Virus record (IMG/VR): IMGVR_UViG_3300036778_000065
Span: 1 to 43,559 of that record
Length of the DNA stretch: 43,559 nucleotides
Direction: 5' to 3' (one strand)
Source: a virus
Lineage: Duplodnaviria; Caudoviricetes
Within the stretch, counting starts at the first letter, position 1. Each line of letters begins with the position of its first letter. The notes beneath the pieces are model-generated. The model was not told the origin of the DNA. It searched no databases and saw nothing but the letters and a program-made list of their open reading frames with translations. Positions 1 through 43,559 of this stretch are shown piece by piece. The position numbers were made by a program, and so were the translations under genes.

Positions 1-50
1 AAGGGATTAGTAGCGACTTATTCAATCACGCCACACTAACTATGTCAAGG

Positions 51-117
51 GAAAAGAAAAGGCACCCTCCCGCTCTCCGCAAAAAGAGCCTTATCCGGTT
101 GGGTGCCTCTCTCTTTC
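51..117 (-). terminator. Candidate terminator / stem-loop ending the leftward operon
   Basis: AGGCACCC (60-67) pairs with GGGTGCCT (101-108), inner GCTCT/AGAGC stem; followed on the minus strand by TTTTCTTTTC. Confidence 0.4.
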
Positions 118-200
118 GGAACGCAGGAATGAGGAACCCGCGCCGTTACTGCATTATAACGCAGCTACCTATGTGGGAACGATTCCCACGCCTCGCTGTT

Positions 201-428
201 TTACCTTCCGCATCCCTTCCGGCACGATGGAGGCCGGGGCCGCTTCGACAGGGCCACCAGCTCCTCGCATAACTCTTGCGCCTCACGGATCGTCAGGGCA
301 TCGTCGGACTCCCAGGTGAAGCTTCCGTCCGGCAGCCGCGCCAGCAGCAGCAGGTGACTCAGGTAGCCCTCTTCCATCGCCTCGATCACCGATGGCTGAC
401 ACACATGCTTGAGTCCGGCAGTCGCCAT
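201..428 (-). CDS. Hypothetical protein
   Basis: 75 aa ORF tightly packed after 430..699 in a leftward operon. Confidence 0.55.
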   Translation of the reverse strand: MATAGLKHVCQPSVIEAMEEGYLSHLLLLARLPDGSFTWESDDALTIREAQELCEELVALSKRPRPPSCRKGCGR

Positions 429-429
429 C

Positions 430-699
430 TCAATTCGCCCGTACCTTGGGTTCGTCGTGCTTGTCCGCGTCGTAGACCTTCACCACCTGCATCACGTTGC
501 CGTTTTGATCGACAGGCAGCGCGATTACACAGCTCACCAGCACTCGCCCAGGCAACGTCTCCACGTTCCCACGGCCACGGACGCCGGTTATCATCCCCGC
601 GTCCTTCAACTCCGCCACAAACCCGAAAATCGACGCTTCTGGCAGGGCCACAACCAACTTATCGCCCATGCTCAACGTGTTCCCAATGCGATCCTTCAT
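430..699 (-). CDS. Hypothetical protein
   Basis: 89 aa ORF, ATGA overlap with 696..935. Confidence 0.7.
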   Translation of the reverse strand: MKDRIGNTLSMGDKLVVALPEASIFGFVAELKDAGMITGVRGRGNVETLPGRVLVSCVIALPVDQNGNVMQVVKVYDADKHDEPKVRAN

Positions 700-935
700 C
701 CCCTGAACCTCCTAATTTTTTCCTCTTCCACTGCTATCATCTTTCGCATATCGGCCCACTTCCATTTTTCACCACGGCCAATGCTCAGATAGGTGAAACA
801 AAATCTTACCCCCATCAAAAACATCATCCTCAAAAGAATGAATGACCTCGCATCTTTGGCAACCATACTCACGTCAGTCCTGAAAAAGTCATCCAGTAGA
901 CCATCAAAAACACCTTCCAAGCCGTCTTTTTCCAA
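696..935 (-). CDS. Hypothetical protein
   Basis: 79 aa ORF with GGAGG upstream, coupled to the next gene. Confidence 0.6.
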   Translation of the reverse strand: MEKDGLEGVFDGLLDDFFRTDVSMVAKDARSFILLRMMFLMGVRFCFTYLSIGRGEKWKWADMRKMIAVEEEKIRRFRG

Positions 936-950
936 AAAACTATACCTCCA

Positions 951-1787
951 TCATGACTTCATGTTTGAATTTTGCGGTAAACCCCGTAATGCCTTCTCCA
1001 ATGGAGACAATTCCCGTTCAGCATACCGCTTCTTGAAGGCATCAGCCGCCACAGGGTCATACACGGTCGGTGTTGGAGCTACCCCCACACATGCTCTCGC
1101 CTGGAGCCGCGCAGTCTCATCCTCCTTGTCCTCGCGCCACTCGCTCCAACTGCGATGCGGCCCCCTTACCCGTTGCCAATGTTCGCGACGTAGCTCACGA
1201 CCGCGCTGCTCTGAAGCGCAGACCTCCGCATCAGGGACAGGCCGTCGTGGTGAGACGCGCTCAGAGAACTTCTCCCGCCGCGCAACAGCGCGGGAAGTAG
1301 TTGTTTGTTTTTCAATCTCTGGTAGTTGCTTTACGGGGGCATTTTTGCGCCCCCCTACGGGCAGCGGACGAGACAGAAAAAAATCGTCATCAAGGTGGGG
1401 TAGAAAGTACACGCTGGTGTGATTGGAAAGACGAGCGTATTTGCGGAAGGTGGTCACGACGACACTGAGACCTTCAAGCATCCGCAGCCGTCGCCGGATC
1501 GTGGTCACGTCTACTCCGGCGCGTTCGGCCAAGTCCGGCACCGAGGGAAAACAGGTGCGCGTCTGGTGATTCATCATCTCCAGCAGATCGAGGTAAGTGG
1601 CTAGAAGTCCTGGCTTACGAATGTACCGCCGCGCCCGGATCGGGAGCATGACGAATCTTCCGCCTAACCCTTTATTCACAGGAATTTGAGGATTGCCATG
1701 CTTGACATGACTTCTTGATGCTGCTACGGTTTCCATAACGTCCTTTCTGGGGACAAAAAACTCCTGCACCATGCGCGACCAACGCAT
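951..1787 (-). CDS. Helix-turn-helix replication-initiator-like protein (HTH_36-type); true start may be at 1736 or 1649
   Basis: CFPSVPDLAERAGVDVTTIRRRLRMLEGLSVV...SNHTSVY is the typical wHTH of phage/plasmid initiators. Confidence 0.65.
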   Translation of the reverse strand: MRWSRMVQEFFVPRKDVMETVAASRSHVKHGNPQIPVNKGLGGRFVMLPIRARRYIRKPGLLATYLDLLEMMNHQTRTCFPSVPDLAERAGVDVTTIRRRLRMLEGLSVVVTTFRKYARLSNHTSVYFLPHLDDDFFLSRPLPVGGRKNAPVKQLPEIEKQTTTSRAVARREKFSERVSPRRPVPDAEVCASEQRGRELRREHWQRVRGPHRSWSEWREDKEDETARLQARACVGVAPTPTVYDPVAADAFKKRYAERELSPLEKALRGLPQNSNMKS

Positions 1788-2172
1788 AGGGGTTGAATGG
1801 CTAATAGGGTTGATTGTGATTCAAGGGGGTTTGGGTGTTCCGACCCGGCCCTCTACCTTTGAAGGTTGAAGCGGTTTGAGAGAGCTTCGCAGGGTTTCGA
1901 CCCACGAAGAGAACTCAGACCGCTTTTACTTTGCGCGCCGTCAATCCGGTCAGGCCGCAATCCGCCGTCGAACGGCGAACGATTCGCAACTAAATTTTGG
2001 GAGAATGAAGACGTGTTGGTTGGGTCAAACTGCATGGTATTCCCTCACAAAGCACCTTGAAGGAGGCGGGGGAGGGTGCTCTCCCCCGGCCATTGCGCCG
2101 GGGATCAGTCCGGCGTTTACCTACAAGTTGAAACGGATCGCTAGGCCGCCGCCCACTCGATCTTGGTTTGAG

Positions 2173-2201
2173 GTTATAGCAAACTATTGAAAATTAAGCC
2201 A
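2173..2201 (-). promoter_or_regulatory. Putative sigma70-type promoter for the rep-like operon
   Basis: Minus strand TGGCTT-17 bp-TATAAC with TG extended -10; near-palindrome TAACGGTTAACTGTTA just upstream (2214-2229). Confidence 0.4.
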
Positions 2202-2241
2202 CTAACCTTCAAGTAACGGTTAACTGTTAAGGTTCTATCAC

Positions 2242-2499
2242 TTAGACCTCGCCAAGATACTCCCAGACGTGGATTCTGGAGTCCGTGTCGTCGGTCAGGG
2301 TGCCGTCAGGGTGCCGCACCGCCAGGAACGTCGTGTTGATGTCGCCAGCGCGGAAGGCGACGTACTTCTCAGCGACCTCGCCCACCCAGACCGTCACCGC
2401 GTAGTCAGACGGATCGCGCCCGATCACGACGACCGTCTTCACCACCAGATCATCCGCCAGCAGCTCCCGCCCCATCTCAGGTGATTTTTGTGCTTCCAT
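2242..2499 (-). CDS. Hypothetical protein
   Basis: 85 aa ORF overlapping the upstream gene, GGAGG RBS. Confidence 0.7.
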   Translation of the reverse strand: MEAQKSPEMGRELLADDLVVKTVVVIGRDPSDYAVTVWVGEVAEKYVAFRAGDINTTFLAVRHPDGTLTDDTDSRIHVWEYLGEV

Positions 2500-2776
2500 C
2501 GTCTTTCCTCCGCCACGGATGCGCCGTGAGCGTCTGTACCATCTGCGCGAAGGCCATCCGCGAGTGTTCTGGGATGGCCATAAGCGAACTCAGTTGTAAA
2601 GTCATGTTGCCGTCAAACATCAGCACCGAAGCGCAGTAGCAGCACACCGTAAAATCCGTTGGCTCCGGCTTGTGATCCTCTTCCATCGCCGTCGCCGCGT
2701 CCAATCTGGTGAAGCACACCGGACAGAACGAGTCCGACAAACGGTACGTCTGCGGATCATGCTTCCACTTCGTCAT
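2477..2776 (-). CDS. Cys-rich (CxxC...CxxC) zinc-binding hypothetical protein
   Basis: CPVC and CCYC motifs; GAGG RBS. Confidence 0.7.
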   Translation of the reverse strand: MTKWKHDPQTYRLSDSFCPVCFTRLDAATAMEEDHKPEPTDFTVCCYCASVLMFDGNMTLQLSSLMAIPEHSRMAFAQMVQTLTAHPWRRKDDGSTKIT

Positions 2777-3053
2777 CCTCTTCTGGCTCCATCTCCGCCT
2801 TCGTCGCGAAGACGATGGCGTTACCCACTATTGGATCACGCCGACCGTGTTGATAGATGCGCGTGGCCGGGATGTTCAACTCCAGCCCTTCGAGCTTGCC
2901 CATTTCGTTGATGACCATGAACTCGCCGTCCACGGTGCGAACAATTTCGATGTAGCCGCCCACGATGGCCTGTAACTCCGCCAGCGTGAAGTAGCCGCCG
3001 TGGGGAGGGTGAATCTCCTTAGTGCGCCCAGATGTTTCATATAAAACAGCCAC
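2757..3053 (-). CDS. DUF3846-family protein
   Basis: TLAELQAIVGGYIEIV...NEMGKLEGLELN..AT...DPIVGNAIV signature; GGAGG RBS. Confidence 0.8.
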   Translation of the reverse strand: MAVLYETSGRTKEIHPPHGGYFTLAELQAIVGGYIEIVRTVDGEFMVINEMGKLEGLELNIPATRIYQHGRRDPIVGNAIVFATKAEMEPEEDDEVEA

Positions 3054-3263
3054 CTACTACCTCCATTTTCTATTCGTTCTAACGTCCCTGATAGTTGCGG
3101 GGGCCGCTTCTAAGACGCTCTCCCAACACTATGACCGTCTTTCCACAGTCACAGATGCAACTCCAAGTCATCCCCGCTTTGGGGATCAATTTATGAGATT
3201 TAAGGGCAACAAGAGACGCGAACCGTTGTCCCGTAATATCTATAACTCGACCGCCCATCAGTG

Positions 3264-3473
3264 CTACTCGCCTCCATCTGTGGACGTGGGAGCCACGTTC
3301 GTCAGGTCGATCACCAGTTCCGTGATGCGGGATGCGCTCTCAAAGCCGGAACCCTTGAGATGGCCGAGGAGAAAGAATAGCTCCGAGCGGGGGTCGGTGC
3401 CCTTCGGGAGCAGCGCGGCGGAGGGTTTGGGTTGCGTGGTTGTGGTTGTAGGTGTTTTGGCCAATGGGGTCAC
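3264..3473 (-). CDS. Hypothetical protein
   Basis: 69 aa, GTGA overlap with 3470..3709. Confidence 0.55.
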   Translation of the reverse strand: MTPLAKTPTTTTTQPKPSAALLPKGTDPRSELFFLLGHLKGSGFESASRITELVIDLTNVAPTSTDGGE

Positions 3474-3709
3474 TCACTTTCAGGGTTGAATTTGCGTTTT
3501 TCCTTGGTGATGCGCTTCTTGGCCTCAGCGACCAGGATGCGAACCGCCCAGAAGTTGATGGACATTCCCTCAAGTTCCGCAGCTTCGCGGATAAGCTTGT
3601 TCTGTGAAACATCAGGTCGGAGAGTTTGATTGACGTAGCCGGATCGCTTCTTACTTCTCCTGTCAGGCCGCGCCCCGCCAGCCCTTCGTTTTGGTGTTTT
3701 TGCAGTCAT
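3470..3709 (-). CDS. DUF1778-like ribbon-helix-helix regulator
   Basis: QNKLIREAAELEGMSINFWAVRILVAEAKK pattern. Confidence 0.65.
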   Translation of the reverse strand: MTAKTPKRRAGGARPDRRSKKRSGYVNQTLRPDVSQNKLIREAAELEGMSINFWAVRILVAEAKKRITKEKRKFNPESE

Positions 3710-3735
3710 AATGATGGTAGTATATCTATGAAGTC

Positions 3736-4167
3736 ATGAATAAGTCTACTCAGGTCGAGCGGGAGGTAACTTTCACGGTTCCCTATCTCACTCCGCCATC
3801 TGGAAACCACTACAAAAAGCCGACGAAGTACATAGGCCGCGATGGTTCGCTCCACCTGGGGTTCAAACTCACCAAAGAGACCAAAGCCTACTACGAAGCC
3901 ACGGCCATCTTCGCCAGAGGAGCCACGGTTGCGCCGGACACCGACGCCGAACGCCGCAAGGTGCGGTATGAGGTTCGGATCGACGTGTACCTTGGCCCGA
4001 AGATGCGCGGAGACGAAGACAATTTTCTGAAGGCAGGTGTGGATGCTCTTGTCCGCGCCGGAGTCATCCACAGCGACCACTGTAGCCACAACATCATCAA
4101 CGTCCACCGCGACGACCGCGACAACCCCCGAACCGAATATCGAGTAGAACGACTGGAGCCACAATGA
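3736..4167 (+). CDS. rusA: RusA-family Holliday junction resolvase
   Basis: PPSGNHY N-terminus, GDEDNFLKAGVDAL catalytic motif, GVIHSD, C-terminal NPRTEYRV. Confidence 0.8.
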   Translation: MNKSTQVEREVTFTVPYLTPPSGNHYKKPTKYIGRDGSLHLGFKLTKETKAYYEATAIFARGATVAPDTDAERRKVRYEVRIDVYLGPKMRGDEDNFLKAGVDALVRAGVIHSDHCSHNIINVHRDDRDNPRTEYRVERLEPQ

Positions 4168-4814
4168 GGAAAGACGCATTCAGCGGAGTACAAATGCGTT
4201 GTGTAGTCTGCACGAAATTCATTCCCCCCGGCAGAAAATGGGATAGCGTGACGTGTTCGAAGGAATGCACCAAGGCCCGTCGCGACTTTGGACGCTCCCG
4301 GTTGGACATGACCACTTGCCGGTACTGCCAAAGGCCAGCGACACCGGATGAGCAGGTGCGCTATAAACGCTGGAGGAAGTGGGAAGCCAAGTATGGCGAG
4401 GACTCATTGGAAGGTGGACGCATGACCAGCGAAGAGAAGATCGCCAGAGCCTACAAACTCGCCGCCCAGGAGATGCGCGACAACCCGAAGCACTGGATAT
4501 ACCTCTCGTTCGCCAAGCCCGACACCGGGTTCGCCGGATGCGTCTACGTCGAGGCCCACGGACTCATCACCGCCGTCATCCGCGCCAACGAACTCGGTAT
4601 CAACCCCCACGGCCAAATCGTGGGTGTGGACGTGCCGGACGAGCACCTTATCCCGGAGGAGTACCGCAACCGTCTCCTCACGAAAGAGGAGCATGATAAA
4701 TCCGGCATCACGCTCCACTCACTTGCCGACTTGGACGCAGAGGCCGAGGCCAAGGCTAAAGATTCGGTGGGGATGGTTCCCAATGACGAGAAACCGCAGT
4801 CTACGGAGAGTTAG
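4164..4814 (+). CDS. Hypothetical protein with N-terminal Cys-rich zinc finger (possible internal start at 4422)
   Basis: CVVC..TCSKEC..CRYC; ATGA overlap with rusA; GGAAGGTGG precedes in-frame ATG 4422. Confidence 0.7.
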   Translation: MRKDAFSGVQMRCVVCTKFIPPGRKWDSVTCSKECTKARRDFGRSRLDMTTCRYCQRPATPDEQVRYKRWRKWEAKYGEDSLEGGRMTSEEKIARAYKLAAQEMRDNPKHWIYLSFAKPDTGFAGCVYVEAHGLITAVIRANELGINPHGQIVGVDVPDEHLIPEEYRNRLLTKEEHDKSGITLHSLADLDAEAEAKAKDSVGMVPNDEKPQSTES

Positions 4815-4816
4815 TC

Positions 4817-5155
4817 ATGATCGCAGGAATGATAAACAGTGATGAGCTACAGCAGTCCATTCTCTTCGTCGTGATCGAGCGCGACAACCTTGAGCGGATG
4901 AAGCAAGGCGACCCCGCAACCCTCGAATCCATTATGAAGGGTGGAGTGCTTCTCCCGCCCAGGTGGTACATGAATTTCAGCGTCCTGATTGCCTACGAGG
5001 AAGACGACGCCGAACTCTACCGACACGCCAGAGACGGCAATGGGTTGGAGCTATTGCAATGGCTGGAGCGAGGCCGCAAGTTCGTCAAGGGTCTCGACGG
5101 TGCGGAGAATACATTCAGCATCCGCAAGGAGCCATCCGATGCCAAGCGAAATTGA
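4817..5155 (+). CDS. Hypothetical protein
   Basis: 112 aa, GGAG RBS, operon packing. Confidence 0.7.
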   Translation: MIAGMINSDELQQSILFVVIERDNLERMKQGDPATLESIMKGGVLLPPRWYMNFSVLIAYEEDDAELYRHARDGNGLELLQWLERGRKFVKGLDGAENTFSIRKEPSDAKRN

Positions 5156-5459
5156 TGCCGTCAGAAAAGCCTTCAGCGAAAACCCCAAACTCCACGACAG
5201 GCTCCGCATGATGTTCAACAGAGGGAAGCTTGGAACGGAAGCCGACATCCCGCCCGATGAGGAACTGGTAGTCGTCGCCGCGATGGATCACGGCGGAATC
5301 TTCGGAGCCAAGCAAGTCTCTTGTTCCGAATGCCCTGCCAAGGTGTGGATTGCGCCCTCAACTCAGGAGATGTTGAGCCGACGCGGGGACGCGCCAACCA
5401 AGATCGTTTGTACCCTGTGTGTGCTGAAGTCGATGAAAGAGATGCGTGAAAAAACGTGA
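5139..5459 (+). CDS. Hypothetical protein with CxxC pairs
   Basis: AAGGAG RBS before ATG 5139; CSEC and CTLC. Confidence 0.65.
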   Translation: MPSEIDAVRKAFSENPKLHDRLRMMFNRGKLGTEADIPPDEELVVVAAMDHGGIFGAKQVSCSECPAKVWIAPSTQEMLSRRGDAPTKIVCTLCVLKSMKEMREKT

Positions 5460-5694
5460 TCGTACTACCGAAGAGAAGCAATTTGATGCTACTCTTCGCG
5501 CAAGCATCCAGAAGCTAGGCCAACCCGCCGAGCCGGATGACCCCAACCCCTTCCGTCACACCCTTGTCTGGGATCGACTGGGACGGAAAGGCCAAGCTTG
5601 CCGAATCCTTCGGCAGCGCGGAACACTCGCCCAAATCGAGTTTGAGGATGGATACACCACTTCGATAAATCGAATGGCTATCCGGCGCACGTAA
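5446..5694 (+). CDS. Hypothetical protein
   Basis: 82 aa; RKGQACRIL...IEFEDG pattern seen in phage small proteins. Confidence 0.6.
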   Translation: MKKRDRTTEEKQFDATLRASIQKLGQPAEPDDPNPFRHTLVWDRLGRKGQACRILRQRGTLAQIEFEDGYTTSINRMAIRRT

Positions 5695-5727
5695 CCGCCG
5701 TTCAACCGCGATAAGGAGAACTCCCCC

Positions 5728-6303
5728 ATGCAAGGTGAATTTATTAAAGGGTTTTTGATTAAGGCAGGTGATGGCCTCGACAATTCGCTTCCGGGCCGGG
5801 AGCATCCTGTCGATCCAGGCTATGGCGTCCCCGAACTCGGAGGCCCCGTAGACCCCGGTTATGGCGTTCCATTGCCCCCGGTCGTCACGCATCCCATCCA
5901 GCCGACGCCGGGACACCCCATCGTCATCCCGCCAACCTACCCAACCAACGAACTGCCAGGGCATCCCGATAACTCGCTACCCGTTGGCCCCAGTCATCTT
6001 CCGTACCCTCCAATCACCACTTGGCCCCCACCCCAACCCGTCTTCCCCGGTCTGCCCATCTATCCCGACAATGCCCTGCCCATTCCCCCCGGCGCAGTAT
6101 GGCCACCCGTACCGGGCATCAAGGGCAAGGTGCTGTGCTTTGTCTGGATCGTTGGCGTTGGCTACCGCTGGACTGTGATCGACCCGTCGCTCCACGTCGA
6201 TATCGGCTTGCCGGGAGACCAGCCGGGTATCGACAACACGTTGCCGGGTTCGCGTAACCGTCCGAGTAACGAACTTCCACAGACCCCTCAACCGAAACGG
6301 TAA
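5728..6303 (+). CDS. Proline-rich repeat protein
   Basis: TAAGGAG RBS; PVDPGYGVP x2 and six (D/T/S)N(S/E/A/T)LP repeats. Confidence 0.75.
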   Translation: MQGEFIKGFLIKAGDGLDNSLPGREHPVDPGYGVPELGGPVDPGYGVPLPPVVTHPIQPTPGHPIVIPPTYPTNELPGHPDNSLPVGPSHLPYPPITTWPPPQPVFPGLPIYPDNALPIPPGAVWPPVPGIKGKVLCFVWIVGVGYRWTVIDPSLHVDIGLPGDQPGIDNTLPGSRNRPSNELPQTPQPKR

Positions 6304-6309
6304 AAGGCC

Positions 6310-6564
6310 ATGAGTTGGGGAGTCTTTGAAGAAAGAGACGACGTGGGACGCTTCAGGGCGTACCACGTCGTCCCCGTTGTCCAAGCGAACGGCGATATTC
6401 TGCCTTCCGCTGCACACACCCTTTCCGCCAACTGCGACTGCAAGCCCCTGCATGAACGCAGCAGATACGACATCGACCTCTACAACCATCACGATCCTGA
6501 TGCCGATGGAGCGATGGCAGAGGACGACTGGGAGAAGAAGAAGACCCAGGGAATCGCCCAATGA
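6310..6564 (+). CDS. His/Cys-rich hypothetical protein
   Basis: HVVP...HTLSANCDCKP...HHD pattern. Confidence 0.65.
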   Translation: MSWGVFEERDDVGRFRAYHVVPVVQANGDILPSAAHTLSANCDCKPLHERSRYDIDLYNHHDPDADGAMAEDDWEKKKTQGIAQ

Positions 6565-6854
6565 TCGCCACAACCAGCTTCGCCTTCGACCGGCAAGACC
6601 TCATCATCGACGGGGTTCGCGTCCCTTTCGACACCATTCCGCAACTGCTTTACGAACTCACCCATCCCGATCCGCGCCGATGGTACAGGTTGGAGCGCAT
6701 CGAGAACATGATCGTCGTCCACGTCCGCATGACCGAAGTACCGGAGGAGACACATGGCAACCCAATCGCCAGTATCGGCAGCAGCACAAAAGATTCTGGG
6801 AGCGGAGGGAAAGAAACTCCACACCCACGGAATGCACATCCGCAGGACGGCTAA
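6561..6854 (+). CDS. Hypothetical protein
   Basis: ATGA coupling to upstream gene; overlaps next gene by ~100 bp. Confidence 0.55.
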   Translation: MIATTSFAFDRQDLIIDGVRVPFDTIPQLLYELTHPDPRRWYRLERIENMIVVHVRMTEVPEETHGNPIASIGSSTKDSGSGGKETPHPRNAHPQDG

Positions 6855-7038
6855 CGGATTCATCGCGAAGCACGAGCTTGCCGACAAACACGGACGGCCC
6901 CCGACCGATGGCCAGCGCAGCGAGAAGGAGTACAACATCGCGTCACCGGAGGAGCTGGCCCAACACGTTCAGGGAGCCATGCAGCCCATTCCCCAGGACG
7001 ACGAGCAAGAGCAGCAGCCGGGACAATCGGTGCAGTAA
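6754..7038 (+). CDS. Hypothetical protein immediately upstream of terL (position of a small terminase, no motif support)
   Basis: GGAGGAG RBS; TAATG coupling to terL. Confidence 0.65.
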   Translation: MATQSPVSAAAQKILGAEGKKLHTHGMHIRRTANGFIAKHELADKHGRPPTDGQRSEKEYNIASPEELAQHVQGAMQPIPQDDEQEQQPGQSVQ

Positions 7039-8780
7039 TGCATTTCAACTGGAGAAAGCTACGCGACCCCTCGCAAGAGAACTTCGATAACAAGCGATGG
7101 CGTTCGGAGTTGACCGTGTTGGTGCAGGAAGACGAGCAGGTACGCGAAGACGGACGCCGCGTGTGCCAGCACAATTTACTCGCGCTGTGTTGGGTGTTGG
7201 GCCAGTGTCTTGTGGATGAACACATTCATCATGACGCCATAACCTACTTCCTCGAAAAAAATCCAGAGCTTGAGTTGAACGAGTGGATCAACCTGCATCT
7301 CCACACCCGGCGCGGTTCCCTGCTTCTCCCGCGTGGCGTCTACAAGAGCACCATCTGTCTCGCCAACTGTGTGCAGCTTATCGTGTGTTGGCCGCTGACC
7401 ATCGCGATCATGATTATGTGTGGACGGCGAGACCTCGCCTGGGACTTCGTGGGGCAGGTGGGAAGCTACTTCTACAAGAAGGCGAACCGACCGCCTTCGC
7501 TCTTTCAAGCCCTGTGGCCGGAGCTGTGCGTGACCAAAGAACCGGACAGCGGAGAATTTACGGCCGCAGTTCGGCAGACCGAGCCGGAGATCATCGAACC
7601 CGCGATATGGGGAGAGTCCGTTGAGTCAGGCGTGAGCGGCTACCACCCGAACGTGCTGGTGGTGGATGACGTGTCGAACAACCGGAACTCGCAGACCTTC
7701 ACCGCCCGTAGCCAGATCACCAAAAAGTACAAACTCAATCGCAAGGTGTTGAAGCCGGTTGGCGTCGAGTTGAAGGTGGGAACCATCTACGGCAGTGGCG
7801 ACATCTTCACCGATGAGGTTCTGACCTCGCGCCCAGGCACCGTTCGCCGCGTCATCAAGCCAGCCATGACCCTGAAGAGTGGCGAACGCCTTGACCCCAA
7901 CGGCTTCCCCGAAGAAGACGAAGTGACGTTGCACTTCCCCACTATCCTCAGCTACGACTATCTCCGCAGCGAGTACGAGAGCGGATTCGACTCGTTCATG
8001 ACCCAGTACCAGCTTGACGAGTACGGAGCCGCCGAGGTTGTGTTCGCCCAGGAGCAGATGCTTGCCGCCATGATCGAGGAGAACGCGCTACCGCTTGAAG
8101 GCAAGACGTTCATCCACTGGAGGCTTCCATGCCGGAACAAGGAATGGAGGACGGCGACCGCCGCCGTGGGGATGCTCCACCGCAACCGCTGCTACATCGC
8201 GGAAGTGATCGACGGCCACTACAAGCCGAGCGTGTTGGCCCGTAACGTCGTCACCCTTGCGCGGAAGCACTCGCTCCACCGTATCTCCATCGAAGACTCG
8301 CCGGGAGCGCGGCTGATGCAGCCAGCGATCCAAAACTACGCGCTGACCACCGGATGGGATATCGGGATCGACTGGAAGGACTTCGAGGAAGACACCGGAG
8401 AGCGCGACCTCCGCATCCGCAACATCGAGTCCGTACTCGCGACCGGACGACTGCTTTTCAACGCCGGGATGAAACAGCTTCGTGCGCTGATGCTCCAGAC
8501 CACACAGTACGGGATGATTCCAGAGAGCGGTATCCCCGACTGCATTGCGCGAGTGGCTGACAACCTTCCGCAGTCCATCGCCGCCGATGACCTTGAAGAC
8601 GAGGCAGCAGCGTGGAGAGCCGCCGCCGAGACGGATCACTACAACATGGTTTACAACCGTGGCCCGTATGCGCGACCGGAGGCGGAGCCGGAAGAGTCTG
8701 TGATCGAGGAGCCGGAGCCGGGGACGGAACCCTTCAACGATCTGGGTCTCGAAAACATCCTTGGAGGTTTGAACGGGTGA
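7038..8780 (+). CDS. terL: Terminase large subunit
   Basis: Walker A-like LLLPRGVYKST, Walker B VLVVDD, motif III VGT, position before portal. Confidence 0.85.
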   Translation: MHFNWRKLRDPSQENFDNKRWRSELTVLVQEDEQVREDGRRVCQHNLLALCWVLGQCLVDEHIHHDAITYFLEKNPELELNEWINLHLHTRRGSLLLPRGVYKSTICLANCVQLIVCWPLTIAIMIMCGRRDLAWDFVGQVGSYFYKKANRPPSLFQALWPELCVTKEPDSGEFTAAVRQTEPEIIEPAIWGESVESGVSGYHPNVLVVDDVSNNRNSQTFTARSQITKKYKLNRKVLKPVGVELKVGTIYGSGDIFTDEVLTSRPGTVRRVIKPAMTLKSGERLDPNGFPEEDEVTLHFPTILSYDYLRSEYESGFDSFMTQYQLDEYGAAEVVFAQEQMLAAMIEENALPLEGKTFIHWRLPCRNKEWRTATAAVGMLHRNRCYIAEVIDGHYKPSVLARNVVTLARKHSLHRISIEDSPGARLMQPAIQNYALTTGWDIGIDWKDFEEDTGERDLRIRNIESVLATGRLLFNAGMKQLRALMLQTTQYGMIPESGIPDCIARVADNLPQSIAADDLEDEAAAWRAAAETDHYNMVYNRGPYARPEAEPEESVIEEPEPGTEPFNDLGLENILGGLNG

Positions 8781-8783
8781 GGC

Positions 8784-8842
8784 GTAACTAAAGCGAAAGT
8801 CACAAGTTACCGTTTGTCTTAAATCCGACTCCGGGGTACTAT
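8784..8842 (+). promoter_or_regulatory. Putative promoter for the structural operon with upstream inverted repeat
   Basis: TTGTCT(8814)-17 bp-TACTAT(8837); GTAACT...AGTTAC inverted repeat at 8784-8810. Confidence 0.5.
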
Positions 8843-8961
8843 TCAGGCTCATTACTTCGTCTGAGAACAACGCCCTAGTATCTAAAGCGTTCAGCGAACA
8901 GCGGAAGTGGCCAGCACGACCGACCCGAACCCCCTCAACCAAATGAGTATCCGGGTATCTC

Positions 8962-11082
8962 ATGGCCACCGCTGCGTTAGTTGCGGAGAGCAGTTGGTCT
9001 CAGCCCGTTCATGGGCGAGACGTAACCACCCCTGCTGACCCCGCGATTCCAGCGAAATACACCGATCAGGCAGTCCTCTCCATCGTCGTGCAGGACTACC
9101 TCCGCGCCAGCGCATGGCTGAATGATCGACGTTGGCCGCTCAACTGGAATGAGACGGATGTCCTCTACCAATCGCCGCGAACGCTATCGACGTTTGAAGG
9201 ATCGAGCGTCACCCGCGCAAACGTCTCAAGGTTCTCCGTAGCGAAACAAGTTAACTCGCTGGCTCCAGCAATTTCGGGAGCCATTTTTTCTGACCCGACC
9301 CCGTTTGAAATCCGGCCCCGGCCCAACACACAGCAGGACACAGTACGAGCGTGGAAAGAGCTAGTCACCGAACTGCTGGACGAGATTCATTTCAAGCAGG
9401 AGTTGAGCTACGGGATTCAGGGGATGGTCAATCAGGGGACGGTCATCTTCAAAGTGGGATGGGAGACCGAGACCAAGGTTGAGACGCACTACTACCGCAA
9501 GAAAGCCCCGCCGCAAGTGGACATGCCGCTAGGTAATAAAATTACCATCTTCACCGAAGAGTCCGACGAGTTTGAAGCCGTTGACGTGGAGGTTACGCAC
9601 AACCGGCCCGTCTTTGAAAAAGTGAACCTGGGTGAAGTCTTCATAGACCCGAAGTGGGCAGCACCGAACCAGCTTTGGAAGGCGAAGTGGATTGTCCATG
9701 AGAAGTACCTCACCTATGACGACCTCACCAGCCTCCGCGAAAACCCCGACTACGACATCCCGCCCGACGACGTTCTCCGCGCCATGTTCATGCCGGAGAC
9801 CGAGGAGCAGACCGAAGGCATCGAGGCGACCGAGCGCAGCCTAGGCGCGAACCTCAGCATCCACCACGCCGCCTACCGCGACGAGAACTACAGCGAAGAC
9901 CCGCTATTGAAGCCCATGCAGGCACTCGAATGGTGGAACAAGACAGATTGCCGTGTGGTGCTGCAACAGAAATGCGTGATCCGCAACGGCAAACACAAGC
10001 TACCCGAAAAGCCGTTTCTCTCCGCCAACTACTGGGACATGGACAACGCGGGATATGGCATGGGAGTTGGCCGCATCGCCGGGGCAGACCAAAGGGTGGA
10101 GGCAGGGGTACTTAATTCGCTATTAGATATTTTGGCCTTCGCGGTGCAGCCGGAGTATGCCGTGGCGCGTGGAGCGAACGTCCCCACCCAGGATCAAAGG
10201 CGACGACTGGGAGGCATCCGCATGGTGGACGGCAATGACGCCACCAAAGCCATCGCGCTCGTCCCGCAACCGCAGCTCCCGCCCGATGGCTGGAGAGCGA
10301 TTCAAGCCGTCGTCTCATCGAGCGAAGGCGCGACCGGAGCCGACCAAGCCAGCGTCCAAGGCAGTGTGCCGGGACGAGGATCGAGCATCGTCCGCAGCGG
10401 CACCGGAGCCGGATTGGTAGGCCAAGCGTCCAACACCCGTCTGCAATCACCTGTAGACCGCGTGATCGACGGTGTGTTCCTTCCCTTCCTGGCCTTCGTC
10501 TATCACATGGTCAAAGAGCGGATGCCGATATCGGAGATTCGCGATGTGCTTGCCGACCGCACCAAAGACCTCGTTGTTGACTTCCAAGACTTCATGGAGT
10601 CATCGGTTAAGTTCGACACCCTCGCCGGAACCCGTCTCGCCGCACGTAACAAGATGGCCCAGGCACTTCCCTTCCTGCTGGAAGTCTTCGGCAACCAAGC
10701 TTTGGTGCAGCAGCTTTCACAGGTTGGCTACAAAGTCAACGCGCTCGAACTCGTGAAGATGATCCTCGACATGAGCGAGTGGAAGAACCAGAACGACCTT
10801 GTTGTTCCGATGACCGATCAGGAGAAGGCGACGATGATGCAGCAGAACCCCGCCGCCATCAAAGCCCAGGCATCCTCCGCCGAGCTGCAACAGAAGCACC
10901 AGAACGACATGGATTTAGAGGACAAAAAAATAGCTGGCAGAATTGCGACCAAGACTATTGCAACCACGCATCAGGCCGCCGTAGAGTCGCCAATAGACAG
11001 AGCCGCCGCCTTCGCAGAAAGAACCGCTGATGAGCGCCAGATGCAAGCCAGCCAGTTCTATGCGCCAGTAGGAGGCGGATGA
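8962..11082 (+). CDS. Portal protein (podovirus/P22-like size)
   Basis: 706 aa after terL; GTVIFKVGWE, VFIDP, GYGMGVG motifs; helical Gln-rich C-terminus. Confidence 0.8.
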   Translation: MATAALVAESSWSQPVHGRDVTTPADPAIPAKYTDQAVLSIVVQDYLRASAWLNDRRWPLNWNETDVLYQSPRTLSTFEGSSVTRANVSRFSVAKQVNSLAPAISGAIFSDPTPFEIRPRPNTQQDTVRAWKELVTELLDEIHFKQELSYGIQGMVNQGTVIFKVGWETETKVETHYYRKKAPPQVDMPLGNKITIFTEESDEFEAVDVEVTHNRPVFEKVNLGEVFIDPKWAAPNQLWKAKWIVHEKYLTYDDLTSLRENPDYDIPPDDVLRAMFMPETEEQTEGIEATERSLGANLSIHHAAYRDENYSEDPLLKPMQALEWWNKTDCRVVLQQKCVIRNGKHKLPEKPFLSANYWDMDNAGYGMGVGRIAGADQRVEAGVLNSLLDILAFAVQPEYAVARGANVPTQDQRRRLGGIRMVDGNDATKAIALVPQPQLPPDGWRAIQAVVSSSEGATGADQASVQGSVPGRGSSIVRSGTGAGLVGQASNTRLQSPVDRVIDGVFLPFLAFVYHMVKERMPISEIRDVLADRTKDLVVDFQDFMESSVKFDTLAGTRLAARNKMAQALPFLLEVFGNQALVQQLSQVGYKVNALELVKMILDMSEWKNQNDLVVPMTDQEKATMMQQNPAAIKAQASSAELQQKHQNDMDLEDKKIAGRIATKTIATTHQAAVESPIDRAAAFAERTADERQMQASQFYAPVGGG

Positions 11083-11465
11083 TGCCCATACCCGAAAGAT
11101 TCGTTGCGATCATGCCCCGTCACCAGCGTCTTCTGCTGGCTCTGTGGGAGCAGCGCAAGTATGACCCTTTTGGCGGGATTGGATGGCGCGGCCTGATGGA
11201 TGAGGACGAGCAATTCACTCCCGAACAACTGTACTCGCCACTGCTGGAGCGCGGCCTGGTCGAAGACTGTCGCGAAGCGCACCAGAGCGAGAACGGCAAA
11301 TACTTCGTCCGCATCACGCCCCTTGGAATCGCGTGTATGAGCGTGGGCTATATGCTCCGCGATCCGCGACCGATGAGCGGAGGCGAGATGAAGATGATCG
11401 TCGCCGCGAAGGACGAGCACGACGCCGCGACCGGACAGGCACAGCCAGCGGAGGCGCACCAATGA
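11079..11465 (+). CDS. Hypothetical protein (possible winged helix)
   Basis: LLERGLVE...YFVRITPLG; ATGA coupling to portal. Confidence 0.6.
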   Translation: MMPIPERFVAIMPRHQRLLLALWEQRKYDPFGGIGWRGLMDEDEQFTPEQLYSPLLERGLVEDCREAHQSENGKYFVRITPLGIACMSVGYMLRDPRPMSGGEMKMIVAAKDEHDAATGQAQPAEAHQ

Positions 11466-11872
11466 TTGAAGGCCAGAACATGAGCGACATCCTTCGCAGC
11501 GAACGAAGCTTCGGTGTGACCTCAGAGCTAAAGCCGACGCAACGCCGCAACCTTCTTAACCTCCAACGCAGCGAAGTCTACCCCGACCTCCTTGACGTTC
11601 TCGAAATGTGCTGCATTGAAACGGAGACCAGACTCATCAACACCGACGCCGCCGACGAAGCCGCCGTACTCGCGAATCACAAGATGGCAAAGGCCGCGTG
11701 GCAAATCTTCACCCACATGCAGGAAAAGATCGACTCTGAAACAAAACTCTACCTAGCGTCTGTAGCGCCCAAACCCCCCGTACCGGAGATGTCCGAAGAG
11801 GAGAAGAGGATCGAGAACATTCTTGACCCCACCCGATTCACCGACATCGAGGACAGCTACGCGGGAATTTAA
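11462..11872 (+). CDS. Hypothetical head-region protein
   Basis: GGAGG RBS, ATGA coupling; lies between portal and scaffold. Confidence 0.65.
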   Translation: MIEGQNMSDILRSERSFGVTSELKPTQRRNLLNLQRSEVYPDLLDVLEMCCIETETRLINTDAADEAAVLANHKMAKAAWQIFTHMQEKIDSETKLYLASVAPKPPVPEMSEEEKRIENILDPTRFTDIEDSYAGI

Positions 11873-11883
11873 GGAGAACGGTA

Positions 11884-12708
11884 ATGGAAGTCGAATGGAT
11901 CAACGACGATGAAAAGGGTCTGGACGAAGACGGTAACTACGTCGCGATTATAAAAAACGCGAATGGTGCCCGTGTCTCCACATTCAAAGGAAAGACCTAC
12001 AAACAGGTCGCAGACCAAGCTCTGCAATCGCAGGTACACGCCAACCGGGAGATAAGCCGTTTGCGAAAACCGGACGCCGCCCGTCCACCGCTGAGAGTGG
12101 AACCCAAGCAACTCACCCCCCAAGACCGCCTAAGACTGTCAAGTGATATTACCGATCCTGACAAAGTGGTTGAAGCCGTGGATGAGATTGTGACGGCGCG
12201 GCAAGGGATGACCCCCTCTACGGTGGGAAAGAAATTCTCCGAGATGGATAATGCCGAACGCGATGAGTATTACGGCAACGAGGCGAAAGCCTTCCGTCTG
12301 GATCACCCCGACTACTACCCCGTCCCGCAAAACCGTGAAGCTCTCTTTGAGGAGCTGAAGGCGCAGGGATGGGACTTCACTCGCAACAATCTTGGCATCG
12401 TTTTCCAAACGCTGAAAGAGAGGGATGAAATGGTCCCCTGGCCCGAAGGCGAACAAGACTTAGACACCCGCAACAACACCCGTACCACCCCGATCACCAA
12501 CGGACAGGCAACCGCGCCAACCGCGCCCTCTCCCAGACCTCGCAGTGTATCGACGGGACTCCGAAGCACCGACGCCAGCGCGTCCGCTCCGCCCCCGCCG
12601 ACAAAGAAGAAGTACACACGCGCCGATATCGAGAGGATGCCAAGAGCCGAGTACAACGACCGAATCCGTTCAGACCCGGAATTTCGCAGACAGGTAGATG
12701 CTCTATGA
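11884..12708 (+). CDS. Capsid scaffolding protein (putative)
   Basis: TAAGGAG RBS; charged helical protein with Pro/Thr linker and C-terminal YTRADIERMPRAEY helix, directly before the capsid gene. Confidence 0.65.
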   Translation: MEVEWINDDEKGLDEDGNYVAIIKNANGARVSTFKGKTYKQVADQALQSQVHANREISRLRKPDAARPPLRVEPKQLTPQDRLRLSSDITDPDKVVEAVDEIVTARQGMTPSTVGKKFSEMDNAERDEYYGNEAKAFRLDHPDYYPVPQNREALFEELKAQGWDFTRNNLGIVFQTLKERDEMVPWPEGEQDLDTRNNTRTTPITNGQATAPTAPSPRPRSVSTGLRSTDASASAPPPPTKKKYTRADIERMPRAEYNDRIRSDPEFRRQVDAL

Positions 12709-12737
12709 GCGCGTGACTCCCCCACGAGGGTAAAGCC

Positions 12738-13898
12738 ATGCGTACCGATTCCACAGCCGCACAGCGCGGCAGAACGTTCTTTACGAAGTACCTCATCCCG
12801 GTTATCGAGTTCATCTGCGCGTTAGGCTCCGCCGCAGTCGTCTACACCGGGAACGTGGGCAGAGTACACGCCCTTGTGCTGGGAGTTGGAGTCAGCCCAG
12901 CGTCGAACCTTACCACCAATCTTCCGCAATCCACGGTCACATCGTTCGACAAGGTTTTTGTAGAGAACCTTAAGGGCGAGACGCCGTGGGTTCGGTGTTC
13001 ATCGCGCCGGACGCTCGATGAGAACAGCGGAAATAAATTGGTGCTTTTCATGTACCAAAATTTGCCGGCCCCGCCCATCACCCAGGCACCGGAAGGCACG
13101 ATCCAGACCGGCCTCACCGTTTCGGTCGTGCAGAACACGTCCACCATCGGCAACTATGCCGACTACGCGAACATCTCCACCTTCGCGCTTCAGACCGCGA
13201 TTGACCCCGCGCTCGAAGCCCTTGGTGTGCAGATGGCCTACCGTCTCGCGCAGGTCATCAACACCATCCTCCAGAGTGAAGCCGATGGAGCCAACGCCGT
13301 CGATCCGCTGGTCGGTCATCTCTCGAAGACCGGATCAGCCGTCGTCACAACCGTTGACATCACCGCAGCCGCGCAGTCACTCGCCGGAGTCAATGCCCTG
13401 CCCTTCCAGGATGGCTATTACACCGGAGTCATTCACCCGTTCACGGTTGGCGACGTGCTCACCGACAAGACCAACAACTCGCTTGTGGATGTGGTGAAGC
13501 GCACCGCTGAAGGCGCGGAGAAGTTGAAAGAGCTTCCCGCACCGGACGGCGACAACGTGACGATCATCGAGTGGGGAGGCGTCCGCTTCCACCAGTCAAC
13601 GTTCGTCAAGCAGACACCCAACTACGACGCCGGAACCCTCACCGCGCTGCGAACCTATGTGATCGGAAAAGATGGCCTCATTGGAATCTCTTTTGGCGCA
13701 AAGGAAAACACGCAGATTGGGGAAGGCGACTGGAGAAATTTGAACGTCTGGGTGAAGAGGTTAACAGAGCCGAGCGGTTATGATCCCAGTCGGATGATTG
13801 GCGGGTTCGCTTCTTATAATTCTATGTTCACTGCGACTCTCCCCCCAGACCCAGTGCAGCGCATTCGGTACATCGACGCAGTTAGCGCAATCAGCTAA
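12738..13898 (+). CDS. Major capsid protein (HK97 fold, N4-gp56-like)
   Basis: 386 aa after scaffold; LDENSGNK, EGT, YADY, YTGVIHP, GGVRFHQS motifs. Confidence 0.8.
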   Translation: MRTDSTAAQRGRTFFTKYLIPVIEFICALGSAAVVYTGNVGRVHALVLGVGVSPASNLTTNLPQSTVTSFDKVFVENLKGETPWVRCSSRRTLDENSGNKLVLFMYQNLPAPPITQAPEGTIQTGLTVSVVQNTSTIGNYADYANISTFALQTAIDPALEALGVQMAYRLAQVINTILQSEADGANAVDPLVGHLSKTGSAVVTTVDITAAAQSLAGVNALPFQDGYYTGVIHPFTVGDVLTDKTNNSLVDVVKRTAEGAEKLKELPAPDGDNVTIIEWGGVRFHQSTFVKQTPNYDAGTLTALRTYVIGKDGLIGISFGAKENTQIGEGDWRNLNVWVKRLTEPSGYDPSRMIGGFASYNSMFTATLPPDPVQRIRYIDAVSAIS

Positions 13899-13909
13899 CC
13901 GCGAGGGCT

Positions 13910-13985
13910 TCGTCACGCCATCCACCCAAGGGAGGGCCGATGCCGTGACGAGTGGACAGGAGGGGTTGGCCAACCCCTCCTCCAC
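13910..13985 (+). promoter_or_regulatory. Two stem-loops downstream of the capsid gene
   Basis: TCGTCACG(13910)/CGTGACGA(13944) stem; perfect 22-bp palindrome GGAGGGGTTGGCCAACCCCTCC at 13959-13980. Confidence 0.55.
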
Positions 13986-14004
13986 CCAACACCGAAGAGG
14001 AAGG

Positions 14005-14690
14005 TTATGAAGTCATATCAAATAGCGTCGCAGCCAACTGAAGGACTCCTGCAACGGACGGATTGTGCGACTGAATACGTTCTACATGCGCGAAAAACTC
14101 ATCGAGAGTCCCGTCATTCTTTAGCAGATTACATTCACCGCAGCAGGGCACAACATTGCCGTGAACATAACCTTTGCTCGAATCGACACGATCCAGGCCG
14201 GAGTAACGAATCTCCATACCCGGAACACGCGAAAGTTGACCTTTGGTTCTGTATTTCACATAGAACACATTCGATGGCTCTTTGCCGCAGTAGGTACACG
14301 GCATCTTCGACACCACTTTTAATTGGGGGAGTGTGAGATGAAATGAAATTCCTTCCCGCGATGGCTCATCGAATTATGAAAACTGTTCCAGATGCACTCA
14401 ATGTTTCGTGCGGGAAGCCACGTAGGTCTTGCTCTGCACTTGAGACAAGAGGTACTGATGCCGTTGCGGAGAGCACGATAAGTCACAACCCGTTCGACCC
14501 CGCACTGACAACGAACCAAACAGGCGCGGTCGGTATATTTTTTAGAACTAACGTACCAATCATTTTCGAGCACAACCCATTTCCCAAACTGCTTCCCTAT
14601 GGGAACTGGTGGATATTTCAAAAAGTTCACTTGCAGGTTGTTAGTATCAGAACGGCGGTACACGCCTACCTGTGCAGACAGGTTTTTCAT
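14005..14690 (-). pseudogene. Free-standing HNH homing endonuclease split by a frameshift
   Basis: N-half IGKQFGKWVVL..CQCG..STSC, C-half PCTYCG..GLDRVDSSKGYVHGNVVPCCGECN; ATGAA duplicated at 14338-14347 separates the frames; AT-richer than flanks. Confidence 0.8.
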
Positions 14691-14754
14691 TTAGCCCTCC
14701 ACGGCTGATTGGAATGTGTACCGCCTATTTTATTGCACCAAAGGAGAAAACACC

Positions 14755-15222
14755 ATGCCGACCGACAGAACCAAAGTTACCGAGGAGCTGGAGAACCTCC
14801 AGCTTGAAGAGGCACGAGCACAAGCCGTAGACCGCCGCAACAAGCGCACCGAGAAGGACGGACGCCTGAAGGCCATCGAGTCTTCGCTCCGCGCCAACAA
14901 TGCGCGGCGGAAGGACATCGAGAGCCGATGCGCCCACCGCAAAGGAGGCAAGGGGGTTGCGATGCTCTTCCAGGGCAACGACTCCAATTACGCCGTCGTC
15001 AAGCACACGCTGTCCCACGGCCCCACCATCGTCATCTGTCAGCGATGCCCGAAGGTGTGGGAGCCGCCGCCGCGCCACCTGATAGCGAAAGGCGCGACCG
15101 CCGAGGACCGCGCCGAGTACAAGCGTCTCGCCCAGGAGTACCAGTGGGCTTTGAACCTGCCCACCGACAACGAACCAAGCGGCACCGTTCTCTTCGCGTT
15201 CCATCAACCGGATGCAGCGTGA
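14755..15222 (+). CDS. Hypothetical protein (CxH...CxxC)
   Basis: AAAGGAG RBS before ATG 14755. Confidence 0.7.
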   Translation: MPTDRTKVTEELENLQLEEARAQAVDRRNKRTEKDGRLKAIESSLRANNARRKDIESRCAHRKGGKGVAMLFQGNDSNYAVVKHTLSHGPTIVICQRCPKVWEPPPRHLIAKGATAEDRAEYKRLAQEYQWALNLPTDNEPSGTVLFAFHQPDAA

Positions 15223-15827
15223 TGGCCACGAAGAAAAAGCCGCAGAAGAAACCACCGCCGCGACACAGTGACGGCCCCACCGCCGCACGAATGCGTCAGG
15301 CCACCAAACCCGCACCACCACCACCGCCGAAGGAGAAGAAAGCCATGACAACCAACACCGAACAAGACCGAATGGGGACGGGACGGGCGACCGGCAGAGC
15401 GGACGCACCCAACCCCACACAGACGCGACCGAGGGACAACTCGCCGCGTGGAGCCGGATCAGGCGAAGAAGCTGTCAGGCTCCGGCAGATGACGAGCGCA
15501 CCGGTACCGCAGATTTCGCACCGGGAGCGCGTGGCTCAACTCCTCGACCAAGCCGACCAGAACGAAGCGGACAACCTTGCAGCCAATGAAAAACAGGTGG
15601 AAGCCGCGAACAAATTCCAGTCCTTCCAGGACGAGAGGGATGCCGAACGAGCGACCGCAACCGCAGAGTCCGCACCCGAAGTACCCAACCCCCGCGACCC
15701 CGCCGTGATGAAAGCGCAGAAGGCATTTCGCGAAGCGCAGTTCAGCGGCAAGACCGTGGGCGACATGGAACCCGGCAACAACCGCCGAGTGCAGGGCACA
15801 CCAGCACAGGCGACGGTTGACCAGTAG
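15222..15827 (+). CDS. Low-complexity hypothetical protein
   Basis: TGATG coupling; alternative start at 15346. Confidence 0.6.
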   Translation: MATKKKPQKKPPPRHSDGPTAARMRQATKPAPPPPPKEKKAMTTNTEQDRMGTGRATGRADAPNPTQTRPRDNSPRGAGSGEEAVRLRQMTSAPVPQISHRERVAQLLDQADQNEADNLAANEKQVEAANKFQSFQDERDAERATATAESAPEVPNPRDPAVMKAQKAFREAQFSGKTVGDMEPGNNRRVQGTPAQATVDQ

Positions 15828-15836
15828 GAGTGAGCC

Positions 15837-16817
15837 GTGGGAAACAGTTCGATCACACTTCAATCCGTGATGGATGGGGTCTCCTCGATTGGAGACCTCA
15901 ATCCTGTCTTCAACGAGACGGGCGGATGGGCCGACGAACCCGCGCTGACCATCGGCAACGACGTGATGATGGAACTCATCGGCACACGGTTTCCGTGGAA
16001 GTGGAATCGAATTAAAATCCCGCCCTTCCCCCTGAACCCCTACCAGCAGGACTACGCATCAATGGTCGCGGGAGTCGGCTGGCTGGAGAACGGCCTCCGC
16101 ATCGACATCAACAACTCGCAGTATCCGCCCCCCACATGGCCTATCTACGCCGTCCGTGACCTTCCGATGGAGAACATCATGGGAGGGTTTCCGTATCAGG
16201 TGTGTTGGTTCAACAACTGCGACCTTGAGCAAGGCGCATGGCCAGGGCCAGAGGTTAAGTACACGCAGCCGATTGGAGCCACGACGCCGCCGGAAAACCC
16301 GGCGACCGACATCCTTGACGCCAACGGCAACATCCTCGTGCTATCGAAGTACGGCACCACCGGACTCACGCCGCCCGTCGCCGCGACGCCGGTTGTCTAC
16401 GGTGCAGTGATCGAGGACGGAACCTGCGAGTGGATAGCGGTTGACCCGAACAAACAGGGCTTCCGCTTTCGTCCGATGCCGCCGCAAGGTGGACAGGTAT
16501 GGCTCATCCGACTCTTCGGACAGAAGGTTGCACCGCTGTTTACCAAGATGCAGCAGTTCATCGACCCGATTCCGGACGATCAATCGAAGTGGTTCCGCGA
16601 TGGGTGCGTGGCCTATGCCCACCGCTATAGCTCCAACCCCGCCGTGAAATCGCGTTATCTCCCGATGCGCTCCGAGTGGATTGCCGCGATGGACGCGCAG
16701 ACCAAACAGAACGACCGCGAAGACGAAGCCAAAGGATTCTTCCCCGACCGCAACATCATGGCCCCAAGTTATGTAACCGACCCAGGCCCATATCCCTATC
16801 GCTACGGATGGAGATAA
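15837..16817 (+). CDS. Putative head-tail adaptor, paralog 1
   Basis: AGGAG RBS; FPWKWNR...QQDY...GWLE pattern; position before nozzle-type gene. Confidence 0.6.
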   Translation: MGNSSITLQSVMDGVSSIGDLNPVFNETGGWADEPALTIGNDVMMELIGTRFPWKWNRIKIPPFPLNPYQQDYASMVAGVGWLENGLRIDINNSQYPPPTWPIYAVRDLPMENIMGGFPYQVCWFNNCDLEQGAWPGPEVKYTQPIGATTPPENPATDILDANGNILVLSKYGTTGLTPPVAATPVVYGAVIEDGTCEWIAVDPNKQGFRFRPMPPQGGQVWLIRLFGQKVAPLFTKMQQFIDPIPDDQSKWFRDGCVAYAHRYSSNPAVKSRYLPMRSEWIAAMDAQTKQNDREDEAKGFFPDRNIMAPSYVTDPGPYPYRYGWR

Positions 16818-16819
16818 CC

Positions 16820-17542
16820 ATGAGCGTGACGCGGAACCTTCAATCGAGTGCGCTGTTTTCGATGCCGTTTATCGACTACCAGCCCGTCAATATCTCGAAC
16901 GGAGAACCCGCCGTGACTGCGGCCAACATCACCCGGCAAACGATGATGGGGCCACCGTTCAAATGGCCGTGGAACCGCGACAGCTTCCAGATTGAGCTTG
17001 ACGCAACCATGACTTCATGGCTGCAAGACTACGAACTCCTCCTGCCCACCTTCGGCTTTCTCGAAAAGCTTTGGCTCACCGATCCGACCGGCAAGGTGAA
17101 CGAGATAACCAATATCGCCCAGAGCCTCGCGGAAGAGAGCGCGATCAAACGGCCTTCGAGCGCAGCAATGCAGACGATGGATGAAGACGGCTACGTTGTG
17201 CTCAGGCTCAATACCCTGCCCGACGTGGCCTACACCATCGACGGAGTGTTCCAACGCGCCCCGAAGATCATGACTTCGATGGCAAGTACGTGGAACCCGA
17301 TTCCCGATCATCTCAGTTTTATCTACGATTGGGGGTTTCTGGGATTCATCTCGTTACTAACCAAAGATGCACGCGCACCGATTTTTTTGGGCAAGTTCAC
17401 CAGCCACCTACTCGGAGCGCAGGACGGATTGACCGCGCTCCAGCGCAACATATTTCTCGGAAATTTTCTTGAAGTCATAAACCAGCAGGGCCGCGAACAA
17501 CTCGCCACACAGCAAGGCGCACAGGCCAGGGGGAACTCCTGA
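16820..17542 (+). CDS. Putative head-tail adaptor, paralog 2
   Basis: GGAG RBS; FKWPWNR...LQDY...GFLE matches the preceding protein. Confidence 0.6.
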   Translation: MSVTRNLQSSALFSMPFIDYQPVNISNGEPAVTAANITRQTMMGPPFKWPWNRDSFQIELDATMTSWLQDYELLLPTFGFLEKLWLTDPTGKVNEITNIAQSLAEESAIKRPSSAAMQTMDEDGYVVLRLNTLPDVAYTIDGVFQRAPKIMTSMASTWNPIPDHLSFIYDWGFLGFISLLTKDARAPIFLGKFTSHLLGAQDGLTALQRNIFLGNFLEVINQQGREQLATQQGAQARGNS

Positions 17543-20049
17543 TGCCGAACGCCCTCATCATGGCCGGAGCTGGCCCGGAGCCAAGCAACTTCGCGCCACT
17601 CAACACCAACCGCATCTTTACCGGATTGTGGACGAATCGCAGTCTCTTGCGCGATGCCGCGACCAGCGACTATCAGGAACACTACGGGATGGGGAGGCAA
17701 GACTCCATCGCCGGAGGATTCAACAGCGAGATAAGTCCGCGACTCACGCTCGTCCGCAGACCCGGCACCAGCGTCTACAACGCCGTCGCGCAGCACCCGA
17801 TTACGCGCTGGTACAGCTTCAACACCTTCGACCTGACCAGCGAAGCAATCCATGTGATGGCCGACACCAACACCGCCGTGATGGACGTGACCGCCCCCGG
17901 ATCAAACGTCCTCTTCACCAAGACTCCCGGCGCAGGATCGACCTACTTCCTTGGCGTGGGCAACATCCTCTACTTCACGAACGGAACCGATAACAAGCAG
18001 TGGAACCACGACACCCTTCAGGTGTGGAATTGGGGCATCCCCGCGCCGACCGCCGCGCCGACCGTGACGCAGCAGCCGAGGCCCAACACCTACCCGTCAT
18101 GGAAGCAATCAACGGCCTACAGCACGACCGAAATCTACGGCCTCACCATTGAAGACTCCAATGACCTCATGCAGCGCGTGACCACCTTTGGAGAAACCGG
18201 CGCTCAGGCTCCAGTGTGGAATACGGCATACCTTCAGGGCACTCCTGACGGTTCGGTTGAGTGGCAGAACATGGGGGTTTCGGGATGGAGTGCGAACCAT
18301 GCCTACCAGAATGGTGATCCGGTTGTAGGCACCGTCGTTGACTCGCAGGGACTCAACATCGGAACCCTCTTCTACTGTGTCCAAAGCGGCCAGAGCGCAG
18401 CCACGCCGCCTAATTGGGTTGCCGGAGTGGGATCAATCACCGGAGATGGAGGCGTGACCTGGAAGAACATGGGGAACCTGCTTTACTGGCCCGATATTGG
18501 CCCCTCAACCCCCATTGTCGGAGCCGATACGATTGTCGATCCTAACGGCTACCTGCAACAAATCCTCCAGTGTGGCAAGAGCGGAAACGCCCCCCCCACA
18601 TGGCAAACCGAGCTAGGCGCGTACACCTTCGATGGAAGCATTGTGTGGGTGAATGCGGGAGCCTTCGCCGCAGGTGCGACAGCCGCCACGCAGTACGGCT
18701 ACGCCTACCAAAATTCAGCCAACACCGACCTCAGCGAGATGTCTCCGGCAAGCACACCGATCACCGTCATCAAAGGCGGACAGGTTGTGATTCAGGGAGT
18801 AGGTTCAGCCGATCCACAGTGCGACACCATCCCCATCTACCGCATCGCGCAGGGAGGATCGACCTTCCTCCTCCTCGCCACCATTGCGAACCCCGGCGCA
18901 GGGGTGACGTGGACGTACATCGACACCCTTCCAGACTCAGCCTTGAACCCTGAAATTCAGGCTTTGGTAGCAGGGGAGGGAACTCCGTTGCCAGCCGGAG
19001 CGTCGTGTCTGGGATACCACCTTGGCCGCATCTTTGCCGCCGTGGGGAACGTCGTCTGGATATCGAGCGGCCCCGATGCCGTGGTGAGCGGATCGAGCGG
19101 AAACGCCGGATTCGATACCTTCTTTACCTGCCAGTCGAAGATCAAACGTTTCTGGGTGACGCCCCTGGGAATGGTCGTCCTGACAGCGCGGGATGCGTAC
19201 CTGATTCTAGGCAGCGCGACCGACACCGACCCGCTCTACATGGTCGTCTTTATCGCCAACCTTCCACTCCCGTCCTATGACGCTTTCACCCTCAACAAGA
19301 CCACCGCCTACATGATGATGAGCAACAACCAGCTCATCTCACTTGACCCCTCAGCCGGGATTGTCGATATCGGCTATCCCATCGCGGACATTCTGGAGGA
19401 GGACTATCCCGCAACAGGGGCTTACGTCACCTATCACAGCCAATCCAGCCGCGATTCCGCGCTCTACGTGGGCAACGGAAACGGCTTCTGGTACAGGATG
19501 GCCACCAACTCCGCGCCGGAGCAGGGAACGAACTGGAGCACCCAGGCTTTAATCCCCGGAATGGCCGCGATTCAGAGCGTGGAAGTGACCCCCGGACAGT
19601 ACCGTTTATTGATAGGTTGCAGAACGGGAACCGCGCCTATTTACATGCGCGACCGCACCGTAAATACGGACTTCGGAAACCCCTTTCCAGTGGATACAAC
19701 CTTCGGAAATATCGTGCTTGCACAGCCGGGAGAACTGGCTGCTTTGACGTTCATCACCCTAGAGTCCGTGCGCGTCGGAACACGCGCCGGACTCGCCCTT
19801 CTTTTGGGTGAGATTGGCACCACATCCACGGTCAAATTTGAGACCCTGAAACGCACCCGTCAAGACCCCCCGAACCTACCCGCCAGCACCACCCTTTTCA
19901 GTGACCGATATCACTTCAAGCAGAATCAGAAATCGGCATGGTGCAGACACTTCCAAATGAACATTTCATGGCCAGCCGAAGACGCCCCAAATGAGCTATT
20001 AGCCTTCACCATTTTTGGTCAGACTTGGCAGGAGTTTAGGAGCCAATAA
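17542..20049 (+). CDS. Putative tail nozzle / tail tubular B-like protein with inserted Trp-rich repeats
   Basis: 835 aa beta-rich; YHLGRIFAAVGNVVWISS propeller-like blades; repeated PxW...DGxVxWxNxG modules. Confidence 0.6.
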   Translation: MPNALIMAGAGPEPSNFAPLNTNRIFTGLWTNRSLLRDAATSDYQEHYGMGRQDSIAGGFNSEISPRLTLVRRPGTSVYNAVAQHPITRWYSFNTFDLTSEAIHVMADTNTAVMDVTAPGSNVLFTKTPGAGSTYFLGVGNILYFTNGTDNKQWNHDTLQVWNWGIPAPTAAPTVTQQPRPNTYPSWKQSTAYSTTEIYGLTIEDSNDLMQRVTTFGETGAQAPVWNTAYLQGTPDGSVEWQNMGVSGWSANHAYQNGDPVVGTVVDSQGLNIGTLFYCVQSGQSAATPPNWVAGVGSITGDGGVTWKNMGNLLYWPDIGPSTPIVGADTIVDPNGYLQQILQCGKSGNAPPTWQTELGAYTFDGSIVWVNAGAFAAGATAATQYGYAYQNSANTDLSEMSPASTPITVIKGGQVVIQGVGSADPQCDTIPIYRIAQGGSTFLLLATIANPGAGVTWTYIDTLPDSALNPEIQALVAGEGTPLPAGASCLGYHLGRIFAAVGNVVWISSGPDAVVSGSSGNAGFDTFFTCQSKIKRFWVTPLGMVVLTARDAYLILGSATDTDPLYMVVFIANLPLPSYDAFTLNKTTAYMMMSNNQLISLDPSAGIVDIGYPIADILEEDYPATGAYVTYHSQSSRDSALYVGNGNGFWYRMATNSAPEQGTNWSTQALIPGMAAIQSVEVTPGQYRLLIGCRTGTAPIYMRDRTVNTDFGNPFPVDTTFGNIVLAQPGELAALTFITLESVRVGTRAGLALLLGEIGTTSTVKFETLKRTRQDPPNLPASTTLFSDRYHFKQNQKSAWCRHFQMNISWPAEDAPNELLAFTIFGQTWQEFRSQ

Positions 20050-20288
20050 TGCCCACCATAAAACAGTCCGCGAAGCCGAACATGAAGGGGTGGACAAAGA
20101 CCCCCACGAAGCCCCCCGCACAGGCCCAGACACCCGTCCCGCAACCCCCTCCTGAGAGGAGTGCTTTCATGGTTGCTTCGATGCCCCTGATGGCCTCCAC
20201 CGGAGACGCTTTCCAGAGGCAGTTTTACAGCACCCAGAACATCCCCGCGCAGAGGATTCTGCCAGCCGGAAAAGGAGCCAGAGCATGA
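20049..20288 (+). CDS. Hypothetical protein
   Basis: AGGAG RBS, TAATG coupling. Confidence 0.6.
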   Translation: MPTIKQSAKPNMKGWTKTPTKPPAQAQTPVPQPPPERSAFMVASMPLMASTGDAFQRQFYSTQNIPAQRILPAGKGARA

Positions 20289-20815
20289 CCGTCGAGATAC
20301 CCAACCAGACCCCGGCATCCTTCAGCTTCAAGGGCTACACCGTGAGAGCGGTTGGGGAGATGGACAGAGCCTTCATCGAGCACCTGATTGAAGCCGATGA
20401 CTACCACCGGGACAACATGACGCCGGACTACTTCCTCAAGATGGTGAAGGGGGAGGATGCGTGGGCACTGGAGAAGGATGGGCGAGTCCTCTTCTATTTC
20501 AAGACCCAGACCGCCGTCCGCATGGGTATCTTGTTCGCCAACATGGGGACGCCAGCGCAGAGGCACGAGAACCGCTTTGCTCTTATTGATGGCCTCGATT
20601 GGATCATCCCTCTATTAGTAGCGAACGGATTCAGGGAAATCCTCTTCGATACGAAAGGGCCGGAACTCGAAGTTTTCTCAAAAAGACATCTCGGCTTCAC
20701 TGACGCCGGACGGTTGCTGACCCGCCCGTTGCCTCCGACGCCAAGCGCAGGTGTCCAGCAAGGCGATACGGAGCCGTGGGAACAGTCCCCACAGGCAAGC
20801 AAGAGAGCGGGGTGA
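20285..20815 (+). CDS. Hypothetical protein, possibly GNAT-fold virion assembly protein
   Basis: Position between nozzle and ejection genes; GFREILFDT....RHLGF resembles a GNAT C-terminus. Confidence 0.5.
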   Translation: MTVEIPNQTPASFSFKGYTVRAVGEMDRAFIEHLIEADDYHRDNMTPDYFLKMVKGEDAWALEKDGRVLFYFKTQTAVRMGILFANMGTPAQRHENRFALIDGLDWIIPLLVANGFREILFDTKGPELEVFSKRHLGFTDAGRLLTRPLPPTPSAGVQQGDTEPWEQSPQASKRAG

Positions 20816-20821
20816 CGTGAA

Positions 20822-21454
20822 ATGTGCGGAGCTACGCAACAACAGAAAGATTTGACGCAGGAGCAAACCGACTTCTATACCAACCTCACCGCGCAATACA
20901 ACACCGTCTTTGGGCAAAGTCAGGCGATCACAGGCGCATTGACCTCCGCTTTCACGCCGATCCTTCAGGCAGGGCCATCCCAGACAGGCTTTGCCCCGAC
21001 AGAGGAGGCCGCTCTCCAGACCCAGAACACGGAGAACGTAGCCACCAACTACGCCCAGGCACAGAAGGCGACCGCCCAGATTCTTGCCAGCCGTGGGGGA
21101 GGCGACACCCTGTTGCCGTCGAGCGTCAACGCCAATCTATTAGCCCAGAACGCCAACCAAGCCGCCGCCGCCCGTTCAGCCGGACAGAACCAGATCACCC
21201 AGGCCAACTATGCACAGGGCTATACCAACTGGAATACCGCCGCGAACGTCTTAGGTTCCACAGCAGGACTGATAAATCCGACTGCTTATTCAGGTCAGGC
21301 GACCGGCGCGGGAAGCGCGGCAAGTACCTCCGCCGCCGCCGTCGCCGCCGCCGCAAACAGCCCTTGGAATGCCGCCTTTGGAGCACTTGGAAGTGTGGGT
21401 GGATTAGCCACCGGAGTAGCCCTTAACAAGCTCATTCCGCAGAAGACCGGGTGA
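20822..21454 (+). CDS. Putative internal virion / DNA ejection protein
   Basis: MCG start, Ala/Gln/Gly-rich, hydrophobic Gly-rich C-terminus. Confidence 0.6.
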   Translation: MCGATQQQKDLTQEQTDFYTNLTAQYNTVFGQSQAITGALTSAFTPILQAGPSQTGFAPTEEAALQTQNTENVATNYAQAQKATAQILASRGGGDTLLPSSVNANLLAQNANQAAAARSAGQNQITQANYAQGYTNWNTAANVLGSTAGLINPTAYSGQATGAGSAASTSAAAVAAAANSPWNAAFGALGSVGGLATGVALNKLIPQKTG

Positions 21455-21471
21455 GCCTAAAAGGAGGGATT

Positions 21472-23460
21472 ATGGCAGACGATACAAGCCCGATAACACC
21501 CACCGGAACCGACCCGAACGGCCTCGCCGGAATGGTACTCGGACAGGGGGGTGATATCCCCAATACAGGGATGCCGCCGACCCCTCCGCCGACCCCTCCG
21601 ACGACCGATCCGACGACCCCCAATGCGACCACCCAACCGCAGCCGCCACAGGGCGATTTTATCCCCCCACAAGGCACCGAGCCAGCCCCCGAAAGTTGGG
21701 GGAAACACGTCGAAAGTTGGTTGGGTGACAAGCTCAGTAAGATATCCTCCGCGATCACCGGAGACGAGACTTGGACGGTAACAAAAGCCGCCGATGGAAC
21801 CACGACCGCAACCAAAGCGCCGATCACGAATAAGGAAAGATGGGGTCAAATCGCCGCCGTTGCCATCGGTGGAGCACTCAAGGGTTTGGCAGCAGGACAA
21901 GGCCCAGGAGGAGCCGCCAAAGCCCTAGGCGCAGGGGGGGAGTTTGGGATGCAGGTTCCCCAACAGCAGCAGAAGAACGCCCAAGAACAGGCCGACCAGG
22001 GGAATAAGCAACTGATGTTCTCCGCGAACAAGGCACTTCTCCAGCAGAAGATTGCGATGAATGTCTTCGCCCTGAATCAAATGGACGCGAATCTGACAAA
22101 GGAGCAGGTAGATCGAGCCAATGAGAATGAGGCGTGGCTGCTGTCAAACCCCAATAATCAAAAAGTGGCGGACTTTAAGACCGAAGCCGACGCCATGCAG
22201 TATGAGAAGACGCACCCGGAACTCCTCAAATTGCACACTGGTTCCGGCTATCACACGGAGATGACCCAAGGTGCGGACGGCAAGCCGCAAATCAGTCTCT
22301 ATACCGTGGATCAGGGTTGGCTCGACAGAAAAAACGATCAGGATGTGACCTACAAACGATTGGAGCCGGGAGACACCCTTGACGCTCCGATGAAGTTAGT
22401 CCCGCACACCGTCAAGGCAGGATCAGACACCAACCGGAATATCAGCATCGCGCAGGAAGCAGAGACGAAAAGAATCGGTGACTACCAGATCGCAATAGGG
22501 AAGCTGAAGGACACTCAGACGAAAACAGCGTCCGAGACGGCTTTACACAAAGACGAGGGAGCGAAAGCGAGAGCGGAAACAGCGGAGTCCTATGCGAAAA
22601 CGAAGCAAATCCAACAGCAGATGGACGTAGGGCCGGGAGGCCCGAATGCAGGTTTGGGACAGGATATCTACAGGGGTCGCGCAGATATCAGTCAACTCCG
22701 CACCCGCAAGGATTGGCCGATCATCTATGCCGCCGCCCGTCAGTATGGAATCGACAACGGACTCCCGCCGCTCAACATCGAAAAAGCCACTGCGAAGTTC
22801 AATGCGTACAAGAAGACGCAGGACGCGTACACAGGCAATGGCGAAGCAGCGACGAAGATTCAGGGATTCAGCACACTTCTGGGGCATCTTGGAGACGTTG
22901 TGGACAACGCCAACGAACTCCAAAGAACGAATAGCCCCTGGCTGAATCGACCCATCAATGAACTCGATAAAGAGGTAGCAGGAGGGACGCAAGTAGGGCC
23001 AGCCGAGATAAGGACTCTTGCCCCCGCGAAGGAGTTTGGAAACGTTCTTGCGAATAACCGCGCACTCAACAATGACGAAAAAGAAGACGCCAAGAAGAGT
23101 CTGAATGTGAACCTCACCCCGGCACAACAAAGACTCAACGCGAAACAGATGGCCCATACCGCCATCGACCGACTAGCTCCAGTCTTCCAGGCGTACCGCG
23201 AAGCCTCCGATGGGGATGAGTCACCGACGCAGCTAACCCCTCGCGCAATCCAGACCTTGAAGAGTGTTGGCCTCTATGACTACGCGATGCAGCAGCTTCA
23301 CCCGCAAGGAGTGACGCCGCAGCAAGGAGGAGGAGGAGGAGGAGGAGCGCAGCTACCAGCCGCACTCCCCAATGTAGACGTGCGAACCGACAACAAAGGG
23401 AACTATACACAGCTTCAAAACGGGAAATGGGTTGCCGTAGCAGCACCGAACGCGCAATAA
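21472..23460 (+). CDS. Putative DNA ejection protein
   Basis: AAGGAGG RBS before ATG 21472; Pro-rich N-terminus, Gly/Ala-rich segment, coiled coils. Confidence 0.6.
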   Translation: MADDTSPITPTGTDPNGLAGMVLGQGGDIPNTGMPPTPPPTPPTTDPTTPNATTQPQPPQGDFIPPQGTEPAPESWGKHVESWLGDKLSKISSAITGDETWTVTKAADGTTTATKAPITNKERWGQIAAVAIGGALKGLAAGQGPGGAAKALGAGGEFGMQVPQQQQKNAQEQADQGNKQLMFSANKALLQQKIAMNVFALNQMDANLTKEQVDRANENEAWLLSNPNNQKVADFKTEADAMQYEKTHPELLKLHTGSGYHTEMTQGADGKPQISLYTVDQGWLDRKNDQDVTYKRLEPGDTLDAPMKLVPHTVKAGSDTNRNISIAQEAETKRIGDYQIAIGKLKDTQTKTASETALHKDEGAKARAETAESYAKTKQIQQQMDVGPGGPNAGLGQDIYRGRADISQLRTRKDWPIIYAAARQYGIDNGLPPLNIEKATAKFNAYKKTQDAYTGNGEAATKIQGFSTLLGHLGDVVDNANELQRTNSPWLNRPINELDKEVAGGTQVGPAEIRTLAPAKEFGNVLANNRALNNDEKEDAKKSLNVNLTPAQQRLNAKQMAHTAIDRLAPVFQAYREASDGDESPTQLTPRAIQTLKSVGLYDYAMQQLHPQGVTPQQGGGGGGGAQLPAALPNVDVRTDNKGNYTQLQNGKWVAVAAPNAQ

Positions 23461-23466
23461 AAAGGG

Positions 23467-26115
23467 ATGAGTATGGCAGAGCCAACGACACCGCCGCCGC
23501 CACCAGGATTCGATACCGTTGTGGGAGCGGGAGCGACACCGCCGCCGCCACCGGGATTCGATACCGTTGTGGGAGCAACACAGCCGCCAGCGCAACAGAG
23601 CAACCCCAACGGCCCCGTTGACGCGCAAGGTAATCCATTCACCGTTCCCTCGTTGCCACAGCAGTTGAGCAATGCAGGGAATCAGATCGCGGGATTCATC
23701 AAAGGCGCGGGACAGACCACAGCGGGAGCGATCAACGTACTCAATAACAGGATCACAGCCCGAAATGACCCCGGCGACGTTCAAGCCCTCTCGCACTTCG
23801 CAGATTGGGTTTCCTCTCATTCGAAGATTAACAACGCCGAACAGAGTAAGGGTGAGATGACCCAATCCGCGCTGGAATTAGCCGCGATGGGATTGGTAGG
23901 AGGCGCAGAAGGCGCAGTAGTCAAGGGCGTAGAAGAATTGCCAGCGGCTTCGGAGCTGGTAGGTCAAGTTGGGAAAAATCTTAAACTGTTGGAGAGCAAT
24001 TCAACGCTTGCGCGGGTTCTGAGGGTGGGACTGGACACCATCAAGGGAGGAGCGCGGGGAGCCGTCGAGCAGGGAATACAGACTGGAGTGAAAACGGGTG
24101 ATCCAGTACAAGCCGGACACGCTGCAAGAGTGGGTGCAGTGTTCGGAGCCGGAGGCGGAGCGGTAGCCAGCGGAGCCAATGAAGTCGCAGGAGCCATTGA
24201 CGCAGCGCGACCAGTGGGCCGCGATATCGCGGGAGCCGACTTCCCAACCAACAGCAGGACAGGCGGGGTGATTCTTCGACCAGTCAAAGAAGCTGGCCCC
24301 GAAGCCGCGACACAAGCCGTGGATGAAGCCGTAGGCAACATGGGGAAGACAGCAGTAGCGAACTCGCTTAACCGCGCCAACCGCGCACGTCCGCTGGAGA
24401 CCCTACCACGCACACAAAGGATTCCACCTAAGCTTCCCGCGCCGGAAGGATCGACGCCGGGAATCCCCATGAGGACGGCATTGCCCATAGAGATTCAAAG
24501 GCCCATAGACCCCAACGATTTAAGCAAAGGCTATGAAACCGTCAACATGGGAAGCGAAGCGGAGCCGACGCCAGTAGTCGAAGGCAAGACTGCCTTTGAA
24601 CCCGGCAAGCAGCAAATAGCTACGCGCTCTGTAGCCGGGAAAGGTTCCCCAACCTCGCCCACCGAACCCTACAACGCAACCGTGGATAAAGGACGCCTAG
24701 CATCGAGTTTTGCCTATGGTGACGAGGAACCATTGCCGCAAGTGTCCGACCTTGGCAATCAGCCGCAGGGAAGCCACCGCGAACCGATTTACCAGTATCG
24801 CACTCAGGTAAAGCCGGGAAGCCCAGAGCCAGGTGTAGACGTAGCCAAAGGCCCCGGCGCATTGATCCTTACCAACGATGGCCAAGCATCGAGCATAGGA
24901 AAAGCGAGAGCGAATCTCGCGCAGTACAACCGCGTCCTCAATGATGACGGCATAGTTGGCGAGATGGGAGTGCGACAGCATCAGCAACTTCAGGCCCAAC
25001 GCGATGACCTTGCCGATCAGATATCCCGCTATGACAATGCCGCCGCCACCCACGCCGCTCGCGCACAAACCGAAATGACCGACTACTACGCAAGCCAGCC
25101 GCATTTTGACACTCATGACGTCATAGGTGCAGTGCGGAATACGGACAGCCTGGGGCAAGGTGGGCAACTGTTGAAAGATTCCGCCGCACCCTTCTGGGAT
25201 AGAGCCGACGCCGCCAGCGGAGGACGGTTCAGTGAATTGCGTGAAGATGAGAAGTCACTTGAAAAAAGGTTTAACTCCGACCCGACCGCCAATCTCGCAA
25301 GTATTCGACAACAACTCGCCACCAATCGACAGGCGATGATGGACTGGTTCGATGAGCACCGAGCAGAGTTTTCACCGAAGGAGTGGGAGACACACCGCGA
25401 CCTCTACCAAGACGGCATCGTAACGTCAAATCTCAACACCCTCGTCCAATCGCGATTTAACGGAATCAATCGCGCCGAGGTTGCCCAACCTTTAGAACAC
25501 AAGGGTTCAACCCTGAAGCGCATTTTCCAACCGGGCAATGACTTCAACCAGGAGATAGAAAATTTCTACAACGAGGGGAACAACCGCGAAGTCTTGGAGC
25601 GGACTATTGGCCGCGCTCACATGAACGATATTAAAAACATCGGTCAACTCTTCGAGGGAGCGCAGCGTGAGCAAGCAACTGCAACGCTCATGGATCAGAT
25701 TCGCACAGCTTATCGCCATCACCGCTATGTTGGTGGGGGTTTAGTGGGAGGCGGAATAGGCGGAAGCCTGGGGTATGGCTTGGGTCATGGAGCCGGAACA
25801 ATAGCAGCGGGAACAGCAGTAGGGTCAACAGCAGGGGCAGTCGTCGCCGGAACCACGACGGGGTTCCTACGTTATCTGGGTGACAGGTTGGCGAGTGAGC
25901 CGGATTTCCTTAAGCCCTTCGCCTATGCCATCAAAAACAACGTATCGCCGCGCTTCGCCGCCCCGTTGCTCATCGCTCGAATGTTGGCCGGGACAAGAAA
26001 CGCAGTAGACAGACAACCACCGACGCAACAGGACAAAGAAGTAGTGCCAGCCGATAAAGAGCGCGGAGTGCAGTCCGTGACTCTGCCAACCATGCAGCCA
26101 GGGGGACAGCAGTGA
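23467..26115 (+). CDS. Putative large DNA ejection protein
   Basis: 882 aa; PPPGF N-terminal repeats, Gly-rich hydrophobic segments near both ends. Confidence 0.6.
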   Translation: MSMAEPTTPPPPPGFDTVVGAGATPPPPPGFDTVVGATQPPAQQSNPNGPVDAQGNPFTVPSLPQQLSNAGNQIAGFIKGAGQTTAGAINVLNNRITARNDPGDVQALSHFADWVSSHSKINNAEQSKGEMTQSALELAAMGLVGGAEGAVVKGVEELPAASELVGQVGKNLKLLESNSTLARVLRVGLDTIKGGARGAVEQGIQTGVKTGDPVQAGHAARVGAVFGAGGGAVASGANEVAGAIDAARPVGRDIAGADFPTNSRTGGVILRPVKEAGPEAATQAVDEAVGNMGKTAVANSLNRANRARPLETLPRTQRIPPKLPAPEGSTPGIPMRTALPIEIQRPIDPNDLSKGYETVNMGSEAEPTPVVEGKTAFEPGKQQIATRSVAGKGSPTSPTEPYNATVDKGRLASSFAYGDEEPLPQVSDLGNQPQGSHREPIYQYRTQVKPGSPEPGVDVAKGPGALILTNDGQASSIGKARANLAQYNRVLNDDGIVGEMGVRQHQQLQAQRDDLADQISRYDNAAATHAARAQTEMTDYYASQPHFDTHDVIGAVRNTDSLGQGGQLLKDSAAPFWDRADAASGGRFSELREDEKSLEKRFNSDPTANLASIRQQLATNRQAMMDWFDEHRAEFSPKEWETHRDLYQDGIVTSNLNTLVQSRFNGINRAEVAQPLEHKGSTLKRIFQPGNDFNQEIENFYNEGNNREVLERTIGRAHMNDIKNIGQLFEGAQREQATATLMDQIRTAYRHHRYVGGGLVGGGIGGSLGYGLGHGAGTIAAGTAVGSTAGAVVAGTTTGFLRYLGDRLASEPDFLKPFAYAIKNNVSPRFAAPLLIARMLAGTRNAVDRQPPTQQDKEVVPADKERGVQSVTLPTMQPGGQQ
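23486..23576 (+). repeat. 43-bp direct repeat (period 48, one mismatch) encoding TPPPPPGFDTVVGA twice
   Basis: Copies at 23486-23528 and 23534-23576. Confidence 0.9.
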
Positions 26116-26831
26116 GCGCAGAAGCCGGAATCATCGGATCGAACCTGAAGGAATCGACGCGGAGCTATGACGAAGAACTCTCGCTCACGCAGGAACAAAC
26201 CGCGTATCTCGAAACGCTGGAGCGCAGCGACCGCCAACTCACTGACAAAGAGATCGAGGAGATCGACATTCAGTACATGCTGGCATACGCCGCCGCCGAG
26301 CCTTCGCGCTGGAAGAAACAGGAGCTATGGCAGGGAAACGAGAACGAAGAGATGCGCGTCGTCAACATCATGCACCCTCACGCCATCTTCAGAAAGCTGA
26401 AAGCCGCTGGAGTGGATGCGCGGATCGAGGCGCCGAGCTACTGGGTGTGGGGTGTGGACGACCATACCGGACTCTTGACCATGATGAAGAAGGAACGCAG
26501 CGAGGGAAGGCTTTGGCTGCATGATGACGCCATACGCGGACGTGTCGGTGTGAGCGCCTGGGTGTATGAGAACGGGCAGAAGATTCGCCGTTGCGTCACG
26601 TCACTGCAAGATGGATGCGGCCCGGAGTGGAGCGTGATGCGCTTCAACGAATGGAACGTGCCGACGACAGAGAAGTATCGCGGGTGGAGGACGGCGATGC
26701 TCCACCTGATTCTCGCCGGAGTGCTGACCGAGACCGAGGTTGACCGCGCCTTCGGCCCAGTAGTGAACAACGATGCCAGTTGGTTCTACCGCCATGCCCT
26801 TGAAGGCCACAGAAAGAAGAGGGAGCCATGA
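26112..26831 (+). CDS. Hypothetical protein
   Basis: 239 aa, GTGA coupling. Confidence 0.7.
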   Translation: MSAEAGIIGSNLKESTRSYDEELSLTQEQTAYLETLERSDRQLTDKEIEEIDIQYMLAYAAAEPSRWKKQELWQGNENEEMRVVNIMHPHAIFRKLKAAGVDARIEAPSYWVWGVDDHTGLLTMMKKERSEGRLWLHDDAIRGRVGVSAWVYENGQKIRRCVTSLQDGCGPEWSVMRFNEWNVPTTEKYRGWRTAMLHLILAGVLTETEVDRAFGPVVNNDASWFYRHALEGHRKKREP

Positions 26832-27067
26832 GACGCGCACTCACCGTCATCATGGCGTCATGCGTGGCGTTCGCCGGTTGCCACAACACCGTCATCCTCT
26901 CAGGTGGAGGAATCCATCCCGTTGTCATTGACAAAGAAGTTGCGCCGGAGCTTCAGTGTGCCGTGATTGCCATGCAATTTATTCATGAGGATCAACAGCG
27001 GATCGCGCTCGAAGCCTGTCAGGAAATTGCGGCCGAGGGAGCGAAGAAGGCCCAGGTGAAGCCGTGA
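26828..27067 (+). CDS. Lipoprotein (possible spanin component)
   Basis: MRR + hydrophobic stretch + lipobox FAGC; next to a cell-wall hydrolase. Confidence 0.6.
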   Translation: MRRALTVIMASCVAFAGCHNTVILSGGGIHPVVIDKEVAPELQCAVIAMQFIHEDQQRIALEACQEIAAEGAKKAQVKP

Positions 27068-27483
27068 CCTATGAGAACTACATCAAGGCGAAGCTGGTAG
27101 ACGTGGGCATCGAGGACGCCTACCACCACGGAGGAGTAGAGCCGATGCTGGCCGTCATCCAGGTACTCGCGAACCGCGTGAAGGAAGGGTGGAACGACTG
27201 GCAGGGTGTGATCGACAACGCAGCGGGAGTACGCGGAACGACATGGAAGGACAGGCCCGTAATCAATCCACGCGACGGAGGGTTCAGGGAGCTGCTTCGC
27301 CGCGTGGACGACATCTACCACGGTGTTGCCGACGATACCAACGTCAACCTTGAAGACCGCAAATCCTTCTACTACGCCGAACTCAACAACATCTCCAGCC
27401 CCTGGTTTCGACAGAACATTTTGAACGACCTCGACAATCACCCGCGCATCGCGACCGTGGGGCAACTGACTTTCTTCGGATGA
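27064..27483 (+). CDS. SleB/Hydrolase_2-like cell wall hydrolase (putative endolysin)
   Basis: E...MLAVIQVLANRV, FYYA...PWF, ATVGQLTFF pattern. Confidence 0.6.
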   Translation: MTYENYIKAKLVDVGIEDAYHHGGVEPMLAVIQVLANRVKEGWNDWQGVIDNAAGVRGTTWKDRPVINPRDGGFRELLRRVDDIYHGVADDTNVNLEDRKSFYYAELNNISSPWFRQNILNDLDNHPRIATVGQLTFFG

Positions 27484-27492
27484 GGCGCAGAC

Positions 27493-28176
27493 ATGGCGAC
27501 GATCACAGGCACACTTGCAACCTTCTTTGAGAGCAGCAACGCGCCGGACACCGACTCGATAGCGTCGATAGACATTGCTCTGTGCAACTACGGGAGTCAG
27601 GTTGCTCGTGCGGACGGTACGGTGATGCTTGCCGATGTGACGCTGAAGGGACTGGCAGTTGAAACGGATGGCACCTTCAGCATCGAGCTTGCCGGTAACG
27701 ATGTGATCGAGCCAGCGGGAACCTACTACACCTTCACCGTGAAGGACGGCAACGGCGACACCATCCAGACCAACGCCTACATCTTTCTCGACGCCGACAC
27801 CTACGACCTCAACACGGAACAGCCGTTCGACCCGTCGTTGCCCGTTCCGCCCTTGCCGCCGCTGATTTTCGACCAACTTGTGGACTTCGCTTATCAGCCC
27901 ACCATCGGAGTAGACCTCGACAACAACCGCACCGCGTTTATATTTCAACTCGCAGGGGACATGGTGGTGAACTTCTTTATCAAAGGGCCACCGGGAAACC
28001 TCTACACCCTGATGGTTCAGCAGGACGCGACCGGAGGCCATCAGCTTACGTGGGCCGACACGGTACAGAACGCAACCCCAATCGACCAAGACCCCAACGG
28101 ACTAACCGCCCAGACCTTCATCTCCAACACAGACGGCAACCTGTACCCAGTAGGCGCGGGAACCTACTACCCATGA
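27493..28176 (+). CDS. Putative tail accessory protein
   Basis: DGTFSIELAGND..PAGTYYT N-domain and YTLMVQQDATGGHQLTW C-domain. Confidence 0.6.
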   Translation: MATITGTLATFFESSNAPDTDSIASIDIALCNYGSQVARADGTVMLADVTLKGLAVETDGTFSIELAGNDVIEPAGTYYTFTVKDGNGDTIQTNAYIFLDADTYDLNTEQPFDPSLPVPPLPPLIFDQLVDFAYQPTIGVDLDNNRTAFIFQLAGDMVVNFFIKGPPGNLYTLMVQQDATGGHQLTWADTVQNATPIDQDPNGLTAQTFISNTDGNLYPVGAGTYYP

Positions 28177-28493
28177 ATGGCTCTTACGCCACACTCAACA
28201 CGCGAAGGCCGCTCGTCTTCGATGGCACCAAGGCAGTGTGTTTCATCATGACGCTGATGAACAACGTACCAGCCGGACGCACCAAGAACATCGCGCCGGG
28301 TGTGCTCTACACGTTCATCATTCACCAGAACGCAGCGAAGAGTTACACCTTCGCGTGGCCTATCACTTGTCTCAACGCGATTCCGGTTGACCAGACGCCG
28401 GACTCGACTACCGTTCAAAACTTCATCGGCCTGACCGGAGGCACACTGCAAGCCGATCCTCCCGGTACGTGGACACAAAAGGAGCAGCCATGA
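28173..28493 (+). CDS. Putative tail accessory protein, paralogous to the C-domain of 27493..28176
   Basis: PGVLYTFIIHQNA...W...NAIPVDQTPDSTTVQNFI aligns with PGNLYTLMVQQDA...W...NATPIDQDPNGLTAQTFI. Confidence 0.65.
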   Translation: MNGSYATLNTRRPLVFDGTKAVCFIMTLMNNVPAGRTKNIAPGVLYTFIIHQNAAKSYTFAWPITCLNAIPVDQTPDSTTVQNFIGLTGGTLQADPPGTWTQKEQP

Positions 28494-30799
28494 GCACAAC
28501 CCCGACGCTGGTAGGCCCGACACGAACACAGCAGATCAATAACACGCTGTACGTGGGCGGAGGATACCTGCATACCATTCAGCAAGCCGTGAACTTCGCG
28601 GTCGCGAACGGCGGAGTCTACAGAATCGTGATACCGAGCAGCTATACAGGGAGCGAGGCGATTGACTCCATCGTCAACGGCGAAGCGCAGGTGTACCTCG
28701 TGGACGAGCGCCTATCGCAGACGCAGACCTATAGCTGGAGCGGAACCGCCTACACCCCGGCAGGGCTGCATGAGATGGGAGATATCGAGTGCGATGGCGC
28801 TGTGTCCGCAACCGACGTGAATGTTAGCCACGAAATCAATTTCCCCGGAGGCTCTCTCATCAACGAAGGCAACTACAACCTTATCCTTGACCCGACACCA
28901 GACCCGAGTGGAACGATTCTGCTGAATTGGAACAACGGGGGGGGAAGAGGAACACAGTTCGGAGACGGGAACTCCAACCCGGTCGCGACGGTGGATGGAG
29001 AGGGGAACATAACGTGTATCGGTGACATCGACTGCGATGGCATGGTTACAGCGGCGGAAGCGACCATCTCTGATGTGCTCACCGCAGGGGCAGTTCGGGC
29101 CTTGACCGATCCCCTGGGAGAGCCGCCGCGCTCCGCTCAGATGTCCTACAACACACCCAACGAGACCGGAGTGCTGGAGTCTACGGGGCCGGATACGGCG
29201 ACGGAAGCCGGAATTATATTGGCTGGCTGGAACAGCGATCACACGCAGCACACCAATTACCTCGTTGGCACTCCGAGCGGGATAGACATGACCGCCGTAC
29301 CTGTCAGCGTAGATGCCCTCACAGCCGAGAACATCACCGCGAACGATGCAGCGTTTGAAACTTGCGAGGTTGCTGGCTCACCCGTTCGCACCTTCGCCAA
29401 CACAAGTGTAGGCATGGTCTATCCCTCACCGGGAGTGGCCGTCTCTGCTGGAGGCGGATGGGGGCAATCAATCGCGCAGAGCACACTCGCCTTCGTCAAC
29501 AAGGACAACGTGTTCCAAACCCAACAGAGCTTCGTCCCGAACAACAACATATCAGGCATCCAGGCTCAGGGTAGCGGGTTGACGGTTGGATATAACCTCC
29601 GAGGCAACGGCGAAACCGATTTCGTCAACGCTGGCGGAGGAGCGACGAGCGCGTTCAACTGGTACAACGTTGCGCCCAATACGAAACTCGACAACACGGT
29701 AGTCCCGCTGATGACGATGGACTATACCGGAACCTTGCGCCCCGCCGCCGCGCTGGTCGCGGGAGGCGCGGTCGTGGCGACTGGCTCCAGTTCGACCATT
29801 CCCATTCCAGCAACGGCCTCGCAAGTCTATCTAAGCTGTGACAGCAATAAAACCCAACCGCGTGTGGGCATGGTCTGTAGCACCGCGCCGGTTGACCAAA
29901 AAGTTTCGGATGTGTGGGTCGATGCATCGGGAACCATCCACCACCGTCTCTTCGATGACGCGAGAAGCGTAGCGAATGACTGGCTGACCGTTGTCCGTAA
30001 CGGTGCGATTGCTCAGTCCATAACCCTGACCGGAGAAACCAGCGTAGCGGGAGACCTGGCTGTATCCGAGACTCTCAACTGCACAGGCGTCGTCAATGCC
30101 GGACAGGGGCTTATAGTCACTGACCCCACCGCCGCGATTACCCGGATGACTCTAGGAGTAAACGGTAACAGTGGGACTCGATGGAATGGGCAGTTCCTAA
30201 TCGGAACGGCCAACCCAACGGACTTCAACTCCTACAACCAACAATTCATCATCACTCGATATGCCCAAGACATAGGAGAAAGCAACGTTTTTGTCCTTGA
30301 TGGAGGTGGAAATTTAAACATCACAGGAGCTATGAATGCGGCCCAGAAAAACTTCCGCATCATCGACCCGCTCGACCCCACCAAACTCCTGTGGCATTCG
30401 TCGCTTGAAGGCCCGGAGGTTGCCGTCTTCTATCGCGGGGAGGCAGTGACCGATGAGCAGGGAACCGCAACCATCACCCTGCCCGATTACTTCGAGGCCC
30501 TGACCCTGCCCCAAGGCCGCACCGTCCTGCTGACAACACTCTTCGAGGACGATGACGTGGAGACGGAGATCGGGAGGCTGGCAGCGGGAAGGGTCAAGGA
30601 TGGAGCATTCCGCGTCCGATCTGAGTACGCTTCGCAAGCGTTCTACTGGGAAGTGAAAGCCGTCCGTTCCGATGTCCCCCCGCTGGTAGTCGTCACCGAC
30701 ATCCCCGTAGTACCAGTACAGCGGCCCGTAGCCCCTTTACCGCAAAGGCCGACAGACACAGCACCGACCGGCAAGAAGAACGGCAAAGCGAAACGATGA
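28490..30799 (+). CDS. Tail fibre/spike with conserved C-terminal chaperone-like domain
   Basis: AAGGAG RBS; Gly/Thr/Asn-rich beta repeats; KNFRIIDPLDP..LWHSSLEGPE...YRGEA..ITLPDYFEAL...FYWEVKAVR. Confidence 0.75.
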   Translation: MSTTPTLVGPTRTQQINNTLYVGGGYLHTIQQAVNFAVANGGVYRIVIPSSYTGSEAIDSIVNGEAQVYLVDERLSQTQTYSWSGTAYTPAGLHEMGDIECDGAVSATDVNVSHEINFPGGSLINEGNYNLILDPTPDPSGTILLNWNNGGGRGTQFGDGNSNPVATVDGEGNITCIGDIDCDGMVTAAEATISDVLTAGAVRALTDPLGEPPRSAQMSYNTPNETGVLESTGPDTATEAGIILAGWNSDHTQHTNYLVGTPSGIDMTAVPVSVDALTAENITANDAAFETCEVAGSPVRTFANTSVGMVYPSPGVAVSAGGGWGQSIAQSTLAFVNKDNVFQTQQSFVPNNNISGIQAQGSGLTVGYNLRGNGETDFVNAGGGATSAFNWYNVAPNTKLDNTVVPLMTMDYTGTLRPAAALVAGGAVVATGSSSTIPIPATASQVYLSCDSNKTQPRVGMVCSTAPVDQKVSDVWVDASGTIHHRLFDDARSVANDWLTVVRNGAIAQSITLTGETSVAGDLAVSETLNCTGVVNAGQGLIVTDPTAAITRMTLGVNGNSGTRWNGQFLIGTANPTDFNSYNQQFIITRYAQDIGESNVFVLDGGGNLNITGAMNAAQKNFRIIDPLDPTKLLWHSSLEGPEVAVFYRGEAVTDEQGTATITLPDYFEALTLPQGRTVLLTTLFEDDDVETEIGRLAAGRVKDGAFRVRSEYASQAFYWEVKAVRSDVPPLVVVTDIPVVPVQRPVAPLPQRPTDTAPTGKKNGKAKR

Positions 30800-30861
30800 C
30801 GCGGTAAACTGGGTGTGTTCTTAATGCTCACTGGGAGCACACAAAGAATCGCTCGAATTGC

Positions 30862-30895
30862 AAGGCCGGAGGATGGTATCCCCCGGCCTTTTTTT
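30862..30895 (+). terminator. Rho-independent terminator of the structural operon
   Basis: GGCCGGAGGAT/ATCCCCCGGCC stem followed by a T7 run. Confidence 0.8.
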
Positions 30896-31244
30896 ATTTA
30901 GCCTTTGGCTTCTTCTTGAAGGTGGGAACGTGACCCCGCGCCATCCTCTCCCGCATGGTCGTCCTGCTGGCAATCGACCGCCGCCGCTTGCTCAGGGACT
31001 CGCGCTGTGCTGCGATGGCATTCGAGACCTTGGGAGGCAGCACCAGGCGCACGAGGCCGGACTCATCCGCGCACTCGATAAAGATGTAATCGCCCTTCTC
31101 TTCGTGGCGGAGAGTCTGAATGATGAACGTCTCAGCTTGCCCGGTTATCGGCTGGACTGCTTTAACGATGGATGGCTTGGTGGAGAGCGACACGTCGATC
31201 AGTCCCCCGTACATGCGGTCGTACTTCGTGATGGTGGTTTCCAT
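30894..31244 (-). CDS. Hypothetical protein with basic C-terminus
   Basis: GGAG RBS before ATG 31244; has its own promoter. Confidence 0.7.
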   Translation of the reverse strand: METTITKYDRMYGGLIDVSLSTKPSIVKAVQPITGQAETFIIQTLRHEEKGDYIFIECADESGLVRLVLPPKVSNAIAAQRESLSKRRRSIASRTTMRERMARGHVPTFKKKPKAK

Positions 31245-31278
31245 GTGAACTCCAGAGTGAATTGGACGCAATGCGTCC

Positions 31279-31340
31279 GCATACAGTGTATCACAGGGTA
31301 TTCCACTTGTCAACGGGCTGCTTTGTGATACATTGTGTGC
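31279..31340. promoter_or_regulatory. Overlapping divergent sigma70 promoters with inverted operator-like repeats
   Basis: Minus: TTGACA(31313-31308)-17-TACACT; plus: TTGTCA(31307)-16-TACATT; each -10 sits in TGTGATACAYTGTRTGC. Confidence 0.75.
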
Positions 31341-31526
31341 ATGAGTAAAACAATCACCCTTCCAGTAAGATTCCCGACCGAGCTTTTAGACATGGTTTCG
31401 GACAGGGCTGAAAGCCTCCGCCGAAGCAAAGCCTCCATCATCGTTGAAGCTGTTGAGAAGCACTTTCACCCCAATGGTCTGAAGCCCAAAACCACCGCCA
31501 CCAAGAAGAAAGCGGGTGCCCGTTGA
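31341..31526 (+). CDS. CopG/Arc-like ribbon-helix-helix regulator (probably leaderless)
   Basis: TITLPVRFPTELLDMVSDRAESLRRSKASIIVEAVE; ATG 6 bp after the -10 box. Confidence 0.75.
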   Translation: MSKTITLPVRFPTELLDMVSDRAESLRRSKASIIVEAVEKHFHPNGLKPKTTATKKKAGAR

Positions 31527-31741
31527 TTACATTCGGCCAACTGTTACTCGCCGTCTCGATTCCCACCATTGTCGCCATCATCGGAATCCTGATGAACAAT
31601 AGCGCGGTAAACGGGCTTCGCGTTGAAGTTCGCGCCGACATCACCGAGATGCGAAACCTGTTCAATCACTTTGTAGATCGCCACGTCTCTCACGAGGGAC
31701 GGATAGCCACCCTCGAAGCAAAACCGAAAGAAAGCAAATGA
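31523..31741 (+). CDS. Small membrane-anchored coiled-coil protein
   Basis: N-terminal TM helix, then heptads ending RIATLE. Confidence 0.65.
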   Translation: MITFGQLLLAVSIPTIVAIIGILMNNSAVNGLRVEVRADITEMRNLFNHFVDRHVSHEGRIATLEAKPKESK

Positions 31742-32040
31742 TGATGGCCAAGTACAAAGTAAAAATCACCGTCAAAGCCGAATGCACGTATGAGACAGAG
31801 GTTGAGGCATCTTCAGAGAGCGCAGCCGAGGACGCAGCCAGCGGCCAGTGGCGAGACAAACTCCCCTTCGACTTCCAAGTGGGGAAGGGCTACATCACCG
31901 ATTGGGACGCCGAGGAGACGACGCAACTGACCTTCGAATGCGAAGAGTGCGAGACCGCCATCACTGAACAAGAGTACCGTCAACATGACTTCATGTGCGC
32001 GAACTGTTCCGCAACCCTAGAGAAAGTAGGAACGAATTGA
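31738..32040 (+). CDS. Hypothetical protein with C-terminal zinc ribbon
   Basis: CEEC...CANC. Confidence 0.65.
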   Translation: MMMAKYKVKITVKAECTYETEVEASSESAAEDAASGQWRDKLPFDFQVGKGYITDWDAEETTQLTFECEECETAITEQEYRQHDFMCANCSATLEKVGTN

Positions 32041-33407
32041 GAATTGTTAAATTCTATGCCGAGAACGTCAAACGGCTGAAGCTGGTAGACATCACTCCCG
32101 GCAAGTACGTCACCCGGATCACCGGAGGCAATGGAGCAGGGAAGTCGTCTGTCCTCGATGCCATCGAGTGGGCACTCACCGGAGCGCGTAACGTTCCCTC
32201 AACCCCCGTCCGCAAAGGATTAGGCAAAGCCGTCATCCGCCTCGACCTGGGTGAGATAGTCGTCACCCGCAAACTTATCGAAGGCAGCACCAAACGCGCC
32301 GGATACCTTGCCGTCGAAGACAAGAACGGAAAGGCATGGAAAGACCCCGGCGAGATGCTTGCCGCCCTGATGGGTGCAATCAGCTTCGACCCCCTTGGCT
32401 TTACCCGCATGAGCGCACGGCAGCAATTCGACCAGCTAACCCATATTGCCGCGCCGGACGTTGACCTTGATGCACTGGAGGAACAGGCCACCGCCGACTA
32501 CGACCGCCGCACCGTCGTGAAGAAGGAGCGCGATGCCGTAGCCACCCGCCGCGATGCTATCGCCGTCCCCGCCGACCTGCCGCCGACCAAGTACGACGAG
32601 GCCGCGCTGGTGAAGGAGCTGACCGAGGTTAGCGAGTACAACGCCGGGATCGACCGCGCCAAGCGGGAGCGCGAGAAGGTAGCCGACGAGATGATGGAGA
32701 TTGCGAAAGACATCTTCAAGGTTCGCAACCAAGCCATCACGCTTCGCCAACAGGCCGATGAACTCGACCGGCAAGCCAACGAAGCCCAGGCCAGGGCAGA
32801 TGCGACCAACGAGAAGATAGGCCAGTGGGAACCGTTGCCAGAGCCGAAGGATGCGAACGAGGTAGCCGAGCGCATCAACGTGGCGCGGCACATCAACGCA
32901 GCCCTGGACCGCGCAGCCACCCGCGCTATCCTCGACAAAGAGGTTGAGGCCAAACAAGCCGAGTGGGAGAAGCTGGACGAAGCCGTGAAGAGTGGCGAAC
33001 GCAAGAAGAAAGACGCCCTTGCCAGCGCGAAGTACCCCATCGAAGGGCTAGGCTTTGACACCACGACGAAAGAGGTTGTCTACAATGGCATTCCGTTCGA
33101 TCAGGCATCGCAGGGAGAGCAGATCAAGATAAGCATGGCTATCGGGATGGCCACCAACCCGAAGCTTCGCGTCATGCGGATCAAGGATGGTTCACTGCTG
33201 GACGACAAGAGTCTTGAAGTCATAGCAGAGATGGCAAAGGAGAACGACTTTCAAATTTGGCTGGAGGAAGTTAGCAACACCGGGAAGGTTGGAGTCTACC
33301 TTGAAGACGGCGAAGTTGCAGCAGTGAACGAAGAACCATTGAACGGAGAGCCTAAGAAAAATGCCGCCAAAAAAAGGACAAAGGTGGAAGCGAAGCCTAT
33401 TCGCTAA
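32037..33407 (+). CDS. SMC/Rad50-like coiled-coil ABC ATPase (AAA_23-type)
   Basis: Walker A GGNGAGKSS, long coiled coil, signature-like ASQGE, IKDGSLLD; TTGA coupling. Confidence 0.8.
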   Translation: MRIVKFYAENVKRLKLVDITPGKYVTRITGGNGAGKSSVLDAIEWALTGARNVPSTPVRKGLGKAVIRLDLGEIVVTRKLIEGSTKRAGYLAVEDKNGKAWKDPGEMLAALMGAISFDPLGFTRMSARQQFDQLTHIAAPDVDLDALEEQATADYDRRTVVKKERDAVATRRDAIAVPADLPPTKYDEAALVKELTEVSEYNAGIDRAKREREKVADEMMEIAKDIFKVRNQAITLRQQADELDRQANEAQARADATNEKIGQWEPLPEPKDANEVAERINVARHINAALDRAATRAILDKEVEAKQAEWEKLDEAVKSGERKKKDALASAKYPIEGLGFDTTTKEVVYNGIPFDQASQGEQIKISMAIGMATNPKLRVMRIKDGSLLDDKSLEVIAEMAKENDFQIWLEEVSNTGKVGVYLEDGEVAAVNEEPLNGEPKKNAAKKRTKVEAKPIR

Positions 33408-33881
33408 AACACCGGAGATACTAACGTGTGTCCTATGCCCAACGAAGTTTGAACGTCGAACCAGCCGGATGAAATATTGCGATGGGTGCAGACCAAACGC
33501 GAACTACCTAACGCAGCAGAATTGGAGACAAACCAATGCAGAGCATGAGAAGGCGAGACGACAACGATATCATCGCAGCTACTACGTAAAGAAAACGCCC
33601 TGAATTTGCTACTAGGATCGAGGAATACAACAAAACCGAACGAGGAAAGGCAGCACGACGACGGGCAGGAGTAAACCAACAAAGGCGCAGTCCCGAAAAG
33701 ATTGCCGCTCGACAAATGGTGAGATGTGCCATAGTGTGCGGGGTTTTAAAAAAACAACCGTGTGAAGTTTGCGGAGAGACTAAAGTGGAAGCCCATCATG
33801 AGGACTATTCCAAGCCGTTAGACGTGAACTGGTTGTGCAACCCTCACCACAAACAAGTTGATATAGAAAGAAGACGGCGAA
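33303..33881 (+). mobile_element. HNH cassette bounded by 12-bp direct repeats GAAGACGGCGAA
   Basis: Repeats at 33303-33314 and 33870-33881; AT-richer interior; alternative ATPase C-terminus follows the second repeat. Confidence 0.7.
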
Positions 33882-33895
33882 TTAAAGGTGGTTAA
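33361..33895 (+). CDS. HNH endonuclease interrupted by a +1 frameshift at CCC-TGA (programmed or pseudogene)
   Basis: Frame 0: CVLC...YCDGC up to 33600; +1 frame: KQPCEVCGETKVEAHHEDYSKPLDVNWLCNPHH, stop at 33893-33895. Confidence 0.75.
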
Positions 33896-33950
33896 CGAGG
33901 AGGCCGAACCCAAGGCCAAATCAGCCGCCAAGAAACGCGCCAGCAAATAA
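33870..33950 (+). pseudogene. Displaced original 3' end of the SMC-like gene
   Basis: Reads EDGELKVVNEEAEPKAKSAAKKRASK*, versus the current end EDGEVAAVNEEPLNGEPKKNAAKKRTK... Confidence 0.75.
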
Positions 33951-34044
33951 CGAGATTCCCAGACGGACTAAACCCTGACGGGAAGCCGAGACGGATCAAA
34001 GGTTGTGGCCTAGCCACCATCCGGCGAACCGATAAGGCAGAGAA

Positions 34045-34073
34045 GGGGAGTGACGTGCTAGCCGTCACTCCCC
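34045..34073. promoter_or_regulatory. 11-bp perfect stem-loop
   Basis: GGGGAGTGACG-TGCTAGC-CGTCACTCCCC; no U tract. Confidence 0.55.
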
Positions 34074-34096
34074 GCCCCTAAGCACTGAGAGCAGAG

Positions 34097-34702
34097 ATGG
34101 ACAGTGACGAGCTTCGGAAGATGATGGACAGCCTGGAGGCCAGCGGAGACCCCGCGTGGGAGAAGCTGTTCACGCTGAACAACGACTTTCAGCAGATAGC
34201 CGCAGAAGCCAACAGCCAACCGAAGTTCTACCACCGCGACTCCACCCCGATCCTTGATGACGAACTACTGCCAGCGGTTGAGAAGTGGGCACTGCTGTTT
34301 GAACGGAGAGAGAACCGGATCATCGGCCAGCACCGCACCCTCTATGGTGAAAAACTCTCGACAGTCTTTCTAGGTCTGGATCACAACTTTGGATTCGGCC
34401 CTCCGATCCTCTTCGAGACGATGCTGTTTGCGCCGGGTGAGCGCAGGAGGTTGCGCCGGTTGTGGGAGCCTTCGACCATGACCGAGGCCGAGCGCGAGGC
34501 AGAGAAGGCCGAGGAGCGCGAGAAGGCCCGACGCTACCCCCACGATCAACTCCAGCTTCGCTACACCAACGAAGACGATGCGCGAGAGAGACACCTGACA
34601 CTCCGCGTACAAACCCTCATCCCGCCGCGCTGGAGACACTTTCTGCTGTGGACGATTGGCCGGGATGAAACGTGGCGTTTCTACAATGAGGACGAGGACT
34701 GA
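34097..34702 (+). CDS. Phage hypothetical protein
   Basis: LSTVFLGLDHNFGFGPPILFETM motif familiar from phage hypotheticals. Confidence 0.7.
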   Translation: MDSDELRKMMDSLEASGDPAWEKLFTLNNDFQQIAAEANSQPKFYHRDSTPILDDELLPAVEKWALLFERRENRIIGQHRTLYGEKLSTVFLGLDHNFGFGPPILFETMLFAPGERRRLRRLWEPSTMTEAEREAEKAEEREKARRYPHDQLQLRYTNEDDARERHLTLRVQTLIPPRWRHFLLWTIGRDETWRFYNEDED

Positions 34703-35274
34703 TGGTACTGGACGACGAAAAGATTAACGACCTGCTGGACACGATGATGCTGAAGGCGAAGGACAACCGCGCAGCCATCCCCTACAGCAAAGAGGAGGCA
34801 TTCGCGCAATGCCTTGTGATGGTAGGCCCGAACTTTGAGGCGTCTTCGATTCCCGCGCTGTGGAGCAACGAACGAGAGAAGTATGCCGTCATGCGGAACG
34901 TGAGTGCGCTTGCCAAGATGACCTTCACCCGACTGGTCATCCTCATCACAGATACGCGCTGGACGACCGCGCCGGAGGTTGCGCCGTTTCTGGGACTCCC
35001 CCCGCTCGAAGAGATTGGAGTGGAGGCATGGGGCAAGCTGTACAGCCGCGCCCTCACCGAACGATACGACGGCCAGATAAAGAACCTTCCCCGGCAGTAT
35101 TGGAAAGAGGCACTCTGCATTGTGATGAAAGGGCCGGAGCTACACGGCAAAATCCCGATGCGGATGGCGCAGTACGAGCGAGGCCCGAATGATTCCATCC
35201 ACTGGCTACCGACGAAATCCGGCGACGAGTATGGAGCGTTTCACTTCAACCTTCTACCGGATTGGTGGGACTGA
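34702..35274 (+). CDS. Hypothetical protein
   Basis: 190 aa, TGATG coupling. Confidence 0.7.
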   Translation: MVLDDEKINDLLDTMMLKAKDNRAAIPYSKEEAFAQCLVMVGPNFEASSIPALWSNEREKYAVMRNVSALAKMTFTRLVILITDTRWTTAPEVAPFLGLPPLEEIGVEAWGKLYSRALTERYDGQIKNLPRQYWKEALCIVMKGPELHGKIPMRMAQYERGPNDSIHWLPTKSGDEYGAFHFNLLPDWWD

Positions 35275-35369
35275 TGTACAGAGACGAGGATGCTTTCGTG
35301 AAAGGCCAGAAGATCAAGCTGGCAATCATCGCAATCATCGCCCTGGTACTGTGCTGGAGGTTTTTCTAA
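35274..35369 (+). CDS. 31-aa membrane peptide (not in ORF track)
   Basis: TGATG coupling; MYRDEDAFVKGQKIKLAIIAIIALVLCWRFF fills the gap between neighbours. Confidence 0.55.
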   Translation: MYRDEDAFVKGQKIKLAIIAIIALVLCWRFF

Positions 35370-35371
35370 AG

Positions 35372-35581
35372 ATGCCGTTCCCAGAGACCAAAGCGAAGAT
35401 GATCGAGGCCGGTTACAGCTTCCACACGCGCAAGACCTGTCCGTGTGGTGCGCCGATGGAGCTGTGGAACACACCCAAGGGTGAGCACCTGCCGATGGAG
35501 CCGATGCCCGACGACGACTCTAAGGCCGAGAGCCATTTCGCGACCTGTCCAAAGGCAGTGCAGTTTCGGAGGAAGAAGTGA
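35372..35581 (+). CDS. Small zinc-binding protein
   Basis: GGAGG RBS; CPCGAP...SHFATCP motif. Confidence 0.7.
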   Translation: MPFPETKAKMIEAGYSFHTRKTCPCGAPMELWNTPKGEHLPMEPMPDDDSKAESHFATCPKAVQFRRKK

Positions 35582-35586
35582 GATGC

Positions 35587-35961
35587 ATGAACGAAATCGT
35601 GAATCTCTTCGTTGACGGCAAGATAACGTCAAAGGCCGAAGCCGCCGCGCTGGTGGACGCGGAAGCGAAGGAAGCCGCGGAATTTTATGGACTCCCGTTC
35701 GAGACGACGAAGGCCAATATCTTAAGCAACATTGGGTACGTGACGGGATACCTGTCCCACGCCCAGGCCGACCGCATGATGGAGATGTTCGACACCGAAC
35801 ACCCCGTATGGGGACGGCGACACCCAAGCTACGAAGAGGCTTTTGAGCTTGGATTGCAGTACGGAAGACAGGAACGAAAGGAGAACAATTGGCCACCAAA
35901 AAGCACGAAGAATTTAAATGCCCAGAGTGCGGAGAAACCTTCAACTACGCCAAAGTCTTAG
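35587..35961 (+). CDS. Hypothetical protein
   Basis: Operon packing; NIGYVTGY...HPVWG. Confidence 0.65.
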   Translation: MNEIVNLFVDGKITSKAEAAALVDAEAKEAAEFYGLPFETTKANILSNIGYVTGYLSHAQADRMMEMFDTEHPVWGRRHPSYEEAFELGLQYGRQERKENNWPPKSTKNLNAQSAEKPSTTPKS

Positions 35962-36377
35962 GCCGACACCGCCAGCTAAGACACAACGTAGCGGGGACAG
36001 CCAAAAGCACACAAGCGAAACATAAAAAGCTGGCAGAGGCAGCAGCCGCCCCACCGCCAGAAGTGAAGTGTCCCGATTGCGAGTTTGTAGCGAAGAACGC
36101 GAACGGACTATCCATCCACCGCAGCGCAGCCCACGGAAAAGTAGGACGAGTCAAAAGGAGCCAACTTGCAAAACTCCCCGAAGCCATCGCACTCACAGCC
36201 ACTAACGGCCACCACCAAGAAACCGTTGCTCCACCTAGTATCCCCGAAGCCACCCTCGCCGTTGCCTTCGGCAGATTCCAAGAACTATCCCGCAGCATGG
36301 CGTATGAATTTGACCTTCCTCCGCGCCTGTTTACCGCCCAACTCGCAACACTTATTTACCGCTCGACGCTACGGTAG
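35889..36377 (+). CDS. Protein with two C2H2 zinc fingers
   Basis: AAGGAG RBS; FKCPECGETF....LGRHRQLRH and KCPDCEFV....LSIHRSAAH. Confidence 0.75.
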   Translation: MATKKHEEFKCPECGETFNYAKVLGRHRQLRHNVAGTAKSTQAKHKKLAEAAAAPPPEVKCPDCEFVAKNANGLSIHRSAAHGKVGRVKRSQLAKLPEAIALTATNGHHQETVAPPSIPEATLAVAFGRFQELSRSMAYEFDLPPRLFTAQLATLIYRSTLR

Positions 36378-36497
36378 TAGAGCCGGATTGCGTTGCGCCT
36401 GTCCGCACTGCGAAGAGAGACCGCCGCACCACATCCGCGCATGGAACCGCTGGAGATGGATGACCGCGCACATCGCCAGCGTCCACAAGGGAGGCCG

Positions 36498-36791
36498 ATG
36501 ATGATCGAAGACATCACTTTGACCGACGCGGAGCGGAGCCGCGTCATCGAGCTGCTGGAGGAAGGCAGAGTGAAGGCCCAGACATTCCGGCAGATGTTCA
36601 CGAACGACACCAAGGGGATGATGCTCTTCCACATCGCGCTCTGCTTCATCCTCAAGACATGGCCGAGTGTGGCAGCGAGAGTAGATCGAACACAGGCGTT
36701 AACAACCGAATGGGTGATAGCGGGGGAGCCGGAAGACCCCGCCGCCGTCCCAGACAAAGTGATGGAGCGACACCGGAGAGTGCAGGGATGA
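36498..36791 (+). CDS. Hypothetical protein
   Basis: GGGAGG RBS before ATG 36498. Confidence 0.65.
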   Translation: MMIEDITLTDAERSRVIELLEEGRVKAQTFRQMFTNDTKGMMLFHIALCFILKTWPSVAARVDRTQALTTEWVIAGEPEDPAAVPDKVMERHRRVQG

Positions 36792-37120
36792 GCGACGACA
36801 GAGGAGCCGGAGACACACACATCTTTGTGGATGGCATTGTGGCCGCCCGAAACAATGAGCCGTATGTTCGACTGACAGTGAATGGAGAGAAGGCGCAGCT
36901 AACCATCGCGGAGGCTCACAAAATCGCAAACGACCTGCTTAAGGTTGCAGCACGAACCGAGGCCGACGCGATGATTCTTCAATTCTTCAGTGAGAAAGAT
37001 TTTCCGGCAGGAGCCGGAGCCGCCGTGATGATGGAGTTTCGGTACTTCCGAGAGCGACAGGACACACAGCCCGTCGAAGAGACCGTCACCGACCCCGACA
37101 GCGGAGAACGGATTCGATAG
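36788..37120 (+). CDS. Hypothetical protein
   Basis: ATGA coupling. Confidence 0.65.
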   Translation: MSDDRGAGDTHIFVDGIVAARNNEPYVRLTVNGEKAQLTIAEAHKIANDLLKVAARTEADAMILQFFSEKDFPAGAGAAVMMEFRYFRERQDTQPVEETVTDPDSGERIR

Positions 37121-37335
37121 TGGAGACCGCCGACATAGCCGCCGCCGCGCTCCAGCCGGATCACAAAGGGAAGTGTCTGTGCAGGAAACACACGAAGGAC
37201 GGCAAGCCGCAGAAAGCTTGCCCGAAGTGTCACGGATCAGGAGTAGTCACAGCTTGCAGTCTGTGTGAGGGATCAGGATGGAACAGCAAATTGCAGAACA
37301 AGTGCGAACGATGCGGAGGGTTGGGTTTCCTATAG
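37120..37335 (+). CDS. DnaJ-type CxxCxGxG zinc-finger protein
   Basis: CPKCHGSG, CSLCEGSG, CERCGGLG. Confidence 0.7.
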   Translation: METADIAAAALQPDHKGKCLCRKHTKDGKPQKACPKCHGSGVVTACSLCEGSGWNSKLQNKCERCGGLGFL

Positions 37336-37655
37336 GCGGATGGTTCCGCATGGCGATAATCTTCGCGCTGTCAGGAATGGTTTGCGGTCTTGCCGTGGCA
37401 GGGTTGCTCTATCGCCGCCTGACAGCACCGTTAGCCGGGAATCTTATAAGTTGGGGCATAGCCGCGCTCTGCTTTATCCAACTCGTGATGCTGTGCCGGT
37501 TGCACGTTACATTCCGCCGCGAGATGAAGCAAATGAGAGCCGACTTTGATGCCTACCTCGACAGGACGCGGGACGCGCTTCTAGCCGAGTGCCCAGAAGA
37601 CCGCGAGAAGATCAACCTATGGATAGGCGAACAGAGGAGGACGTTTCCGCAATGA
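37278..37655 (+). CDS. Two-TM membrane protein
   Basis: Two hydrophobic helices followed by a charged tail. Confidence 0.6.
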   Translation: MEQQIAEQVRTMRRVGFPIGGWFRMAIIFALSGMVCGLAVAGLLYRRLTAPLAGNLISWGIAALCFIQLVMLCRLHVTFRREMKQMRADFDAYLDRTRDALLAECPEDREKINLWIGEQRRTFPQ

Positions 37656-38320
37656 ATACCCAAGACGCAGCGATCGAGCCGCCGCACTTTATGAAAAATC
37701 TTGCGATCGACAAAAAACGAGGGTTCATCGTTCCGTGGTTTGTGGACTGGATTAACGGTGAGCCGGAGTTTCGAGCGATGGATATGCAGAAGTTCAGGAA
37801 GGCCATCAACAAGCGTCTGTGTTGGGTGTGTGGCAATCCCCTCTACAGCGAGAACGTGTTCGTCATAGGCCCAATGTGCGCCGTCAATCGTATCTCCAGC
37901 GAACCCCCGAACCATCGCGAGTGCGCCGTCTACAGCGCGAAGGTATGCCCGTTTCTGTCACGCCCCCACATGGTTCGCCGGACGGATGGCACGTTTGAAG
38001 AGGCAAAGAAGCCAGCAGCCGGAGTCATGGTTTCGCGGAACCCAGGCGTCACTCTGCTGTGGTACACCCGCCGCTACACCCTGCTGAACATCAAAGGCCG
38101 CGCCGGAGCCGGAGACGGTGTTTTGTTCCAGCTTGGCCGCGCCTTCAAACTGGAGTGGTACTGCAAAGGCCGGACGGCGACCCGCGAGGAGATCATGGAG
38201 TCAATCGAGAGCGGACTCCCGATCATCCGCGAAGCCGCCGCCAAGAACGACGGGCCGAACGGGATGGCGCATCTGGAGGTTCAGATCACCCAGGCGATGC
38301 GTCTGGTGCCGGGAGCCTGA
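37652..38320 (+). CDS. Cys-rich phage hypothetical protein
   Basis: GAGGAGG RBS; RLCWVCG..GPMC..EPPNHRECA..VCPFL. Confidence 0.7.
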   Translation: MNTQDAAIEPPHFMKNLAIDKKRGFIVPWFVDWINGEPEFRAMDMQKFRKAINKRLCWVCGNPLYSENVFVIGPMCAVNRISSEPPNHRECAVYSAKVCPFLSRPHMVRRTDGTFEEAKKPAAGVMVSRNPGVTLLWYTRRYTLLNIKGRAGAGDGVLFQLGRAFKLEWYCKGRTATREEIMESIESGLPIIREAAAKNDGPNGMAHLEVQITQAMRLVPGA

Positions 38321-38323
38321 GCC

Positions 38324-38542
38324 GTGGCTTACGAACTGGAGATGTTCGTCATCTACGAGCGCCCCACCGACTACCCGGATAAGTTCGTGATGCGACGTTT
38401 CGCCGGGAGGCCCATGCAGGGAACCGACTACTTCCGCACCGCCGATTCACTGGAAGAGATTCGCCGCCATGTGCCGCCCCACTGCGCCCGGTTTATGCGC
38501 GATCCGAACGACGAACCGCAGATCGTGGAGTCGTGGATTTAG
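38324..38542 (+). CDS. Hypothetical protein
   Basis: GGGAG RBS; IYERPTDYPDKFV...DEPQIVESWI. Confidence 0.7.
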   Translation: MAYELEMFVIYERPTDYPDKFVMRRFAGRPMQGTDYFRTADSLEEIRRHVPPHCARFMRDPNDEPQIVESWI

Positions 38543-38626
38543 GTTAGAATCGAAAGAGCGCAGCCAGCTTTCTAAGTTGCCAGAGTGACCGCACCGAGCC
38601 TTCCCTAGACGTTGCCACTGGCAACT

Positions 38627-38660
38627 AAAAAGAGAAAAGCCCGATGCGAGAACATCGGGC
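38627..38660 (-). terminator. Rho-independent terminator on the minus strand
   Basis: GCCCGATG-TTCTCG-CATCGGGC followed by TTTTCTCTTTTT. Confidence 0.75.
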
Positions 38661-38685
38661 CAATCTCAGAAAGGTGGTACGAAAC

Positions 38686-38769
38686 ATGATTGAGCTAAGA
38701 CTCAAGATGGATCGTAACACACTGGCAGCGTTCCTGCTAGTGATAACCCTTCTGATGAAGAAGTGCTAG
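38686..38769 (+). CDS. 27-aa hydrophobic peptide, type I toxin-like (not in ORF track)
   Basis: AGAAAGGTGG RBS; MIELRLKMDRNTLAAFLLVITLLMKKC. Confidence 0.6.
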   Translation: MIELRLKMDRNTLAAFLLVITLLMKKC

Positions 38770-38780
38770 AGCAAGCAGGG

Positions 38781-38826
38781 AAGTGAAAGCGGCCAGCCCC
38801 GGAAACGAGGTTGGCCGCTTCGCTTT
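38781..38826 (+). terminator. Long 3' stem-loop after the small peptide gene
   Basis: AAGCGGCCAGCC...GGTTGGCCGCTT stem. Confidence 0.55.
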
Positions 38827-38934
38827 GGAGCCGATGCGCCGACTACAGCCGCCCAAACGCAGCAAGAGGTTGGGGAGTGTCCCCAACCTCAAGAATCGCC
38901 GGATTAGAACCCGATCAGACCAGCATTCGCCGGA

Positions 38935-39243
38935 CTATGTGCGCCGAGCATCCGGCGCGTACTCGTTAAGCGCATGAGCGACGCGCTTTGCCATTGACTT
39001 TGAGCGACAGATGCAAACCCCGTCCCCGCCCCGCACTACGTTGAAATCGACCGCGACGAACAGCGGGAGCCGACGCGGACGCGGAGGGAGAAAACCCCCC
39101 GCGTCCATTGCCTCAGCGATGCTCACGCCGGAGGCTATCAACTCGGTACGGCTGAAGACGTGGAACGCCCCGCCATACTCGACTATGGCTGGAGCGAACA
39201 CGTCCGCATCGCGCAAGATATCCATTGCGTGTCTGTAATCCAC
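38935..39243 (-). CDS. Hypothetical early protein
   Basis: 102 aa, 3 bp after the preceding stop. Confidence 0.6.
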   Translation of the reverse strand: MDYRHAMDILRDADVFAPAIVEYGGAFHVFSRTELIASGVSIAEAMDAGGFLPPRPRRLPLFVAVDFNVVRGGDGVCICRSKSMAKRVAHALNEYAPDARRT

Positions 39244-39246
39244 CCG

Positions 39247-39675
39247 TCACACCCCCCACGGAGCTTCATCGTACCCAGGCAGGGAGTCGATAAGGCGATC
39301 CTTCAAATGTTCACAGAACCGTTTCGCTTGCGACGTGTCCCACCCGTCATGGTCAGAGCTTTGGTACTCAAAGCACTTAAGCAGTTTGAGAGCCGAGACG
39401 ACGGGCCAGTATTGCCCCGCGACAGAGCCGGAGTAGACGAACGGAGCATCGTATACGATTCCCTCCGAGGGATAGCGGGCCGCGACACTGAGATGTTTTT
39501 CGCGCCAGAGCATATCCCCCAGACAATTAGCTTGCGACAGGTGAGCGAGACGCCCAGGATTACCGAAGGACAGGGAGTGCCAAGCCCCGTCTATCGTTTT
39601 AGCCTCAGCGACGCCGACGAGAGCGATTGAGACGAGAGCGTGGATGTGTTCTTCAGAGACGATGAAAGACGACAT
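39247..39675 (-). CDS. Conserved-looking early phage protein
   Basis: MSSFIVSEEHI...SVAARYP...LKCFEYQSSD...LPGYDEAPWGV; repeat leader upstream. Confidence 0.75.
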   Translation of the reverse strand: MSSFIVSEEHIHALVSIALVGVAEAKTIDGAWHSLSFGNPGRLAHLSQANCLGDMLWREKHLSVAARYPSEGIVYDAPFVYSGSVAGQYWPVVSALKLLKCFEYQSSDHDGWDTSQAKRFCEHLKDRLIDSLPGYDEAPWGV

Positions 39676-39738
39676 TTGAGAAACCCTTTCGGACGGGATA
39701 ACGCGCCCGTCCTTCGCGCTTGAGGGCCGAGGCCCGTT

Positions 39739-39996
39739 TTAGTTGCCCGACAGACACAGCTTGCTTGAGAGCCGCCGCTCACCTTCGATGGTGGGAGCTT
39801 CGGGACTCACAGCTTCGGGCCATGCCGCCTTCACTTCATCAAGGGAGCGATAACAGTTATCGACAATGTTCGCGCCTCTGCCAGAGACACAGACGACCGC
39901 GAACAGTTGCTTTACAGCTTCCCCCTCAGATTCGAGGAAGATGCTTGTGTCTTCACCGTCCACCGCATCCAGCGCAATGATGTACAAGTTGCCCAC
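39739..39996 (-). CDS. Hypothetical early protein
   Basis: TAGTG coupling to 39996..40364. Confidence 0.6.
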   Translation of the reverse strand: MGNLYIIALDAVDGEDTSIFLESEGEAVKQLFAVVCVSGRGANIVDNCYRSLDEVKAAWPEAVSPEAPTIEGERRLSSKLCLSGN

Positions 39997-40364
39997 TAGC
40001 AGACCTCAATTCTGCCAAGGCGGAGAGCCTCAGACGTGTATCCCGACAGTGGCTTTTTAGCGTTGAAGTGAATATCCCGTTCGATGTACAGACCATACGG
40101 GAGCGTGATCGACTCCAGTTCTGCGAACGAAACCCAACCAAGTTCGGGATATCCCATCCCCAGATCACACAGCCCGAAAGCCCTGTCAGGTTCATCCGCA
40201 TCAATCTCTGTCAGGAGCCACGTTGCAGCCCCGCAAGGGTTGAAGAGTTTGAGGACAGGCGCAGGATCATGCGGAGAGTCCGCCGCCCGCGCCTCCATCC
40301 CGCGCTGATAGTTCTCCAGCATCTCGCGACGTTGCGAGTCTAGGAGCATCCGTTGTCTAGCCAT
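39996..40364 (-). CDS. DUF2958-family protein
   Basis: PVLKLFNPCGAATWLLTE...AFGLCDLGMGYPELGWVSFAEL...IERDIHF. Confidence 0.85.
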   Translation of the reverse strand: MARQRMLLDSQRREMLENYQRGMEARAADSPHDPAPVLKLFNPCGAATWLLTEIDADEPDRAFGLCDLGMGYPELGWVSFAELESITLPYGLYIERDIHFNAKKPLSGYTSEALRLGRIEVC

Positions 40365-40478
40365 TTTTTGAAATCCTTTCGGTTGAGGGCCGAGGCCCGT
40401 TGACGTTTAGCGCGTGGAGGCTTTGGACTCCACTAGCCGCATTAACGCGAGAGGCCGAAGCCCCCGCGCCCATCTGCG

Positions 40479-40787
40479 TTAAGCGTATATCGGTACGTCC
40501 TGCGAATGGTCATTGATCCATTGCCAGTACCGATCATAAGGGAGAGCGCAGGACAAATAGCGATCAGTTGCAATCCACCCCTCCGCCTCTAAGTTGTGAT
40601 CGACAGCCACAGACTGCAAGCGCAAAGCCTCACGCTTGTAATAGAGCCGAAGGTTAGCGACAATTCCAGCCCGCCCCAACTCTCGCGCATGAGCTTTAGC
40701 AGCTTCCGCCGCCACAGAGACAATACTTTCGTGAGTCATCATTTCCCTCGCTAATTCTTCATCGGAGATGCAAAACAGTTGGTTCAT
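40479..40787 (-). CDS. Hypothetical early protein
   Basis: GAAAGGA RBS within repeat leader. Confidence 0.7.
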   Translation of the reverse strand: MNQLFCISDEELAREMMTHESIVSVAAEAAKAHARELGRAGIVANLRLYYKREALRLQSVAVDHNLEAEGWIATDRYLSCALPYDRYWQWINDHSQDVPIYA

Positions 40788-40822
40788 AGTCCATTCCTTT
40801 CGGTTGAGGGCCGAGGCCCGTT

Positions 40823-41122
40823 TTAGGATGCCGCCCGCGTTAGCGGGAGGGAGTAGTCAAAGGGAGAGACCGGAATCGAACGCACATACGGACGCTCACC
40901 GCGCCATCGCAGATAACTAGCGTAACGATCTAAGAGATACATTTCGAGTTTGAATACTTGCTCAGGGGAGGCAGATGAAGTCATGACTTCAGAGCCGACA
41001 ATGCGGACGCGCTTGCCATCCACACAATAAACCGCATCCGCACCCCCGCCCAGGCCGCCGCAAACGATGAAGTTTACGCCGCGACAGGGGCAAGAATCGT
41101 AACCACAACCGTCATTACGCAT
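40823..41122 (-). CDS. Hypothetical early protein
   Basis: GAAAGGA RBS within repeat leader. Confidence 0.65.
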   Translation of the reverse strand: MRNDGCGYDSCPCRGVNFIVCGGLGGGADAVYCVDGKRVRIVGSEVMTSSASPEQVFKLEMYLLDRYASYLRWRGERPYVRSIPVSPFDYSLPLTRAAS

Positions 41123-41236
41123 TGAAAAATTCCTTTCAGTTGAGGGCCGAGGCCCGTTGACGTTTAGCGCGTGGAGGCTTTGGACTCCACTAGCCGCATT
41201 AACGCGGGAGGCTACACCCTCCCGCGCCCATCTGCG

Positions 41237-42124
41237 TTAAGCCGCCTTGACGCCTTTCAACTCCGCCATCCGCTCCGCCAACTGCCAGAGCGCACGATTC
41301 AGCCGCACGTCTTGGTCTATACCGCGAACCTCACGCGTAGTCTCACGCCGAGCCGGACGCCCATCGGCAGCTTGCCGCCATGCGGACAGCCCGCCTTTGA
41401 TGGAGTTTTCCTGTACCACGTTTAGAGTCCTGTACAGGTCAGGAGCGGGCCGAGACCAGCCGTGAGAAGCTTCGCCCGCGCCCGCCCTGTCATCCGAGCG
41501 ACGCGGAGTCAGGAGAGCCGTGGGAGTGATAGCGGTAGACACTACGCCGTCACTGTCAGCAAAGCGGAGCGAATGCGCGGCCTCAGCGAATGCGACTTGC
41601 TCACCCGCTGTCAGTTGGAGAGACGACCAGTTGTCAATCGTACCGAGAGCCGCCCGCGAGTCATCAATAATCTGGAATGACCCGTCAATCACCTGATGCA
41701 CCACGTTTCCTTTGTGCGGGATGGTAATTTCACCCATGTTCCGCTCACAAACCACCATCCCGTTAGTGCAGATCATTCGGAAAATACCCGCGAAAAGCTT
41801 ATAGGATGATGTGCCATCGTGGGAGTTAACTAGGACAACTTCGGGAACGTTCTCGCCTACTCCGACGGCGGACGCGGTAGCATGACGAAACCTAATCATG
41901 TGCTTGGTAAATTCGGACTTGCCTTCGATACGTGAGCGAGACTGGACAGCTTTGAACGGTGAAAAGCCTTCTGCGACTAGGCCCGCGATTACTTCGGACG
42001 TAGGAATGTAGGCGTACCGAGCGGAGCGGGAGGAATGAGCCTCCGTAGCAAAGGCAGACGGTACAACGCGTTGTAAATCGGCAATGGTGAGGGCATTTGA
42101 GAAGGTGCGGTTAAAGCGAGTCAT
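41237..42124 (-). CDS. DUF932 (DUF945-like) family protein
   Basis: RSARYAYIPT, FTKHMIRFR, EVVLVNSHDGTSSY..FAGIFRMICTNGMV, LNVVQEN..KGG, LNRALWQLAE; GGAG RBS before ATG 42124. Confidence 0.85.
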   Translation of the reverse strand: MTRFNRTFSNALTIADLQRVVPSAFATEAHSSRSARYAYIPTSEVIAGLVAEGFSPFKAVQSRSRIEGKSEFTKHMIRFRHATASAVGVGENVPEVVLVNSHDGTSSYKLFAGIFRMICTNGMVVCERNMGEITIPHKGNVVHQVIDGSFQIIDDSRAALGTIDNWSSLQLTAGEQVAFAEAAHSLRFADSDGVVSTAITPTALLTPRRSDDRAGAGEASHGWSRPAPDLYRTLNVVQENSIKGGLSAWRQAADGRPARRETTREVRGIDQDVRLNRALWQLAERMAELKGVKAA

Positions 42125-42192
42125 GCGAATATTCTCCAAGTTCGTGAAGTTGCGGGCCTAAGCCCGTTTGACGTCATAATGACGCTATAAAC

Positions 42193-42221
42193 AATATAGC
42201 GAAAGGCGAGAGCGAATGCAA
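42193..42221 (-). promoter_or_regulatory. Sigma70-type early promoter
   Basis: TTGCAT-17 bp-TATATT. Confidence 0.65.
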
Positions 42222-42242
42222 GCGAATACAGAAAAAAGATGC

Positions 42243-42884
42243 TCAAATGAGCATCTCTAATTCCATCAAGGCAGTACGGATATTGTTGTTAGCTTCTTTG
42301 ACGATGCGGGCGAAGTTTGGCGCGGGCTTATCGGGTGAAGCTTCGTGACTCCAGACGTTCGACAGCAATTCAGTTGCATCCTTCGCGACTCCCCAACTGG
42401 AAAAGTCCAACTGGAAACACCGCGAGCGGAACCGAGTTTTAAGGCTCTCCGTTTCGTTACAGGTGAAGACGAAAATCGTATCAGCGGGCCGAGCCGTTTC
42501 GTCTAGCAGCGACAGAAAAGCGTCCTGAGCCGCTCCGCTCATGCTGTCAGCTTCATCCACTAAAACCACGTGGAAACGCTTGCCAGTCATCGGAACATAC
42601 GCGCAACGTTTGCGGACAGCTTCGACAGCTTCGACGGTACATTTTTGAGAGGGGATATGGTGCAATTCACCGTCTAAATCCGTTGCGAGAGCGAGAGCGA
42701 GAGTAGTTTTCCCCATGCCTGAAGGCCCGCAAAATAGCCAAGCGGATGAACGCGGGCGAGAGATAAGAGCGAGCATCCTCGCCTTTACTTTGTCGAGTCC
42801 GATGAAGTCCGCAACATGCAGCGGGCGATACTTTGACGTAAAGATGACGTCTTGGGTTGATTGAGAGAGCGGAGAGAATAGCAT
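42243..42884 (-). CDS. Clamp-loader-like AAA+ ATPase (DnaX/RFC-type, no collar domain)
   Basis: SKYRP..DFIG, GPSGMGKTT, VLVDEAD, FVFTCN, RSRC motif; 213 aa. Confidence 0.8.
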   Translation of the reverse strand: MLFSPLSQSTQDVIFTSKYRPLHVADFIGLDKVKARMLALISRPRSSAWLFCGPSGMGKTTLALALATDLDGELHHIPSQKCTVEAVEAVRKRCAYVPMTGKRFHVVLVDEADSMSGAAQDAFLSLLDETARPADTIFVFTCNETESLKTRFRSRCFQLDFSSWGVAKDATELLSNVWSHEASPDKPAPNFARIVKEANNNIRTALMELEMLI

Positions 42885-42951
42885 GATTGATTCCTTTCGG
42901 TTGAGGGCCAAAGCCCGCTAGAAGTTGCGCCAAAGGCCCGCGAGAGCGGGC

Positions 42952-43164
42952 TTACAGTGGAGTAATTATGGTTTGAGTGGACTGGAGTGAAACCTTAAAC
43001 TCAGGGGAAGGAAAACGGGCCTTCATATCTGCGAATAGTTCGCGGGCCTGAGATTCGACAATAAAGGGATTCGGAGATGTAGCGAAGTAGTGAACGTATC
43101 TCGGTTCCGTTCGATTCCAGTTGAGTCCATCTGCCTTCGCAACGTTGATTGAGTAGCCTTGCAT
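42952..43164 (-). CDS. Hypothetical protein, first gene of the early operon
   Basis: GAAAGGA RBS within repeat leader; YSINVAK...HYFAT...FPSPEFKV. Confidence 0.7.
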   Translation of the reverse strand: MQGYSINVAKADGLNWNRTEPRYVHYFATSPNPFIVESQARELFADMKARFPSPEFKVSLQSTQTIITPL

Positions 43165-43256
43165 GGGTTCGATTCCTTTCGGTTGAGGGCCAAAGCCCGT
43201 TAGAAGTTAGGCGCGAGAGCCGCGCCAAAGGCCCGCGAGAGCGGAGCGTTAGATCG

Positions 43257-43286
43257 AAGATATGCGGAGAGCGGGCCGAATGTCAA
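43257..43286 (-). promoter_or_regulatory. Sigma70-type early promoter
   Basis: TTGACA-18 bp-TATCTT. Confidence 0.65.
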
Positions 43287-43559
43287 GCGCAAACGTGGGG
43301 ACGCTCCCCACGAACAAATAAAACAACGGGCGAATGAGCCGCGAGAGCGGAGCGAATGAGCCGCGAGAAACTGTCCAAGCAAAGGCCCGCGAGAGACGCG
43401 CCAAAGGCCCGCGAGAGAGCCGCGAGAACCCCCCCAAAAGCCGAGCCAGCCAAGCCGAGCCAGCCAAAATAAATGCACAGGGTCTCCAATAAATAAATAG
43501 GGCAGGGGGCGGGGAATCCCTTGCAGATGGGCCAGCAAAAATGTTAGGCTGAACTGTTG

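Follow-up and report, generated by a model that had tools for sequence, protein, structure and literature searches.

The 43,559-nt stretch of viral DNA analysed here from end to end (henceforth the window) carries 64 genes, curated by hand, with ~82% of coding bases on the plus strand. They include, all on that strand, genes for a terminase large subunit (7038–8780; phrog_38, E 3e-25), a portal protein (8962–11082) and a major capsid protein (12738–13898). The portal protein is 35% identical to that of the Acidobacteriota podovirus Tunturi_3, and this match, together with one 2.3-kb binned contig, forms the basis of the candidate host assignment; judged from its sequence, the phage is a podovirus, probably of Acidobacteriota. 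Two features that the first-pass annotation had picked out for the way they encode glycine were found where it placed them: the Gly-Gly pairs at 2955 and 2994 lie in a minus-strand DUF3846 gene (2757–3053) and place GCCRCC on the plus strand, while a run of seven consecutive GGA codons occupies exactly positions 23326–23346 of the plus-strand gene 21472–23460, which from its position is likely an internal virion protein. A megablast search with the 17–31 kb part of the window returned no match among annotated phages, and a search of species genomes with the capsid protein returned no relative. Among the scanned ORFs (PHROGs 32, Pfam 30 and PADLOC 12; overlapping sets within the 64 curated genes) there was no methyltransferase or defence-type gene of the phage's own.

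An exact count found 114 copies of GCCRCC on the plus strand (253–41654; start positions 253 to 41649), 85 with R=G and 29 with R=A, and not a single copy of its reverse complement GGYGGC, in agreement with the first-pass annotation, which had described the word as one-way across the genome. Shuffling synonymous codons within genes (n=400) gave an expectation of 29.9 GGYGGC on the plus strand (minimum 17), and shuffling from a genome-wide codon pool (n=400) gave 39.2 (minimum 23), meaning that codon-preserving shuffles did not reproduce the asymmetry. When the protein, the codon usage of each strand and the counts of all 256 4-mers per strand were kept fixed (henceforth the 4-mer null), 16.9 copies were still expected, with a minimum of 6 among 100 samples. 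The reverse form is thus far from its expected frequency under every null (0 against 16.9–39.2). The kept orientation stood 1.5-fold above the plain codon shuffle but showed no enrichment against the 4-mer null (114 observed vs 111.6 expected). The 20 literature matches listed for GCCRCC, out of 168, all concerned translation or mRNA design and none a restriction enzyme; its identity with the eukaryotic Kozak context was treated as a coincidence, as the copies sit inside bacterial-type genes.

The initial observation was correct but incomplete, in that GCCRCC is one among many equally polar words and no single special motif. Specifically, a genome-wide hexamer scan (1–43559) detected 49 one-way hexamers by a looser rule and 32 by a strict one, along with words lost on both strands, and most of the other polar words had no overlap with GCCRCC. 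By the strict rule, shuffles yielded 0–1.6 such hexamers; among the eight phages used as controls for this de novo test, T7 yielded 13 and the other seven 0–4. As a positive control, the same pipeline recovered the known EcoP15I site of T7 at 36:0. With longer contexts included in the null, the polar words of the window fell in number from 42 to 15, the 15 being those still polar under the 4-mer null (vs 0–2 in samples). Palindromes stood at 0.28 of expectation (31 of the 64 palindromic hexamers being depleted), and degenerate palindromes were lost on both strands; this is the footprint of Type II restriction, in line with the Type II site avoidance described in PMC6286503. The kept words were mostly A/C-rich on the plus strand, both across the family and in the window (29 vs 2), and the kept orientation was the majority one under strand-symmetric codon choice for 32 of 37 window words and in 547 of 639 word-genome cases.

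Word polarity tracks the DNA strand and not gene direction or the transcript. None of the 69 Gly-Gly pairs in plus genes was written GGYGGC, as the first-pass annotation had noticed, while Ala-Ala or Ala-Thr pairs were written GCCRCC on the coding strand in 63 of 205 cases in plus genes and in 0 of 30 in minus genes, whose mRNAs carried 14 copies of GGYGGC and none of GCCRCC. The further claim that the bias ignores coding direction is supported by a larger set of words; for GCCRCC alone, minus genes are expected to hold just 3.2–7.8 reverse copies. For 52 words chosen on plus genes, the lost forms occurred on the plus strand within the held-out minus genes 44 times vs 110.5 expected (minimum 82 among 300 shuffles), and the kept forms 199 times vs 151 expected. 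Silent third positions were A/C-rich on the plus strand in plus genes (skews 0.37 and 0.15) as well as in minus genes (0.28 and 0.07), which could be partly mutational.

Using the portal protein as a marker, we collected 19 relatives, each of which carried between 4 and 50 one-way words in overlapping but differing sets; sets differed even among relatives of similar skew. In these genomes we used a second gene caller, which on the window shared 55 of 64 stops and 13 of 20 minus genes with the curated set. The held-out contrast in minus genes was clear in 15 of the 19; it failed in G011, G012 and G013 and was weak in G002. GCCRCC stood at 81:2 in the nearest relative, and its reverse copies were at 0.1–0.4 of expected in all nine relatives tested. 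Seven partial loci of a more distant group showed 83:111. The two forms, R=G and R=A, were polarised separately, in different relatives. GCCRCC may therefore comprise two separate specificities. Partial loci L059–L120 were judged by their own words only, and not by the word set of the window. Polar words shared with the window had the same sense in 198 cases and the opposite sense in 7, while 23 words switched sense from one relative to another. The genomes in which flips were concentrated included G011, which keeps mostly G/T-rich words (8 vs 16), and G013, both of which failed the held-out test.

What we observed directly is a one-sided loss with six-base specificity, independent of gene direction, paralleled by a loss of palindromes and involving different word sets in related genomes. 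The likely explanation is that the phage evades many orientation-dependent host restriction systems (Type III, Type ISP or MANTIS-like) by carrying their sites as one-way words: dozens of asymmetric six-base words, GCCRCC included, have been purged genome-wide in one of their two orientations. The hosts would carry many systems that mark a single strand and need a pair of unmarked sites in opposite orientation in order to cut, and each polar word would be the site of one such enzyme in an Acidobacteriota host population; with all copies arranged head-to-tail, no cutting pair would form. Selection would drop whichever orientation is cheaper to lose through synonymous change, which would account both for the shared sense of the kept words and for the difference in codon usage between plus and minus genes. 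Words without adenine, the R=G form among them, would be recognised by Type III enzymes that mark cytosine (m4C); given that such systems exist, the lack of adenine in GCCGCC is no obstacle. Several points weigh against this reading: at least 30 specificities is a large number for systems whose specificity changes fast, flips relative to the window are few, 13 of 17 published m4C sites lack clear polarity in the window, a survey of cultured phages (see below) saw no comparable systematic avoidance, and no enzyme or methylome bearing any of these sites turned up for a host in the literature covered.

The closest precedent is T7, which carries 36 sites of the Type III enzyme EcoP15I in a single orientation (PMC12707154, PMC3874151). 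Both phages hold an asymmetric hexamer in one orientation only, but T7 has 13 strict words to the 32 found here, its kept words are of mixed rather than shared sense, and it lacks minus-strand genes, across which polarity was tested in our phage. Polar words of our phage also include adenine-free ones, and only in T7 has the site been matched to an enzyme. In MANTIS, six-base asymmetric sites are restricted best as inverted pairs, and ~40% of virulent Pseudomonas phages are depleted on one strand (bioRxiv 10.64898/2026.09.23.753747), a one-strand depletion like the one described here. That work tests known sites, whereas here dozens were found de novo; the mark it describes is on adenine, which the R=G form lacks on either strand, while adenine is present in the R=A form and in many other polar words, which could be sites of MANTIS-like systems. 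The m4C Type III systems listed in PMC8259958 mark cytosine on one strand of C-rich asymmetric sites. Of the 17 sites in that list, four (BspHIV, PleII, Vna16374II and Bpe564I) were polar in the window, where the strand named there was retained and the reverse stood at 0.0–0.2 of expected; the other 13 were not clearly polar. The seven-base Bpe564I site contains the R=G form, but GCCRCC itself appears in neither Table 1 nor Table 4 of that paper, and no Acidobacterium is among its listed hosts. The Type ISP enzymes LlaGI and LlaBIII are described as needing inverted sites, cutting linear DNA only head-to-head and being able to cooperate across two specificities (PMC3553950); none of the polar words was matched to an ISP enzyme. 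A survey of cultured phages reported no systematic one-strand avoidance of Type I or III sites (PMC6286503), whereas the phage family studied here exhibits it at scale.

One-way words could arise in other ways. An unlikely one is a host system of fixed direction, which reads how a site is oriented with respect to DNA entry or replication, so that one chemical sense is always safe (e.g., a motor harmless toward the free end and harmful toward the entry pore). The family-wide A/C-rich sense of the kept words, the 198 shared senses against 7 and the genome ends, which are homologously placed in relatives and differ from each other in behaviour, speak for it. Yet in 547 of 639 cases the protein sequence by itself is enough to predict which orientation is kept, and words flip between lineages (23 words, with G011 keeping mostly G/T-rich ones), so no fixed-direction signal is needed. 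It is quite improbable that a single dominant system for degenerate GCCRCC was at work, with the other words as by-products. The absolute polarity in the window (114:0), its near-absolute counterpart in the nearest relative and the depletion in all nine relatives tested would fit, but most polar words do not overlap GCCRCC, its two forms part ways among relatives and the distant loci lack the polarity. The inference drawn in the first-pass annotation was accordingly too narrow in proposing one GCCRCC system (there being 32 words and separate R=G and R=A forms), while the class of mechanism that it named, i.e., systems dependent on inverted sites, fits and withstood the tests set against it.

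The A/C-rich silent positions of both gene classes would also be in keeping with a strand-specific mutational bias, in which one-directional replication causes C and A loss on the strand left single-stranded, with no selection involved. We regard this as very improbable; for contexts up to four bases it is largely refuted by the 4-mer null (16.9 reverse copies expected; 15 words polar vs 0–2), and relatives of similar skew have different word sets. It is scarcely plausible that the words are polar signals of host machines (Chi-like or KOPS-like) accumulated by the phage, an alternative raised in the first-pass annotation: strict strand polarity and the 1.5-fold excess over the plain codon shuffle would suit it, but the excess vanishes with 4-mers fixed, and dozens of unrelated words are involved, in sets that differ by lineage. 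Least credible of all is selection on mRNA (an RNase site or a codon-pair effect) rather than DNA. With most coding bases on the plus strand, mRNA is mostly identical to that strand, but the minus-gene test refutes the idea in the window, as minus-gene mRNAs carry GGYGGC without GCCRCC and the held-out words follow the genome strand.

The principle of one-way sites is already published (T7/EcoP15I and MANTIS); under evasion of many restriction systems it is carried further and family-wide, as a strategy that alters codon usage in a strand-dependent way. For soil bacteria that have hardly been cultured, the lists of polar words would supply candidate specificities and, set against methylomes, could help to match phages with hosts.

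The two ends of the window differed. In the left terminal zone (1–5000) reverse copies of polar words were partly tolerated (52 vs 72 expected), while palindromes were not (0 vs 37 expected) and reverse GCCRCC was absent. Overall, the left genome end tolerated reverse copies (0.48 vs 0.22 of expected) but not palindromes. In the right terminal zone (38560–43559), which holds mostly minus-strand genes, polarity persisted in spite of gene direction, with 10 reverse copies vs 60 expected. If only head-to-head sites are cut on linear DNA, as for Type ISP, outward-pointing terminal copies would be harmless; a same-word geometry test of terminal reverse copies gave 99 of 161 vs 93.3 ± 5.6 by permutation on the left (p 0.18) and 65 of 89 vs 59.1 on the right (p 0.17), neither being significant. 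Split by word class, adenine-free words showed no visible left-end effect (3 vs 12 expected on the left, 2 vs 13.5 on the right). A tentative further reading, which we think possible but doubtful, is that these genomes form a readable record of ~30–50 as yet undescribed specificities for one-strand methylation in soil Acidobacteriota, many of them cytosine-based, and that left-end tolerance shows geometry-dependent restriction of the linear incoming genome, with head-to-head pairs cut and tail-to-tail or free-end-proximal sites spared. If so, the enzymes of hosts and, for uncultured phages, the end of injection could be predicted from motif polarity, and left-end tolerance would offer a genomic handle on a point debated in vitro, namely whether tail-to-tail sites or sites near a free end are cut in the cell. 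The one binned genome gave no match to PF12564 (Pfam), but neither did the controls, which makes this result uninformative. In support of the main reading, the candidate host order was screened in 121 genomes: a Type III endonuclease domain scored above cut-off in 18 (3 of them unpublished genomes) and a Type ISP recognition domain in 25 (1 unpublished); mod and res were confirmed as adjacent in two.

The first-pass annotation had claimed that GCCRCC occurs in a single orientation, and an exact count across the whole window confirmed it: of the 114 copies on the + strand, 85 are GCCGCC (the R=G form) and 29 are GCCACC (the R=A form), against 0 copies of the reverse complement GGYGGC; the coordinates it had listed were also correct on checking. 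Codon-preserving shuffling, which it had proposed as a check, did not reproduce this zero. Specifically, in a set of 64 genes curated by hand, the expectation for reverse copies was 29.9 from 400 within-gene synonymous-codon shuffles (minimum 17) and 39.2 from 400 shuffles that drew on a genome-wide codon pool (minimum 23). A stricter null, holding each protein, the per-strand codon usage and all strand-specific 2-, 3- or 4-base words, predicted 25.4, 18.7 and 16.9 reverse copies, respectively (minima 15, 11 and 6 in 100 samples). Given that all nulls predicted between 16.9 and 39.2 reverse copies and none was present, the loss is real and specific to the six-base word. Forward copies were not in excess under the 4-base null (114 observed vs. 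111.6 expected), meaning that the pattern is the removal of one orientation and not a build-up of the opposite one.

The idea of a single special motif did not hold, as many other hexamers are polar in the window (i.e., kept in one orientation on the + strand and lost in the other). Under a loose rule, 49 hexamers were lost on + with the reverse form kept, and 39 words were lost on both strands. Palindromes were depleted in 31 of 64 cases. The both-strand losses mostly reduce to degenerate palindromes, a pattern that Type II restriction typically leaves. Under a strict rule (at most 1 reverse copy, at least 6 expected, and at least 12 kept copies), the window contained 32 polar words, compared with 0–1.6 in shuffles and 4–50 across 19 relatives. 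Among control phages, T7 had 13, including the EcoP15I site (36:0), RSB1 and phiKMV had 4 each, and Tunturi_1 had 2 (first 50 kb only); there were none in BPP-1, LUZ24, lambda or Tunturi_3. The number of polar words in the window falls as the null takes in context (42, 29 and 15 for 2-, 3- and 4-base models), which puts the number of true specificities at roughly 15 to 50. The 12 further strict one-way hexamers of T7 include the Pae6684I MANTIS site (23:0), and its PstII site stands at 34:0. One relative, G015 (loci L134–L136), shows no avoidance of palindromes, which stand at 1.12 of expectation; it has 40 strict words, among the largest polar sets, and the strongest silent-site skew. Two others (G003 and G018) are intermediate. 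G015 may have a different defence against Type II enzymes, or different hosts.

The polarity belongs to the DNA strand and not to the transcript. In a held-out test, 52 words chosen from plus genes alone were scored within minus genes, where the forms lost on + numbered 44 vs. 110.5 expected (minimum 82 in 300 shuffles), in line with the annotation's claim that the bias is independent of coding direction; the kept forms numbered 199 vs. 151 expected. Raw counts of these words in non-coding DNA were 22 for the lost and 109 for the kept forms. Alanine codons GCC and GCT were used 467:73 in plus genes and 39:77 in minus genes, and for glycine the preference switches from GGA in plus genes to GGC in minus genes. 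Of 19 relatives, 15 repeated the held-out contrast clearly and one (G002) weakly; G011, G012 and G013 lacked it.

Reverse GCCRCC copies stood at 0.1–0.4 of expectation in all 9 relatives tested, and were near zero only in the closest one (81:2). A more distant group of seven partial loci had 83:111, and no GCCRCC polarity was found in Tunturi_3, T7 or phiKMV. In four relatives (G001, G005, G006 and G008) the polarity rule selected the R=G form; in three others (G002, G004 and G007) it selected the R=A form, and one locus (L012) had 31:2 for one form and 17:8 for the other. The two forms may represent two specificities, both complete in the lineage of the window.

The kept words largely share a sense: they are mostly A/C-rich on + (29 vs. 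2 in the window, and similarly in the majority of the 59 loci that reach 9 kb). Under a codon model symmetric between strands, protein sequence alone makes the kept orientation the commoner one for 32 of 37 window words and in 547 of 639 word-genome cases; the orientation lost is the cheaper one. Across 20 genomes, 144 words were polar in the same sense in at least two and 23 in opposite senses; relative to the window, 198 agreed and 7 opposed. These flips, few in number and partly from genomes failing the held-out test, favour a mechanism with arbitrary orientation. Cooperation across specificities could add a push toward a common sense: EcoP1I and EcoP15I (PMC6158743), and LlaGI and LlaBIII (PMC3553950), are described as cutting DNA bearing one site each, head-to-head.

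T7 is reported to escape EcoP15I by strand bias (PMC12707154), and the window phage probably uses the same principle. The MANTIS paper widens it, describing about 40% of virulent Pseudomonas phages as depleted on one strand (bioRxiv 10.64898/2026.09.23.753747). BREX is likewise reported to mark one strand (PMC11842806), but according to the MANTIS paper it does not depend on inverted sites. Strand-asymmetric avoidance is reported to be unsystematic in a survey of cultured phages (PMC6286503). In the open-access literature we found no account of dozens of words co-polarised across one family of phages, and none of an end effect. The polarity of the window is a real feature, and probably represents a new, large-scale version of the known strand-bias escape, here from putative restriction enzymes of the host.

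The window phage is tailed and 43.6 kb long; its genes take up 31.8 kb on the plus strand and 7.2 kb on the minus strand, and include terminase (7038–8780), portal (8962–11082) and capsid (12738–13898). No close cultured relative was found; the best protein match (35%) was between its portal and that of Tunturi_3, described as a podovirus of Tunturiibacter (PMC11924767). A second portal homologue is carried by a 2.3-kb contig that was assigned by binning to Ca. Sulfotelmatobacter (order Terriglobales) and may be mis-binned. Based on these two matches, the host is likely a member of Acidobacteriota. Uncultured relatives are numerous (30 loci in one search; 80 kept of 165 in another). Within Terriglobales, the candidate host order, a Type III endonuclease domain exceeded the cut-off in 18 of 121 genomes and a Type ISP recognition domain in 25 (15 and 24, respectively, without the unpublished G042, G052 and G099), and adjacent mod and res were confirmed in two genomes (G124 and G060). 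Among 17 m4C Type III sites listed in PMC8259958, four show polarity in the window and retain the named strand, another three do so in part and the others do not (a raw overlap); the R=G form lies within one of these four. No methyltransferase was found among the scanned phage ORFs.

Near-full-length relatives, labelled linear and possibly incomplete in the source collection, have homologous start and end points, and no left-right match or terminal repeat was found in the terminal 500 bases of the relatives or the window (1–500 and 43060–43559). Together, this suggests that the family has defined termini, and points to fixed, non-redundant ends in a terminase-packaged podovirus. Short, tandem-like repeats are present in the final 350 bases of the window.

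Tolerance of reverse copies at the left end is a lead. In the window, 13 of 43 rare reverse copies fall within the first tenth. With words chosen on the genome core only, the left 5 kb held 52 reverse copies vs. 72 expected and the right 5 kb 10 vs. 60, while palindromes numbered 0 of 37 expected and 3 of 36, respectively. In a pool of 15 genomes, reverse copies of strict words amounted to 0.60 of expectation in the leftmost kb and 0.48 in the next, and had dropped to 0.18 by the fifth; values at the right end were flat (0.17–0.27) and left-end palindromes stood at 0.00–0.06. After merging overlaps and removing G008 (left end missing), with G014 yielding no strict words, the outer 2.5 kb had 55 reverse copies for 114 expected on the left and 26 for 118 expected on the right. 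Left exceeded right in 11 of 13 genomes (Wilcoxon p 0.010, for related genomes and with window sizes picked after the profile was seen). A finer, same-word comparison did not reach significance (p 0.18), adenine-free words had no left-end effect in small counts, and GCCRCC itself had no exception to polarity there. Type III enzymes are described as cutting downstream of the named strand, with poor tail-to-tail cleavage of uncapped linear DNA and loss of sliding enzymes at free ends (PMC3874151, PMC2860699). Either poor tail-to-tail cutting or fall-off at a free end would spare left-end reverse copies.

Close to the left end lies a helix-turn-helix replication-initiator-like gene (951–1787; in 7 relatives), and close to the right end a lone clamp-loader-like AAA gene (42243–42911; in 11 relatives); the scanned ORFs contained no recognisable DNA polymerase, helicase or integrase. 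Six copies of a 26-base repeat that can form a short hairpin lie at 39717–43205, each directly upstream of a small gene on the minus strand, among them DUF2958 (39996–40364) and DUF932 (41237–42139) genes; longer versions of 54 and 85 bases are also present. The gene content of this region is highly variable among relatives, and it resembles a modular array of early-gene cassettes, which may have an anti-defence role. Two long stretches contain no convincing gene (13899–14754, directly after the capsid gene, and 33408–34096), and a proline-rich protein with internal repeats (5728–6303) is found in only 2 of 19 relatives.

Follow-up and report, generated by a model that had tools for sequence, protein, structure and literature searches.

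A phage gene array with genome-specific leader hairpins and twister ribozymes, whose cassette genes are exchanged between related phages

The stretch of phage DNA analysed here, called the window, is 43,559 nt long and carries nine leftward, probably early genes in an array, whose elements are listed below in the direction of reading. Counts out of 58 refer to the related arrays used for comparison.

43257..43286, minus strand: sigma70-like promoter TTGACA-18-TATCTT at the array head, putative start of the array transcript (10/12 matches; 2 sites against 2.2 by chance)
43187..43198, minus strand: leader hairpin 1, loop TTTG
42952..43164, minus strand: ORF of 70 aa (phrog_18878, E 2.8e-5)
42905..42916, minus strand: leader hairpin 2, loop TTTG; 5' of it a 6-bp hairpin, right behind the upstream stop
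42243..42884, minus strand: clamp-loader-like AAA ATPase, 213 aa, the near-constant first anchor gene (42/58 arrays)
42235..42258, minus strand: a further site (5 found against 5.9 by chance)
42193..42221, minus strand: putative promoter-like TTGCAT-17-TATATT ahead of DUF932, read from sequence
42154..42165, minus strand: leader hairpin 3, loop TTAG
41237..42124, minus strand: DUF932 protein, 295 aa (E 5e-41)
41173..41236, minus strand: type-P5 twister ribozyme A (Rfam RF02684, 55.1 bits, E 9.6e-10), starting at the DUF932 stop codon; predicted cut 41201/41200
41144..41155, minus strand: leader hairpin 4, loop CTCG
40823..41122, minus strand: ORF of 99 aa, family in 3/58 arrays
40808..40819, minus strand: leader hairpin 5, loop CTCG, 3 nt past the upstream stop
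40479..40787, minus strand: ORF of 102 aa, without relative in the 58 arrays
40416..40478, minus strand: type-P5 twister ribozyme B (Rfam RF02684, 50.9 bits, E 1.1e-8); predicted cut 40444/40443
40387..40398, minus strand: leader hairpin 6, loop CTCG
39996..40364, minus strand: DUF2958 protein, 122 aa (E 5e-37)
39739..39996, minus strand: ORF of 85 aa without leader, coupled to DUF2958
39724..39735, minus strand: leader hairpin 7, loop CTCG, 3 nt past the upstream stop
39691..39718, minus strand: predicted H-type pseudoknot immediately 5' of the SD, after the leader at 39735
39247..39675, minus strand: ORF of 142 aa, family in 5/58 arrays
38935..39243, minus strand: ORF of 102 aa, the last anchor gene (50/58 arrays, a count biased by the fact that arrays were largely found with this gene)
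38638..38661, minus strand: terminator-like site downstream of the array

The matches to DUF932 and DUF2958 and the clamp-loader-like ATPase confirm the cargo described in an earlier note on this DNA. The predicted structure of the DUF932 protein (pLDDT 86.5) has VIA as its best match (Z 6.5), with no Foldseek match at E <0.001 and no solved sequence relative. Pfam, Atlas and Foldseek gave no assignment for the last-gene protein, and Atlas gave no match for the 142-aa ORF. Promoter and terminator matches in the window show no excess over chance. A promoter-like site accompanies 2/7 leaders in the window and 40/222 in the family, and precedes 7/10 of the family's DUF932 leaders, a proportion that carries no shuffle control.

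The leader hairpin, GGGC-N4-GCCC, is found seven times in the window, always on the minus strand and always within the array, where it stands ahead of 7 of the 9 leftward ORFs; four copies have the loop CTCG, two TTTG and one TTAG. At <=1 mismatch the 18-nt leader pattern has 7 matches, against a mean of 0.02 (maximum 1) across 200 shuffles; at 3 mismatches the 9 matches are no excess over the 6.75 expected by chance. Count and shuffles thus confirm a repeat of constant stem and variable loop, confined to the array. The two genes that lack it are coupled, as had been claimed: the 85-aa ORF and the DUF2958 stop overlap, and 3 nt separate the last ORF from the stop before it. In five of the seven copies the hairpin lies 20-22 nt ahead of the start codon, and strong SDs come next. 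Pairing probability of the main stem, computed in one folding window, is >=0.8 in five copies and 0.06 and 0.12 in the other two, both of which form the stem in shorter folds. Less can be said for the CC-GAAA-GG mini-hairpin in which the SD was thought to lie: its pairing probabilities in the six scored copies (0.49, 0.70, 0.00, 0.01, 0.09 and 0.00) do not support it as a conserved switch. The leader is followed in one case by the pseudoknot, which represents a second leader type, found family-wide and without Rfam match.

The units had also been described as leader plus ORF with no spare DNA. This holds at 40823 and 39739, where the stem begins 3 nt past the stop codon, and fails elsewhere: two spacers hold some 80 extra nucleotides, which are the twister ribozymes. 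They are the only two RF02684 matches in the window, both spanning the full model (1-58) above its cut-off of 37.6 bits, and no further Rfam family exceeds its cut-off there. Each begins at a stop codon and has its predicted cut 45 nt upstream of the leader hairpin, and the two spacers, twister plus leader, are identical at 101 of 108 positions. Judged by the type-P5 features given in PMC5408937, stems P1, P2 and P4 and pseudoknots T1 and T2 all pair in both, and the U-A cleavage site and conserved catalytic G are present (U41201/A41200 with G41232; U40444/A40443 with G40474); the one difference is in T1, which is U-A here and G-C in the Rfam consensus, a compensated change. Across 15 aligned twisters, 95.4% of cells are paired and 15/22 pairs change on both sides, while T1 is 100% paired with 3/3 pairs covarying, a result matched by 0/500 shuffles. 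That the window spacers contain true twisters is nearly certain, and these are very likely to be active in vitro. The idea that the leaders serve as trans-substrates of the twister was discarded: type P5 needs an L4 loop 3' of its cleavage position, and L4 is absent from all other spacers of the window.

The comparison set of 58 arrays remained after 19 of 77 non-redundant loci were dropped before counting, namely 14 loci that have the AAA gene but lack the last anchor gene, together with L213, L220 and L223, and L089 and L090, which are near copies of L088. The phages that bear these arrays are uncultured. All 35 complete arrays (35/35) have different middle genes between the two anchor genes, which bears out the modular array with variable cargo proposed earlier; fixed gene content, the observation that would have contradicted it, was not seen. 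The slot that holds DUF932 in the window is occupied by ArdC in 18 of these arrays, by DUF932 in 12, by neither in 5 and by both in none. A generic hairpin test discriminates weakly (83% against 52% in shuffles). Leader stems recur within 32/47 genomes, with 11 different stems and 0 in 20 shuffles, and leaders of one genome resemble each other more (18.6) than do leaders of one gene compared across genomes (10.1). The hairpin is therefore genome-specific, its structure being retained while its sequence differs, and because of this an exact search of viral contigs with the window leader gave 0 matches. A blastn search against cultured phages returned one 3% match, and a capsid search of GTDB genomes none. 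The earlier proposal of a shared RNA-level control or processing signal stands in so far as the fold persists while the letters differ; among processing signals the twister pair, absent from that note, is the clearest.

The loop is free to vary, with 63 readings over 32 genomes, and this speaks against a single array-controlling protein that binds the hairpins. The last-gene product could be such a protein: the gene is nearly constant, in a set of arrays biased towards it, and residues 1-57 align with many dsRBDs (for instance Rnt1p, Z 5.0, rmsd 3.1, 54 aligned), a weak dsRBD-like fold match. However, a Z of 5 does not rise above background, FERM/PH and Rad52 folds reach similar scores, and this reading appears very unlikely.

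Cassette exchange can be located in some pairs of relatives. A single cassette separates L237 from L238, and the 28 nt of overlap at its junction are the leader; in L086/L087 the crossover of a cassette indel, judged by eye, also falls in the repeat; other cassette indels lie at stop/start junctions. Of the 66 homology-block ends, 33 are off the leader; 21 coincide with coupled stop/start junctions, and 12 fall within genes. The repeat is thus a shuffling point, as suggested before, but not the sole one. Assembled contigs of three runs, which can give no proof of absence, showed no junction at which a cassette had been deleted or circularised. The build of the units, leader+ORF, and the single clean indel located in the repeat recall the attC sites of integrons and their dedicated recombinase, a parallel that we consider highly improbable: Pfam and PHROG scans of the submitted window ORFs, a set that omits some short ORFs, found no recombinase or integrase and, as to recombination-type genes, only RusA and an SMC-like ATPase; the repeat, a 12-nt hairpin with 11 stems in 32 genomes, differs between genomes and lacks the constant core boxes of attC; half of the block ends fall elsewhere; and the SD lies within the repeat.

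Ribozymes of three kinds, 21 in all, were detected in 17/58 arrays (16 above the Rfam cut-off, 2 Rfam matches below it and 3 hammerheads by custom descriptor only), numbers that are lower bounds, the twister descriptor having missed L091 and L252 and the Rfam scan covering all but 4/58 arrays. Twenty of the 21 begin -2 to +4 nt from a stop codon, and they occupy 14/25 spacers after ArdC or DUF932 against 7/197 others (Fisher p 7e-11, inflated by kinship). As for controls, the minus strand, shuffled sequence and 1.34 Mb of capsid regions were all free of twisters; short-stem hammerhead matches were discarded as noise, since controls gave the same kind. Several ribozymes may flank short non-constant blocks, with two around a two-gene block in the window and four, all twisters, in the array of L252. 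Related phages swap cassette genes, and often have a ribozyme immediately 3' of what is probably an anti-restriction gene.

One and the same slot is filled by twister-P5, twister-P1 or hammerhead II, each leaving the upstream piece with a hairpin at or just short of its 3' end. An AAA tree of 41 rows calls for a minimum of 9 events of ribozyme gain or loss, and a 16-member branch has no ribozyme at all. Because ribozymes accompany just 2/7 window leaders, occur in only 17/58 arrays and are missing from that branch, they must be dispensable. In slots that lack the ribozyme a long hairpin is frequent, in some cases with U-rich sequence at its tail (L009, L234); the plain hairpin of L234 aligns with the P1 stem of the twister in its sister L235, and 2/3 sister pairs show no such alignment.

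We slightly favour the view that cassettes are shuffled in this soil-phage array much as in PeSL, and that ribozymes probably dice its RNA while hairpins protect the pieces, in the manner of a natural RiboJ. Host RNA polymerase would transcribe the small-gene array at the genome end soon after injection, from about 43250 and 42185. Twisters would cut the RNA at U|A into a DUF932 piece, a piece with the 99-aa and 102-aa ORFs, and one running from DUF2958 onward. The upstream piece would end in a 9-10 bp P1 hairpin that blocks 3' exonucleases, and the downstream piece would begin with a 5'-OH, then P4, then the leader hairpin 45 nt further. This hairpin, or the pseudoknot, would act as 5' stabiliser and insulator, so that the downstream ORF is translated regardless of upstream sequence, as in RiboJ. 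Repeated leaders would offer short homology for ordinary recombination, by which leaders are homogenised and cassettes gained or lost, and the likely purpose would be to express counter-defence and takeover genes quickly and stably. Taken separately, in-vivo dicing that favours expression is probable, and a stabiliser or insulator role for the leader hairpin has about an even chance. Insulation of the RBS is small by folding: its unpaired probability is 0.531 against 0.517 with the upstream sequence shuffled, the effect being seen in 62% of 195 leaders. The array may have an anti-defence role by analogy of position, ArdC occupying the DUF932 slot of relatives.

The alternation of ribozyme and plain hairpin between sister genomes would also fit a leader hairpin that is a cut signal for a host endonuclease of RNase E or Y type, with all seven junctions processed and ribozymes as a protein-free substitute at some. 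Leader flanks are single-stranded and A/C-rich, stem-loop-directed cleavage has been described, and with a promoter-like site at only 40/222 leaders most hairpins are transcript-internal unless cut. We hold this to be unlikely: the leader hairpin is retained even where a ribozyme lies 45 nt upstream, so that the two do not replace each other, no conserved cleavage sequence was found, the host is uncertain, and a stem of 4-5 bp is too short for RNase III. The U-tailed hairpins of ribozyme-less slots could in turn mean that ribozymes and hairpins limit expression, a cut or terminator-like hairpin ending the DUF932/ArdC message and lowering downstream genes, with the repeat mainly a by-product of duplication and recombination. 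The PeSL stem-loop is reported as a strong terminator (PMC2839356), and glmS self-cleavage can set off decay (PMC6765202, section 13). The leader hairpin, however, has no U tail, sits 20-22 nt ahead of the start in 5/7 copies and is followed by strong SDs, and its pairing is kept despite sequence change across genomes, which a by-product would not need; we rate this account as unlikely too, marginally below the endonuclease.

Stabilised, ribozyme-diced RNA from a shuffling array has precedents, and the earlier label of an undescribed system was too strong, since both PeSL cassettes and clusters of ribozymes around variable phage genes have been published. As described for T4-type phages (PMC2839356, PMC4122927), PeSL cassettes share an intergenic repeat that ends in an SD before ORFans and a chimeric element after cassette gain or loss; palindromes between -35 and -10 are a further common trait, seen in relatives of the window array. 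PeSL copies each carry a sigma70 promoter and a terminator stem-loop, whereas here the promoter-like site is sporadic, the shared 4-5 bp stem lacks a U tail and went uncalled by the terminator scan, and ribozymes are present. Clustered hammerheads, reported to cleave in vitro and in E. coli, lie between variable small (pro)phage genes and beside an anti-restriction gene (ardA), with polycistronic RNA cutting proposed (Perreault et al. 2011, PMC3088659); ours are mostly twisters, fixed at the ArdC/DUF932 stop codon, exchanged with plain hairpins in sisters and joined to a genome-specific repeated leader hairpin and a pseudoknot leader. RiboJ has the same order of ribozyme, hairpin and RBS, and increases mRNA roughly twofold and protein by a factor of 2-10 (PMC6206723), but is a synthetic hammerhead insulator; here the predicted insulator is natural, intercistronic and a twister. 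The early RNA of this array would, like that of T7, be cut into pieces with structured ends. In T7 early mRNA RNase III does the processing of the polycistronic RNA; the ribozyme sites here would need no protein, and RNase III requires longer stems than those of the leaders.

We found no literature linking twister or other self-cleaving ribozymes to anti-restriction or anti-defence phage genes, nor such a study for DUF932, in a search outside which lie Roth 2014, Weinberg 2015 and supplements that may list the link. A bolder scheme, in which a ribosome at the stop codon gates the ribozyme that frees ArdC/DUF932 mRNA, hairpin or pseudoknot caps make captured ORFs expressible and the dsRBD-like last gene binds the caps and switches the array, is improbable; if true, it would give phage ribozymes a concrete function and name DUF932 as an anti-restriction factor. 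By position, the family already nominates DUF932 as a stand-in for ArdC, and it displays a natural ribozyme-hairpin-RBS order, a predicted insulator, together with a pseudoknot leader that lacks an Rfam match. A 2019 review (PMC6765202, section 13) describes as unresolved why self-cleaving ribozymes of bacteria and phages adjoin certain genes. The slot lies almost always at an ArdC or DUF932 stop codon, and close relatives fill it with twister-P5, twister-P1, hammerhead II or a plain hairpin; a single reporter would allow their natural spacers to be compared, and the array family thus supplies natural pairs with and without ribozyme for the question of phage ribozyme function.

The two long spacers of the leftward gene array were identified as type-P5 twister ribozymes, with scores of 55.1 and 50.9 bits (Rfam cut-off 37.6). 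They are the sole Rfam matches in the window, and the earlier note had overlooked them. The RNA elements concerned, including a predicted pseudoknot, are as follows:

41173-41236, minus strand: twister A, after the DUF932 gene
40416-40478, minus strand: twister B, after a 102-aa ORF (40479..40787)
39691-39718, minus strand: predicted H-type pseudoknot, following the last leader

The twister spacers are identical at 101 of 108 positions, and the first base of each ribozyme directly follows a stop codon. Cleavage is predicted between 41201 and 41200 and between 40444 and 40443, in each case with a leader hairpin (the short repeated stem ahead of ribosome binding sites, RBSs) 45 nt downstream. 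An alignment of 15 twister copies, drawn from the window and from other phages, shows pairing in 95.4% of cells and changes on both sides in 15 of 22 pairs; pseudoknot T1 is fully paired, with covariation at 3 of its 3 pairs. The window copies match the defining features as given in PMC5408937 and, by all features testable from sequence here, are members of the twister class.

Relatives were collected by searches with DUF932, capsid, the clamp-loader-like ATPase (AAA) and the last array gene, and from fetched genome ends, yielding 77 non-redundant loci (L numbers), 58 of which were retained as family arrays. Rfam was run on 54 of these and our own twister and hammerhead descriptors on all 58. 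The family contains 21 ribozymes in 17 arrays: 16 twister-P5 above the Rfam cut-off, three hammerhead II detected by descriptor alone and two matches below the cut-off, a twister-P1 (E 1.5e-6) and a hammerhead II (E 4e-4). Twenty of the 21 start -2 to +4 nt from a stop codon. Of the 25 spacers that follow ArdC or DUF932, 14 contain a ribozyme, versus 7 of the 197 remaining spacers, although these counts are not independent. ArdC, described as binding transferred DNA and protecting it against restriction (PMC5512222), fills the slot after AAA in 18 of the 35 complete arrays (AAA through last gene); DUF932 fills it in 12, neither in 5, and both in none. Outside the family, 23 DUF932 phage loci were read by eye and four of them scanned with Rfam; all four have a ribozyme directly after DUF932 (L016:7848, L022:7832, L036:3543, L024:7816), three being twisters at or above the cut-off and one a hammerhead II (E 0.0055). 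Further ribozyme matches occur in L022 (two) and L036 (one).

The AAA tree (41 rows) requires at least nine gains or losses of the ribozyme, sister genomes frequently differ in it, and one 16-member branch lacks ribozymes altogether. Arrays without a ribozyme commonly carry a plain hairpin in its place, which aligned to the sister's twister P1 in one of three pairs. One array, L252, holds four ribozymes, near-identical twister-P5 copies (L252:574-3718) whose P1 stem sequence is that of the leader hairpin.

The leader repeat itself was correctly described: seven GGGC-N4-GCCC copies, with loops CTCG (four), TTTG (two) and TTAG (one), all lie within the array, and the two ORFs without a leader abut neighbouring genes. 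At up to one mismatch, the pattern has 7 matches in the window versus 0.02 in shuffles. The mini-hairpin proposed over the SD is doubtful, with pairing probabilities of 0.49, 0.70, 0.00, 0.01, 0.09 and 0.00. Of 47 genomes carrying at least three leaders, 32 have a leader hairpin ahead of at least three genes, with 11 different stems; 20 shuffles gave no such recurrence. Similarity is higher between leaders of one genome (mean score 18.6) than between those ahead of the same gene in different genomes (10.1), which points to homogenisation within genomes by recombination. An H-type pseudoknot descriptor gave 33 matches in 26 of 58 arrays, part of them noise (minus strand, 3; shuffles, 2 and 5). 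These leaders (window, L008:3029, L088, L243:206, L266:235 and others) vary in their stems, end 11-19 nt before the start codon and have no Rfam match; they could act as exonuclease blocks. That the leader hairpin is a cut signal for a host nuclease seems rather unlikely to us, and attenuation, or a repeat arising as a by-product, is likewise improbable.

The cargo assignments (DUF932, DUF2958, clamp-loader-like AAA domain) were borne out. The cargo is variable: middle genes differ in 35 of the 35 complete arrays. The stand-alone 213-aa ATPase (42243-42884, minus strand), with Walker A/B and SRC motifs, heads 42 of 58 arrays; far shorter than the clamp-loader profiles it matched, it is a possible clamp-loader mimic. 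The last gene (38935-39243, minus strand) encodes a tandem alpha-beta3-alpha protein with a weakly dsRBD-like N-terminal half. Its highest dsRBD score, against Rnt1p (Z 5.0, rmsd 3.1, 54 aligned), is a weak match within background; it prompted the idea that leader hairpins form a protein-bound operator, which we regard as quite improbable.

The repeat had been proposed as a shuffling point. It does provide usable homology: a single 250-aa cassette distinguishes L237 from L238 (92-98% identity), with the 28-nt leader as the overlap at the junction and a chimeric leader in L238; L086/L087 and L229/L233 show, by eye, gain or swap at a leader. It is not the sole site, however. Among 66 homology-block ends (events counted more than once), 33 touch the leader zone (11.8% of sequence), 21 fall at coupled junctions (2.9%) and 12 inside genes, and the extra gene of L239 entered at a stop/start junction. 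Exchange thus occurs at boundaries in general, the repeat being one usable homology among them. As the earlier note had said, no recombinase is visible (no integrase among the window ORFs scanned), and no circle or deletion joint was found in the metagenome contigs examined; a site for a dedicated recombinase is very improbable.

The array is real and more structured than claimed, but calling it undescribed goes too far, since systems of its kinds are known. It shuffles like the PeSL cassettes of T4-type phages (PMC2839356, PMC4122927) but does not count as PeSL itself, because most leader copies lack a promoter: a promoter-like site, counted without a control, accompanies 40 of 222 family leaders, with a median distance of 18 nt to the stem downstream. 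CAT-N-ATG palindromes located within such sites or directly behind them (window 42171-42183, minus strand; L088, L244:1338, L256:1386, L094:2326) are candidate PeSL-like stem-loops or a repressor operator. A more distant phage (L015:3000-8856), with eight copies of TTGACA/TAATAC promoter, hairpin and RBS around DUF932, is nearer to PeSL. The array is not an integron. In its working it may be likened to the clustered hammerheads that Perreault et al. 2011 described flanking variable phage genes, ardA among them (PMC3088659). One review notes that it has not been determined why ribozymes and genes are associated in bacteria (PMC6765202). No paper connecting twisters with ArdC or DUF932 turned up in our searches, though Roth 2014, Weinberg 2015 or supplements may contain such a link; the main text of PMC11541004 mentions neither these genes nor ribozymes.

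The window, an entire virus record of 43,559 nt, belongs to a tailed phage with terminase, portal and major capsid genes; two HNH-like endonuclease ORFs follow the capsid gene on the opposite strand (14005-14690, minus strand). Its sequence occurs in soil metagenome runs, and one contig of run X1, which may be its sample of origin, begins at the same base as the window. Short GC-rich direct repeats mark the genome end (43200-43460), with different repeats at the same place in relatives. The nine leftward ORFs lie at the right end of the window and the array is also found at contig ends in relatives, a position that suggests an early region injected first. The sole hint at the host, a weak one, comes from an Acidobacteriaceae MAG, where a decayed copy of the last array gene lies right behind two tRNA-like genes recognised by eye (L275:6600-7310).

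Two transcripts would be read by host polymerase, the promoter matches alone not being above chance, and twister cleavage would divide the second into three pieces. Upstream pieces would end in a long hairpin, and downstream pieces would begin with a 5'-OH and hairpins. 5'-OH ends and terminal hairpins slow RNA decay. The leader hairpin or pseudoknot would stabilise and insulate the RBS, although the insulation calculated is slight (unpaired probability 0.531 versus 0.517 with shuffled upstream sequence). The synthetic insulator RiboJ, with the same part order as the array, raised expression (PMC6206723); self-cleavage can also promote decay (PMC6765202). The best reading of the array, which we favour with modest confidence, would be a ribozyme-diced transcript in which hairpins protect and insulate the RBSs.
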